Assembly: GCA_963823665.1 (NCBI GenBank)
Contig: CAWGMQ010000004.1
Location: forward strand, 1,856,001 to 1,920,000
Source of the DNA: an uncultured Planctomycetota bacterium
Lineage (GTDB): Bacteria > Planctomycetota > Planctomycetia > Isosphaerales > Isosphaeraceae
DNA length: 64,000 bases
Direction: 5' to 3'
The translations under genes were made by a program, and so were the position numbers. The notes below the pieces were generated by a model, which saw only the letters and a program-made list of their open reading frames with translations, was not told the origin of the DNA and did not search any database. This document shows, piece by piece, positions 1-64,000 of this stretch (its first letter is position 1; each line of letters starts with the position of its first letter).

Positions 1-1643
1 TTGGACACCGCCGCCCGCGCCTTGGCATATATGCCCTTCACATCGCGTTTTTCGCAAACGTCGATCGGCGTCGAGCAGTAGATCTCGACGAAGTTCCCAC
101 CCGACATCTGGCGAGCCTCGTCACGGATCGCCCGGTACGGGCTGATGACCGAGCAAAGCGTCGTGCCGCCGTGCTGCGCGACCAGACCGGCCACGTAGCC
201 AACTCGGCGAATATTCGTGTCCCGGTCTTCCTTGCTGAAGCTCAGGCCCTTGGAAAGATGCGTGCGGATTTCGTCTCCGTCGAGCAGCGAGCAATTTCGC
301 CCGAACTCCGCCAGCCGTTCGATCGTCGCGTGGGCAACCGTGCTCTTGCCCGAGCCCGAAAGTCCCGTGAACCATAGCGTGATCCCCTGGCGGAACTTGG
401 GCGGATTGGCTTCATTCAGGATTTCAGCCACCGCCGGTCGGCTAAACCACTCCGGAAGCTGAACACCCTTCGCCAGATAGTTGTCGCGGATCTGCGTCTC
501 CGAAATATCCGCCGTCTTCGTCCCCGCAGGCACTTCGTCCACGGCTGCATAGCAGTCTTTTTCAGGCAAGTACACGCTCTGCTTGATTTCGACCATCTCC
601 ACGCCAAGCTCTTTCTCATGCGCGGCCATCGACTCTTGCGCCGCGCACGGATCGTAGAACGGCTTCCCCGCCGAATCGTCACCCGGCCCGGCATGATCGT
701 GGCCGACGATGAAATGCGTGCATCCGTAATTCCGCCGGATAATCGCGTGCAACAGCACCTCCTTCGGCCCGGCCATTCGCATTGCCAGTGGCAGCAAGGA
801 GAGCAACGCACTGCCGGAATCATAATAGTTGTCCACCAGTGCTCGGTAACTCCGCACCCGGGTGAAATGACCCACGTCGCCGGGCTTGGTCATGCCCACC
901 ACCGGGTGGATCAACAGGCCCCCGCCGACCTGCCGGGCCGCTCGCTTCGTCAGCTCTTCGTGTGCCCGATGCAACGGGTTGTGCGTATGGAACGCGACGA
1001 TCTTGCTCCAGCCCAGCGTTTGAAAATGCTCCCGCAGTTCCGCCGGCGTGTGCCGCAATGATACAAAGTCGTAATGCGGCGGCACGCGGATCACCTCCAA
1101 GCGGCCCGAAGCATAATGGCCCGGCAGCCGGTTCAGATACGCAACGGACGGGTGCTTCTCATCCACCGATCCATAAGCACCCCGCGCTTCGTTGTCCTTG
1201 TCGTAGGCGTAGATCTCCTCGACGTGCAGGAACGCTAGCAAGTTGCCGTACACGTCCCGCAAGGCCAGCGCCTTCCCCTCGGCGATTCCATCTCCGGGCT
1301 TTACCGGCAACACAACCGGCAATGGCCACAGCGTCCCGTCGGCCAACCGTGATTCACCGACAACCCGCGCATAGTCCGCCTTGTTCATGAACGTCGAAAG
1401 TGGCGAAAAACCGCCGACCGCCAGCAGCTCCAGATCGCAAAGTGGCCGCTCTTCAAGCGTAATGCTGGCGAAGTCCTTCGCGGTCGCTTTCATCTCGGCC
1501 GCACGTTCTTGACCGACAACCAAGTCCACTAGCTTTCCGCCAAACGGCGAATTCAGCGCCCCGGCCCGCGATCCTGTGGTCCCAGCCGAGTTCTCCCTTG
1601 AGGTAGGTATTGCAACTCTCCTTCTTGATGCCGCAGCCGGCAT
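1..1643 (-). CDS. sat/cysC: Bifunctional sulfate adenylyltransferase / adenylylsulfate kinase (runs off the window edge)
   Basis: Hand translation of the minus strand: N-term ALNSPFGGKLVDLVVG...CDLELLAVGGFSPL...DYARVV...RLADGTLWPLPVVL (Sat); C-term QGITLWFTGLSGSGKST P-loop and FVEIYCSTPIDVCEKRDVKGIYAKAR (APS kinase). Absent from the ORF track because it has no stop in the window. Confidence 0.92.
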   Translation of the reverse strand, partial: MPAAASRRRVAIPTSRENSAGTTGSRAGALNSPFGGKLVDLVVGQERAAEMKATAKDFASITLEERPLCDLELLAVGGFSPLSTFMNKADYARVVGESRLADGTLWPLPVVLPVKPGDGIAEGKALALRDVYGNLLAFLHVEEIYAYDKDNEARGAYGSVDEKHPSVAYLNRLPGHYASGRLEVIRVPPHYDFVSLRHTPAELREHFQTLGWSKIVAFHTHNPLHRAHEELTKRAARQVGGGLLIHPVVGMTKPGDVGHFTRVRSYRALVDNYYDSGSALLSLLPLAMRMAGPKEVLLHAIIRRNYGCTHFIVGHDHAGPGDDSAGKPFYDPCAAQESMAAHEKELGVEMVEIKQSVYLPEKDCYAAVDEVPAGTKTADISETQIRDNYLAKGVQLPEWFSRPAVAEILNEANPPKFRQGITLWFTGLSGSGKSTVAHATIERLAEFGRNCSLLDGDEIRTHLSKGLSFSKEDRDTNIRRVGYVAGLVAQHGGTTLCSVISPYRAIRDEARQMSGGNFVEIYCSTPIDVCEKRDVKGIYAKARAAVS

Positions 1644-1667
1644 TGTCAGAAAAAATGAACCATAAAC

Positions 1668-1689
1668 CGTCTCATAAATCGTTGAGACG
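1668..1689. promoter_or_regulatory. Inverted repeat CGTCTCA-N8-TGAGACG upstream of sat/cysC; possible operator or hairpin
   Basis: Perfect 7-bp arms read directly, about 25 bp upstream of the proposed sat start. Confidence 0.3.
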
Positions 1690-1730
1690 CGCCTAGCCCT
1701 CGCGTGGGCCAGCTCCCACGCCAGCCTCGC

Positions 1731-2148
1731 TCAAATCACCCACTCACGCGGCGAACATCGCCCCGCAAGCTGCGCGACTGTCGTCCGCGCCAGCACCGCG
1801 CGCTCAGCCGCACGTACATCGTCCCACACCGATTCGAGAACCGAGCTGATCGAGTGCGGATCTCCCCCGGATTCGTCCCCCTGTGCACCCGCCGGATCGA
1901 TCGCCGAAAGAATCTCGGACAGCGAAATCGACTCCGGCTTGCGCCAGGCGATATCCGCCCGTCGCCCCCCGAGTGCTCACAACCAGCCCCGCTCCCTTCA
2001 ATTGAAGCAGGATCTGCACCAGATATCGCTCCGGAATGCAGTACGTCCCCGCAATATCTCGGATCCGAACCGGACCCGTTCCCGGCCCGTGCTGCGCCAG
2101 CGCCACCACGGCCAGACATGCATACTCTGACTTCGCTGTGATCTTCAT
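1731..2148 (-). CDS. Rrf2-family transcriptional regulator (CymR-like); one frameshift near 1941
   Basis: MKITAKSEYA...IPERYLVQILLQLKGAGLVVSTRGATGGYRLA, then KPESISLSEILSAID...VWDDVRAAERAVLARTTVAQLA...WVI* in another frame; lacks the IscR three-Cys motif; lies between cysH and sat. Confidence 0.85.
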
Positions 2149-2199
2149 TGAATTGAGCCGAAGCCCATTCTCGACCTCTCGAATGCTAATCGCTGTCGA

Positions 2200-2925
2200 T
2201 CAAAGTAGACTGCTGTCGAGCGAGTGCAACCCGCATTCGGTCTTCGCGTGCCCCGCCCAGCGGCCCGCACGCTCCGAGTCGCCGCCGGCTACTGCTCGTG
2301 TGCACGGCCAGCACCCGATCGACGGGTATCCCTGGTCGTGCAGCGAATTGTAAGGCACGTTGTTCGTGGCGATAAACGCCCAGACGTCTCGCCGCGACCA
2401 GTGGAGGAGTGGATTCACCTTCACCAGACCGAACTTGCGGTCCTTCCCCACCACGCTCGCAGCCCCGCGATGCGACGATTGATCGCCTCGAATCGCCGTG
2501 ATCCACGCGTCGTAGCCCACGAGCGCCCTCCGCAACGGCACGATCTTCCGGTCATAGCAACACTGGTCCGGATGCGCCAGATACACTGGCCCCCCGTGCT
2601 CTTTCTCGTACTCGCCCGTTGTCGTCTCGGGCCGCACCATCTCCACCTCGATCCCATAGCGATCGCGAATCTGGTCCCGCAGCGCCAGCGTCTCGGCAAA
2701 CTGATATCCCGTGTCCAGATTAAAGACACGCACCTTCGGGTCAATCTCTGCCAGAAGATGAATCAGCACACACCCTTCCGCACCAAACGCCGTCGCCATC
2801 GTCAGCCGAGATTGAAATCGCTCGATCGCCCACTCCAGAATCCCGCGCGGGGTCGATCCTATCAATTTTGAGTTGACGTCTGTCCACTCTTCTTCGGCCA
2901 CAGCTACGGACAACGAGGTCGCCAT
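2200..2925 (-). CDS. cysH: APS/PAPS reductase, 4Fe-4S (APS-reducing) type
   Basis: LDTGYQF, CC (DQCCYDRK), GYPSIGCWPCT, RAGRW and C-terminal KTECGLH motifs. Confidence 0.95.
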   Translation of the reverse strand: MATSLSVAVAEEEWTDVNSKLIGSTPRGILEWAIERFQSRLTMATAFGAEGCVLIHLLAEIDPKVRVFNLDTGYQFAETLALRDQIRDRYGIEVEMVRPETTTGEYEKEHGGPVYLAHPDQCCYDRKIVPLRRALVGYDAWITAIRGDQSSHRGAASVVGKDRKFGLVKVNPLLHWSRRDVWAFIATNNVPYNSLHDQGYPSIGCWPCTRAVAGGDSERAGRWAGHAKTECGLHSLDSSLL

Positions 2926-2958
2926 CTTGTCCTCCTTCCCAAATCAATCATGCGAATC

Positions 2959-3675
2959 TTACATATCCCGACGATCTAAGTCAAGATTCGCGGTCGCAAC
3001 CCAGGCAGGCAGACGCTCCTCGTGCCGGGTGATGGCCTGGTCGTGGAGCATCGTTTCGCCGATCGAGTCCTGTCCATGCAGCAGCCTGTGGCGATGAGCT
3101 TCGGGAATGGTGAAATGAAAAAGGCTGTCCACCGGCTCGGACGAGGTGTCGATTTGCGAATGAAGCTTTACCGTCTGCTCACGAAGGTCGATCGTGACTT
3201 CAACTGAGCCCGGGCTCTGGCGTGCCGCCCCGGCGATCGTCTCCCACTCGGCGTCGTCCAGCTCGATGGGGAGCAAGCCGTTCTGAAATGCGTTTGATTC
3301 GAAGATATCGGCAAACCCGGTCTTACGCCCCCGCGCGATCACCGCTCGATAGCCCGCCTGCGCCACCGCCCATACCGCGTGCTCGCGGCTCGAGCCGCAC
3401 CCGAAATTGTGACCCACCACCAGAACCGTGGCCCCTTTGACCGCACTGTCGTTCAGCGGAAATTCGCCCAGCTCCACGCCGTGTTCATTCGGCCGTTCAG
3501 CCTCGGGCGCCCCGCCCGGAGCATACCGCTTGTCGGCGAAGAGCAGGGGACCGAACCCCGTTCGCTCGATCTTCTTCAGGTAACGCGCGGGAATGATCAA
3601 GTCGGTGTTGACGTCGGTCCAGTCCAGGAGCGCCACGCGACCGCGATGAGTGATGAAAGGTTCCAAGAGAAACAA
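2959..3675 (-). CDS. leuD: 3-isopropylmalate dehydratase small subunit
   Basis: DVNTDLIIPARYLK, NFGCGSSREHAVWA, FADIFESNAFQNGLLPI; adjacent to leuC. Confidence 0.95.
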   Translation of the reverse strand: MFLLEPFITHRGRVALLDWTDVNTDLIIPARYLKKIERTGFGPLLFADKRYAPGGAPEAERPNEHGVELGEFPLNDSAVKGATVLVVGHNFGCGSSREHAVWAVAQAGYRAVIARGRKTGFADIFESNAFQNGLLPIELDDAEWETIAGAARQSPGSVEVTIDLREQTVKLHSQIDTSSEPVDSLFHFTIPEAHRHRLLHGQDSIGETMLHDQAITRHEERLPAWVATANLDLDRRDM

Positions 3676-3684
3676 CTCCGGGGC

Positions 3685-5097
3685 TTAATGCGTCTGGGAT
3701 AACAGCCTGCGCACATCCGCGAATCGCCCGATCACCGCCGCCGCCGCTGCCATGGCTGGGCTGACCAGGTGGGTCCGCCCCCCCGGCCCTTGCCGGCCCT
3801 CAAAGTTGCGGTTGCTGGTGCTGGCAGATCGCTGGCCCGGCTGGAGCTTGTCGGGGTTCATCGCCAGGCACATGCTGCACCCCGCTTTGCGCCACTCGGC
3901 GCCCGCCTCCAGAAAAATCCGGTCGAGCCCCTCCGCCTCGGCTTGATGACGAACCGCCTCGCTGCCGGGCACGACCAGGGCCCGCACGCTCGCTGCCACC
4001 TTCCGGCCGCGCAGCACGCGCGCCGCGGTGCGCAGGTCCTCGATCCGCCCGTTGGTGCATGAGCCAATGAACACCACGTCAACCGGAATCTCCGTGACCG
4101 GCGTTCCCGGAACGAGCCCCATGTATTCGAGTGCGCGCCTCGCGTCCTCGGCTGACGCAAACGGTACGTCTTCCGGCTCCGGCACCAATCCGGTCACGTC
4201 CACCGTCATGCCGGGGTTCGTTCCCCACGTCACCTGGGGCACAAGCGCCGATGCGTCGATTGAGACCCGGCGGGCAAACGCTTCCTCCGTGTCCGTGCGC
4301 AGAGTCTTCCAGTCGGCGATCGCGGCTTCAAGAACAGCCCCGCGAGGGGCGAACGGGCGCTCGCCCTCCGTGATGTAATTGATCGTCACGTCGTCCGGCG
4401 CGATCAGTCCGGCACGCGCCCCCGCCTCGATCGACATGTTGCAGATTGTCATCCGCCCTTCCATCGACAGAGCCTCGATCGCCCTCCCGTAATATTCGAT
4501 CGCATGCCCCGTCGCGCCGCCGGTGCCAATCTTGCGGATGATCGCCAGAATGATGTCCTTCGGCTCGAGCCCGGGTCCGAGGCACCCGGTCACCTCGATT
4601 CCAAAGGATGCCGGCCGAAGTCCCTGCCAGAGCGTCTGCGTCGCCAGAACATGCTCCACCTCACTGGTGCCGATTCCAAACGCCAGCGCGCCGAAGGCCC
4701 CATGTGTGCTCGTGTGGCTGTCGCCGCAAACAACGGTCATTCCTGGAAGCGTCAGCCCCAGCTCCGGCCCGATCACGTGCACGATCCCCTGCCGCCCGCT
4801 CGCGATGTCATAAAGCGCGATCCCGAACTCCGGGCAGTTGGCCCGCATCGCCTCCACCTGCCGCCGCGACAGCGGGTCGGCAATCGCAATCTGCTCGTCT
4901 GTCGGAACGTTGTGATCGACCGTTGCGAATGTTAAGTCCGGCCTGCGCACCCGCCGCCCCGCTAGCCTCAATCCCTCGAACGCCTGCGGACTCGTCACCT
5001 CGTGCAACAGATGCCGGTCGATATACTGCAGCGTCGCCTCGTCCGTCTGCTCCACCACGTGCCGGTTCCATACCTTCTCAAATAACGTCTCACCCAT
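3685..5097 (-). CDS. leuC: 3-isopropylmalate dehydratase large subunit
   Basis: [63 protein letters not shown]. Confidence 0.97.
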
Positions 5098-5156
5098 CGT
5101 TCAAAAACCTTCGCCGTGAATTAAAACTTGAGGACTCAAACGCGACGCTTCAGTTG

Positions 5157-5266
5157 AATTCATGCTCCCTCTCCCCCCGGGAGAGGGCCGGGGTGAGGGG
5201 CCTTCGGTGCGAGATCGCAAGTTGATTCATGCCCCCTCTCCCCCCGGGAAAGGGCCGGAGTGAGGG
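5157..5266. repeat. Two tandem BoxC/REP-like hairpin repeats CCCTCTCCCCCCGGGA(G/A)AGGGCCGG(G/A)GTGAGGG
   Basis: Copies at about 5167-5199 and 5234-5266, each preceded by TTCATGC; intergenic. Confidence 0.75.
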
Positions 5267-5504
5267 TTTCCCCGCACGCCGACACTCCCCGCCCCATTCT
5301 GGTTCACAACCGTTCCACCATACCAAGATTGTCATCCTCGGCTCCCCCCACGACAAGGCTTCCCATTCATCACTACGCCGCTCCAGCCGTTCGTCGCCTC
5401 GCGCCCACCAACCAGATCGCATTCCCAGCTTAAGTTCCCTCAAGCACCCACCCTGGCACTCGTCCGACATTTGTGGTAGGATTCCCCCAAACTGACCCCA
5501 GCAA

Positions 5505-5526
5505 CGGACAACTGACAACTGACAAA
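5505..5526. repeat. Heptamer tandem repeat (CAACTGA)n
   Basis: GACAACTGACAACTGACAA immediately upstream of the ATG at 5533; same unit recurs elsewhere in the window. Confidence 0.7.
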
Positions 5527-5532
5527 AATCAA

Positions 5533-7478
5533 ATGCCAATCCTCCGCCGTGAGCTGACACTCTCCGCCCGTCGCGGCCGCGTCCATGTCGACCGCGCCTG
5601 GTTCGCGGGTATCCTCCTCGTCATCGTGCTGGGTACGTTCATCTCCTGGTATTACGCCCTCAAGGGGGCATGGAGCGCCGACATGATGTCGGCGGTCGCC
5701 ACTCGGTCGTTTCTCTTTGTGGTGATCGCACACGCCATGTCGATCTTCATGCTCTCCACGATCGGGGCAGTCTCCATCGCCGGCGAGGTGGATCGAAAAA
5801 CCCTGGGATTCCTGCTCGCAACCCGCCTGGGAAACGCCGAGATCGTTCTCGGCAAGTTCGCGGCTTGTATGATTGGGTTCCTCAGCATTGTCGCCGCCGG
5901 CCTGCCGGTGATGCTTCTCTTGAACGTCTTGGGGGGCGTGCACCCGCAGTTGATCTTGCTGGCTTATGCGGGAATCCTCTCGACCGCGTTTTTCATCATC
6001 TCCTTGGCGCTCTGGGTCTCGAGCGGTGCTCCGGATGGCCGCCGCGCGACGAGCATCGCGGTGCTCGCCGTCATGGCTTGGCTTTTCGTTCCGATGCTCT
6101 TGGGAATGACCCCGCTTCTCTCGCGAATCGGCATCCGGCCGCCCGACGTCCTCGTCACGATCAACGCGTGGATTCTCTCCAGCAACCCCGTCAGCCTGCT
6201 CCCGCGGTTCATCGGCGGCGTCAACCCGCGAGCACTCTCCTCCGCAGTCTCCTGGATGTGCGGCCTCCAGCTCGCCTCGGGCGCCGTCTTCGTCGCCGCG
6301 TCGATATTCCGGCTCCGCAGCGCTTATCGCACCAATGTGGGCGGCGACGGACACGGCGTGATGCGCCGCCTCGCACTGCCCGCATGGCGCTTCCGGCCTC
6401 GCCCACCGGTGGGCGACGACCCGATCTTCTGGAGAGAGCGCTACACCTCCCGCTCCGGATTGATCGGTCAGCTCGTGGGCTTCTGCATCACAGTGGCGAT
6501 CTATTGCACGCTCGCCTACTTCACCTTTTTCTTCGCACGCCCGGCCTTCGTTGAGCTCTGGCATCACGGCTACACCGCCGCGACCGCATCCGCCCAGAAG
6601 CCCGAGCTCAACCTCCTCGTCCGATTGTTTATGGAGCAATCCGGCCCCGGCACTCCGATCGACGCAGCCAGGACCCAGTTCAACATTTTTCTCCGCTTCG
6701 TGACCGGCGCGGTCCTGTTCATGATCGCCCTCATTTCCACCGGAATTGCCCTCGAGGTGCTCAGCGCCGAGCGCACCAGGGAGACCTGGAACAGCCTGAT
6801 CGCCACGCCTCTCTCCGGCCGTGATATCCTGCTCGGCAAGTTCCGCGCCTGCCTCTGGCGGCTGGCGGAATCCTGGTAACGGTCCTGTCGCTCTGGACAC
6901 TCGGGCTCCTCTCGGGCGCGCTTCATCCGCTGGGTTTCCTCGCTGCTGTGCTCATCTTGGCCTCCTCGACCAGCCTGTTCCTGGTCTTCGGCCTCCGGGT
7001 CGCGTTGACAACTGCCGATCGGAACGCCGCCGCCGGTCGAACCGTAATTCCGATGCTCGTGCCGATGGTCTCGGTGGCCCTTCCTTTCCTGCTGCCGGCC
7101 CGCTTCAGCTCGGTCTTGTGGGGCGTGGCATCGATCCCGCTGCTCGCCTCGCTCTCGCTCGTCACCTATGGCGAGCTGCATCACTCGCTCCAGCACCCGC
7201 ACGGCCTCTACCTGGCTGCGGAGTGGATCGGCCTTCGCAGCGGTGATGCTCCAATCACCGCCGCGCTCACCTGCCTGATCGGGATCATCACCCCCGCACT
7301 CGCCGCCTGGTGGATCTGGAACCATTGCCTGGCAAACTTCGACCGCTGGGTCGGTCGCCCATGGTCGCCTCATCGGCTATACCAGGCAACCAATTTCTCT
7401 AGCTCGCCGCGCTCGGCCAGTGTCCGCATCGCAAAGCGAACGTGGGGCAACGCCAGCATCTGGTCACCCCCGAAATGA
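5533..7478 (+). CDS. ABC-2-type transporter permease with two permease halves; frameshift near 6865; 3' end uncertain
   Basis: MPILRREL...ARR; SIAGEVDRKTLGFLLATRLGNAEIVLGKF and SAERTRETWNSLIATPLSGRDILLGKF; PPVGDDPIFWRE linker; many TM segments; continues in the 6948-7478 frame to FDRWVGRP. Confidence 0.8.
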
Positions 7479-8632
7479 TCGTCAACAACCTGAATTGCTT
7501 GCTCCACCGCTTTGACCGGAGCCAGGCCGGTAAAAGCTCGTGAGAGCCACAAGATCATCGGCAGCGTGAGCACGAGCGATTCAAGGCCGGCCCACAGCGG
7601 CATGTTGAAGTTAGGCGGCCCGCAGAATTGCAGCGAATTCAGCTTGACCACATAGTACCGCTCCAGAGTCTCATCCACTTCTGCCGGCATCCCGCTGCTT
7701 TGTTCGACCTCGTCGAAGCTGATGGCTTCCGGCAGGAACTCGTTCACGCGCGGCACGCGGCCCCGGCCCCGGGCGAACCGCCACCCGTCGCGCACCCGGC
7801 TGAGCCCTCGCCGGATGCCCTTGGCCCGGTGTACGTCGCGTTCCCGTCGGGCAAAAATCGGCAGTAGCACGCGGAACAGCACCTTCCCGAGCATTCGGTC
7901 GGGCGGCGGCACGTCCGCTGCTTCGCGGAGCACGTCCGTATCCACCGCGGCGCGCACAACCTGCAAAAACTCACTCAGACCCTTGCCTTTCAGGCCGTCC
8001 AGCTTCGCCTTGCGGCAAACGCGAGCCACAGCCAGGCACTTGCGCAGCCTTCGTTCGACACGATCGCTCCGGTCTTGCACGATCTCCACCAGCACCTGCA
8101 CGACCCGGCATACATCCGCCCACGGAAGCTGCTGGCCGGCTTGCAGCAAAGGAGCCGGCGCACTGTCCGCCGACCGGCCTTCGTGTTTTTCCAGCAAGCG
8201 CAAAAGCGCGACCAGGTCTTTTTCCGCGCCGCCCACCGGGCGACCCGAATTCGCCGCGGCCGACGGGCAAGAGAAACGCATGCCAACCCGCCATTGATTG
8301 CCTGCTGGTATGAGCATGAACGGAAACAAACGGCATACGAACGGTTTAACCTCGGCCCCGAAACGCTCTTGAAGCCGGCAATGGTTGGCCGTCGTCAAGA
8401 AGACGCAACCCCCATCAGGCCGATGTTTCAGCGTCCACTTCTTGTTGCCCCGACCCACCAGGGGCGCAAACCACGGCTTGGGAGCAACCTCAGGATCATT
8501 TGCCAGGTCCAGCGCTTCGATGCGAGCCTTCTCTTCCTCCGTGATCACCCCCTCAAGCCGCCGGCAGCAATCGCCGCAGCTATGGCAGTCCCAGTTTTGC
8601 ATCACAGGCAGATTCTTCAACGGAAACGACAT
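7370..8632 (-). CDS. YkgJ-family Cys-cluster (Zn/Fe-chelating, FliB-like) protein with long C-terminal region
   Basis: WDCHSCGDCCR, DGGCVFL, HCRLQ, KPFVCRLFPF, FSCP. Confidence 0.8.
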   Translation of the reverse strand: MSFPLKNLPVMQNWDCHSCGDCCRRLEGVITEEEKARIEALDLANDPEVAPKPWFAPLVGRGNKKWTLKHRPDGGCVFLTTANHCRLQERFGAEVKPFVCRLFPFMLIPAGNQWRVGMRFSCPSAAANSGRPVGGAEKDLVALLRLLEKHEGRSADSAPAPLLQAGQQLPWADVCRVVQVLVEIVQDRSDRVERRLRKCLAVARVCRKAKLDGLKGKGLSEFLQVVRAAVDTDVLREAADVPPPDRMLGKVLFRVLLPIFARRERDVHRAKGIRRGLSRVRDGWRFARGRGRVPRVNEFLPEAISFDEVEQSSGMPAEVDETLERYYVVKLNSLQFCGPPNFNMPLWAGLESLVLTLPMILWLSRAFTGLAPVKAVEQAIQVVDDHFGGDQMLALPHVRFAMRTLAERGELEKLVAWYSR

Positions 8633-8835
8633 GGATACAGTCCGCCTCTGAGCCCGCCAAACCCCGGTCACGCCACACCTTGCCTTGATGACGACATGCC
8701 CAGAACCTGGAACCCCGTCGTCGCACGACACGACCACTCACCCATCATAATATTCGCCGACTTCTTGTGCCCCACCATCGTTGCCCCGAGACTTGATCAT
8801 CTCACAAAAAACGCACGCCCAAGCGGGCAAAGAAA

Positions 8836-10953
8836 TTAACCGCTGTTTTCGCGTGGCACATTTACACAAAATGTCGAGCTCGGCCATTTCGCGGCCAAAG
8901 ATGCCGAGCTCGGCATTCCCGAACGCAGCGCCGCGCCCGAACTCGCCGACGAGCAATCCACATCTCGTCCCTCCGCACTTGGTGGCCCGAGGCCATCCGA
9001 AGCATCGCCATCGTCCCCCTGACCGAAGGCCTCCTCTCCCATCGTTCGGCGCGGGTCTCGGGCACCCGAAAGGTCACCGGCGTCCCCGTGCTCTACAGTT
9101 CGGCGCGGGTCTCGGGCACCCGATGGGTCGCCGCCGTCTCCCCGACCGCAGGTCTCCACTCCCCCACCACCCTCTCGTTCGCAACCACTCGCACCATCCC
9201 CACCAATCTCGTTTTGTATTTTCGTCGCTGGCCCTTTCTCCACAAGGCTTAAGGGAACAAGACCGCACGCCTCACCATTCCCGGTCTCCCCACGACCGAC
9301 GGTCTCCTCTCCGCCTTCTCCGCAAGTTCGACGCGGGTCTCGGGCACCCAAAGGGTCACCGGCGTCCCCTTGCTCTACAGTTCGGCGCGGGTCTCGGGCA
9401 CCCGATGGGTCGCCGCCGTCTCCCTGACCGACGGTCTCCTCTCCGCCTCCAACTTCCAGCTCGACACTGCTCCCACCACCCCCCTCAATTTCGTTTTGTA
9501 TTTTCGTCGCTGGCTCATTCCCCATAAGGCTTAAGGGAACAGAACCGTTGGGCTCAACAACCGCAGTTCCATGCCCCGAAAATGCCTCGTCCCTCGGCTT
9601 CATCCCACCATCAGCCACCACTCCGTGCACCCCATCTGCTCTCCGATCACCCGCAGCATTCCCACGCTCCCCAGCCACCCACCGCTCATAATCCGCAATG
9701 GCCCGCCGCCTGCGATCATCCTCCTCGCGCTGCGCATCGGTATACTCGAACGGCTGCTTCCCGTGCGTCGCCTCCCAGCGGGCCAGGCCCGCGTCGAGAT
9801 CGCCATCATAGCCCTGGGCATCGTGAATGGTCCCACGCTCGTCGATCACAAACCGCAGATCGGTCATCTGCCCGCGTCGTGCTTGCTCTTTCAGTTTCTC
9901 GCGTTCCCGCCGGGCCTTCCCCCACCCTTCCGCCTCATACCGTCGCTTCCTTTCAATCATCTCAATGTTCCGCACCACCAGTCGATTGGCTTTCTCCCGA
10001 TGGCGCTGAATCTGTGCCATCGTCTTGCTCTCCTCGTCGCTCGGGATATTGCACTGAACCTCCTCGAGGAAGGCGGCGACTTCTCCCCGCTCGGCTTGCA
10101 GCCTCAGCAGCCGGTCAATCGATTTGTCGACGATCTCCAGCAGCGCCTTCCGCCCGGCCGCGGTATCCGCCGGAGTGATTGCCTCCCACTCGTCTCGCCC
10201 GAGGTCGCCCTCATGCATCTCAACCTGATCATAGTGGATCTCGCACCGAAGCTCGTGAAAAGCCGTCGCAAAATTCGGACAAATGGCGTGGCTCGCGAGG
10301 AACACCATGGCCACCTCGGGATCACAAATGGCATCAAGCGGCTGCTTGCCCAGCAGGCGAATGGCCGTGAATTTCTGACACGAAAGCCAGCCCGATCCGT
10401 CCTCGCTCTCGTTCTCGATCGGCTTCCGCAGCTCGAACCACCGGTCCAGCAGCCAGCCGCAGCCCTCGGGGGTCGATTCAAGCTCGCGCACGATCACCAC
10501 CGGCTGATCAGGGTCAACAGGTTCCCCCGAATCCGAGGTCCGCGGCTGCTTGTTCTCATAGTCTCGCGACGGAAAAAGCTGCCAGGGCCCGCGGCGGTCA
10601 AACAACAAGCGACGCCCGAGCCCCGCGACATCCTTCCCCGCGCGAACCTTTTCGGCCTCCGTTCGCATCACAATATCGCGTGTCACCCTGTGGGCCTCGA
10701 TTCGATTGGCCCGCTTGAACTGCCAGCAAGCGATCGCCGCCATCTCCATCAGGTCTCCCTCGACCTCGTCTCTCGTCTGATACTTGGCCTTATAAGCATC
10801 AATCTTCGCCTGAAGCTCCGCCGGATCCTCGCCCGGCAAAACCGGCGTCTTGGCTGTCAGCCCATGCTTGAGCGCATTGAACCGCGACCCATTGCGAGTC
10901 GAGGCTCGCTGATCCTTCATCCCAACATTCACCGCACCCTGCTGCTCACTCAT
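8836..10953 (-). CDS. Hypothetical protein with an N-terminal RFNALKHGLTA motif and a repetitive C-terminus
   Basis: ~705-aa ORF from MSEQQ; SRFNALKHGLTAKTPVLPGEDP; LESTPEGCGWLLDRWFEL; GDxGDPSGARDPRRT x4 and PATKIQNEI x2. Confidence 0.65.
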   Translation of the reverse strand: MSEQQGAVNVGMKDQRASTRNGSRFNALKHGLTAKTPVLPGEDPAELQAKIDAYKAKYQTRDEVEGDLMEMAAIACWQFKRANRIEAHRVTRDIVMRTEAEKVRAGKDVAGLGRRLLFDRRGPWQLFPSRDYENKQPRTSDSGEPVDPDQPVVIVRELESTPEGCGWLLDRWFELRKPIENESEDGSGWLSCQKFTAIRLLGKQPLDAICDPEVAMVFLASHAICPNFATAFHELRCEIHYDQVEMHEGDLGRDEWEAITPADTAAGRKALLEIVDKSIDRLLRLQAERGEVAAFLEEVQCNIPSDEESKTMAQIQRHREKANRLVVRNIEMIERKRRYEAEGWGKARREREKLKEQARRGQMTDLRFVIDERGTIHDAQGYDGDLDAGLARWEATHGKQPFEYTDAQREEDDRRRRAIADYERWVAGERGNAAGDRRADGVHGVVADGGMKPRDEAFSGHGTAVVEPNGSVPLSLMGNEPATKIQNEIEGGGGSSVELEVGGGEETVGQGDGGDPSGARDPRRTVEQGDAGDPLGARDPRRTCGEGGEETVGRGETGNGEACGLVPLSLVEKGPATKIQNEIGGDGASGCEREGGGGVETCGRGDGGDPSGARDPRRTVEHGDAGDLSGARDPRRTMGEEAFGQGDDGDASDGLGPPSAEGRDVDCSSASSGAALRSGMPSSASLAAKWPSSTFCVNVPRENSG
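8995..9545. repeat. ~282-bp tandem duplication containing four TTCG(G/A)CGCGGGTCTCGGGCACCC units
   Basis: About 9044-9262 aligns by eye with about 9327-9545 (e.g. TTTTGTATTTTCGTCGCTGGC and AAGGCTTAAGGGAACA both occur twice). Confidence 0.8.
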
Positions 10954-11346
10954 CGCATCACCATGACCCTCTCCGTCGCCCGAGCGTCCAGAAACCCCGC
11001 CCGCGTTCGACCACGTAGTTAAAGAACGAGAGATAAATATGTGCGGGCAGACCGTCGTCTTGGTCACCCCGGTGGCTCGCGCCGTTTTGCCGCCGGCCCA
11101 GCCCTGGACAATTCAAAAGCGCGAGTCGCGTCCGCGTGCTCATTCGCTGTTCTTCTGTTCTCTAGTCTTGGTACGAAATGGTACCCAGTGGTACGAAAAA
11201 CAAAAAACGCCTCGCGCGCTTGCCATCCCCGGCCCGCGCCCCGAGGCTATCCCCGATACGCAATCGCCGGTCGACGGAACCGCACGACCCGCGGCCTGGT
11301 TCAAACGTAGCAAGGCCACGATCACGCCCGCGGTGGTTCGCCACAC

Positions 11347-11367
11347 GTAGGGTGGGTGCAACCCACC
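11347..11367 (+). repeat. GTAG-type REP element GTAGGGTGGGTGCAACCCACC
   Basis: GTAG followed by the hairpin GGTGGGT-GCA-ACCCACC. Confidence 0.65.
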
Positions 11368-11705
11368 GGCCGTACCAAAGAACCGGCATGGACCAGCCAT
11401 TGCAGCCCGCCACGACAGGGAATCGATGGACACTCCGTCGCCCCAGCACGAACAACCGTACTGGTGAACGCAAAATGCCCATTTTATCCCGTCAATTATA
11501 TATGGGACATGAATCTCCGGACTGCAAGAAAACTCCATTTTTTGGGACGATAATCCCGCATTAGATCCGGCCCAATCCTCGCGATCGCGTCAACCGTCAA
11601 ACCCGCCCGCAGAATCGCGCACGCGTCGCGCAGGCTGACCGTCCGCTTCAGCGCCGCCCTATTCATCTCGGCGGCCACGACAAAGCGCTGATGCATTGTT
11701 AAGAT

Positions 11706-11720
11706 CATGATTTAATCATG
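11706..11720. promoter_or_regulatory. 7-1-7 palindrome CATGATT-T-AATCATG in an AT-rich patch; candidate transcription-factor site
   Basis: Perfect dyad inside the AT-rich stretch 11695-11745, about 330 bp upstream of the PEP-CTERM gene. Confidence 0.35.
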
Positions 11721-12052
11721 TATTGTTATCTACATTCTTCTAGTTTTGCCGTCTATTCCGCGACCGGAGGCCGTCATCTCAAGCCGACGGAACCGGCCGG
11801 GCCCAAGAAAGAAACAGCGACAGCGCCAGTTTCAGTTTGGCGCTGCCTGGCTGTTGCAGAGCTTCAACCGAATACCGCAAGCGCCATCATGCCCGATCGC
11901 TTCCTGAGCAAACGATCGCTTCCTAACGAAACCGTGTGGATTCTTGGCGACACAACACCGGTTCGATCCCTTTCCATCATTGCAGTCGAATTACGAACGC
12001 ATTATCGTGAGTTTGGAGGCTCGTTATTCACCAACCGACGGAGGACCCATCG

Positions 12053-12700
12053 ATGACGAAGGCCGGTCGATCGACATTTGTCGTTGCGATTTCGATAATC
12101 CTACCGCTGTCATTCCCGCACTCGACCCGCGCACAACAACTGGTCGCTTACGGTACCTGGAATGGTTACGCGACCTACACGGAAACGGATTACGACCCGT
12201 ACGGCAACGTGATCAACCAATTTTCCCAGGACGGGAGTTCGCAGTTGGACCTGGATATCTATGCTACTACTGACCCTGACTACGCACCTTTTTACGCCAC
12301 CGTCACCGGGCCCCCCGGGTTCCTGAGCAACCTCGGGTACCTACAGCCCGTGCTCTATGGCGTATCATTCGGCCCCACGAGCGCATCCGGGTCTGGGTTC
12401 ACCGGCGCGCTTTTCGGCGTTCTGGGCGACTTCGATGTGAGTTACCTGGGTATCCTCCCGGATGGCCAGATCAATACTACGGGAGGTTTCGCGGTTGCGG
12501 ACATTTCGGGTCTCACATATCCTCCGGCTGGGCCCGCCGCCTACATCTCATTTTTCGCGTCGTTCCAGAGCGTACCAGAGCCAACAGCCATCGTCCCGAT
12601 GGCCATCGGCGCCATCGTGGTAGCTACCGCGGTCGCCATTCGCCGGCGTCGCGCTCGCAAGCCCCTTGCACGGGCAAGAGCGGCGGGCGGGCTGGAATAG
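12053..12700 (+). CDS. PEP-CTERM sorting-domain exported protein
   Basis: N-terminal signal peptide (...STRA-QQ); C-terminal VPEP + hydrophobic helix + RRRRARK. Confidence 0.88.
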   Translation: MTKAGRSTFVVAISIILPLSFPHSTRAQQLVAYGTWNGYATYTETDYDPYGNVINQFSQDGSSQLDLDIYATTDPDYAPFYATVTGPPGFLSNLGYLQPVLYGVSFGPTSASGSGFTGALFGVLGDFDVSYLGILPDGQINTTGGFAVADISGLTYPPAGPAAYISFFASFQSVPEPTAIVPMAIGAIVVATAVAIRRRRARKPLARARAAGGLE

Positions 12701-12828
12701 GCACAGTCGTCTGAACGGGGCGTTCTTCCATCCCGCCGGCTTGGTTGATGGCACACGCGACGCTTGGGTCTCGCCAGACGGTAGCGGCCGATCCGTGTCG
12801 CGGGGTGCGGTCGTTCGCGGTGCGTGCT

Positions 12829-13428
12829 CTAGGCTCCCTCGACGTAGTACGTTCCCGTCGAGCTCGGCGGGATATTGACCGTGTTATTGCTGCCGGCTTC
12901 GATGATCTGGCCCGAGCCGAGAGCATTCTCGTTGAAGACATTCGCGCCCGAACCGCCGACGAGCCAATCAACTCCGCTCCCGGCGTCGAACGTGTTCGTG
13001 CCCGAACCGCCGAAAAAGTCGTCATTACCGGTGGTGCTGACGAAGAGATTCGGGCCAGAGCCACCCCACGCCACAGTGTGGAGGCCGGTTTCGTTTTCAA
13101 ATGTCTGGGCGCCCGAAACGCCGCTGCCCTCGTAATAGACAAACCCAACCGCGCTAATGCCGAAATAATTGTTAGCGCCGTTTAGGTTCACATCGAGTTT
13201 CATCGTCCCGTTAACGTTCTGGTACGACACAATGGCAACGTTGGCCCCGGTTGACGAGGGCGTGACCGTGACGAGTCCGCCCGTCAGGACAACGCTGCCC
13301 CCCGTCAACAGATTGCGGCACTCGAGTCGGTCGAACGCGACATCGAATCGTCGCGGCCGCGCCCTCTGCCTCCTCACAGGTTCTGCCAGTTCTGCACCTT
13401 GGATTTTCCTACCCAGAAATCGACGCAT
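12829..13428 (-). CDS. Small secreted protein with planctomycete LExR signal and RTX-like Gly-rich nonapeptides
   Basis: Arg-rich N-terminus then FDRLECRNLLT; GGSGPNLF, GNDDFFGGSGTNTF, GVDWLVGGSGANVF. Confidence 0.75.
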   Translation of the reverse strand: MRRFLGRKIQGAELAEPVRRQRARPRRFDVAFDRLECRNLLTGGSVVLTGGLVTVTPSSTGANVAIVSYQNVNGTMKLDVNLNGANNYFGISAVGFVYYEGSGVSGAQTFENETGLHTVAWGGSGPNLFVSTTGNDDFFGGSGTNTFDAGSGVDWLVGGSGANVFNENALGSGQIIEAGSNNTVNIPPSSTGTYYVEGA

Positions 13429-13939
13429 CGCAGAAATCTCCCGAGATTGGATGAGAGTGGAAGCGATCAACTGACGCTGGCGCTCGCCAACAGCGCGGCA
13501 ACCGCATGCCTCGAGCGGCACGCCATCGTGGCAACCCTAGAACACGCCCGAGGTCCAGCCCATTTTTTTGGGCTGGCGCTCCTTGACTCGATGTCGCGGG
13601 AAGGTCAGATTTCCGCCTCGTCGGCATAGGGGTCTCCCAGGGTCAGACCCGGTCCTCAAACAAGCGTTAGAAAAGAACGAATGCATTCTTAACAATATAT
13701 TAATTCTATGACGCAGGATCGTCGCCACGGGTCAACCGTTCCCCGTTTCCACTTCACAACTCTTCCGTTGCATCGGCTCGGCGCCTCTCTTTTGTTCGAT
13801 GGCCAATTCGGATCGGGGCATCCGCACCCCAACTTCAGGTCAACAACCCTGATACAGCCAAGCGACCTGCAGCCGCTCTACGAGCCGCAGGAACGTCGTC
13901 CGCCAGGGATTCCAGGACAGTGCCTCGGCGCCGTGATCG

Positions 13940-14038
13940 TACGAGGGTGCCATCAACGTCGAGGATCGCCTCGGTGAGAAGGGTCGAGGGCTGCTCTGCC
14001 CAGACCCGCAGTCGCGATTGGTTAATTGCGTCCATCAC
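13940..14038 (-). mobile_element. IS1380-family transposase remnant (~33 codons)
   Basis: MDAINQSRLRVWAEQPSTLLTEAILDVDGTLV resembles the segment leading into the first catalytic DxDxT motif of IS1380 (DDE_Tnp_1_4) transposases; recognised from memory, no flanking ORF. Confidence 0.6.
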
Positions 14039-14089
14039 ACCCCTGCGTGAGCCCCTCCTCGCTCATCGCTGCGCTTCTGATCAGCGCGA

Positions 14090-14217
14090 TCTCACGCAAA
14101 GGCACCAAGCCGCAAAGGCCAATTCAGAGAATGCAGCGATCTCGCTCACAACCCCCAGCCATCAATTCCCAGGTCGCCACACCGTCGGCATTCTCTTCTT
14201 TGCGCCGTTGCGTGAGA
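14090..14217. repeat. Inverted repeat pair TCTCACGCAAAGGC ... GCCGTTGCGTGAGA
   Basis: 14-bp arms with one mismatch, plus extra CGCAAAG/CTTTGCG units; intergenic, upstream of the giant surface protein. Confidence 0.55.
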
Positions 14218-14455
14218 ACCCTCTTTCCTCTTTTCACGCCCCTCACGCTCCATGACGGCGCCCGCGCCGCTCGCTCGTGTTTTTCCACGCGCCAGGTGGT
14301 CGGCGGATTAACCGGAACGGTAGAACGTTGCACGCGGCTTTTCGCAGGATTAAGCTGATCGCCGATATCGGATTCACGCTCCCGGATCGGGTCCCTCCGG
14401 GAAAGAACGGTTCATCCAAGGCTCGCAGAACAGCCCCGACAACGGAGATGACGCT

Positions 14456-17400
14456 ATGTCCGCACGCCGCCGCGGCCGGTCGTCTAATTCCTTTTTCCAG
14501 AAGCAACTGCACGAGGCGTTCCGACGCCGCTCACGTCGCCGGCGGCGACGCCTGCCCCTGGCGCTCGAAGGGCTCGAGTGCCGGATCGCTCCGGCGGTTT
14601 TCGTTGTCACCAACATCAATGACACCGGCACCGGCTCCTTCCGCCAGGCGATCCTCAACTCGAATGCCAGCAACGTCGCCAACGTCATCCAGTTCGACAT
14701 TGCGGGCTCGGGCGTCGAGACCATCTCGCTCCACTCGGCATTGCCGGCCCTCGCCCAGGCAGTCACGATCCAGGGCAACTCGCAGCCCGGTTTCAACAAT
14801 TCCCCGCTGATCTGCTTGGACGGAACCAGTGCCGGCAGCGGTTCCGGCGGCCTCGATATCACCGCCGCCAACTGCACGGTAGAGTGGCTCATCGTCCAGC
14901 ATTTCTCCGGCGACGGCATCACGATCACCAGTGCGAACAACATGCTCGCCCACGATGTCGTCTCCGGCAACCAGGGCAACGGCATCACGATCACCAGCAC
15001 CAGTGCCAATTCCAACACCGTCGAGGCGAGCCTGATCGGCACCAACGTCGCCGGCACTGCGGCCCTAGCCAACCAGCAAGACGGCATCGATGTCGAGAAC
15101 GGCTCGCACAACCTGATCGGCACCAACACGATCTCGACCTCCTGGACCCTCGGCAACGTGATCTCCGGCAACGCCGGCGACGGCGTAGCCTTGGGCGGCA
15201 CGTCGGCAAGCTCCAATCAGGTAAGCGGCAATCGCATCGGCACCAATGCCGCCGGCGCCGCGGCCATCGCCAACGGCACGACCCAGGATTCCAGCGGCGA
15301 CTATGGCTCCGGCGTCAGCGTGACCGACGCCGTGAATACCTTCATCGGCGCCGACCTGGGTGCCGGCTCGAATAACATCATTTCCGGCAACAAGGGGTCG
15401 GGCATCGACATCACCGGCAAGGCAACCGGCACCATCGTCGGCGGCAACTACATCGGCACCGACTACACCGCCGCAGCGGCGCTGGCCAACGGCGATGCCG
15501 GCGTCACCATCGACGGCGCCACCGGCAACTCGATCGGCGGCGCCAAGGCGCTCGGCCTGGCCAACATTATCTCGGGCAACACCGGCGCCGGCATCGATCT
15601 CGAGAACGCGGCCAATAGCAACACGATTCAGGGCAACTTCATCGGCACCAATCCCACCGGAACCGCCGGCGTCGGCAACGGCGCCGACGGCATCAGCATC
15701 GAGGATAGCAGCTCCAACCAGATCGGCGGCGCCGGCTTCGCTGCCTTCGGAAACTTGATCTCCGCCAACCAGCAGAGCGGCATCGGCATCGAGAACAACT
15801 CGAGCAGTAACATCGTGCAGGGCAACTATATCGGAACCGACTTTACCGGCGCCAGGGCGATCGGGAACTGGGAGGATGGCGTCGGCATCAACGGGGATAG
15901 CAGCAATGGCACGGTCGGCTTCGAGCCCACCGATCAGCCCAAGGCCAATCTCATTGGCGGCGCCGGGACGAACATCCTCGGCCTGAGTGCTCCGACGCTG
16001 GGAACCGTCTCAGCCCTGGGCAACCTGATTTCCGGCAATTTCCGGGAAGGCGTCAGCATCCAGGACGCGGTCGGCAACTACGTCTACGGTAACGATATCG
16101 GTACCGACGTCACCGGCACGCGTGCTCTCGGCAACGGCTCCGATGGCGTCAATGTCGGCGCGATTTCGTCGGCAAATGTGATCGGCGCCAGCCGCAGCGG
16201 AGGCTTTGGCAACCTCATCTCTGCCAATCTCGGCAACGGCATTGCCATCGAGTCAGGCGCCACCCAGACCGTCGTGCAGGGGAACTTCATCGGCACGAGT
16301 GGTGCCGGCAACGCCGCGCTCGGCAACGGCACGCTGCAAAACCCCCTGACCGGCGACTATGGCAATGGCATCGGCATCGACGGCGCTTCCAACAACGTGA
16401 TCGGCGGCACCAGCCTGGACGTCGGCAACCTGATCTCCGGCAATGCCGGCAACGGCATCGGCATCGGACGCAATCCGATGGAGATGATCGCCGGCGTCCC
16501 CCAGTTCGGCCCAGCGGTCAATGACACCGTCATCGGCAACTATATCGGCACCGACTCAAGCGGCACCACGGCCATCGGCAACGGCTGGCAGCTCACCTTT
16601 GATGCCACAGGCCTGGGAAAATTTGGCGACGGTATCGCCATTGAAGGGGCGTTCAACATCACCATCGGCGGCAGCAGCAATGCCGGGCTCGGCAACTTGA
16701 TCTCCGGCAATGTCGGCAACGGTATTGGCATCGGTGCCGACCAGGGTGTCGCCGGCTTTCGGCTCGGCTGGGGCGTCCCTTCCGCCAGTGATTTCGTCTG
16801 GGGCAATCGCATCGGCACCACGGCCGACGGCAGCGGGCCCCTCGGCAACGGCTGGACGCAGGATCCCCAGGGCGGTTTTGGCAACGGCATCGCCATCGAG
16901 TACGGCGCTTCCAACATCCAGATCGGCGGACCCTTGGGAACAGGCCTCGGGAACCTGATTTCCGGCAACGCCGCCGACGGGGTCAGCATCGAAAAGAACG
17001 CGCTCTTCAACCGAGTGCAGGGCAACTTCATCGGCACCGACGCCTTTGGTGACTACGAGATCGGCAACGGAGCCGCCAATCCGGCGAATCCCGGCAATGG
17101 CGTCGGCATCAATGGCACCACGAGCAATCTGATCGGCGGCACCAGTGCCCAGGGCCTCGGCAACTTGATCTCCGGCAACGCCGGCGACGGCGTCGCCATC
17201 GAAAACGGCGGGCAGACCAATCAAGTGTTTGGCAACTTGATAGGCACGGATGTGACGGGCGAGTTTCCGGTCGCCAACGGCTGGCAGGTGAATTCGCAGG
17301 GCAACTTCGGCAACGGCGTCGGCATCAACGGCTCGAACAACAATCTGATCGGCGGCGACAGCACCCTGGGCCTCGGCAACGTGATCTCGGGTAACGCCGG

Positions 17401-20400
17401 CAACGGCGTCGGCATCGAAAACGGCTCCCAGACCAACTTCGTTCTGGGCAATTTTATCGGCACCGACGCGCTCGGCACCGGCTCCCTGGGCAACGGCGCG
17501 CCCGCCAATTCCCAGGGCGAGCATGGCAGCGGCGTCGAGATCAATGCCTCGAACAACAATACAATCGGCGACGGCCGCGGACTCATACCGGGTCCGACCG
17601 TCTGGCTCCTGCCCAGCATGGGCAACCTCATTTCCGCGAATAATGGCGACGGCGTGATCATCACCAACCAGGCCAACGAGAACGTTGTGCTGGGCAACTA
17701 CATCGGCACCGATATCTCCGGAGCAGCGGCCCTTGGCAACGACGAGAACGGGGTCCACACCAACCTTACCTCCAACAACAACACGATTGGCGGGAACCTG
17801 ATTTCGGGTAACCAAAGCAGTGGAGTTCTGATTCAAAACAAAGGCCTGGCGAACCAGATCGTGGCCAACCGGATCGGCTTCACCAATTCGACGGTGGCGC
17901 GGATAAAGCTCATCAACGGCGAATGGGGCGTGTGGGTCTCGAACGCTGACACCACCGTGATCGGAATGAACCTGGCCGAAATGAACAGGCTCGAGTTCGG
18001 GCTCGGCAACGTCATCTCCAGCAATGGCTTGGGGCCAGTCTGGGTGGATCCGAGCGACGAAGTTACCATCCTCGGCAACTCGATCGGGTCCAATGGCCCC
18101 GATGGGCAAGAGCCGGGGATCTTACTGACCGACGGATCGAACAACGACCAGCAGGCGCCCGATCTGACGTCGGTCGTCCTCCACGGGGTCAACCAGGTCA
18201 CGATCCAGGGGACTCTGGTCGGCACGCCAAGCACGATCTACCTGTTGCAGTTCTTCTCCAACCCGAGCAACGATCCGGAAGGACAGACTTTCATCGGTCA
18301 GGAAACGGTTGAGACAAATTCCAGTGGAAATGCCAGTTTCTCACCCTCGTTTGCTCCAGGACCACTCGACCAGACCGGTTACACCGCCACGGCGACCGAT
18401 TCCCTCGGGAACACCTCGGAGTTCTCGGCGCCCCAGCCGCTCTTGGTGGCGGTGGGATTCAAATCGACCGTAGCGCCGAATCCGCTCTATGCCGGCGAAT
18501 CGGCAACGCTGACCGTGACCGTCAGTAGCGCGGTTCCGGGGAACTGGCCGGCTCCGACAGGGACGGTCTCCTTCTACAATGGCACCACGCAGATCGGCAG
18601 CTCATCGGTAAGCAACGGCCAGGCCACTCTCGATGTGCCCGGACAACCGGCAGGGGGTCTTGGCATCACGATCCAGTACAGCGGCGACGACGTGTTCGCG
18701 CCGGCGACTGGATCGGCTGGCGTCGCTTGGAACCATATCCCGACGACACTCACGTTGTCCCCTCTCGAAGGTGTGGCCACGCCTGACAACGAAGACGACA
18801 TTGAGTTGACCGCAACTGTTACCGCGAGCGTGTCGGGGGATACGGAACCGACGGGAACCGTTGGTTTCGCCATGTATGCCTATGAGTACTGGCAAAACCA
18901 CTCGAATATCTGGGAACCAATTTGGTGGGGAACGACGACGCTATCGGGAAATGAGGCACAGATATCGGCGGATCTCACCTCACCCGACGACATTTTCACC
19001 CAAGGGTACGGTTATCTCGGCCCCTTCGTAGCCGAGGCGTTTTACGTCGGCGATGCTAACTATTCTGGGAGTTCCGACTCGGGTTTTGACGTTCCTCCGC
19101 CCCCTCCCCCGCCTCCGCCCCCGCCGCCCACCCCGCAAAACACCGGCATCAGCGTGACGAGCTCCTCGAACACCGCCCCTTACGGCCAGTCCGTCACCCT
19201 CACCGCGACGATGAACTACTCCGGCTACGTGCCCTTCGGCACGGTCACCTTCTACGACGGCTCGACCCCGATCGGAACGGCGGGCCTGAACTATGCGTCA
19301 GGCTACGACCAGGCCAGCTTCACGATTTCAAACCTTGCGGTCGGCAGTCACGACATCACCGCCGGGTACGGTGGCGATCCCGTCTGCAATCCGTCCACCT
19401 CCGACCCGATCACCCAGACGATCACCCTGGATGACGCAGTAGTCTCCATCACCGACGACGAGAGCCCGATCCAGGTTAACGACACTGTGACCTTCACCGC
19501 CACGATTGACAGCGCCCCCGGCAGTCCGCCGCCGACCGGGATCGTGTCCTTCTACGCGAGCGGGAAGCTCGCTGGCGCTTCCTATGTGGAACCAATCGGG
19601 GGCGGGGCCACGGCTTCGGTCACGATTTACGGGATCACCGGCGACGTCACCGATATCACCGCGGTTTATAGCGGCGACGATATATACAGCACGGGTACCG
19701 GCGATCTCCCAATTGACGTCGAACAGCTCACCCCAGAACTGACGATGACCTCCGATTTTGATCCCTCGGTGGCTGGGGAGTCGCTCTCGTTTCTGGTCAG
19801 CATGACCGGACCGGATGCTGGCGATCCAACGCCGACCGGTTCCGTCGATCTTTACGCCAACGGCCAGTTTATCGGCTCGGCGCCGCTCATCCCGACGAGC
19901 GCGAATGCAATGGCGAGCGTGCTGGTTCCAAGTCTGCCGGCCGGCTCGTACCTGATCACCGCCAGTTACAGCGGCGACTATAACTATGTTCCGGATACCG
20001 ACGACAGCGGGCCCTTGGTCCAGACGGTGCAGAATCTCGGCCTCGCGGATTCGACGACCGCCCTCACGATCACACCCAACCCGTCGTGGGCCGGAGAAAC
20101 CCTCGCGCTCACCGCGAACGTGACCGGTGCGGCGGCACTCCCCACGGGCACCGTCACCTTCTACGACGGTAGCACGACGCTCGGTTCCGCAACGCTCTCA
20201 AACGCGAGCGGCGTCGCCCAGGCAACGCTCGACACATCTGCATTCTTGCCCGGTGCCCACGTGATCACAGCCGTTTTTAACGGCAACACCGTCTACAACA
20301 CGAGCACGAGCACCGCCACCCAGACCATCACCGCGGCACACACTTCCCTCGCGCTATCATTGGCGTCCAACCCGTCCCCGGTCGGCCAGCCGATTACGAT

Positions 20401-23400
20401 CACCGCCAGCTTCGCGTCAACGATGCCGTCGGGCGGCCCGGCACCAAGCGGCACCTTCACCCTCTTGAACGGCAGCAACCAGGTTTCCTCGGTCGCGGCA
20501 TCGACTCTTTCAAACGGAAAGGTCACGTTCACCATCAACTACCTGTCCCCCGGCTCATACACGTTCACCGTCAACTACAGCGGAGACAGCAACTACCTGG
20601 CCGCATCGCAAACGATAGCGCAAACGGTGATCAAGGGTAATACGAACGTAACTCTTACGTCGTCAGGCAATCCGTTCCCTTCCGGCAAATCCCTCACGCT
20701 GACGGCGATCCTTACCTCGAGTTACCCCATTGCCCCGATGCCGGGCGGAACCGTCACCTTCTACGACGGCGGCACCTCGATCGGCACCGGCACTCTGCAG
20801 TAATAGCGCCGGCCAGGACGAGGCCTACCTGATTCTCTCAAGCCTCGCTGTCGGCGCTCACACGATCACCGCCTCCTATGCCGGCGACACAAACTATAAC
20901 TCGGCCGCCTCCGGGACGTTCTCCCAAACAATCCTCAATGGTGCGACCAACCTGTCCGTAACTTCGTCGCTGAACCCATCCGCTTACGGGCAAACCGTAA
21001 CCTTTAATGCGACCGTCAGCGCCGTGAACAACAGTGCGATTCCCACCGGTTCGGTCACCTTCTACGAGGGGTCCTATTCTCTCGGCAGCGTCGCGCTCAC
21101 CGGCACCCAAGGGCAGGCCCACGCAACTCTGTCGATCTCGACTCTGGCGGTCGGCAGCTACTCGATCACGGCCACTTATCCGGGTGACACTAACTACGAC
21201 GGTTCCAACTCGCCGACCCTGACCCAAACCGTCAATCTGGCGACCACAACCGTGGCGCTGTCGGCCACGCCCAATCCTGCGGTGCTTGAGAACACCGTCA
21301 CATTCACCGCTACCGTTACCGGAGCATCCGGCAGCGGCACACCGAGTGGGGAGGTCGCCTTCTACGACGGCAGCAATCTCCTTGGCGACGGTTATCTGAC
21401 CGGGTCCGCCTCCAGCGACCAGGCGACCTGGTCCGCCGGTGCGCTGACGGTGGGCAGCCATGCGATTCAGGCGGTTTACCTGGGCGACAGCACACACGGC
21501 ACCTCAAGCGCCAGCCTCACCGAAAGCATCGTCCAGGCGACGCCGGCCGTCACTCTGACATCTTCGTCTTCGAGCGCGGCCTTCGGCCAATCGGTGACCC
21601 TGACCGCCGCCGTCGTCCCACCCTCGATGTACGATCCCAACCCGACCGGCACCGTGGTGTTCTTCAACGGCACGACGTCGATCGGTTCCGTGACGCTGAG
21701 CGCCACGAGCGAAGACGTGACCTTGAGCGTTTCCACCCTCTCGGTGGGAACCCACCAGCTCACCGCAACGTACGAGGGCGATGGCAACTTCAATTCCGTC
21801 ACGACGTCCCCCTTGACGGAAACGATCACCAAGGCCAGCGCCAGCACGAGCATCGCTTCGTCCCTCAATCCGGCTTCCTTTGGGCAGCCGATCACCCTCA
21901 CCGCCACTGTCAGTGGCGTCTCCGGCGCCACCGCACCAACCGGCACCATAACCTTCAGCGACGCGGCCGGCACGCTGGGCACCGCATCGCTCAGCGGCAA
22001 CGCCACCAGCGATCAGGCGACGCTCGTCCTGACCAACCCCGCCGTCGGCAGCTATGCCATCACCGCCACCTACGCCGGCGACACCAACTACAGTGGCTCG
22101 TCTTCATCCGCCCTCAGCCAATCCGTGCATCAGGCAAACGCCAATGTTTCGATCACGTCGTCCGTTAATCCTTCGGTTGCCGGGCAGTCGGTCACCTTCA
22201 CCGTCACGGTCACCTCCTCGACAGGGGTCGGCACGCCGACGGGTACGATCACGCTCTACAACGGCCTCATGACCCAGCTCGGTCAGGCGACACTCTCGAG
22301 CGGACAGGCAACGTTCCACATTTCGACGCTCCCGGTCGGCACAAACAACATCACACCCTCCTACAGCGGCGATTCCAACTTCTACTCAAGCAGCACCTCG
22401 ATCCAGCAAACTGTCAATAAGGCCACGCCGAGCGTCGCGCTCAGCACCTCGGCCAGCTCCGCGGCGTTCGGACAGAGCGTGACCTTCACGGCCACCATCA
22501 CGCCGACCAGTCCGGAGCCGACCGGCACCGTCAACTTCATGAACGGCACCACCCAGCTCGGCTCGGTTTCCTTGAGCGGCACCAATCAGGTCACCTTCAC
22601 GACCAGCACCCTGACGCCCGGCACCTATACCATCACCGCCCAGTACCAGGGCGACACCAACTACACCGCCGCCACTTCGGCTTCGGTGACCGAGACGATC
22701 AGCTTTGGGAACACGAGCACCGTGTTGACCTCGTCGCAGAATCCGTCGACCATCAATTCTTCGGTAACGCTGACGGCCACGGTGACCCAGGCCGCCGGCA
22801 GCACCTTCCCCACGGGCACCGTGACCTTCTTTAGCGGCTCGAGCGCGATCGGCACCGCCACCCTCTCCTCCGAATATGGGACCGATCAGGCGAGCATCTC
22901 GGTATCGAACCTGCCGGCCGGCACGTCGAGCCTGACTGCCCAGTTTGGCGGCAACGCCGACTATAATGGTTCGACCTCGGCGACACTGACTCAGACGGTG
23001 AACAAGATCGCGTCGGCCGCCTCCCTCAGCGCCTCGCCCAACCCGGCGACGGCAGGCGCCTCGGTGACGCTGACGGCAACCGTCACGCCCGCATCCGGCA
23101 TCGGGACGGCGCCGACCGGCACGGTGACGTTCCTGAATAACGGCGTCTCGATCGGTACCGGCACGCTGAACATTTACGAGCAAGCATCTCTGACAGTAGC
23201 AGCCGGCTTCACGCCGGGCACCTTTAGCCTCACGGTGCAGTATGGTGGCGACGGCACCTACAACAGCACCACTTCCACGGTTGTCACCGAGACCGTCAAC
23301 AAGGCAACCCCAAGCGTCAGCGTGGCATCGTCGGCCAATCCGTCCAACTCCGGCCAGTCGGTCACCTTCACCGCAACCGTCACGCCGCCGTCGGGGAACA

Positions 23401-25088
23401 GCCTCAAGCCGAGCGGCACCGTCACCTTCTATGACGGCAGCACGTCGCTGGGCACCGGCACCGTGAGCAGCAGCGGACAGGCGACCTTCGCCACGTCGAC
23501 ACTCAGTGTCGGCACTAACAGCATCTCCGCCCAGTACGGCGGCGACGGCAACTTCAACACGGCCACGTCGTCAGTACTGACGCAGACGGTGAACGCTCCG
23601 GCGGCCGCCACGGTCGCGCTTGCCTCGTCGTCCAGCACGTCACAGGCAGGACAATCCGTGACGTTCACAGCCACCGTCAGCGGAAATCGCTCCACGACCC
23701 CGACCGGCACCGTCACTTTCTATAACGGCAGCACGTCGCTGGGCACCGGCACCTTGAGCAGCAGCGGACAGGCGACCTTCACCACGTCGACCCTATCGGT
23801 GGGCACCCACACGATCACGGCGGCGTACAGCGGCGACTCCACTTACCCGGCGGCCAGCTCCGCGACCTTGACGCAAACGGTGACCTTGGCCACCCCAAGC
23901 GTCAGCGTGGCATCGTCGGCCAATCCGTCCAATTCCGGCCAGTCGGTCACCTTCACCGCAACGGTCACGCCGCCGTCGGGGAACAGCCTCGAGCCGACCG
24001 GCACCGTCACCTTCTATGACGGCAGCACGTCGCTGGGCACCGGCACCGTGAGCAGCAGCGGACAGGCAACCTTCGCCACGTCGGCGCTCAGTGTCGGCAA
24101 TCAAAGCATCACCGCCCACTACGGCGGCGACGGCAACTTCAACACGGCCACGTCGTCAGTACTGACGCAGACGGTGAACGCTCCGGCGACCGCCACGGTC
24201 ACCCTGACCTCGTCGTCGAGCACGTCGGAGGCAGGACAAACCGTGACGTTCACAGCAACTGTCAGCGGAAATCGCTCCACGACCCCGACCGGCACCGTCA
24301 CCTTCTATAACGGCAGCACGTCGCTGGGCACCGGCACTGTCAACAGCAGCGGACAGGCGACCTTCACCACGTCGACCCTGTCGGTCGGCACCCACACGAT
24401 CACGGCGGCGTACAGCGGCGACTCCACTTACCCGGCGGCCAGCTCCGCGACCCTGACGCAAACAGTGACGGCCGACACGGTGAACTTGAGCCTCACCTCG
24501 AGCAACAACCCATCGCTGGTCGGCCAGTCGGTGACGTTCACGGCGGTGATCTCGCCGACGGTCTCCGGCACCCCCACGCCCAGCGGCTCGGTGACGTTCA
24601 TGAACGGCAGCACGGTGCTGGCAACGGTGGCCGTCACGAACGTGTCGGGCCAGTATATCGCCACCTTCACGACATCGTCTCTGACGTTGGGCTCGCACAC
24701 GATCACGGCCAGCTACAGCGATCCCAACTACTCTCCGGCTTCCGCGACGCTCACGCAGCAGGTCACGAACGACTCGATCAGCATCGTGGCTTCGCCTGGC
24801 AGCTCGGTGAGCTCGGGTACATCCGTAACGTTCACGGTTACCGTGACTCCAGCCTCCGGCACCGTCGCGCCGACCGGCACCATCACCTTCGAGGTGGATG
24901 GGACAACCGAAGTAACGGTGACCCTGGTGGCGCAAAGTAACGGTACATCAACGGCGACGTACACGACGTCGTCACTGAGTGTCGGCAGCCACACGATCGA
25001 GGCCGTCTACAGCGGCGATAGCACCTTTCTGGCGAATTCAACGTCGATGATCGAGACGGTGACGGGCAAGGGTAAACTCCCCGCATAG
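14456..25088 (+). CDS. Giant (~3540 aa) secreted adhesin-like protein: LExR signal, parallel beta-helix repeats, poly-Pro linker, ~22 bacterial Ig-like (group 3) domains; frameshift near 20798
   Basis: RRRRRRLPLALEGLECRIAPA; VVTNINDTGTGSFRQAI; repeated GNLISGNxGxGIxI...NxVxGNxIGT; repeated PTGTVTFYDG...LxVGxHxITAxYxGDxNY; the 2115-aa and 1452-aa ORFs join in the middle of one Ig domain (ACT CTG c AGT AAT). Confidence 0.88.
23305..24470 (+). repeat. Near-identical 585-bp tandem duplication (two Ig domains) within the adhesin
   Basis: ATPSVSVASSANPSNSGQSVTF...YPAASSATLTQTVT occurs twice, with nucleotide identity extending to most third codon positions. Confidence 0.85.
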
Positions 25089-25128
25089 ACGACCACGGGA
25101 GGCTGACGCGGACAAGGGTTCCGGCGGG

Positions 25129-25310
25129 CTGTTGAAAATTTGCAGTATCAGGAGCGGAGATTTCCCTGCGCGAATGTTGCGCCAAGTTTCCCCCCTGTGG
25201 AAGGGGGGCCAGGGTGGCCTGTTGAAAACTTGGAGCATAAGGCTAGGAGATTTCCCATCGCGAATGTTGCGCCAAGTTTCCCCCCCTTTAGAAGGGGGGG
25301 CCAGGGGGGG
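25129..25310. repeat. Two ~90-bp direct repeats, each ending in a TTCCCCCC-N-GAAGGGGGG hairpin
   Basis: CTGTTGAAAA...GGAGATTTCCC...CGCGAATGTTGCGCCAAGTTTCCCCCC...GAAGGGGGGCCAGGG at 25129 and 25219; GGGGGGTGCGTCCCGGCGGC also at about 25305 and 25421. Confidence 0.8.
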
Positions 25311-25605
25311 TGCGTCCCGGCGGCCGTCTATGGAGAGTCGCTCGACCGCACCACTCCGACTCCTACTCGTTTTCCTGCTCGTACTCTTCCGCCCCCCGTC
25401 CTCCGCCGTCCGTAGGACAAGGGGGGTGCGTCCCGGCGGCGGCCATCACCAAACTGTCGCGCAACCGGAAACGCCGAATCGTGAACATGGAATGTCGCCA
25501 TTCCGGCCCGCTTTTCATCAGACCGGGGTTCCGGGGCCGGAGCGTGACGACTTCAATCTGATCCCCGGCGACTCGCATGATGCCGCCGGGCTCTCGCGCG
25601 ACCTG

Positions 25606-25885
25606 CCGAGCCTGCATCTGGTCTCGCGGCAGCTCCAGATACACGGGGTGTTTGTACCTGACCGCCGCCCCGAGCAGCCGGTCGATGTCGCTGAAGTCTG
25701 TCTCCGGACGATCCAGCACCGCCCATGCACCCGTGATCTTCTGGAAGACCTCGAACTGCGCCTCAAACCCTTTGACCTTGTGATGCAACTCTCTAGTTTA
25801 CTAAAGCCGCTGTATGCTGCCGGAATGCCGAGACCAAGCTCGACCAGGTGAAGGATTGCACCTACCGGTGCTCCCAGAACAACCT
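25606..25885 (-). pseudogene. Internal fragment of a TPP-dependent alpha-keto acid (indolepyruvate-type) decarboxylase
   Basis: LHHKVKGFEAQFEVFQKITGAWAVLDRPETDFSDIDRLLGAAVRYKHPVYLELPRD resembles the IpdC/PDC N-domain end (LHH...RPVYLELPRD); upstream VVLGAP; rest of the gene is absent. Confidence 0.65.
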
Positions 25886-25971
25886 GTGCCGCCAGCGGCC
25901 GAACAAAATGGTCGAATTGACAGCCGGGAATATTTCCCGATATCATGGATTCAGTGCTGGGGTGAACGACG

Positions 25972-26271
25972 ATGTTATACCGCCACGTCAACAAGACATT
26001 GAGAAGGATTGAGGCCGAGCCTGACTACAATGGCGGCTACAGCGGAGCCATCGTCGAGGCATTCCGGGAACGAATGCGGACCATCATAAGGGTCGCCAAT
26101 GAAAATGATCTGCGGGCGCTCAAGTCGCTGCACTTCGAGAAGCTCAAGGGGAAGCGTAAGGGCGAGTGCTCGATGCGGATCAACGATCAATTCCGCTTGA
26201 TCTTCCATATAAAGTCGACGGAGCATGGCAATCAACTCGTTATCACGGACATTGAGAAGCATTACGAGTGA
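25972..26271 (+). CDS. higB: HigB-like (RelE/ParE superfamily, plasmid maintenance killer) toxin
   Basis: IVEAFRERMRTI...DLRALKSLHFEKLKGKRKGECSMRINDQFRLIF; toxin-first order. Confidence 0.88.
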   Translation: MLYRHVNKTLRRIEAEPDYNGGYSGAIVEAFRERMRTIIRVANENDLRALKSLHFEKLKGKRKGECSMRINDQFRLIFHIKSTEHGNQLVITDIEKHYE

Positions 26272-26618
26272 ATTCCGAGGAACAGACGATGGGCGCCAGA
26301 TGGGCAGATATTATGGGGGCGTTCCCGCCGGGCAAGCTAATCCGAGAGGAGCTCGAAGCGAGGGGTTGGACACAAAAGGAGCTTGCCGACCGGATGGACG
26401 CACCTGTTCAGACAATCAGCATGATTGTGAACGGGCGAAAGGCAATCACGGCCGAGACGGCATTGCAGCTACAAGAGGTGTTCGGCGCGTCCGCGGGCAT
26501 GTGGATGGGGCTGGAAGCAGACTGGCAACTCTACAAGGAGGTTAAAAAGCAAAATGCAAGCAGTCGGAGAAAACTGGACCACGCGCCGTCCATGACCCGA
26601 AACGCGCGCGTGAAGTGA
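26268..26618 (+). CDS. higA: HigA-family HTH antitoxin
   Basis: FPPGKLIREELEARGWTQKELADRM...ISMIVNGRKAITAETALQL..FG.SAGMWMGLE; GTGA overlap with the toxin stop. Confidence 0.9.
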   Translation: MNSEEQTMGARWADIMGAFPPGKLIREELEARGWTQKELADRMDAPVQTISMIVNGRKAITAETALQLQEVFGASAGMWMGLEADWQLYKEVKKQNASSRRKLDHAPSMTRNARVK

Positions 26619-26881
26619 TCCATAGTCTAATCGCGTGAGACTCCCCCCGGGCGCAAATCAAAACGCCCCGCGACCGGTCCGCTTCCGGACCATCCCCGGG
26701 GCGTAGCTCAAGAATCCCTGTCGTCGTTCGTCTAGACTGACCGCGACCCAATCAGATGAAACCAGATCAACTCAACTCATCTGCATGCAGCAACGGACTC
26801 TCCAACCTGTGGCCTTCGCGAACGGAAAGCCCTCCACCGCATGCAATGTGTTGAACCGATCCACCCGCGATCCATCATCCA

Positions 26882-28194
26882 TCAGTTGCTGATAAACGAA
26901 TCCTGCTCCACCGGGAACTGCTTCAAATAAACCGGCAGCTTGCGCCCGCGGGCGTGATGATCTTCGAATACACCGTGCCGTCAATCGTATTCGAGATGAA
27001 CCGCACGGCCCCGTCGCAGAAGCCCATGTTGCAGCCGGCCGGGTGGCCGCTGTTGGAAAACGGATACGACCCCTCGAGAGTCAGCGACTTGCCGCCGTTG
27101 ATGTTCGAGTAGGTCGTCGCCTTGTTCGCCAGCCCCCAGCCCAGTCCGTCGATCTGCAACTGCACGTTAGGCGCCAGTTGGCCCGCCGTGCAATCGTTCG
27201 ACGCCGGCACTCCGCAGACATAAGACGACCCGATGAACGCCGTGAAGTTCGGCAGCGGGCACGACCAGTTCGTCTCACCGCCCAGGCCCGCCGGTGCATA
27301 AGGCGAGGTGCCGCCGATGCCCGCCAGCACGTTCTCGCTCAGCATGATCGTGCTTCCCGAGCCGTCCGTCACCCCCGCCATCGACGAACGCACGTTCCAC
27401 GGAATTCGATTCGTGATCCCCTGCGGGAACGTCGACTCGAGGAACATCACGCCCAGCTTCTGCGTGTTGGCCATATCCGCAACCCATTGCGGGGCTCCGG
27501 AGAGGGCAATACCCCATTTGAGCTGCGTGGGACCGCCCGTTCCATCCCCAAATTGCGTCCCATTGGCCAGCGGGTTCCACCCGGCCGGGATCACGTGCCA
27601 GAGCGCAAAACCGGTGTTCACCACGTAGCTCAGGTTTCCTTGCCCCACCTGCACCGTGTTGTCATCCGGGCATTGCAAAATCTTGAGGCCCGTCTGACCA
27701 ATCTTCAGATTGGTCAACTGGCCCGGCTGTATCCCTCCAGGCTGCGACGCCAGCACCGTGCCGGGGTCATAGTACGGAACCGGCAGCGAAATCGCCGAGC
27801 CCGACGGCGTGACCCACATCGACCATTGGTCCGACATGTCCGCCTGGTCAAGATAAGGCAGAATCGGCACCACCCAGCTATACATGGGCACGCCAACCGC
27901 GCCCGTGCCGCCCGGCAGCCACGACAAGACCGCCGAATTGGCCGGATTCGGAGCCGTCGGGATCACCTGCGTCGGATCCTCGCAGAACTCACCCGCCGGC
28001 GGAAACACGTTCCGCTGATTCACGTAACCAAGAATGCCCAGTGTAACGTTGTGCATGTTGCTCTGGCACTGCGCACGCCGGCCCGCCTCGCGGGCGGCAC
28101 CAATCGCGGGCAACAGCAGCCCGACGAGCACGCCGATGATGCTGATCACCACCAGCAGCTCGATCAAAGTAAAACCTCGACGACGACGGGTCAT
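26882..28194 (-). CDS. DUF1559 (SBP_bac_10) prepilin-like protein; frameshift near 26942
   Basis: RRG|FTLIELLVVISIIGVLVGLLLPAIGAAREAGRRAQCQSN; SWVVPILPYLDQ; CPDD; TDGSGSTIMLSE; SGHPAGCNMGFCDGAVRFI (H-X9-DG); shifted frame ends KLPVYLKQFPVEQDSFISN*. Confidence 0.92.
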
Positions 28195-28404
28195 GAGCGG
28201 TTCCTTTCAGAAAAGGAAAGTGAAGCTAAGATCGATTTTAGCCGCGCCAGCGCTCCTCCGGCAAGCTCCAGCGGCGACTCGAAGGCCACGTTTGTTGTGA
28301 TTCACTCATCTACTCATACGCGATTGCCCGGTACTTGTCTCACCCGGTCTGGTCAATTGTCAGTTGCGGCACCCCACGAAGCACACCGCCCCAGTGCCGC
28401 TCAG

Positions 28405-28480
28405 TGTCGCCTTTCGCTCCGCGAAAGTGCCTCCCCATATCCCCACTCCACCCATTGTCGCCTTTCGCTCCGCGAAAGTA
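28405..28480. repeat. Two REP-like copies of TGTCGCCTTTCGCTCCGCGAAAGT
   Basis: Hairpin CTTTCGC-TCC-GCGAAAG at about 28405 and 28457. Confidence 0.8.
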
Positions 28481-28582
28481 CGTCCCTGTATCCCTCACTC
28501 CACTCCCCGCTCCACGAACGAGCCTTTCCCCTCGCGGCCTCATCCCTGCCCAATCACACGTAAGCTCGCTCCCAACGACCCC

Positions 28583-28609
28583 GACAACTGACAACTGACA
28601 ACTAACAAC
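28583..28609. repeat. Heptamer tandem repeat (CAACTGA)n
   Basis: GACAACTGACAACTGACAACTAACAAC abutting the stop of the giant PilX-like gene. Confidence 0.8.
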
Positions 28610-31600
28610 TCACTGTATCCTATGCTTATAAACCAGCGTTTGCCGGAACCCCGTCGGCGACTGCGGGTTGAACCCCGTCAGCCGCAGCCGGTCAACCAGG
28701 TAGAACCCGCGATACCGCGTGCTCTTCCCATTGGCGGCCCCGATCTCCGGTCCCAGGATGTCGAACGCAGCCCGAGGGTCATACGCGATCATCCCCAGGT
28801 CTCCCTGCCGCTTCACCTCGAAGAACCCGATGGTCAGCCACACCGCGAATTGATGCGTCCGCGGCGTCGTCAAGTTCATCAGCCGCTGCATCTGCTCGCT
28901 CCGCCAGTACGGATGCTCCCGCATGTCCGCGGTCCCACCAGGATTTGTGGCGCTCGCCGTGCCGCCATTGTTACCGAGATGCGGGTTGGAGACCCCAGTC
29001 GGCAGCGGAACCGTCGTCGCCGCAGTGCCGGCCATGTCGCCGGAACATACGTGCTCGCGGCGTTTGCCCCGGGCCAGTATAGGTCCACATTACTCCGGGT
29101 CAGTGCCGCGTAAACCGACGGCGGCATGGACACAGAGTTCGTGTACAGCACCGGTGGCAGAGCGCCGGTAGGATAGTACGGCAACGTTCGTCGCATCGGC
29201 GCGGGGTTAACCGGCTCGTGTTGTTGAGATAAAGATCGCCCGAGCTGCTCGCGTTGCTCGCCCCGGTCGTCAGCGCCAAGCGTACCCGGCGTAGTGGCGC
29301 TGATTGTGCGCTCCCACCGAGGTCAGTATTCGACGTTCCACCTCGATAAGAATCGGCCACCTGGAATAGCCGCCGTACCGGAATCGGCGGCGGATACACC
29401 GGCTCATACGCCGTTCCCCACGGTGTCGTCCGCGTGCCGGTCGTTCCCACAGTGGTCGTCCCCGGCAGCGTGCCCGGATAGGTCGCCGTGGGGTATCCCA
29501 GGAACAGCGTCGGGTTCCTCACCCCGGGGTCGCCGGCGTAGTAGTTCGGCGGCTCACCGTGTTAGTCCGTCGCGCTCGTGTTGGCCACCGGGTTCGTGTA
29601 AGCCGAGGGCGGCAGCACGGCCGGCCGCATCATGCGTGTAATTGATGTCGGGATAAGACAGCGAATGGAACGGCCGCTCAGCCGGAATGCCCGTCGCCCA
29701 CTGATTGTTCGTCAGGGTGGACGGAATCCCTGCGGCGGAGTCCAGTTGGCGTCAACAGCCGAGTTCTGGCCAGTCGCTCCCAATCCATACCCGAACAAGT
29801 AACCCGAACCACCGTGCCGCAACGTCAGGAACTGCACCCACGCGGCTTTCAAGTTGTTGCTGTTTGGCCACGACGGACCCGTCAGCGTCATTGCCGTGGC
29901 CGGGTTGTTCACATTGAAGTACCCGCTCGAAATCGGGTCGAAGTCCGCCATTCCCGGCGACACGGATGCCGTCGTCGCGATCGGTGTCGCCGTCCCGGGA
30001 GTCCCGTTCGCCAGAGTCGACGTCACCACCAGCGGAACCGGGCTCGAAAACTGCGGAAGCATCCAGTTGGGATACGTCGGCGTGCTCCCCGCCGTGGGGA
30101 AGATGTAGTAGAGACTTCCCAGCGGCTGAATCTGGTTGAAATTCAGCAGGCTCTGCGTGAACTGGTTGCTCGCGTTCTGTGCGAGTGCCCGTGCTGTTGT
30201 AGAGTCTGCCCGTTCGTCTGGCTGATCGTCTGACCACCCGCAACGCTGAAGAACACCTCCTCGTCCATGATCAGGTTCAAATTGAGCTGCCCCGGCTTGA
30301 TGTCCTGCCGCATCCAGTCGAAGTTCGACCCGCTCGCCACCGGGCCGATCGCCCCCATCGCCTGGCTCGGCACCTCGAAGAACTCGAACATCTTGAACCA
30401 GCCGTCCGCCCCGTAGCCGCCTACCTGAAAACCCGTGTCGACGGTGATCGGCCCCGCCAAACCCCGAATAGAAGAACTCGTCGTTCAAGTACGGGTACGT
30501 GCGCGGCAGAACAGTCGACGCAGTCAACGTCGTGGACGCCGAATTGAAGTCGTACAGATAGCCGAACGGCAGCGAGCCCGTGTTGAACGCTTGAATCGAC
30601 GCGCTGGTCAACGTCGCCGTGGTCGTCGTCTGGTTGGTTCCCGTGCCAGTCGTCGTCTGCTGCGTCTGGGCCGCACCCACGATCGTCGAATTCGGCCCGT
30701 TGACCGGTGGAATCGACGTCGGGGTCACCGCGTTGAAGATCGCTGAGACAGTACCGCTACCCGGCGGCACGCTTTCCGTCGGCGCAAACTCGACAAACTG
30801 CTTCGTGAAAAGCCCCGGCGAGCAGCCCGGTACCAAGAGCAGCTCCGCTACGCTCGTGAAATCCCGATCGTTGAACGGGAAGTACTCCCACGGCTCAGAC
30901 AGACTGTTTCCCGAGCCCTGCTCGTACTCGTTGGCCCACCCCAGCGTGTGATAGATCGGCGGCGTGGCGAGGATCGAACCGCTACTGCCGCTATAGTAAA
31001 TACCCTGCGTACCCATGCTTTGCGAAGCAGTGCTGGGAACAACGATCTGTTCGGTGTAGCCGTACCGCGGGTCGACCGGAACACTCGTTGTCGACGTGCC
31101 GGTGTAGCTGGTGGATCCCGTCGGCGAGGGAACCGGCACGGCGTGCCCGCCCCGGAACGGCTGGTACCGCTGAACCGAATAAGGGTAGTTGGCGATCGTT
31201 TTCAGGGCAGTAGTCCCAGAACTATTACCAGTGATCGACGGGATCTGCGCAGGCGTAGCGCCCGCCGCATTAGCCACGAGCTTGCCGGTCCCATCGAGGT
31301 ACGGGAAGCGCATCGAATCAACCACCACCATCGGGTTCGAGAGCGAAACCGGCGCAAACAGGTTCGCCGGCCGCCGCAAGCAAACCCAGTAGTACCCAGA
31401 CGGACTCGTCACCGAGGTCGGCGAGATCGGCGCGAGCTGACCTGCCGAGGCGCTCATCGTCGGAATCTTCGTCTGGTAATTGGCCGGCAGCGTGTTCGTG
31501 ATCGCCGTCGTCGTCGTGCTCGTGTTCGTCAATCCAGGCAACACCCCCAGATACAAATTGATCGGCGATGTCGTCGAGTTCGCGCCCGTGAACGGATCGA

Positions 31601-34600
31601 GATTGGGCTTGATCGCCTGGATCATGCTGGCCGGGCTCGTCCCGCTTGGCGTCGCGTAGCCCTGCACCGTGTTATTGGCCGACCAGGTCGCGCCGGGTGC
31701 GGGCCCATTCCGCTCGTACGTCCCCGACCCCGACGCCAACGACGGAGCAGTATTCCCGATCACGTAGAAGTAATCGATGGCTAGAGGCGCCGTCCCACCC
31801 GTCGCCAGCGGCACGCCCGCCGCAATCGGATCCGGTATGGAAGTTGACCCACCTGTAAAATTGGTCGCCGTCGTGCCCGTCGCATAATTAGCAGAAGCAG
31901 GAGGGCCAGTAGGAACAGGAGGTGACGCGTAATAGCCCAGCGGCGTCAGCACAACGTCATAGCCGTCCGTCATCGTTCCCGGCGGCGTTCCCGCCGGCGG
32001 ATTGACCGGGTTATTCGGATTCGTCGCCGGAATACCCCCCGTCGGAGGGCTGAAAGTTGACTGCGCCAGCGGCGTCGCCGCATACAGGTTCCCGTACGGA
32101 ACAATTTGACCGCGATACGGATCGGGCCGGCTGTAAGGGTCGTCGCCCGTGAAGATGATGTCCCATGGTGCCCCCGGATACGGATCGATCACGCCCGTCG
32201 CACTCGGCGTGTTGTACACAAACCCGCCCAGGTTCACCCCTGGATTGAACCCCGCTTGCGTCGCAAATGAGATCTCCGGCGACGTCTGCGTGTTCACCAG
32301 CTCGATAAAGAACCGGTTCGCCCGCGCACCCGTTCCAGTGCCCGCCGTATTGTAAAGGAACGAATACGCCAGCACCTCGTTGATCGCCACCGGATTGTAC
32401 TCCATGCCCCATTGGTCGAGCAGCGGTACCGTGGCGCTGGGTGGGTTAATGCTCGCCAGCGCAAGAGTAACCGGCGGCAGCGTCGAGGGCGCCACCACCG
32501 TGGCCGTACCGGCGGTATTGAGCGCCGCGATTCCCAGAACAACCACGTCCGGGTTCTGCCAGTGCGTCATCGTGCTGTCCGGGTCCCGGAAGTCCACGAT
32601 GTTGATCACATACTGGCTGAGCTGCGCCAGCTCCTCGGCTGTGTCCACCGCCTTCGGCGGCAAGATCGACTTGAGGAGCTGATACGTGTCGTTGATCCAC
32701 TTCTGCCGCACCAACTCGTTGCAATCGTTCGAAACCGGCAGCGGATAATTCAAATTGATCTTGTTGTCCCGCTGGGCCAGCCCCGGCGTCATCAGACCCG
32801 ACACCCCTGGCACCAAAAGCCCCGCCGTCGTCCCCGCAGCGGCCGATTGAAATCCCGCGTTCGTACCCGCCGTGAACCGGCTGTTCGTCGGAAACACAGG
32901 CGCCAGCACTTGCGTCAAGTTTCCAGTCGCGGTGTTCAGCACGAACGTCGGCTGCACCGGGTTGTCGTTCGTCCAGCAAAAGTTGTTCAGGTCCCACGTA
33001 TCGAGCGCAAAGAGCCTGCGCCGCCGCGCACCGTCGAACCCGTTCGTGAAGCTCACAGGCGCAAGCTGCATGAGACGGCTCGACAGCGTCGCTCCGTCCA
33101 CGTCCTGCTGCCGGTACAGCCATTCCAGGTCGCCCGGCCCGAACGGCGAATCATAAAGCGGATTGGGGTAGTAATGATTCATCTCGTCGGCGTCGTTCAG
33201 GCCGTCCGAGTGAAACTGCGAGTTCACGTAATAGTCGTAGCTCGGCAGCGCATTCGGCACATTTCCATTCGTCGTATCCACGTCCAGATACTGCGCACCC
33301 GTGCCCGGATAATTCGGATTGGTCACACCGACAGGGCTCCCCCCCTCGTTCTGAACGGTGGCACCACCCGTGTAATTCTGGTTCGGGAAACGCCCCGCCT
33401 CCAGACCGTGCAGCGGGTTGCTCGTCAAGTCAGGCAGGTACGGATAGACGGTCGGCGTAGTCTGGGTGATGCCGGCCGGGCTCGGGTTCGGCCCGCTGCC
33501 GTAGTACTGGCTGTTCGGGCTGTTGCTGGGCTGCGGAAAATAGATCCCACCGAGATATGTGCCGGTGACGTTAGGCGTCACCACGCCGCTGCTCTCGGTG
33601 TACGTATAGCTCGTGTTGATGACCCCCGGCGATCCCGGCGGCCGGAAATAGCTGTTGAACTCCACTCTCCCGTACGAGTCGCCCCCACGGTTCACAACGG
33701 TGGTCGGGTTCGAGTTCCACGAGTACACATGCCCCGTCCCGTTGATGTCCGCCGGGGTAACCCACCGCCGCATCCGCTCGGAAGGGAACAGCAGCGCCCC
33801 CGCCGCGTCGTAATAGTCGGCGTCACCCACCTCACCACCGTTGACCACCACGCTGCCCGTGCCGTCGGATACGGTAACCGAGTTCAGGGGAAGCGGGCGC
33901 TGCGGGTACGGGTCGTACGTGTTGAAGTTGTCGTCCGCCGCGTCCGGCGGCAGCCCGCTCAAGATGTCCCGGATGTTGATCGAATACCCCGCCCGCACCG
34001 GATTCGCATAATTGATCCCCACCACGTTCACATACTGAGCACCCGACCCCGACGCGCCCGTCGGGTTCGCCGGATTGATGAACGGGCTCCCCGGTATCGA
34101 CTGCGCCTCTCCCCACCTCCCCGCTATCGCCGTGCTGCTCCGAACCACATAAGGTAGCCCCGTGCCGGTATCGATCCCCAGGTTGTCTCCCAGGTCCGCA
34201 ATGCCGTTCGGAAACAGCAGCGGCTGCTGCTCCTGAGTATGGCTCGTCGACCAAAAGACCATGTTCTTTTCACCGTTGGTCAGAAACGTCGGATCGCCGG
34301 CACGCGTCCCGGCCAGCAAATTGCGAAGCTGCGTCAGCCGCACGTCGATCCCGGCATTATCCACCTGCGTGTTGTTGGCAAGCTGGACGTTGTTAAACAT
34401 GTTGTAACCGTATCCGATGTGCGGCGGATCAAACGCCGCGACCCCGTCGAGCCCCGGCACGATCCCACGGTCAAATGCGTTCTGCAGCGCGTACGTCGGG
34501 TCAACCTCGCTGATCGAGTTCCCCAGGTGAACCGCGGTCCCTTGCCCGCCGTAGACTGACGACGGCGTCATCCCGAGGACCGTCGCCCAGGTAGGATCAT

Positions 34601-36014
34601 TCGGCGCATAGCCCCCGACCTGCGCCGCCAGGTTCCCCGCCGTGTTCAGCGGAATCCGCCCGTTCAGCCCGATCACCATGAACGCGAACAACGGCTTGTA
34701 CAGCCGCCCGCTCGCATCCCTCCGCGCCGGATAGCCCAGGTCCAGCCACACCGAATCCGGATTGCCGTCGCCGTCGTTGTCCACGTCATAATTAATCTTG
34801 CCGGTATTCGAGTCCGGCAGCAGGTCCGGAAACGTCGTCGCATCATGGCCGTCACTCCTGCGCGGCCGCAGGAACCGCGCAGCCGACTCGGCCCAAAGCG
34901 GGGCCGTGCTGATTAGGCCCCGTCGTCCAGTCGTTGATGTTGTTGTTGCCGTCAACGCGGATGATCCCCGGCCGGTGGAACGACGGAATCATCACCTGCC
35001 CGTCGGCACTCTGAATCGCCAGGAACCAGTTCTCCAGGTCGCACGCGTCATAATCCTCATCCATCCCGACCCCCGTCGCCCCCAGCCCCGGCACGTTGAG
35101 CCCGGGCTGGCCGAGCACCGGTATCCCCCCCGTATACCGGAAGTTCGGATAATAGCTCGCGGGAACCGAAAGACCGGTGATCGAATCGGTCCTGTTGATG
35201 TTCTGCCCCATCCCCGGCCCGTTGAACGCATGCAGCCAGCGCCCGTCCAGCGTGAAACTGTTCGGGCCCAGCGGCTGGTTGTTCGTCACCGCATTCCAGA
35301 TGTAAAAGCCCGGGAGCTGCGTGATCTGCGGCTGCGGCTGCGTCCCGCTCCCCGACGTTTGCACTCTGACCGTCTGGTTCACGAGCTCCGCGTTCCGATC
35401 GCTCGCCGGAATGTTCACCTGCAACGTCCGCCCATTCGTCGAGGCGGCGTTATACCCCGTGTCGCCAATGATCTCGAACGACTGCGTGATCGCCCCCGTG
35501 CCAAGATCCGAATTCGCTCCGGAATACGCGTTGGGGTTGCCCAGGAGCGTACCTTTGTAGCTCAACTGCATCGATCCAGCGCTGAAAGCTGTACCCGAAA
35601 AAGGCACTGTCATTCGACTGGATGTTGGTCGTCAGGTTGTAAAGCGTCGGTGCCCCGAGCGGATTCGGCTGCGTGACGCTCACGATCGAAAACGCCAGCC
35701 CCGTCGTGGGGCTGCACTCCCAGCAGAGCATTGCCCGTCGCGTCGTTGCCGTACATGTCCCGCGCCAGACTGTGCCCGCGGATCACCGAGCGAATGTCGT
35801 TCGTATCCGTGATGAGCTGCGACAGCCCGAAATCGATCAGCTCCTCGGCCTGCGGCTGGAACAGCGAAAGCATGAACCCCTTGTTGCTGATCTTCGATTG
35901 CGCGGCATAGGTCGCGAAAGTCACCCCGACAAGCGCCAACAGCCCCAGCATGGCCAGAACGAGCACCAGCACAATACCCCGGCGCTCCACCCCCGGTGAT
36001 CGAGAAGTCAACAT
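28610..36014 (-). CDS. Giant (~2460 aa) PilX/GspK-like minor pilin, split by several frameshifts
   Basis: ERRG|IVLVLVLAMLGLLALVGVTFATYA (class III leader, no Glu5); consecutive ORF pieces 35610-36020, 35450-35731, 34852-35613, 29712-34955, 30143-30460, 29100-29522, 28879-29196, 28610-29035; YDVDNDGDGNPDSVWLDLG, INIVDFRDPD, INLNYP, PGQLNLNLI, C-terminal NLTTPRTHQFAVWLTIGFFEV...RYRGFYLVDR. Confidence 0.78.
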
Positions 36015-36035
36015 GGCCAATCCCCCGTGTCTTTC

Positions 36036-36106
36036 GTAGGTCAGGCTTTGGCCTGACGTTTGTCTTCTCTTTCGCAGTCTCTCGTAGGTCAGGCTTTAGC
36101 CTGACG
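36036..36106 (+). repeat. Tandem pair of GTAG-type REPs GTAGGTCAGGCTTT(G/A)GCCTGAC
   Basis: Copies at 36036 and 36084 with hairpin GTCAGGC...GCCTGAC, between the PilW-like and PilX-like genes. Confidence 0.8.
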
Positions 36107-36111
36107 TTTTT

Positions 36112-38432
36112 CTACAACTGGTTCGTAAAATCCTGCCTGATCGTCAACGACTTGACGCGTTGATTCGTGGGATCCGCCACGCGGATCTGGATCTGAATTC
36201 CCCGCAAGGCCGCCTGGTAGGGCGCCGGATACGACGGATAAACCGGCGGCGAATACGGCGGACCCACCAGAAAACCCGTGGAGTTATTGAGCCCGTGCCC
36301 GGCGCCTGGCTGTATTCCGTCGACCAGCTATCCCACACTCGCCGCAGCCGCACCACCCCCGGGGTGTCGTCGCCGATGTTGCCGTTGTTGTAGGTGCCCT
36401 TGTTCACCGTGAGGAAGGGGCTGCCCGCACCCAGATAGTTCGCCGCAATCCCGAACTGGGCGTCGAACACGCAGATCATTCGTGATCGGCGGCATTCGCC
36501 CCTCGTGCGCCAGACGTTTGAGTGAGCGTGTTAATCCACAGCGCCGCCTGGAGCCCACGAGCGGCGGCACGACGTGATCGCCGGAAAAGTCCCGCATTTC
36601 CGTGCAGGAAGCGCCCGCCGCGGCGGACGTCATCACGTTCGCGCCGAACACCTACAGCGAAGGTCGTTACCCCACCCCAGGTCGGCATACTCCCCGAGCA
36701 CGTTGTCATACGCCTTCACGTCAAAGCTGCGCACGTTGGTCATCACCAGGTCGTCTTCAAAGCTCACCGCCCAGACCGGGTCGATCGGGCCGCCGGGCAC
36801 GCCCAGGAAAATGCTCATGTTGTTGTGATAAGCCTGCGCATCGCTGAAGATCTGCGGATTTCGCCGGATGATCGAGAAGTCGTACGCAGCCGGGAAAGGT
36901 CCCTCCCTGCGCCGTCGTCAGCGGAACCCCCATCCATGGCAGAAGCTGGTTGTCCTCCGCAACCGGCACCACGCTCGCGGCCCGCGGCGTGAGCCCGTTG
37001 GGCTGCCCGTAAGCCGCGGCGTTGACCCCAATTCGATGGCGTCGTTCACCTGCTGGTCGGATCGTTCCAGTGCACCGACAGCGTCTCCCGCCACGTCGGG
37101 AACCCCCACCACGTTTGCAGCATCTGCGTCCCGCTGATATTCCCCTGCGTGATCGGCGGATTCGACGGCGTCGGCAGGTTGTCCGCCAGGTCCAGCGGGT
37201 TGTGGTTCAGACACTGAAGATAGCCGATCGGGTTCTGCTCGAAAGTCTGCGCTGCGTCGTTCCCGAAGGGGGGAACCACGTTGGCATACGGGCTCGGCGA
37301 ATGGATCCACCCGTACTGGTCGGCCGAAAGGATCTGCGGTTGCGTGTAAGCCCCCGGAAAAATGTACGGGAACGCCAGCAGGCCGCTGCCGATCGTGAAC
37401 GGCCCCGTGTTGATCGAGTAATTACTCAAGTAATTGGGTGCGTTGATGAGCCCCGTCGCCAGCACGTTCGGGTAAAGCGTCGGGTAAAGGTCCGGCACCT
37501 TGTCGCCATTGAGGTCGTCCGAGAAACCGTCGGGATTCGGGCCAACTGCCACGGCGCCCGATTGCGGATTGACGGTCAGCGTGAAGTAGTCGTCGGAAAA
37601 CCGCGGCGCCGCAAACCGGTTCTCCCTGTTCGTCAGCGAGGAGAGCGTGTTCAGCACGATCGTGTGCGCCGCCAGTGCGCTCGGCGTGATCCCCAAGTGA
37701 TTCGGTCCCGTTGTCGCCGGGTGCGCCGACAGGTCGTTCACACCCTGCCAGCTTACCGGCACAGCCCCAGCTCCCGCGATGAACGCCGCTCCGTTCGCCT
37801 GGACGACGGTATTACCCAGCGCGGTCGGATAAAAACCAATACCACCGGCATTCGGCGCGAGAAGGCGTGAACGCCAGGTTGCCTACAGTCGGTACGATCG
37901 CCGGCTGAAGCTCTGGAGCAATGAGCAGCACCCGCCGGTAAAGGTTGCCGTTGCGTAGGAAATAAATGATCTCCGCATACTCGCTTGTCACCGTCACCGG
38001 CTGCGCGTTCGAGTTCGAAAAGAACTGTGCATTCGCCGGCTGCGTCACCCAGACCCGCCCCGTGAACGGCTGCCCCGGCGGCGCCTTGGCCGTGAACCGC
38101 AGGCAGTCGTCGCTGTCTTCCCCCTGCGTGTCCGCAAATTCGTTCTCGATGTACTCGAAATAGCCCAGGTTCTGCGTCGGGTCCAAGGGCGGCGTGAAGT
38201 GCGCCGTCGCGCCCCCCAGATCCGAGCGAATCGTCGACTCCAGCAGCTTGATCTGGTTGTCCAGGTCTTGAATCTGCTGCGCCGCCGTCAAAGCCCCCGT
38301 CGCAGACTGGAAGATCTGCACCAGCACCGTCATGATGATGACGAGCACCGCCACCGTCACCAGCATCTCCACGAGCGTGACGCCACGGCGCGTGGCCAGA
38401 TGCCGCGATTTGCGCCTGATGGTTGATGTCAC
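36112..38432 (-). CDS. Large (~770 aa) PilW/GspJ-like minor pilin, several frameshifts
   Basis: TRRG|VTLVEMLVTVAVLVIIMTVLVQIFQSAT...IRSDL; EIIYFLRNGNLYRRVLLI; EDDLVMTNVRSFDVKAYD; C-terminal LRGIQIQIRVADPTNQRVKSLTIRQDFTNQL*. Confidence 0.8.
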
Positions 38433-38440
38433 GGTAAGCC

Positions 38441-40009
38441 TCACGGGATGACGGTGAACTGCTGGGGAATCACGTTGACCACATACGGCGAAAGCAAGGC
38501 AGCATTGTAGACCGCCGGCTTGCCCGGCGCGTTCAAGATCGTGCGCGCCTGAAGCGTGCGATCGACATAAACGACCATGGAACGCATCTGCGGAGGCGGG
38601 GTTGAATACAGCGGCGGATCGTCGATCGCCGGCAACACCTTCTGCACCTGGTACCAGAAGCACCGCTGCGCCGGCAGGTTGTCCCACTCACCGTTGTTAA
38701 ACGGATTCGGAACGCCCGCCGGAGGGAGGCCGTTATAGAATCGCCCTGCTTGCGAGTTCTGGTTGTAAACCGTCTGAGCATTGCGCTCGTACGTCACGTC
38801 CGCAATCCAGTCGCCAGGCCTCACCACCGGGTCCGGCTCCGACGAATACCACCGCAAGAGCACCGTCCGGTCCGCACCCACTCCATATCCTCCCTGCACG
38901 TTCGCGCTGTGGCCCCAGATCGCCTCGACCACCGTCTCGCCCGCCACCTGGTACGTTCCCCCCTGCGGCAACCCCTGGCCGCTCGGCGGGTTGCTCACCG
39001 CCGAGATCCCGAACGGCCGGTTCTCGAACACCACGATGTTGCCCTCGAACGTCGCACCCCCACTCGCGCTCACCTGATACCCCGTGAACATCCACGAGTA
39101 ATGCCAGTCCAGGGCCGGCGCGTTCGGCGACGACGGCAGGCTCAGGTCCGGTAGAACCGGGCTGAATGCACTCGTCGCCACCGCCTCCACCCACACCACG
39201 TCCTCCTGCGAGACAAAAATGTTCGGCACCACCTTCGAGATCGGCATGATCGGAGTGACCTGGCCGTTCAAGATCACATACGGCCGATTGAAATTGGTGA
39301 TCCGCTGCAAGCCGTGAGCACTGGGTGGCCCTCCGTCCGACGGATCATTCCGGATATACCCGATCCCGTTCCCGAACCGGGCCTCGAACTGATCGCCCAG
39401 ATAATACCCGTTCGGGCTCTGGTCGCCCGGAACCGACCCTGTTCCCGGCGGCGTCTGATACCGCCAGAGCGGGTCGTATGCGAAGGGCAGTCCGTACCCG
39501 TTCGCCCCCGGCGGGTATGTCGAGCTCGCACCCAGCGTCAGCCCAGTGGTGGGATCGCGATAGTCCTGCCCGTACGCCGGAGTGTCCTGGGTCAGCGGGC
39601 TATAAGGCTGGCCGCTAACCAGCGTGACGTACCACGGCGTCAAACCGTACTGATAATTGATCGCGTCCATCAGTCCAAACGACGACGGGCTGAAAAGCCC
39701 CCGCGCCGACCCGTCCGAGCCCACCGAATCGACCAGGATCTTCGTCCGCGAATACCGCGCAGCGTCCCGCATCCGCAGCAGCCCGATCGGGAACAGCGTC
39801 GCCAGCGAAACCAGACCCACCCCGAGAATCATGATCGCAATCAAGATCTCGGTCAGCGTGATCCCCCTGCGACCCACGCCGCCCCCATGGTGCAGGCACA
39901 CTCCGTGTGCCGCCCGCAAAGCTCGCCCAGACGCCGCTCTCTTGGCCCGAGCCACGTAGCAGGCACACTCCGTGTGCCGCCCGCTCAGAACCCGTTTTCG
40001 AGCCACCAT
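38441..40009 (-). CDS. Large (~520 aa) PilV/GspI-like minor pilin
   Basis: RRG|ITLTEILIAIMILGVGLVSLATLFPIG; intact ORF; position in the FimU-PilV-PilW-PilX order. Confidence 0.82.
   Translation of the reverse strand: MVARKRVLSGRHTECACYVARAKRAASGRALRAAHGVCLHHGGGVGRRGITLTEILIAIMILGVGLVSLATLFPIGLLRMRDAARYSRTKILVDSVGSDGSARGLFSPSSFGLMDAINYQYGLTPWYVTLVSGQPYSPLTQDTPAYGQDYRDPTTGLTLGASSTYPPGANGYGLPFAYDPLWRYQTPPGTGSVPGDQSPNGYYLGDQFEARFGNGIGYIRNDPSDGGPPSAHGLQRITNFNRPYVILNGQVTPIMPISKVVPNIFVSQEDVVWVEAVATSAFSPVLPDLSLPSSPNAPALDWHYSWMFTGYQVSASGGATFEGNIVVFENRPFGISAVSNPPSGQGLPQGGTYQVAGETVVEAIWGHSANVQGGYGVGADRTVLLRWYSSEPDPVVRPGDWIADVTYERNAQTVYNQNSQAGRFYNGLPPAGVPNPFNNGEWDNLPAQRCFWYQVQKVLPAIDDPPLYSTPPPQMRSMVVYVDRTLQARTILNAPGKPAVYNAALLSPYVVNVIPQQFTVIP
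39892..39984 (+). repeat. Two REP copies (GTA)GCAGGCACACTCCGTGTGCCGCCCGC inside the PilV-like leader region
   Basis: Copies at 39892-39917 and 39956-39984; hairpin GGCACAC-TCC-GTGTGCC. Confidence 0.85.
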
Positions 40010-40011
40010 GG

Positions 40012-41588
40012 TCAGGGCCCCCCTCTCGGTGTTCCCTGCTCGCTCGCCAGGAACGGATACCCCGGGTTGTAGATCGTCCCGTTCGCCGGATTGACGGGAT
40101 TGTCAAATTGCACGTTGTCATTGGTGGTGACCTGGCCCGTTCGCGTGAACAGCGTCACGATGCGATACTCGCCCTGGAGCGACGGCCCCGTATACGGCGT
40201 GCTCCCGAGCACAAGCTGCTGCTTGATGTTCCCCACCGGCAGATACACCGGCTGCCCGCTCACGATCGGCACCGGATTGTTGTTATTATCGAGATGGATC
40301 CCCCTCACGTCGCTCCGCTCCGACAGCCAGAAGTGAAAAAACGCACCCGACATGCCAAACGACGATGGAGTCGAATAGATCGTCGTTGGAACCACCGTCC
40401 CATTGGGATAAACCAGGATGTCCACATACCCCGAGAACGGATTGATCACCCCCGTCGGAAACTGCGACCGCTCCTGGAATGCATTCCCCCAGGTCGTCAG
40501 GTCCACCACCACATTGGTCGGCAGCGACACCTCCCGCGAATTGGCCGCCGGAGCCGGACGCCGCTGAATCGTGTACAGTTGACTGACACCCAGCCCCGTG
40601 GTCAAAACCGCGGCAGGCCAGGCCTCGTTCTCCCACTCGAACAGGTCGTCCGTGATATACGAGCCGCCCCCGTTGGCAACTTCCGCGTTGTAATTGTTGT
40701 CCACCCCGTCATACCCTTCATCGATCCAGCCGTTCTGGTTGTCGTCGAGCCCGTTGACCAGGAACAGGTACTCGGGCGACACCGTGACCGGGTTGGCTGC
40801 GGGTCCCTGAAACTCGGAGAACGAGTCTGGTGACACCTGGCCGGCCGGGCCCAGGTTCACAAAAAGCTCGGTGTTGCCTTGCTGCGGTGTCACGACCATC
40901 GGCCCGACAACCGTGTACCAGAGGCCCGAGCCGTTGATCTGGAGCTTGTCGCCAACCCGGATGTTCCAGAACCAGGAAGTCGGCGAGTTCAAGGTTCCAT
41001 TGTTTTCCACCACGATTTCCTTGACCATCAGCACATTGGCCGTGCCGTTGGGGCTGCCGAGGACACTGTTGTTAAGAAACGGGTAAAATCCCCCGCCATT
41101 TCCCGCCGGATAGGGGACGTTAAGAACGGCGCCCGGCACCGTTACGGACAGGCGCCAGCTTCCCTTCGGTATACTCCGGCGCCGCTTCGATCGGGATGAT
41201 CCGGTTCGCCGCCAGCGGCTGCGTCGGGTCGATCTGACCGTTCGCCATGTAGACGAGCGGGAAGGCCGGGTCCGGCAATCAGGCGAATGCCGCTCGGAGC
41301 CTGCGTCTGCAGCGCCGAATCCCGCGCACCCACCAGTGCAGCCTGCAGGATCCGCGCCGCTTCACTCACCTCACGGTGCGCCATCGCCGGTAAGACCACC
41401 GGCAACGCCACCGCGCTCACCAGCAAGATGATCAAGATCACCACCAGCAGCTCGATCAGCGTGAACCCACCGCGTCGGGAACGCGAACGCTTCGCCGCCA
41501 GTGCATGTGCCGTGCGCTCTGGCGAACGGCGAGGCACTCGCTCATGCAACTGACAACCGACAACTGACAACTGACAACTCCCAATCAT
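40012..41588 (-). CDS. Large (~525 aa) FimU/GspH-like minor pilin; frameshifts near 41280 and 41150
   Basis: RRGG|FTLIELLVVILIILLVSAVALP...EAARILQAALVGARDSA; bridging frame LPDPAFPLV...NRIIPIEAAPEYTEG; NGLDDNQNGWIDEGYDGVDNN; YRIVTLFTRTGQV. Confidence 0.8.
41546..41579. repeat. Heptamer tandem repeat (CAACTGA)n within the FimU-like leader
   Basis: CAACTGACAACCGACAACTGACAACTGACAACT; reads SCQLSVVGCQL on the minus strand. Confidence 0.8.
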
Positions 41589-43303
41589 CCCGACCCCCCG
41601 ATCCCGCTCACCGCTGAGAGATTGTGGTTGCTGATGTCGTCCTTGGCCGCCTCTCGAAGGTCATAGCTCGAGGGATGCGTCGGATCGTCCGACGATACGT
41701 TCTGGAAGCTGGGCGTCCCGGTCCCACCCGTCGGATACTGTGCCGTATTCAGGAATCCCGAAAGGCTCACCGTTCCTCCACCGAAGACATCCAGCGCAAA
41801 CGGCAGCGCATTGTTCTCATTCGCGATCAAGTACGACGCCGCGCCCGCGCCAAGCTGATTCATATCGGAATCCGCATACAGAAACACCCCGGGCTGCTTG
41901 TCGCGGCCCCCCGAGAGAATCAAGAACTTGGTGTAATACGCTCGCCGCAAATAGCTGCCGCTCCGGTCCCAGTACAAGCCGGTCGCATTCGAGGCCAGCG
42001 GCACCGGCTCGGTGAGCCGGTGAAAGAAGTACTCGAATGCCTCCACGCCTCCGCTGCCCCCCAGCGAGGCCGCCGGCGGCCAGCTCCCTGCAAACGGTGA
42101 GTTGTTGTTGGCCGCCAACTGCCCTCCCACTCCGGTCTGAGACCACCACTGCGGGGCCGTCAGTTGCAGATTCGGGTCCAGCGGATCCCGGTCCCGTTCC
42201 TGAAAAACAGCGCCAATGTTGACGTTCGCCGTCGTCGAGTCGTAGGTCTGATACGGCGGCAGCAGGTTGTTACTGTTCACGATGTTCGGGTCGGGAAGTA
42301 TCATCTGCCCGCGCTGAAGATCCGAGTGATACAGGATCGGCCATCGGAAAAACTGCAGCGGCTGCCCCCAGGCATCCACGAACTCCAAGAGCCCGTCGCC
42401 GTCGGTGTCCATCACCTCGCGGTCGGTGAAGTCATCCCGGCTGAAAACCGAGCCCAGCGGCCCCGACCCCTCCACCAGAATCGCATACAGCATCTCGGCC
42501 CGCGCCGTCGCATGCGCGTGGTTCGACTGAAGCAGCGTGCTGTCCCACCCCCCCTCGCCAATCTCGTCGATCAGATTGTTCTGATTGTTGTCCAGCCCAT
42601 CGAACCCGAACGGCGCGGTCCCCGGCAGGTTCTTGAACAATCCCGCCGCGGCCGTGTACGACGCACCCATGATCCCCAGTCCCGTGAACCCGTAACTCGG
42701 ATTCGACAGGTTCCCGTCGCCATAACTGCTGTTTGTCGGGTCGTTGACAATCGTATTGCCAATCGGCAGCACGTAAGGCGCGTAGGTGCCATTGGGCGAC
42801 ATCAGCGGGTTGGCCGTGCCGGCGGTATATCCCTGGCCCGCGAAGTTGATCGGGTAGTTCGGATCGCCCTGAAGAAAGAACACATCCGGCACTTCGCGCT
42901 TCAGGTAGTCATACCAGGCGAACGCCTGCGCCCGCGCGGAAGTCGTGAGATCCGAGTTGAGCTGGCCGCTCTTGATGAGCGAAGGTGCCGGCCCGTAGGT
43001 ACTGTTCCACACCGCCGCCATGTAACCGTGCGCCCAGTTGGGATCGGGCCGGCTTTGCATGAGCGCGTCCAGCCGGTCGTTGAGCCCCCCTTCCAGCTTC
43101 GTGATCAGCGACTGCGTGGCTCGCTCCTCCGCCCGCCGCGCCGCATCCGTCGCCGCCAGCAACACGAACGACAGGATGATCGCAATGATCGTGATCACCA
43201 CCAGAAGCTCGATCAGCGTGAATCCGCGCCGCGATCCCGCCCCGGCGCTCCCATGAGCCCGCGGCATGCTCCCCCATTCGTGCACCACACGACGAAGATT
43301 CAT
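41585..43303 (-). CDS. Large (~570 aa) prepilin-type (GspG/PilA-like N-terminus) protein
   Basis: SRRG|FTLIELLVVITIIAIILSFVL; DGLDNNQNNLIDE; DTDGDGLLEFVDAWGQPL; LILSGGRD; DDISNH. Confidence 0.85.
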   Translation of the reverse strand: MNLRRVVHEWGSMPRAHGSAGAGSRRGFTLIELLVVITIIAIILSFVLLAATDAARRAEERATQSLITKLEGGLNDRLDALMQSRPDPNWAHGYMAAVWNSTYGPAPSLIKSGQLNSDLTTSARAQAFAWYDYLKREVPDVFFLQGDPNYPINFAGQGYTAGTANPLMSPNGTYAPYVLPIGNTIVNDPTNSSYGDGNLSNPSYGFTGLGIMGASYTAAAGLFKNLPGTAPFGFDGLDNNQNNLIDEIGEGGWDSTLLQSNHAHATARAEMLYAILVEGSGPLGSVFSRDDFTDREVMDTDGDGLLEFVDAWGQPLQFFRWPILYHSDLQRGQMILPDPNIVNSNNLLPPYQTYDSTTANVNIGAVFQERDRDPLDPNLQLTAPQWWSQTGVGGQLAANNNSPFAGSWPPAASLGGSGGVEAFEYFFHRLTEPVPLASNATGLYWDRSGSYLRRAYYTKFLILSGGRDKQPGVFLYADSDMNQLGAGAASYLIANENNALPFALDVFGGGTVSLSGFLNTAQYPTGGTGTPSFQNVSSDDPTHPSSYDLREAAKDDISNHNLSAVSGIGGSG

Positions 43304-43342
43304 TCCAACCCCGCCCGTAGAGAACCCCACGGAAGGCTAAAA

Positions 43343-43386
43343 ACAACTGACAACTGACAACTGACAACTGACAACTGACAACTGAC
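43343..43386. repeat. Heptamer tandem repeat (CAACTGA)x6
   Basis: Six perfect units between two pilin genes. Confidence 0.9.
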
Positions 43387-43392
43387 CCGAAA

Positions 43393-44649
43393 CTAATCCA
43401 GCTTGGTCGATTGGAAATTGGTCAAATTGTCTTTTTCCCGCAGCCGCACGTTGGTGTCCGTGGTCGCCCCCGGCGGTGCACCCGCGAACGTATCGGCCGC
43501 ATCGAACGGCAGCGGAGTGCTGGCCGACGAATTGGCCGACGACGGCGAGTTGTACTGCCCCCCGACGCCGTACAGCCCGTCGACGCCCGGTGAGATGATC
43601 TGGAATGTCTGTGGCTTCTCATACGTCAATACGTTGTTGGCTGTGACTGTGGAGCTGGTCGTATACGGATTGGGCGCCGGCGAGACCCGATGATTGAGAG
43701 CGCTCGCCGTGAAGAACTGAAGCCAGATCGGGCTCGCCAGGTTGGCGTCGGCTTCCGTCGGAAAATTCACGTCGTTGGGGTCATAGCCGCTGCTGCCGTA
43801 GGCGCTGAAGTACACGTAGAAATTGAGCGTCCCGTTCGTCGTCTGCGGCGAATTGCTGGTAAGCGAATCGTAATAGCCGGGAATTCCCGGGCTCGCCGTG
43901 CCGTTCAAGTTCGTCACGTTGTTGGGGTCCAGGAAGAGCCGGCTGCCGATGAATTCGAACGACGGGGATTGCCGGTTGGCGCTATACATCGGGTTCGGGT
44001 TGCCGCCGTATCGGGAGTCCGCCGCCAGGCTGTTCGTGAACGGGTTCACCGGGTCCTTGCCGAAGCCCGTCATGCCGAACGCGCCTGTCTGCGGATCCTC
44101 GTACGGAATCCCTCCCAGGAAGAACGCCAGGCATTCGTGACCGTGCAGGATGTACGGTCCGTCCATCACGCCGTTGCCGTTGAAGTCGTACCAGTACCCG
44201 GCGCCGGGCGGCGCATTGTAGAAGATCTGCGGCGGCTGACCCGACGTGCTGAAAACGACCTTCGGCCAAAACTTGCGCAAGGCCGTCAGCGACCGCTGCG
44301 CCAGGATGCTCACGGTCGTGTCGCTCGGCGAGGCGTTGGGGTCGATCGTGCTCACCCCGGCATTGCTGTTGATGAACGGAGCGTAATTGCCGCTCTCCAC
44401 CAGCAGCACCCGGGAGGGCGGTAAATCGCCGAACGATTGCTTGAAGCTCGCCATAGCCTGCGAGAGCTGACTGATTTCGGCCAGGACCGCCGCATTCCTG
44501 GCCGTTCGCAAGGCCGCTGCAATCACCGGCAAGAGCAGCCCCACCAGGATCGCCAGCACGATGATCACTACCAGAAGCTCGACCAGGGTGAACCCGCCCC
44601 GGGCAAGCGCCGAAACCGGCCTCGAGCGGTGCGTTGACGTGCGAATCAT
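43393..44649 (-). CDS. Prepilin-type GspG-like protein (418 aa)
   Basis: ARGG|FTLVELLVVIIVLAILVGLLLP...EISQLSQAMASFKQSFGDLPP; ECLAFFLGG; FQIISPGVDGLYG; DNLTNF. Confidence 0.88.
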   Translation of the reverse strand: MIRTSTHRSRPVSALARGGFTLVELLVVIIVLAILVGLLLPVIAAALRTARNAAVLAEISQLSQAMASFKQSFGDLPPSRVLLVESGNYAPFINSNAGVSTIDPNASPSDTTVSILAQRSLTALRKFWPKVVFSTSGQPPQIFYNAPPGAGYWYDFNGNGVMDGPYILHGHECLAFFLGGIPYEDPQTGAFGMTGFGKDPVNPFTNSLAADSRYGGNPNPMYSANRQSPSFEFIGSRLFLDPNNVTNLNGTASPGIPGYYDSLTSNSPQTTNGTLNFYVYFSAYGSSGYDPNDVNFPTEADANLASPIWLQFFTASALNHRVSPAPNPYTTSSTVTANNVLTYEKPQTFQIISPGVDGLYGVGGQYNSPSSANSSASTPLPFDAADTFAGAPPGATTDTNVRLREKDNLTNFQSTKLD

Positions 44650-44674
44650 CGTTCAGAAACTCCTTCGGAAGTCA

Positions 44675-45919
44675 TCATCCAGACAACTTGCTGATCAATG
44701 TAATGAGCGGCAGGAACAGTGCAATCACGATGAAGCCGATGATCCCGCCCAGGATGACGATCATGATCGGCTCGAGCAGGCTCACCAGGGATTCAACCGC
44801 CGTCTCGACCTCTTCATCGTAGTTGTCGGCAATCTTGTTCAGCATCGTGTCGAGCTCGCCCGTCTCTTCGCCGACGTCGATCATGTTCACCACGATGTCG
44901 TCGACAATCCGGGCTTCCTTGAGCGGCTGTGCAATTGTCTCGCCCTCGCGGATGCTCTCGTAAATCCGGGTGAAGGCCCGCTCGAAAACCGCGTTGCCCG
45001 CCGTGTCTCGCACGATGTTCAGCGACTCGAGAATCGGTACGCCCGACTGCACCAGCGTGCCTAAGGTGCGCATGGTACGGGCGACCGTCGATTTCTCGAC
45101 GATCGTCCCCATCACCGGCGTCATCAGCTTGATCCGGTCGCAGATATAAGCCCCCGTCTTGTTGCGATAAAGCAGCTTGACGAAGATCCAGATAAAGAGC
45201 GGCGTCAGGAACACGACGTAGAAATACTTGATCAAGAAGTGGCTGGCGTCGATCAAGATCGTCGTCATCCTCGGCAGCGGGATGTTGAAGTCTTTGAAGA
45301 TCGCCTCGAACTTGGGAATGATGTAATAAAGGATGAAGCCCACGATCACGCACGCCACCGTGATCACCACGGCCGGGTAAACCATCGCTGACTTGATCCG
45401 CCGTTTAAGCGACTGAGACTTTTCCTTGAAGTCCGCCAGACGCTGAAGAATCGCTTCAAGAGCACCGCCGGCCTCGCCGGCCTTGATCATGTTGCAATAA
45501 AGCCGGTCAAACGCCTTCGGATGCTTGGCGCACGCTTCCGAGAGCGTCGAGCCGCTCTCGATGTCCTCCACGATGTCGCCCAGCGCGTTCTTGAGCACGC
45601 CCGGCTTGCACTGGCCCTCCAGGATCTTGAGGCTCCGCAGGATCGGCAAGCCGGCATCCTGCAGCGTCGACAACTGCCGCGTGAACGTGCAGAGCTGCTT
45701 GGTGCTGATCCGGCCGATCGTGAATGATTTCTTCTTGCGCCGCCCACCCTTCTTCGCCGAGGCCCGCTGCTTGGCCTTCTTGGCCTTCTCGGCAATCTTG
45801 GTGACGAAGAATCCCTTCTGGCGAATGAGCTGCTGCGCTTCCTCCTGGGTTGCAGCGTCGATCGAGTCCTTGACCTCGCGCCCCGTGTGGTCCATCGCCT
45901 CATATTGGAAGGTCGGCAT
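44675..45919 (-). CDS. pilC: Type IV pilus / T2SS inner-membrane platform protein (PilC/GspF)
   Basis: FTRQLSTLQDAGLPI, KAGEAGGALE, IKSAMVYP, VGEETGELD, LLEP. Confidence 0.95.
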   Translation of the reverse strand: MPTFQYEAMDHTGREVKDSIDAATQEEAQQLIRQKGFFVTKIAEKAKKAKQRASAKKGGRRKKKSFTIGRISTKQLCTFTRQLSTLQDAGLPILRSLKILEGQCKPGVLKNALGDIVEDIESGSTLSEACAKHPKAFDRLYCNMIKAGEAGGALEAILQRLADFKEKSQSLKRRIKSAMVYPAVVITVACVIVGFILYYIIPKFEAIFKDFNIPLPRMTTILIDASHFLIKYFYVVFLTPLFIWIFVKLLYRNKTGAYICDRIKLMTPVMGTIVEKSTVARTMRTLGTLVQSGVPILESLNIVRDTAGNAVFERAFTRIYESIREGETIAQPLKEARIVDDIVVNMIDVGEETGELDTMLNKIADNYDEEVETAVESLVSLLEPIMIVILGGIIGFIVIALFLPLITLISKLSG

Positions 45920-45959
45920 GGTAGTGGTCCGTTGTCAGTGGTCCGTTGTCAGTTGTCTC

Positions 45960-47678
45960 TCATAAGTCGTCCAGCATCGTTTCACGTAGAATTTCTTCAA
46001 TACTGGTCAACCCGTTGTGGATCGATTGCATTCCCATTTCGCGGAGCGTTCGCATGCCAAACTTGCGGCCCGCGTTGCGGAAGTCGTCCAGCGACGCTTC
46101 GGCAACCACCATCTCCCGCAGGGTGTCGTTCATCACCAGAAGCTCGTAGATGCCCATGCGGCCCTTGTAGCCGGTGTTGTTACACCGCTCGCAGCCTTTG
46201 CCGTAAAAGAACTTCTTGCCCATCGCCGTCTCGGAATTCAGCCCCAGCTCCATGAGCACTTCCTGGGCCGGCATGAACTCCGTGCGGCAGTTGGCGCAAA
46301 TCTTCCGCACCAGCCGCTGCGCCAGCACCGCCTCGACCGTGGCCGTGATCAAGAACGTGGGCAGTCCCATGTCCCGCAGCCGCGTGATCGCCGACGGGGC
46401 GTCGTTGGTGTGCAGCGTCGTGAAGACGATGTGACCCGTCAGCGAGGCCTGAATCGAGATCTCGGCCGTCTCCAGATCACGCGTCTCACCCACCAGGATC
46501 TTGTCCGGATCTTGCCGCAGGATCGACCGCAGGCATGCGGCGAACGTCACGCCGATCTCGGCGTTGATCGGAATCTGCACCAGCCCCTCGATGTCGTACT
46601 CGACCGGCTCCTCGGTCGTGATGATCTTGTCTTCAATGCGATTCAAGTGGTTGAGCGTGGCGTAAAGCGTCGTGGTCTTGCCCGATGACGTCGGGCCCGT
46701 GACCAGCACGATGCCGTTTGGCTTCTCCACGATTTCCAGCCACGTCTTCAGTGTGTCGTCGGGCATACCCAGCTTCTTGAGGTCGAGCTGCACCACCGTG
46801 CGGTCCAGGATCCGCAGCACCACGCTCTCACCGAACATGGTTGGCAGCGTCGATACGCGGATATCCACCTCGTTGCCGCCTAACGCAAGCTGGATCCGTC
46901 CGTCCTGCGGCAGCCTCCGCTCCGCGATGTCCAGGTTCGACATGACCTTGATCCGGCTCGAAATCGCCGGGGCCAGGTGGCGCGGCGGGGGAACCAGCTC
47001 GTAGAGCACCCCGTCCACCCGGTACCGCATCTTGTACTCTTCCTCGAACGGCTCGAAATGGATGTCCGAAGCCTTGTCCTTGATCGCCAGGAGCAGCACC
47101 ATGTTGAGCAGCTTCCGCACCGGCGCAGCCTCGGCCATCTCCTCGATGGCCTCCAGATCGATCGTGTTCTCGTTCCGCCCCGCCATCGACGCCAGCCCCT
47201 TGTCCTGCTCGATCTGCTTCACGACGTCCTGAATGCTCTCGTGATGGCCCGCGTAAAGCCGCTCGATCGCCGCCATCACGTCCGACTCCGTCGCAATCGC
47301 CCCCTTCACCTCCGTGGAGAGGAACATCTTCAGGCTGTCCAGCGTCGACGGGTTCTGCGGCTCGGCCATCGCCACCGTCACGCTCTTGTCTTTCTTGTTC
47401 TGCGAGATCGGCACCACCTTGTACGCCGTGGCCATGCTCTCGTTCACCAGCTCCGTGAGCTCCGCGGGAATCGTCACATCCTGAAGCTTCACCACCTTCA
47501 TCCCGAGCTGTTCGCCCAGCGCCCGCATCACCTGGTCTTCCTTCACCAGGTTCATCTTCACCGCCACCTTGCCGATCAGCTCTGAACCCGACCGCTTCTG
47601 CTCCTCGAGCACCTTCCAGAGGCTCTCCTCGTCGAGATAGCCCATGTCGATCATGATCGTGCCGAGTTTTCGCGCCAT
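45960..47678 (-). CDS. pilB: PilB/GspE assembly ATPase with N-terminal MshEN-like domain
   Basis: ASDIHFEP, RLPQDGRI, Walker A GPTSSGKT, LRQDPDKILVGE, SLTGH, HTNDA, tetracysteine CANC...CERC. Confidence 0.95.
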   Translation of the reverse strand: MARKLGTIMIDMGYLDEESLWKVLEEQKRSGSELIGKVAVKMNLVKEDQVMRALGEQLGMKVVKLQDVTIPAELTELVNESMATAYKVVPISQNKKDKSVTVAMAEPQNPSTLDSLKMFLSTEVKGAIATESDVMAAIERLYAGHHESIQDVVKQIEQDKGLASMAGRNENTIDLEAIEEMAEAAPVRKLLNMVLLLAIKDKASDIHFEPFEEEYKMRYRVDGVLYELVPPPRHLAPAISSRIKVMSNLDIAERRLPQDGRIQLALGGNEVDIRVSTLPTMFGESVVLRILDRTVVQLDLKKLGMPDDTLKTWLEIVEKPNGIVLVTGPTSSGKTTTLYATLNHLNRIEDKIITTEEPVEYDIEGLVQIPINAEIGVTFAACLRSILRQDPDKILVGETRDLETAEISIQASLTGHIVFTTLHTNDAPSAITRLRDMGLPTFLITATVEAVLAQRLVRKICANCRTEFMPAQEVLMELGLNSETAMGKKFFYGKGCERCNNTGYKGRMGIYELLVMNDTLREMVVAEASLDDFRNAGRKFGMRTLREMGMQSIHNGLTSIEEILRETMLDDL

Positions 47679-48031
47679 GTGAATTGACCCGCAAGCACCC
47701 GATCAAGCCCCAAGGCATCCCGCCCGAGGAGCAAGACCAGATGGTGTTGATATCAAGATCGAGATTGAAATCGAAAATCGAGTCGCGTCTGATCAAACTG
47801 CTGGAAAGGCTGAGTCACTTGCGGGCGCGAACCACCCCGGGCAGACCCCTCCCGAACCGACACGAAACCGTCCTGCGAGCTGAGCACTTTTCGACGAACA
47901 TTGATGCAGACAGTACTACTGCTACGGGCCCGGAAGCCCCTCATGACGCACGGACGACCGAAAACCAGCACCGACCACCCGGGCCCCACACGCTTCGTAA
48001 CGTCCACCACAACCGTGTCATCCCGCCACCG

Positions 48032-49147
48032 TCACTCCTCGTCCTCGTCCTCGCCCTCCTCACTCTCATCAAAGATTCCTTTCTTGGCGTTCTCGACTCG
48101 CTCGCGCAGCTCGTTCACTTTTCGGGCCTTGAACAGAATCTCGTTTTCTTCCACCAGCCCCTGCCGCCACAGGTTGAACAGGCTGTCGTCCAGCAGAATC
48201 ATGCCGTGCTTCCGCCCGGTCTGGATCGACGAGTCGATACGATAAGTCTTGTTCTCCCGGATCAGGTTCGAGATGGCCGGCGTCACCACCAGCATCTCGT
48301 ACGCGGCGACCAGCCCCTTCGGCTTGCGCGGCAAAAGCGCCTGGGCCAGGATGCCAATGATCGCCACCGAAAGCTGCGTGCGAATCTGGTCCTGCTGGTC
48401 CTTCGGAAACACGTCAATTACGCGGTTTACCGTCCCTTCCGCCGAGTTCGTGTGCAAGGTCGCAAACACGATGTGACCCGTTTCGGCAGCCGTGATCGCC
48501 GCCGAGATCGTGGCCAAGTCACGCATTTCACCCACGAGAATGATGTCCGGGTCCATTCGCAAAGCACGCCGGATCGCCTCGGGAAAATCAGGAACGTCGA
48601 CACCGATCTCACGCTGATTGATAAGGGATTTATTATGCTTGTGAAAATACTCGATCGGGTCCTCAATCGTGATGATGTGCCGGTCCATCGTCGCGTTGAT
48701 CCAGTTGATCATCGAGGCCAGACTCGTCGTCTTGCCCGAGCCCGTCGGCCCCGTCACCAGGATCAATCCCCGCGGCCGCGTGATCAACTGCTCCATCACC
48801 GCCGGAAGTCCAAGCTGCTCGAAAGTCAGAAACTCGTTCGGAATCCGCCGCAGCACCAAACCCACATTGCCGCGCTGCTTGAAAATCGCAACCCGGAACC
48901 GGGCCATCTCACCGAACGCAAAGCCGAAGTCAGTCCCCCCAACCTCCTGAAGCTCTTGCTGACACCGCTCCGGCGTGATGCTCTTCATGAGCGCCACCGT
49001 ATCGGCCGGCTCGAGCACCTTCGTTGCCAGCGGACGCATGTGGCCATGAAGCCGCAACATCGGTTGCGACCCCACGGCGAGATGCAAATCGCTCGCCTTC
49101 TGGGAACATACCGTCTGCAACAATTTGTCAATGAGCAGCGTACCCAT
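48032..49147 (-). CDS. pilT: Type IV pilus retraction ATPase
   Basis: [51 protein letters not shown] (AIRNLIRE-type motif). Confidence 0.95.
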   Translation of the reverse strand: MGTLLIDKLLQTVCSQKASDLHLAVGSQPMLRLHGHMRPLATKVLEPADTVALMKSITPERCQQELQEVGGTDFGFAFGEMARFRVAIFKQRGNVGLVLRRIPNEFLTFEQLGLPAVMEQLITRPRGLILVTGPTGSGKTTSLASMINWINATMDRHIITIEDPIEYFHKHNKSLINQREIGVDVPDFPEAIRRALRMDPDIILVGEMRDLATISAAITAAETGHIVFATLHTNSAEGTVNRVIDVFPKDQQDQIRTQLSVAIIGILAQALLPRKPKGLVAAYEMLVVTPAISNLIRENKTYRIDSSIQTGRKHGMILLDDSLFNLWRQGLVEENEILFKARKVNELRERVENAKKGIFDESEEGEDEDEE

Positions 49148-49484
49148 GCCCGGAAAAGCCTCCGCCCTTGGACCGATGGACCCGTCATGCCAACCCGAGC
49201 ATAAGCCCGGGCTATTGACTTTTTCTCAGAAACCAGGTGTCCACCGATACGTGATAGCAGGCTTTTGGCTTACGATCAGGGACCTGTGCTCCCCGACTGC
49301 ATCATTATCTCGGTGGAAACCATCCACATCAAGAAATCGCACAACCTTTTCAGAAACAAGGGAGACCGCCCCAGACCCGCCAACCTGCCCGGCCTCCAAC
49401 ATCCGATCATCGCCACTCGACACGCTACCCGGCGACCAGCAGACCGCAACACTTCCGCCCCGCCCCCCCGCCGCTCGCCGCACC

Positions 49485-51226
49485 TCAAGGCTTCTTGGCG
49501 GCTGCCGGCTCTGAGGCAACCTCACGCTGAGTGATCCGCAACACTTCGTCAATCGTTGTCAATCCCCGGATCGCCTTGATCATGCCGTCCTCGAACAGCG
49601 TGTGCATCCCCTGCTTGCGAGCCATCTTACGAACATTCTGCGTCGATTCGCCCTTGAACGCCATCTCGCGAACCTGCGGCGTCATCGTCATCAATTCGTA
49701 GATGCCCATCCGCCCGCGATAACCCTTCTTGCTGCAGTTGCACACCCCTTCCCCTTCATGAAGTTCGCCTTCTTTATGACCTCCGGACGAAGCCCCAAAC
49801 CCGCCAGCAAGTGCGCCGGTGGCTCGTACCGCTGACGACATTTCGGACAAACCTTCCGAACTAACCGCTGCGCCATGATTGCAAGCACTGAACTCGCAAC
49901 CAGGAACGGCTGAATACCAATGTCCACCAAACGTGTAATGGCACTGGCCGCATCGTTCGTGTGCAATGTACTGAAAACCAAGTGTCCCGTCAGAGAGGCC
50001 TGAATCGCGGTCTCTGCCGTCTCAAGATCCCGAATTTCACCCACCAGCAGGATGTTTGGATTTTGCCGCAACATGGCACGAATAATGCGTGCAAACGTCA
50101 TCCCGATCTTCGCCTTCACCTCGCACTGGTTCACGCCCGGCAAGTAGTATTCAACAGGGTCTTCCGCCGTGATGATCTTCACGTCGGGACGGTTCAGCTC
50201 GTTGAGCGCCGCGTACAAGCGTCGTCGTCTTTCCCGAACCCGTCGGCCCCGTCACCAGCAAAATGCCATTGGGACGTTTGATCAGTTGCTTGAACCGCCC
50301 AAAGTCCTCGTCGCCAAATCCCAGGTCCTGAAGACCCACCTTGATGTTGTCACGGTCCAGAATCCGCATCACCACCGATTGTCCGTGACTGGTTGGAATG
50401 ATGCTCACCCGCATGTCGATGTCTTTGCCCGCGACGAGGATCTTGATCCGGCCGTCCTGCGGTCGCCGCTTCTCGGCAATGTCGATGAACCCCATGATCT
50501 TGATGCGGCTCACGATCGCACCCAGCAACCGCCGGGGTGCGCTGTCCCGCTCCATCAGCACGCCGTCGATCCGGTAGCGGATCCGCACCCGGTCCGCGAA
50601 CGGCTCGATGTGGATGTCGCTCGCCCGCATCGTCACGGCTTCCTGAATGATCAGGTGCACCAGCTTGATGACCGGAGCATCGCCTTCTTCTAACGTGTTG
50701 GTCGTACCCGACTTCGCTGGTCGTCGATCCATCCTCGGCAAAGTCGATCGCCGTGTCGGTGAATTCCTGAAGCATCGAGTCGACCGACTCGGTCTCCGAC
50801 GATCGCGCTGCCATAATACTTGTTGATCGCCTCGACAATCGCTTCTTTGGGCGCCAGCGCCACTTCGATCTCGCGATTGAGCACGAACCGCAGCTTGTCG
50901 ATCGTCTCGAAATCGAGCGGATCGTGCATGATCACCCGGATCGTCCCGCTCTCCTGCGAGAGCGGCATCACGATGTTCTCGCGCGCGAGCGATTCCGGAA
51001 CCAGCTCGATCACCGACGCCGGAATCTCGATCTCGCGCAGCTCGACGAACGCAAGCCCGTGCTGCTCCGCCTTCGCCTTCATGATGTCGTCAGCCCCGGC
51101 GTAGCCCAGCTTCATCAGCGACTCCTCGATCGCCGAGCTGTCCATCCGGTGCGCTTCTTTAAGCTGATCCGGCCCAATCACGCCGCGCCGTACCAGGATT
51201 TCCGTCCAATCCCGAGTCTTCGCCAT
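49485..51226 (-). CDS. pilB: Second PilB/GspE assembly ATPase; four apparent frameshifts (about 50805, 50715, 50220, 49740)
   Basis: Pieces: MAKTRDW...[77 protein letters not shown]...EVLRIT. Confidence 0.9.
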
Positions 51227-51612
51227 GGCTCTACACTCTCCCGAATTAGTCCTTGCAATCCGCCCGGTACGATCTGCCAGAACCGGCTGCGCAGCGCTCG
51301 ATCGCGGCCGGCGCACGGTCTCAGCGTTCGCTGCGATTCGATAAGGGCGAGCAAGACTGAGGGTTAACGTCGATTACGCGGCTCGATTGACCCCGTGACT
51401 TTTGACAAAGCGGCACACAGCGGCGACTGTCAACTAACTCGACCGACGTCGGGAATGAATGTAACGATGATGACACTTGAAGTTAACAGGTTTTTGAGGC
51501 CTTCGCAAGGAATGCGTTAAGAATCCTCGCGGAACTTCGAACCATTCAGCCCGCTCGTTGCCTTATTATTTTCAAGACAATCGACAAGACGACCCAGAGC
51601 AGGACGCCACAC

Positions 51613-53492
51613 GTGACGATCCGCCAAAAATTGACCACCGCGCACCTTTCTACCCTCTTTCATCTGGGCAAAATCGGCGACCTTTCCGACCGTCAGCTCC
51701 TCGAACGCTTCGCGACCGGCGAGGGCGAGCCCGCCGACCTCGCCTTCAAAGCAATCCTTGAGCGGCATGGCCCGATGGTCCTCCGGGCCTGCAAAGCGCT
51801 ACTTCGCGATCCCAACGATGCCCAGGACGCATTCCAGGCAACTTTCCTCGTGCTCCTCCGCAAGTCGCGCGACCTCTGGGTCCATGACTCACTCGGCCCC
51901 TGGCTGCATCGTGTCGCAAGGCGAACGGCCGCCCGCGCCCAGGCCATCGCTCGCCGCCGCCGCGAGTGCGAGCGAAAAGCGGCCCTTTCCCGATCGGCCC
52001 CCCACGACCGTGCCGGCCACGACACACGAAGCTCGGTGCTGCACGACGAAATCGACCGCCTCCCCGAACCCCTCCGCGTGCTGGTTGTTCTCTGCCACCT
52101 GGAGGGCCAGACCCAGGAGCTCGCCGCCAGAACTCTGTCCCTCCCCGTGGGAACCGTGAAGAGCCGGTTGCATCGTGCCCGCGACCGGCTCCGCGGCCGC
52201 CTCTCCCAGCGCGGCGTCGGCTGCCCAGGCAGTCTTTTGACTCCAGACACCCCGTCGCACCCGGCCGATTCCATCCATCCGCTTCCCTTGTGTTCATCCG
52301 CCCTGCGCGCGGCGGCTCAGGCCGGCCTGAGCCCAGACGGCCGAGACACCCTCGTCTCGGCACGCGCGGTCCACCTCTTCGAGGAGACGATCAAGACCAT
52401 GTTCCTGACCAGAATCAAAATCGGCGCCGCACTCGTGCTCCTGGCCGGATGCATCGCCTGGGGCGCCTCGAGCGTTCTGCGCAGCAAGACCCCCGCCGGC
52501 CCAGCGCCGGGCCCGCCACGGAGCGCACCCGCGCTGCCGAGGCCACTGGAACGGCGCCAGCCGGCCACCCTGGTGCCCCCGCATACGTACGTCGCTCCCG
52601 CACCATGATCGTCGAGCGGCTGGAACAAGAGCTCGAGCGCACCGAGGGCCAACTGGCCCAAGTGACCGCCAGGGCCCGTTCCGCCGAAAACGATGCCGTC
52701 GCCCTGCATCTTCGCAAAACCGTGGCCAAGCTCGGCGGCCTCCTGGACCGCATCGACCCCGTACTCGCCGACGCCGTCGATGAGTTTCCCACGATCTTCG
52801 ACTTCACAACGCCACCGGCCACGCGCAGCGCCACGGCGGATCAATCGGAAACAGCCCCCGTGGTCCCGGCTCCCCGCACGAAGAAGCCCGCCGAGCCCGC
52901 GGCCGCACAGCCCTATGACTCACACTCCCTGGCCGAGGCGGCCGAAAAAATGGAATGGGCGCGCCGTATGAGCGAGAAAGGATACGTCAGTAAGGCCGAG
53001 CGCGATCGTTACCTGAAGGAATACGAAGCACTCAAGGCACGCATCGACGCCGATGTCGCCCACGCGGCAGATCGAGTCGATTGGGCCAGGCGAATGTTCG
53101 AGAAAGGCTACGTGACCAAACGGCAATATGATTCCGAGATCCTCAAACACTACGACGCCCTCCAGGCTCGTGCCTACGGAGAGCCGAACGCGGTGAACGC
53201 CGAGCTGTTAGAACTGTATAAGCTTCTCAAGGCGAAGGTGGAAAAGTCCGCTCGAATGACACCTGGCGATCCGAATCAGTCGGTCCCCAAGACCCAACCG
53301 GCTAACCCGCCCGCAAAACCAGAACCAGACTCCGACGGCAACGTGACGCGCGATCGCGCCAAGCTGCCGCCAAAAGTCGATCCCGCCCCCGACGACGAAA
53401 TCAACGCGAACCGCGATCGCGCCAAGCTGCCGCCACAAGTCGACGGCGCTCCGGCCGAAAAGCCGGCCGATCACGCGCCGCGGCCCTTCTGA
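51613..53492 (+). CDS. Planctomycete-type ECF sigma-70 factor with TM helix and C-terminal extension; frameshift around 52500-52570
   Basis: SDRQLLERF...RHGPMVLRAC...DAQDAFQATFLVL...SLGPWLHRVA; LPEPLR...GTVKSRLHRAR; TM KIGAALVLLAGCIAWGA; extension with WARRMxEKGYV x2 and RDRAKLPP x2. Confidence 0.85.
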
Positions 53493-53493
53493 T

Positions 53494-54698
53494 TCAGCCC
53501 GCCTCCGGCGCAAACGGCTCCGTCGGCCGCCCATTGATCTTGGCCTGCTCGCGGCCCTGCAAGCCGGCGATCTCCCGCTCCACTGCGGCAACATGCTGCG
53601 TCGTGGCGAGCACGGTCATCGTGGTCTCGGTCAGATACCGGCCGTCGACAGGCAGTTTCACCACGCGATCTCGCGCCTGCTCGAACGGCCGCGGGTTGGG
53701 ATAGTTGGTGCCCGGCTCAAGCCCCGTGACATACCCGTCGCGCAATCCAGCCGTATTCTTCCAGAGCGTGAACGCCGGCAGTTGATCATTCCGGAACTCG
53801 AGCACCACGCCCTTGTCGCCCTCTCGATTCCGAAGCATGACCTTGGTCCTGCCTCCGGGCGCATGCGCTTCGTGCAGCTTGAAGTAGTAAACCTCCTCGG
53901 CAAAACCCGGTTTCGGACCGTCATAAACATCGTAGTGCGCAATCGCCGCCTGCGCCGTCGCGTCGCGCGGGGTGACCGACTCGAACGGCGCCACGAACCG
54001 CGCGCCTGCGTCCAGGAACGGAGGACCGAAGTTCCAGTGATAAAGCACTTGCATCACGACGGGTTGGTCCTTCAGGTTCTCGAACTCGTCCCGCACCACG
54101 AGCTGATTCGAGCCCGGCACGGTCGTGATCTTCGTCTTCATGCGGATCTGCGGCCCGAACACGCGCGTCTCCTCGACGTGCCCTTCGACCGTGATCGCGT
54201 GCGGCGGCTCGGCCGCGACGTGCACGGCAACGTACGAGGCGGGAATGTTGGCGATCCGCCCGTGCAGCCCGAACGTCGTGTGACTCTTGGAGCCGTCCGG
54301 CTTGACAGTCTCCACCTCGAACGGTGACCCGTTGTTCTCCAGCCCGCACCGCGCCAGCAGCTCGTCAAAGCCCTCCAGCCAGCCCGAGCCCGCCGTGTGC
54401 GCCCAGGTTCACGAACGCAGGGTTCACCGGCCCGTCGCCGATCGGTGAGTCCCAGCCCAGCCGGTTTCCCTCGTACCAGCCTTTCCACAGCCCCATGCCC
54501 CGCGTCGGCACGACGGCGAACCGCAGCGCGCCGTTGTCCACCACGATCAGGTCGACGCCTTCACGGCGGCCCCCCCTCAGGGTGTGTTTCTTGATCGAGA
54601 ACGGCTGGGTCTCCCCCAGACCCAGGGCCTGCGGGTCGATCTCCTTCGAGTCAACCCAGAGTTCGTTCGAGCGCATCGGTCAGGACGAATGTCGGCAT
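53494..54698 (-). CDS. DUF4432 / aldose 1-epimerase-like protein; frameshifts near 54675 and 54383
   Basis: LRGGRREGVDLI, PTRGMGLW, LGWDSP, WLEGFDEL, LHGRIANIPA, LYHWNFG, YVTGLEPGTNYPN. Confidence 0.85.
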
Positions 54699-54700
54699 GG

Positions 54701-56035
54701 TTACCCCGTCGTTTCTTGGGCTTGAATCTTCTTCTGCGAGCTCGCTGATCGTTCACCCAGTCCGAAGATATGGCGCACGAATGCCAGCACCGAGTGCGGA
54801 TGCGCGTGGTCAGGCAACGGCGCGGTCACGGCCGAGCGCACGGCCGCCCTGGGATGATGGAGGAACTGGTTCTGCAGCCGGATCGCCATGTGCGCAATGG
54901 CTTCACGGTCGGCCTCGGTCAAGTCGGGCCGGCTGGAATAGAACGCGGAAAGCTCGCGCTGGCGAATCTGGTCGGCGTGGTTGCCCAGTTGCTCGAGCAA
55001 GAGTCCCACGTCTCGCTGGTGGCGCAACTGTGTGCAGCACACGGCCGCTTCCCGCTCGATGATCGCCTGCGCCGGGTCAATCCCCTTCTGCCTCGAGAGC
55101 CGGTTTTGTTCGGCCTGCGCTCGCAGTTCGTCGACGTGGTAAAGCATCACCTGGTCAAGCGTGCCAATCCGCGGGTCGAAATCGCGAGGAAATGCGATGT
55201 CCAGGATCAAGGAAAGACGGTTCCGCCGCCCGCGCTGCACGCGAATGTACTGCTCGAGCGTCACGATCGGCTCGCTCGCGGCGGTTGTGCTGATCACTAG
55301 GTCGGCGTCGAGGAGCGCCTGCTCGAGCCGGTCAAACGCCACGGCCCGGCCGTTCCACCGAAGGGCGGTCTCCGCCGCTCTCTCCGCGTTTCGATTGGTG
55401 ACCAGGATCCGGCCCGGCGAAAGCCCTTTCAGATGCTGCAAGGTCAGCTCGCCCATCTTGCCGGCCCCGATCACCAGCACCGTCTTGTCGGCGAACGAAT
55501 CAAAAACTTCCTTGGCGAGGTCGACCGCCACGCTCGCCACCGACAGCTTGCCCTGATCCATCCCCGTCCGCTCGCGAACCAGCTTGCCGACGCGCAGTGC
55601 AGCCTGAAAAACCGAGTGGAAGACCGGGCCGACCGTCCGGCAGTCGACCGCCGTGCGATACGCCTCGCGAACCTGGCCCAGGATCTGTCCCTCCCCCAGC
55701 ACCAGGCTCTCCAGGCTGGCAGCCACCCGGAATAAGTGGTTCACCACCCCGTCGTCGTGGTAGCTCACCATGTGGCTCGAGAATAGCTCCGCATTGATGC
55801 CGTGCAGTTCAACCAGCATCTCGGTCAAGCCGTCGACATCTGGAATCTGCTCGGCGGCCCCAGCGACGTAAATCTCGACCCGATTGCAGGTCGAGAGCAC
55901 CACAAACTCATTGCCCGGGAACGCCGCGGCCAGGAGGCCCAGGCCCCTGCCGTACTTGGCGGCGTCGAAGGCCAGTGCTTCGCGGACCGCCTGGGGCGCC
56001 GAATGGTGATCTACCCCCAGAGCCAGCAATCTCAC
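54701..56035 (-). CDS. hemA: Glutamyl-tRNA reductase
   Basis: LSTCNRVEIY, SLESLVLGEGQILGQV, IGAGKMG, DIAFPRD. Confidence 0.96.
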   Translation of the reverse strand: MRLLALGVDHHSAPQAVREALAFDAAKYGRGLGLLAAAFPGNEFVVLSTCNRVEIYVAGAAEQIPDVDGLTEMLVELHGINAELFSSHMVSYHDDGVVNHLFRVAASLESLVLGEGQILGQVREAYRTAVDCRTVGPVFHSVFQAALRVGKLVRERTGMDQGKLSVASVAVDLAKEVFDSFADKTVLVIGAGKMGELTLQHLKGLSPGRILVTNRNAERAAETALRWNGRAVAFDRLEQALLDADLVISTTAASEPIVTLEQYIRVQRGRRNRLSLILDIAFPRDFDPRIGTLDQVMLYHVDELRAQAEQNRLSRQKGIDPAQAIIEREAAVCCTQLRHQRDVGLLLEQLGNHADQIRQRELSAFYSSRPDLTEADREAIAHMAIRLQNQFLHHPRAAVRSAVTAPLPDHAHPHSVLAFVRHIFGLGERSASSQKKIQAQETTG

Positions 56036-56922
56036 GGCGATACGATCCTCTGGTTATTCGAATTCCCGCTCGCGCCGTGGGCGGTCGGCAGCCCCAGCGC
56101 GTCGACGCCGATCCAGGTGAAAACCAGGAACGCAAACGCCACGATCGAGAGCACCATGACGCTCCTGCCGCGCATCTCCGGACGGAACCTCGCATGCAAG
56201 AGCACCGCGAAGACCACCCACATGACTAACGCGCTCACGACCTTGGGGTCGGTCCATTGCAGCCTGTGCACCGGGAGAAGCCCGGCCGCTTGCCCTCGCG
56301 CGCTCAAGCTCAAGATCATGCCGATCAAGAGCCCGAAAGTCAGCAACGGAAAAGCAATCGTGATCGCCCCCCGGTTGATCCGTTCCGACTGCTCGAGACT
56401 CGGCAGCGCCAGCCCGATTCGCGATGGCCGTTTCGCCTTCAGCCGCCGGTTCTGCACCAGATACATCACCCCCGCCGCGAAAGCGACGCATGCGAAGACC
56501 GCGCCGCCAAGCAGGAAAACCCCGTGAACCGTGCCCCAGAATGCAACCGTGCCTCCCCACTCCTGCCAGCTCGACTCGCGCGGCGCGAACGACCCCGCCA
56601 CCACCACCAGGCCCAGCACGATTGGCAGCACGAAGATCCCCACCGCCACCGGCCTGGGAGCGCGAAACATCAGGTAAAGCCCGATCAGCGCCACGATCCA
56701 CGACAACAGCATCACCGACTCAAACGGCGTGGTCACCAGGATCGACGGATTCTTGAATGCAAGATTGGCCAGGAACGCTGTCTGAACCAGCCAGCCCAGA
56801 GCCATCAAACCCGCCGCCGCGTACCAGCGCACCGCGCTGCGCACGAAGAACCTTGCGGCCTCGGCCAGTAGCGCCAGACCGTATGTCCCCGCGAAGCAGA
56901 GCACCGACAGACGATCGATCAC
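56032..56922 (-). CDS. ccsA: Cytochrome c assembly protein (CcsA/HemX-like membrane protein)
   Basis: About 8 TM segments, TVHG, MYLVQNRRLK, LPSLEQSE, WTDPKV; overlaps the hemA start. Confidence 0.8.
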   Translation of the reverse strand: MIDRLSVLCFAGTYGLALLAEAARFFVRSAVRWYAAAGLMALGWLVQTAFLANLAFKNPSILVTTPFESVMLLSWIVALIGLYLMFRAPRPVAVGIFVLPIVLGLVVVAGSFAPRESSWQEWGGTVAFWGTVHGVFLLGGAVFACVAFAAGVMYLVQNRRLKAKRPSRIGLALPSLEQSERINRGAITIAFPLLTFGLLIGMILSLSARGQAAGLLPVHRLQWTDPKVVSALVMWVVFAVLLHARFRPEMRGRSVMVLSIVAFAFLVFTWIGVDALGLPTAHGASGNSNNQRIVSP

Positions 56923-57154
56923 AATAGCTCCCCCGCTCGCACGCCCCCACGTGTTCTTTGACCCGGGCCCGCGACCAGATCCATTCTAAGGAGCCATGGC
57001 CGTCAATCCCAGATCAGCTCGTAAATGTTCGCTCCTGCTGCGAAGTTGCATCGACTTCGGCATGCCGATTGCACCACAGAACACCATGAGCCAGCCGAAA
57101 CATGAAAAAACAATCCGGCTGGAATATGAGAATCAACTAAGAGGAGCCCTGATC

Positions 57155-57973
57155 ATGAACGCGCTTCGAGATCAGAGACGCGTGCGGAAAACTCAACCAA
57201 TCCTGGAATATCTGGATTTGAGAATTACACCGACGGCAATCTCCGCCGTCGCGAATCTGGCCGGCGAGCTCAGGGTAGAGTCGCACGAGGTAGGCCGGTG
57301 GGAAGCCTCACTCGCCACTTCTCGATCCGGCAGTCGAGAACAGACATTCCTCACCAACCACATCACCCGCACCGAGGGCCGCATGGCCGTTCAGGACGCG
57401 CGTCTCGCGCGAATCGAAGCGGCAAATCCGATGGCGGCGCCGATTGCTGTAACTGTCGGCTCGCCCAGCCCTATCAACGCCGGACGGCCAGGTATTATCG
57501 AGCCCCAGCCACCCGGCCCCCCCACCGACCCGCCCATTCCGTTCCCGCTTGCCACCCGCTCGGTTTCCCCGATCAGTTCCGCCTCGACAGCAAGCGGCAC
57601 CACCTCGACATCAAGTAGCACGACGTCTCCGGCCGCAACCAGTCTCCCGGCCAACGTGTCCCAAACCCTCGGCGTCATTTACGCCGCCTATGAAGCCAAC
57701 CCTTCGGATTTTCCGGCCAACATCCCGGCGACGAACGGCGCCAACCGCGTGCAGATTCAAGGAACTAGTGTCGGAATCGACATACGCGACAACAACACCG
57801 CCGATTTCAACACCTTCTTAGCCGAGCTTCAAAGCGCTGGCATGCAAATCACCGATAGCAGCGCGCAGTACGGCGTCGTCGACGGCTTCCTGCCCGTTGC
57901 ACAGCTTCCGGCAGTCGCCTCGCTACCCGATGCGCCCAGCGTGGCTCCCCTCTACCAGCCGAGCCTGAAGTGA
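57155..57973 (+). CDS. Secreted hypothetical protein (LExR-like signal, Pro/Ser/Thr linker, small C-terminal domain)
   Basis: GAGGAG RBS; RRVRKTQPILEYLDLRITPT; C-terminal LQSAGMQIT...YGVVDGFLPVAQLPAVASL. Confidence 0.7.
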   Translation: MNALRDQRRVRKTQPILEYLDLRITPTAISAVANLAGELRVESHEVGRWEASLATSRSGSREQTFLTNHITRTEGRMAVQDARLARIEAANPMAAPIAVTVGSPSPINAGRPGIIEPQPPGPPTDPPIPFPLATRSVSPISSASTASGTTSTSSSTTSPAATSLPANVSQTLGVIYAAYEANPSDFPANIPATNGANRVQIQGTSVGIDIRDNNTADFNTFLAELQSAGMQITDSSAQYGVVDGFLPVAQLPAVASLPDAPSVAPLYQPSLK

Positions 57974-58045
57974 CGAGGCGCAAACGCGAACAGCGGGAGA
58001 ACCGCTGAGCGATGCGGCTGGCCGGGAATCGATCCCACAGCCGCG

Positions 58046-60765
58046 TCACTCTTCGCCGTCCACGCCCGGATCCGAATCTGGATCGTCACCGGCCTCGGCC
58101 TCTCCCTCCTCGACCGAGTCACGCACGTCGTCTTCCGTTTGCAGCGTGACTTCGCCGTTGCTGCCGGTCTCGCCATCGCCCTCCCCGTCAGCGTGCGGGC
58201 CAAGCGAGGGCTCTGTCGCTATCAGATCGGCCGAGTCGCCGATCTCGTCCTCGGGCAATTTGGCCAGGCTGCTCACGACGTCCCCTTCGTCGAGCTTGAT
58301 CAAACGCACGCCCTGTGTGTTCCGCCCGATCGTGCGTGTGGTGCTCACCCGGGTACGGATGACCATGCCGCCGCTGGTCGTGAGCATCACCTCGTCGTCC
58401 TCGGTCACCTTGCAAACCGCGACGACCGGCCCGTTGCGCTCGCTGGTCTGAATGTCGATCAAACCTTTTCCACCGCGGTTCTGTGAGCGGTATTCCGTCA
58501 GGAGCGTCCGTTTCCCGAAGCCATTGGCGCAGACAGTCAGCAGGCTCGCAGGGTCATCGTCGCCGTTGGCGACCACCATTCCGATCACCAGGTCCCCTTC
58601 GCCAAGCTCGATGCCCTTGACGCCATAAGCCGGCCGGCCCATGGCGCGCACCCGCGCTTCGTCGAATCGGATCGACATCCCCTCGCGCGTGGAGAGAACC
58701 ACGTGGTCGCCGGCCTTCACACGCACCACGCCGATCAGCTCGTCATTTTCCTCGAGCCCCAGCGCAATGATTCCACGCCCGAGCGGCCGCTTGAAGGCCT
58801 TGAGCTCCGTCTTCTTGACCGTCCCCCGCCGCGTGACCATGAGCAGGCACTCGTCCTCGCGGAACTGCCGCACCGGTACCAACCCGGTGATCCGCTCTCC
58901 TTCACCCAGTTGCAGCAAGTTGACGATCGCCCGCCCGCCCGCCGTCCGCGTCGCGATCGGCACATCGTAAACCTTGAGCCAGTACACCTTGCCCTTGTCC
59001 GTGAAAAACAAAATGTAGTCGTGCGTCAGTGCGACGAACATGTGCTCCAGGAAATCGCCTTCCTTCGTGTTGGCAGCCGTGATTCCTCGCCCTCCCCGGC
59101 CCTGGGCGCGATACGTGCTGGGCGGAAGCCGCTTGATGTAACCGTCGTGCGTCACCGTCACGACCATGTTCTCTTCGCGGATCAGGGCTTCCTTGTCGTA
59201 GTCCCCCACTTCCTCGTCGGAGATCTCGCTGCGCCGAGGGTCGGCATACTTGTTCTTCATCTCGATCAGATCAGCCCGCACCATGTCGCGGATCTTCTGT
59301 TCATCGGTCAGGATCGCCACGAAGTTGGCAATGCTCTCCTTGAGTCCGGCATATTCCTCCGCAAGCTTGTCGGCCTCGAGTCCGGTCAATCGCTGCAACT
59401 GCATCGACAGGATCGCATCCGCCTGGTTCCGCGTGAGCCCCGCTGATTCCTTGGCTTCCGGGTCGTTGAGCGCACGCCTGAGAATCTCGGCAGAGACCGC
59501 GATCCCCATCAGCCGGGTACGCGCTTCCGGCGGGTTGGCCGAGCTCCGGATCACGCGGATGATCTCGTCGATATAGGCCAGCGCGATCAAGAGCCCTTCA
59601 ATGACGTGCGCACGCTGCACTGCGCCTGACGAAGCTGATGCTGAGTGCGCCGCCGGATCACGTTGATGCGATGCTCGACGAACAGACGCAAGAGCTCGAG
59701 CAGCGGCAAGGTCCTGGGCCTGCCGTTCACAAGCGCCAGCATGATGATGCTGAACGAATCCTGCAGCGGTGAATACTCGAAGAGCTGGTTCAAGATCACG
59801 TTCGGGTCTTCAGCCTTCTTCACCGTCACCGCAATCCGCACGGGCTGTTTGCGATCGCTGAAGTCGTCGATGTTCGACACCCCGGTGATCCGGCCGGCGT
59901 TCACCAGCTCAGCCAGTTTCTTGAGCAGCATTTCCTTGGTGAGCTGGTACGGAATCTCCAAGAAGTTGATCTGGCTCCGGCCGTCTTTCAGCTCTTCAAT
60001 CTCGTACTTGGCGCGGATCACGACCCGGCCGCGGCCGGTCATGTACGCTTCCTTGATGCCCATCCGCCCGCAAAGCGTGGCACCGGTGGGGAAATCCGGC
60101 CCAGGCAAAAGCTGCATCGCCGCGTCGAGATCGATCGTCGGATCATCGATATACGCAACCAGGGCGTCGCACACCTCTCCCAGGTTGTGAGGCGGCATCG
60201 ACGTCGCCATCCCCACCGCAATTCCCCCCGAGCCGTTGACCAGCAAGTTCGGGAATTTCCCCGGCAGCACCCGCGGCTCCTGATACTTCTCGTCGTAATT
60301 CGGCTGGAAATCGACGGTGTCGAGCTGGATGTCCTCGAGCATCTCGGCGGCAACCGGCGAAAGCTTCGCCTCCGTGTACCGCATCGCCGCCGGCGGCAGC
60401 CCGTGAATGCTGCCGAAGTTGCCCTGCGGCGTCACCAGCAAGTGCCGTGAGTTCCACCACTGGCCCATGCGCGTCAGCGTGGGATAGATCGAGTTCTCAC
60501 CGTGCGGGTGATATCGTTTCATCGTCTCGCCGACGATGCCCGCACATTTGCTCGTCGAGCCGCCTGGGTTTAACCCCAGGTCGCGCATCGCGACCAAGAT
60601 CCGTCGCTGCGACGGCTTGAGTCCATCACGCACGTCCGGCAAGGCCCGGCTGATGATGACGGACATCGCATAATTGAGGTAGCTTTCCTTGAGCTCGTCC
60701 TCGATGTCCAGGGGCGGTGTCGGCAGATGCGCTTCCGGTGGCGAAACAGGAGTGTCCACGTTCAA
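58046..60765 (-). CDS. gyrA: DNA gyrase subunit A; frameshift near 59620
   Basis: [41 protein letters not shown]; GyrA-box QGRGGRG; acidic tail. Confidence 0.96.
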
Positions 60766-60915
60766 CCGATCTCTAGTCTAGTAAACGGATGCCGTCGCTC
60801 CATCTCGCCGGTACCGCCTCGCAAGACGGCCACCGGCAAACGGCGTCAAGTTGGACCCAACAGCTTACCCGCATTGCCAGTTCCGTGCAACGCTTACAGA
60901 CACCCGCCGGCGGTC

Positions 60916-61986
60916 CTACCCTTGCCACGACACCGTCCGCTCGCCGGGCACCACTTCCCCGATGATCCAGCATGCTATCTTGAGTCGACGGCTCAGCCGC
61001 CGCACGATCGCCTCCGCGAAATGCTCGGCAACGACGATCACCAGGCCGATCCCCATGTTGAACACGCGATCCATCTCGGCCGTTTCGACCGATCCCAACG
61101 CCTGCAGCCACGGGAAAACCCTCGGCACTGTCCAGGAATCCCGCCGCAGCAAGATCCCGTGCCCTTCCGGCAGGATGCGCGGCAGGTTCTCCACCAGCCC
61201 CCCGCCCGTGATGTGCGCGATCCCGTGCACGATCCGCTTCACCCGGTACGGCCTGTACACCGTCTTGACCGCCCGTACATAGAGCCGAGTGGGCTCAAGC
61301 AGTTCATCGGCAACCGTCCTCCCCAGCTCCGGGACGAACGTGTCCGGCTTCAGGCAGGCATGCTCGAAAACAATCTTCCGCGCCAGGCTGTAGCCGTTGG
61401 AATGGAGACCGGAGCTCGCCAGTCCGATGACCTTGTCCCCCAGCCGGATCTCGCTCCCGTTCAGGATGTGCTTGCGCTCCACCACCCCCACGCAAAAACC
61501 GGCCAGGTCGTACTCCCCTTCCTTGTAGAAGTCGGGAAGAATCGCCGTCTCTCCCCCCAGCAGGGCGCAGTCCGACTCGATGCACGCGTCGCTGATCCCG
61601 CCCACGATCTGGCTCGTCAGCTCCGGATCGTCCCGGCTCATCGCCACGTAATCCAGAAAGAAGAGCGGCTCCGCGCCCGCGCACAGACAATCGTTGACCG
61701 ACATCGCCACCAGGTCGATGCCCACCGTCCGATGCCGGCCGGTCGCAAAGGCCAGCTTGAGCTTCGTGCCCACACCGTCGGTCGAAGCAACCAGCACCGG
61801 GTCGCGATAGGCCCGCGAAAGCAGCCCGATCTGGTCGTCCAGCCGGAAAAGACCGGCAAATCCGTTTTTCCAGTCAATCACTCGCGGCGTGTAAGTACGC
61901 CGCAAGTGAGGCCCGATTCGCGAGATCGTCTCCGCGTACGTCTCGAGATTCACCCCGGCCGAGCGATAGTCCAAAGGTTCATTCAT
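60916..61986 (-). CDS. purM: Phosphoribosylformylglycinamidine cyclo-ligase
   Basis: YRSAGV, STDGVGTKL, GAEPLFFLDY, GGETA, SSGLHSNGYSL, HITGGG, FNMGIG. Confidence 0.97.
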   Translation of the reverse strand: MNEPLDYRSAGVNLETYAETISRIGPHLRRTYTPRVIDWKNGFAGLFRLDDQIGLLSRAYRDPVLVASTDGVGTKLKLAFATGRHRTVGIDLVAMSVNDCLCAGAEPLFFLDYVAMSRDDPELTSQIVGGISDACIESDCALLGGETAILPDFYKEGEYDLAGFCVGVVERKHILNGSEIRLGDKVIGLASSGLHSNGYSLARKIVFEHACLKPDTFVPELGRTVADELLEPTRLYVRAVKTVYRPYRVKRIVHGIAHITGGGLVENLPRILPEGHGILLRRDSWTVPRVFPWLQALGSVETAEMDRVFNMGIGLVIVVAEHFAEAIVRRLSRRLKIACWIIGEVVPGERTVSWQG

Positions 61987-62283
61987 GAGTCGGAAATACA
62001 CCGGCTAATCGAAATCATGAGTGCATCGCGCACGACCGAGCTCCCGCCCGCTGCCAGCGCCTTGCCGTCTATTTGAAGGCTCGCAATCGGCTTTCGGCAC
62101 ATCATCTTACGGCTTGAGCCCGCCGTTGAAAAGCAAGCGAGCCTCATCGGTCCTTGAACGAGCGAGCAACCCCGGATATCTTTTAATCAGAGTTCGAGGC
62201 CCGCCAACTGGGTGAGGTCCGCCTGCCTTCGACGAACGACCTGACGTCGATGATCTATCCCACCGCGATGGAGTCTTTGCACA

Positions 62284-62748
62284 ATGGTCCGGAAATGCCT
62301 TGCTTTCGCCCTGAGCGCAGGAGTGCTGTTCGGGATTCTCGCCCTGGTCGGCCCCAGTCTCTCCTGGGCAGACGACGACGAGAGTCCGCTCGAAAAGATC
62401 ATGGAGAAAGTGCAAAAGCACAACAGCACCATTCAGAAGGGCGTGCGGAGCAAGCCCAACTTCGCCAAGGCCCAGAAGGATGTCGTGAAGAGCGCCAAGG
62501 AGCTGATCACCCTCGCCAAGGACGCCAAGAAAATCAAGGACGCCGTCAAGAAGGCGAAGGACGTCGCCGACCCCGAAAAGAAATGGGACACCTATATGGA
62601 CGATTTCATCAAGACCTGTGAAGAGCTCGAAAAGGTGGCCGGAAAGTCGGATGCCACATTCGAAGACGCCAAAGAGGCGTTCAAAAAGGTGACAAGTGCC
62701 TGCGCCGACTGTCACAACGACTTCCGCAAAGAGAAAGAGGGCTTCTGA
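62284..62748 (+). CDS. Periplasmic class II cytochrome c (c'-like)
   Basis: Signal peptide (SLSWA-DD), helical Lys-rich body, C-terminal CADCH haem motif. Confidence 0.85.
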   Translation: MVRKCLAFALSAGVLFGILALVGPSLSWADDDESPLEKIMEKVQKHNSTIQKGVRSKPNFAKAQKDVVKSAKELITLAKDAKKIKDAVKKAKDVADPEKKWDTYMDDFIKTCEELEKVAGKSDATFEDAKEAFKKVTSACADCHNDFRKEKEGF

Positions 62749-62756
62749 ATTGCCCG

Positions 62757-63487
62757 ATGCACTTCCTCGATCTGACCCTGCCCACCGTCGCCGCCAATCT
62801 CGCGCTTGACGAAGCACTCCTGATCGAGGCAGACGCCGGGCGAGGCAGTGCCCTCCTCCGGCTCTGGGACCCGCCCGAATTCGCCGTGGTGCTGGGCGCC
62901 TCCCGCCGTATGGCCGACGAGGTTTTCTCGAGTGCCTGCGCGTCCGACCAGATTACGATCCTGCGTCGCTCAAGCGGCGGCGGCACCGTCCTGGTCGGCC
63001 CGGGCGTCCTTTGCGTCACCGTCATCCTGCCCGAAGACGCCGCCCCCGGGCTTTCACGCGTCGACCTGGCCCACTCCTACGTCCTCGACCGGATCGCAGC
63101 AGCCCTTCAGAGCGCCGTGCCCGCCGTCGATGTTCACGTGCTCGGCCGCGGCGACCTCGTTTTGCGCGGACGCAAGTTCGGCGGCAGCGCCCAGCGCCGG
63201 CTCCAGAGCTGGTTCATGGTCCACTGCTCGATCCTTTCGGATTTCCCGATCGAGCGCATCTCCCGCTGCCTCAAAATGCCGTCCCGCCAGCCCGAGTATC
63301 GCGCCGGCCGGTCCCACGAGAACTTCCTCGCCAACCTGGCGCTACCTCGCGCAACTGTCGCAAACGCCATCCGCCACGCATTCTCTGCCGGCACGACCTC
63401 ACTCCCGGTAAATCCCGCCCTCCGCGCTACTCGGAATCCCTCCTCGCCGAGAAATTCGCGAACCGGCAGTGGATCGAGCGGTTCTGA
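62757..63487 (+). CDS. Lipoate-protein ligase A family; frameshift near 63428
   Basis: NLALDEALL, LRLW, RRSSGGGTV, RKFGGSAQ; shifted C-terminus ESLLAEKFANRQWIERF*; upstream of sucA. Confidence 0.88.
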
Positions 63488-63629
63488 ACCGTCTGAGCTA
63501 TAATCAATGAATCGGCCCCTCCGCGCTGGCAGTAAGGCCCCACGGGGAGCGGCACCCAGTGATCTAAAGCATCCGTCGCATCGCCTTCCTTCCCTCAGAA
63601 TCGTGGAAGGCGGCAAAAGGCACCCCATC

Positions 63630-64000
63630 ATGGAACGAGCAACCTTCGCTATCCCCGCTAACTTGAGCCTGATCGAAGATTACCTCCAGCGATGGAAGAA
63701 TGACCCGTCCTCGGTCGACGCGTCCTGGCGCATCTTTTTTGAAGGCTATGAGTTAGGTCGTCCAGCCCGGAGCGACGGCCAGCGATCCCCTCGATCTCGA
63801 CGCCGCTCGTGCCCAGGCCGCCGTGACGCGCTTGGTCGACGCGTATCGCGAGTTCGGCCACTACCTGGCCGATCTCGACCCCCTGAAGCTGAAGCCGCGG
63901 AACAAGACCTTCGAGCTGCTCGAGCCCGCTGCATTCGGTCTGACCGAGGCCGACCTGAACCGCGTTTTCTACAACAAGCTGAGCGACGCGGGTTATTCCA
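63630..64000 (+). CDS. sucA: 2-oxoglutarate dehydrogenase E1 (5' part; frameshift near 63762)
   Basis: ANLSLIEDYLQRWKNDPSSVDASWRIFFEGYELG, then VTRLVDAYREFGHYLADLDPL...FGLTEADL. Confidence 0.88.
   Translation, partial: MERATFAIPANLSLIEDYLQRWKNDPSSVDASWRIFFEGYELGRPARSDGQRSPRSRRRSCPGRRDALGRRVSRVRPLPGRSRPPEAEAAEQDLRAARARCIRSDRGRPEPRFLQQAERRGLF

What the first reader, a model, noticed from the sequence alone, without database searches (positions are those of the whole stretch)
26882..51226. ~24-kb type IV filament locus with a supersized minor-pilin set
Seen: a co-oriented run pilB-pilT-pilB-pilC followed by seven class III-leader genes. Four follow the fimU-pilV-pilW-pilX order and signatures (AAR.L..AL..AR; G|ITLTE; G|VTLVE; G|IVLVL without Glu5), but are ~525, ~520, ~770 and ~2460 aa. 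Established: Pseudomonas/Neisseria minor pilins and T2SS GspH-K are roughly 120-350 aa, and PilT marks a retractile filament. No small major pilin, PilY1, PilMNOPQ or PilD lies in the window. Inference: a planctomycete retractile filament with a very large tip complex, loosely parallel to the Verru_Chthon cassette; possibly related to planctomycete fibres, adhesion, surface motility or macromolecule capture.
Basis: partly seen in the sequence, partly recalled or inferred. Interest (0 to 1): 0.85.

Follow-up and report, generated by a model that had tools for sequence, protein, structure and literature searches.

The report
Planctomycete pilus machine with giant tip
These genes encode a pilus-type filament machine found across planctomycete bacteria, whose tip protein is predicted to be a secretion-system tip subunit swollen about sevenfold; its likely counterpart is essential for growth in a laboratory species, so it likely builds the unexplained surface pores and fibres of these cells.

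Summary
The minus strand carries pilB-pilT-pilB-pilC and seven class III leader genes; the large sizes are real, since intact orthologues match them, and the frameshifts are probably assembly errors. The locus is near-universal and mostly single-copy in the class (89 of 111 genomes). Two corrections: the 2,450-aa protein models as a GspK/XcpX tip pseudopilin (Z 11.1) with huge insertions, and the first pilin models as a GspG-type major pseudopilin (Z 7.3, middling). pilM, a 1,500-aa secretin and pilD lie elsewhere in the genome. So it is a hybrid: a type IVa motor with retraction ATPase and a type II secretion-like G-G-H-I-J-K pilin set. A locus with the same order, labels and lengths in Planctopirus limnophila (Plim_0410-0401) was published as 'related to secretion'; its transposon data list nine of ten genes, plus pilM, the secretin and pilD, as essential. 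That orthology is inferred, not sequence-checked. Best reading: an essential envelope-spanning machine, likely the crateriform structure with its 12-nm polymer-binding fibres, drawing on the DUF1559 pilin pool. New variant of a known kind.

The parts
49485..51226 (-). pilB1: assembly ATPase with MshEN/N-terminal domain, in five frame pieces
   Evidence: Pfam MshEN and T2SSE on the pieces; colinear with intact orthologues in L016 and L054
48032..49147 (-). pilT: retraction ATPase, intact
   Evidence: TIGR01420 444.6 bits, cut-off 319.1; one strong match in 76 of 91 phylum genomes
45960..47678 (-). pilB2: second assembly ATPase, intact, with c-di-GMP-binding motif
   Evidence: T2SSE 451 bits, MshEN; TIGR02538 615.9 (cut-off 675.65), TIGR02533 603.3 (cut-off 630.25), NF053729 40.3 (cut-off 38)
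44675..45919 (-). pilC/gspF inner-membrane platform
   Evidence: T2SSF two stretches, 230 bits
43393..44649 (-). P1: enlarged GspG-type major pseudopilin, 399 aa mature
   Evidence: N_methyl; model of a 257-aa orthologue, pLDDT 85, best matches EpsG Z 7.3 and PulG Z 6.2
41585..43303 (-). P2: second enlarged pilin, likely GspG-type, 545 aa mature
   Evidence: N_methyl; C-terminal motifs like those of P1 in the consensus, GspG likeness recalled; profile match to P1 covers only the first 60 columns; not folded
40012..41588 (-). P3: GspH/FimU-position minor pilin, about 483 aa mature, frameshifted
   Evidence: GspH 39.3 bits (cut-off 80); intact orthologues 451-594 aa in own family
38441..40009 (-). 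P4: GspI/PilV-position minor pilin, 473 aa mature, intact
   Evidence: weak PilV and Verru_Chthon B hits; match in 35 of 41 genomes; weak support for pairing with P5
36112..38444 (-). P5: GspJ/PilW-position minor pilin, about 755 aa mature, frameshifted
   Evidence: colinear with intact L003 orthologue; profile match in 89 of 111 class genomes
28610..36020 (-). P6: giant GspK-type tip pseudopilin without Glu5, about 2,455 aa mature, frameshifted
   Evidence: colinear with intact L001 orthologue; model of 1,200 residues of a 1,242-aa orthologue, pLDDT 84, pTM 0.89, matches XcpX Z 11.1 and GspK Z 10.6
26923..28194 (-). P7: DUF1559 (SBP_bac_10) prepilin with H-X9-DG tail
   Evidence: PF07596 104.5 bits, N_methyl; TIGR04294 over cut-off

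Best explanation
The locus encodes the motor, platform and pilin set of a conserved type IV filament machine that likely spans the planctomycete envelope, is likely needed for growth, and likely forms the large crateriform structures and their 12-nm fibres. Shown: two assembly ATPases, a retraction ATPase, the platform and seven prepilins here; pilM, a 1,522-aa secretin frame and a prepilin peptidase elsewhere in the genome. Predicted by folding: P6 is a GspK scaffold whose sheet is closed by its C-terminal strands, with about 900 to 2,100 inserted residues including a beta-sandwich; P1 is a GspG. Inferred: PilD matures the pilins; K, J, I and H assemble first on PilC as a bulky cap; the G-type subunits form the base; the scattered DUF1559-size prepilins supply a variable shaft; PilB extends it through the giant secretin and PilT retracts it, drawing bound polymers toward the periplasm, while the trans-envelope complex pins the inner to the outer membrane. 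Loss of assembly would be lethal, loss of retraction less so.
For: Anatomy. Conservation: P5 profile matches 89 of 111 class genomes at E<=1e-22, mostly one locus; all six pilins in order in 48 of 53 loci of families f1, f4, f5, f6, f7. Folds. P4-P5 pairing: weak support, score 0.54 against best control 0.01; the mark was reached by 116 of 157 solved complexes and 2 of 215 mismatches, but at 0.60 or under by 18 solved and both mismatches; contacts agree at least 74%, partner pLDDT at least 73; may reflect likeness to solved GspI-GspJ. P. limnophila (PMC10632474): Plim_0410-0401 labelled PilB, -, PilB, PulF, PulG, PulG, FimT, PilV, PilW, unknown; insertion index 0 to 0.0056 for nine genes, 0.022 for the pilT-position gene, 0.128 and 0.271 for the flanks; pilM, secretin Plim_0641 and prepilin peptidase Plim_1841 are also in the essential list. 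Lengths back-calculated from the indices fit: 565, 370, 570, 419, 352, 370, 360, -, 468, 1,599 aa; secretin 1,566 aa. Crateriform structures join both membranes, number about 104 per cell and bear 12-nm dextran-binding fibres (PMC5394234). 73 N-methyl matches in this genome; 91 N-methyl plus SBP_bac_10 proteins in T. immobilis, 25 detected (PMC8567305).
Against: No experiment ties these genes to crateriform structures or fibres. Orthology to the P. limnophila genes rests on order, labels and lengths, not on sequence. The pilT-position gene is not in the essential list, so retraction may be dispensable. A 250-kDa cap may be too large to pass a secretin (inference), which favours a periplasmic piston. 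The GspG/GspK folds point to type II secretion. That DUF1559 proteins polymerise was not tested. The locus is split in families f3, f8 and f65-f69: P5 stands alone in 21 of 25 loci. Essentiality could come from toxic build-up of unassembled pilins.
Confidence: 0.5

Rival explanations
1. It is an essential type II-like secretion system: a short periplasmic pseudopilus of P1/P2 with an enlarged H-I-J-K cap recognises folded envelope proteins or lipoproteins and pushes them through the secretin, and PilT resets the piston. No long fibre is made.
For: GspK and GspG folds; pilB2 scores about equally as GspE and PilB; the published reading is 'related to secretion'; retraction gene tolerates more insertions; a giant cap need not cross the pore.
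Against: A conserved PilT and a PilM-led operon are type IVa features; T2SS are described as having lost PilT (PMC6668835). It leaves the large prepilin pool unexplained.
Confidence: 0.27
2. It is a retractile adhesion, stalk or surface-motility pilus with a large adhesive tip; the low transposon counts reflect toxicity of stalled assembly or selection during library growth, not a vital product.
For: PilT and a c-di-GMP motif on PilB2; P6 carries a beta-sandwich and many calcium-loop-like motifs, as adhesins do; planctomycetes have 6-nm stalk fibres.
Against: Low counts cover every class of part at six separate loci, including the peptidase and the pilins themselves; three other pilQ-like genes are deletable (PMC11958385); near-universal single-copy retention.
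Confidence: 0.15
3. The machine is mainly structural or serves budding: it tethers the two membranes or marks the division pole in cells that lack FtsZ, and the filament never cycles much.
For: Crateriform structures fasten the inner membrane to the wall; essential list; ftsZ loss in this lineage.
Against: No direct link; two assembly ATPases and PilT imply dynamics; one family (f28) lacks the pilT match, 0 of 5.
Confidence: 0.08

Closest known systems
Type II secretion system pseudopilus (GspG; GspH-I-J-K, structures 3CI0, 5VTM, 4LW9, 5WDA)
   Same: Gene order G-H-I-J-K after E/F-type genes; K lacks Glu5; K and G folds match.
   Different: Two G-position genes; subunits two- to eightfold larger; PilT, two PilB and PilM present; secretin frame 1,522 aa; GspC/L/M not searched.
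Type IVa pilus (PilB, PilT, PilC, PilMNOPQ, PilD; FimU-PilV-PilW-PilX-PilY1 tip)
   Same: PilT over cut-off, MshEN-bearing PilB, PilC, PilM operon ending in a secretin, PilD.
   Different: No small PilA in the locus; P1 is closer to GspG than to any T4aP pilin (Z 7.3 vs 4.2 or less); the X-position protein is a giant GspK, which may replace PilY1 (inference; PilY1 not searched).
Verru_Chthon cassette (TIGR02596-02600)
   Same: A run of prepilin-like genes with one very large K-like member; UniRef gives two P6 orthologues the name cassette protein A; a 1,191-aa mostly Verrucomicrobiota cluster scores 0.93 by features.
   Different: No cut-off met; here tied to pilB-pilT-pilB-pilC and mostly single-copy.
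Planctopirus limnophila Plim_0410-0401 (PMC10632474)
   Same: Same count, order, labels and matching lengths.
   Different: Published only as secretion-related with six unknown proteins; its pilins are smaller (last gene 1,599 aa vs about 2,470). Sequence identity not checked.

Membership tests
Type IV filament superfamily (generic) | ATPase, inner-membrane platform, class III pilins, secretin, prepilin peptidase | tested here: met
   secretin and peptidase are at other loci, their link is inferred
Type IVa pilus | PilT retraction ATPase | tested here: met
   TIGR01420 444.6 vs 319.1
Type IVa pilus | PilB | tested here: inconclusive
   615.9 bits, under the 675.65 cut-off, and about equal to GspE 603.3
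Type IVa pilus | PilM | tested here: met
   one match in the genome, G000:C10:163796-164812
Type IVa pilus | PilN, PilO, PilP | tested here: inconclusive
   four frames between pilM and the secretin have no Pfam match at E 0.01
Type IVa pilus | PilA-type major pilin | tested here: inconclusive
   P1 model ranks GspG above T4aP pilins; P2 and DUF1559 not folded
Type IVa pilus | PilX and PilY1 tip | not tested
   P6 matches GspK/XcpX; PilY1 was not searched in the genome
Type II secretion system | GspK tip pseudopilin | tested here: met
   Z 11.1, rmsd 3.5, 232 of 259 aligned (XcpX); Z 10.6, rmsd 4.1, 252 of 280 (GspK); next row Z 6.9; on an orthologue
Type II secretion system | GspG major pseudopilin | tested here: met
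   Z 7.3, rmsd 3.8, 106 of 119 aligned (EpsG); PulG Z 6.2; middling Z, on an orthologue
Type II secretion system | GspI-GspJ pairing | tested here: inconclusive
   weak support, 0.54 vs control 0.01
Type II secretion system | no PilT | tested here: not met
   pilT sits between the two pilB genes; PilT loss in T2SS per PMC6668835
Type II secretion system | GspC, GspL, GspM and a secreted substrate | not tested
   no search run; substrate not testable with these tools
Verru_Chthon cassette | TIGR02596, 02598, 02599, 02600 over cut-off | tested here: not met
   29.0 vs 70, 18.5 vs 51.4, 22.4 vs 256.5; no cassette A match in 14 of 14 P6 orthologues
DUF1559 (SBP_bac_10) prepilins | N_methyl + PF07596 + H-X9-DG tail, for P7 | tested here: met
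Crateriform structure | trans-envelope complex bearing 12-nm fibres | not testable with these tools
   described in PMC5394234; no gene named in the passages read

The most novel reading that the evidence does not exclude
This is the genetic blueprint of the crateriform structure: an essential type IV filament machine of free-living bacteria that joins a retractile motor to a secretion-type cap with a 150-260 kDa GspK, polymerises dozens of interchangeable DUF1559 pilins into 12-nm substrate-binding fibres, reels macromolecules into the periplasm and rivets the two membranes.
Probability: 0.35. Interest if true: 0.93.

Novelty: new variant of a known kind. Interest (0 to 1): 0.78.

Why it matters
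The molecular identity of crateriform structures, of the 12-nm fibres and of macromolecule uptake in planctomycetes was called unresolved in PMC5394234, and the role of the large DUF1559 family is unknown. This locus gives named, tractable candidate genes in P. limnophila. Type IV filament systems are normally dispensable for growth of free-living bacteria (own knowledge), so an essential one needs explaining whichever rival is right. A GspK scaffold that carries 900 to 2,100 extra residues also stretches what tip complexes and secretins are known to handle.

Tried and rejected
P6 has no Pfam match in 14 of 14 orthologues, no solved-sequence match at E<=1, and one GspK match at E 0.095. Foldseek alone gave nothing at E<=0.001 for either model, though GspK ranked first for P6 (E 0.08) and EpsG gave the only full-length alignments for P1. 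The named-genome scan keyed on the generic leader motif and returned mostly unrelated prepilins; only L054 and L092 of 73 loci were this system, and no P. limnophila locus came back. The phylum search with the P1 profile scored only 17 candidates per genome and cannot show absence. A search with one L054 pilin found 0 of 101 genomes. Profile comparison of P1 and P2 aligned only the helix. No RNA holder was listed. The search of 50%-identity representatives never ran. A profile test of the pilins in the distant loci L166-L172 was not done, so their G/K labels rest on leader pattern, position and size. No earlier findings of this scan came up. Rejected: that the sizes are an artefact of frameshifts (intact orthologues); that the locus is a decayed pseudogene cluster; that it is lineage-specific. 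Dropped before the counts: L005 (lone second P4 copy) and L014 (a DUF1559 false match).
Full report
Observation. The window is G000:C4:1856001-1920000 of a 16.46-Mb, 12-contig assembly. On the minus strand lie pilB1 (five frame pieces), pilT, pilB2, pilC and seven prepilin genes, P1 to P7. pilT passes its family cut-off; pilB2 scores just under both the PilB and GspE cut-offs and carries a c-di-GMP motif. Five leaders were located by script with Glu at position 5; P7 shows it too and P6 does not. Mature spans are 399, 545, about 483, 473, about 755 and about 2,455 codons for P1 to P6; P7 is a DUF1559 protein. The class is inferred to be Planctomycetia from named homologues of P6 (Gemmata, Thermogemmata, Gemmataceae) and a named locus with this system (L092).

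Are the sizes real? Yes. In the window's family intact orthologues have median mature lengths of 375, 535, 504, 467, 688 and 2,162 aa (P6 range 1,884-2,444, n=22); in family f4 312, 333, 395, 440, 565 and 1,658; in f5 271, 277, 341, 312, 348 and 1,472. The window's P6 is colinear with the unbroken P6 of the same genus, whose locus is broken elsewhere, and near-identical short-read contigs show indels at four places, one at the P3 break. The variable inserts are rich in Pro, Gly, Ser, Thr and Asn (43-49% against 31-37% in the cores), and calcium-loop-like motifs are far above shuffled counts in all six families, for example 41 against 1.5 in 49 P1 sequences (the motif is recalled).

Distribution. 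P4 matches 35 of 41 relatives. The P5 profile matches 89 of 111 class genomes at E<=1e-22, mostly at one place; 18 of the 22 misses are in family f5, where P5 is short and divergent. Of 80 loci examined, all chosen because they matched P1, P4 or P5, the 53 from families f1, f4, f5, f6 and f7 show all six pilins in order in 48; two are cut by contig ends, one lacks P2, two have genes the profiles missed. In 25 loci from f3, f8 and f65-f69 the locus is split or reordered, with P5 alone in 21. Across the phylum a single strong pilT match occurs in 76 of 91 genomes, none in family f28 (0 of 5). In 20 such loci outside the class, pilB adjoins pilT in 20, pilC follows in 12, a pilin run in 6, and a protein without Glu5 of 1,019-1,375 aa ends the run in 4 (by leader pattern only). 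A Sedimentisphaerales locus has the same motor genes and smaller pilins (L054).

Rest of the machine. The genome has one pilM, followed by four unclassified frames and a 1,522-aa secretin frame (C10, L027), two more secretins, and a full prepilin peptidase on C8. It has 73 N-methyl matches, most in frames of 300-470 aa; these were not each tested for DUF1559. A second cluster on C8 has ordinary small pilins (L028).

What the pilins are. Sequence libraries are silent beyond the leader. A 1,200-residue part of a 1,242-aa P6 orthologue folded as one confident body (pLDDT 84, pTM 0.89). Against 48,161 chains the top matches are XcpX (Z 11.1, rmsd 3.5, 232 of 259 residues) and GspK (Z 10.6, rmsd 4.1, 252 of 280), spread from model residue 11-17 to 1,200; the next row is Z 6.9. 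Residues 635-842 form a beta-sandwich with middling matches to lamin Ig-like and glycosidase accessory domains (Z about 6), which shows no function. The other inserts were not searched alone. A 257-aa P1 orthologue (pLDDT 85) matches EpsG (Z 7.3, 106 of 119) and PulG (Z 6.2) ahead of all type IVa pilins (4.2 or less). P4 with P5 from one orthologous locus gave weak support for a pair (0.54, control 0.01, counts given above). P2 and P3 were not folded. The set therefore reads G, likely G, H, I, J, K.

The P. limnophila link. PMC10632474 (seen: passages, section 9, searches of supplementary files 1, 2 and 5; Supplementary Data in MOESM4 could not be opened) describes Plim_0410-0401 as four type II secretion genes and six planctomycete-restricted unknowns. 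Its essential-gene figure lists nine of the ten, labelled PilB, PilB, PulF, PulG, PulG, FimT, PilV, PilW and unknown, along with PilM, secretin Plim_0641, prepilin peptidase Plim_1841 and two more prepilins. Insertion indices are 0-0.0056 for the nine, 0.022 for Plim_0409, 0.003-0.016 for Plim_0076-0079, 0.0019 for the secretin, 0.023 for the peptidase, and 0.09-0.27 for most flanking genes; the paper's section cut-offs were 0.013, 0.022 and 0.25. Lengths back-calculated from the indices agree with this anatomy, including 370 aa at the pilT position, 1,599 aa for the last gene and 1,566 aa for the secretin. I did not see the P. limnophila sequences, so orthology is inferred. The authors warn that condensed DNA can mimic essentiality; the spread over six loci with well-hit flanks argues against that. 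Polar effects cannot explain the last gene, since the next one is well hit. Three other pilQ-like genes are deletable (PMC11958385, passages).

Mechanism. The parts give a retractile type IVa motor with a secretion-type pilin set. PMC5394234 (passages) describes large crateriform structures that join both membranes and bear 12-nm fibres binding dextran. A fibre of that width would suit subunits of about 40 kDa such as DUF1559 or P1/P2 (inference; ordinary pili are about 6-8 nm, recalled). PMC8567305 (passages) shows that many N-methyl plus SBP_bac_10 proteins are expressed in T. immobilis. PMC8303584 (passages) noted that trans-periplasmic tubules of planctomycetes resemble a type IV pilus apparatus. 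I put 0.5 on the crateriform/fibre machine, 0.27 on an essential secretion piston, 0.15 on an adhesion or motility pilus with indirect lethality, 0.08 on a mainly structural role. That it is a type IV filament machine with GspK- and GspG-type subunits is much surer, about 0.9.

Novelty. The locus has been noticed in print, and eggNOG already labels three of its pilins. Nine searches of the held library (combinations of planctomycet, type IV pili, pilin, pilT, pilB, DUF1559, SBP_bac_10, Verru_Chthon, crateriform, secretin, T2SS) found no paper that names the giant protein as GspK, reads the whole machine as essential, or ties it to crateriform structures. Most subscription papers are not held, and Mahajan et al. 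2020 (Mol Biol Evol), which treats the prepilin expansion, could not be read. PMC6668835 (passages) has no occurrence of 'planctomycetes' in the search listing. PMC11131199 (passage) only cites the fibres. Verdict: new variant of a known kind, interest 0.78.

Noticed in passing
window 14456-25088 (+): Two overlapping frames of 2,115 and 1,452 aa with 7 and 15 Ig-like Big_3_5 stretches; probably one giant surface protein split by a frameshift, ending 1.8 kb from P7 on the other strand.
   Followed up: partly
window 28571-28631, 41547-41607, 43344-43404, 45919-45971: Short arrays of a 7-base unit between genes of the locus, in both orientations; soil contigs pile up on them, so they are dispersed repeats.
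   Followed up: no
window 25123-25298, 28397-28494, 36029-36113, 39885-39984: Pairs of 33-86-base direct repeats in intergenic gaps or the long P4 leader, each pair a different sequence.
   Followed up: no
L028 (G000:C8:756000-775900): A second type IV filament cluster with small pilins (frames under 200 aa after the leader), platform, secretin and ATPase.
   Followed up: partly
G000, 19 T2SSE matches; L031:9246-12136: Several further ATPases of this family, some as adjacent pairs away from any pilin gene; they may be alternative motors.
   Followed up: no
L148, L149, L153, L092: In these loci the K-type gene precedes the J-type gene; L153 has a 2,846-aa K-type protein, and its genome has three J-type loci.
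   Followed up: no
L005: A lone second copy of the I-type pilin in G022, whose main locus (L004) lacks P2.
   Followed up: no
family f28: No strong pilT match in 0 of 5 genomes that are 99-100% complete; the system may be lost or diverged there.
   Followed up: no
PMC10632474 supplement: Two further prepilins (Plim_0304, Plim_1856), a second PulF-type gene (Plim_3389) and two ExeA-like ATPases are in the essential list; they are candidates for further parts of the machine.
   Followed up: no
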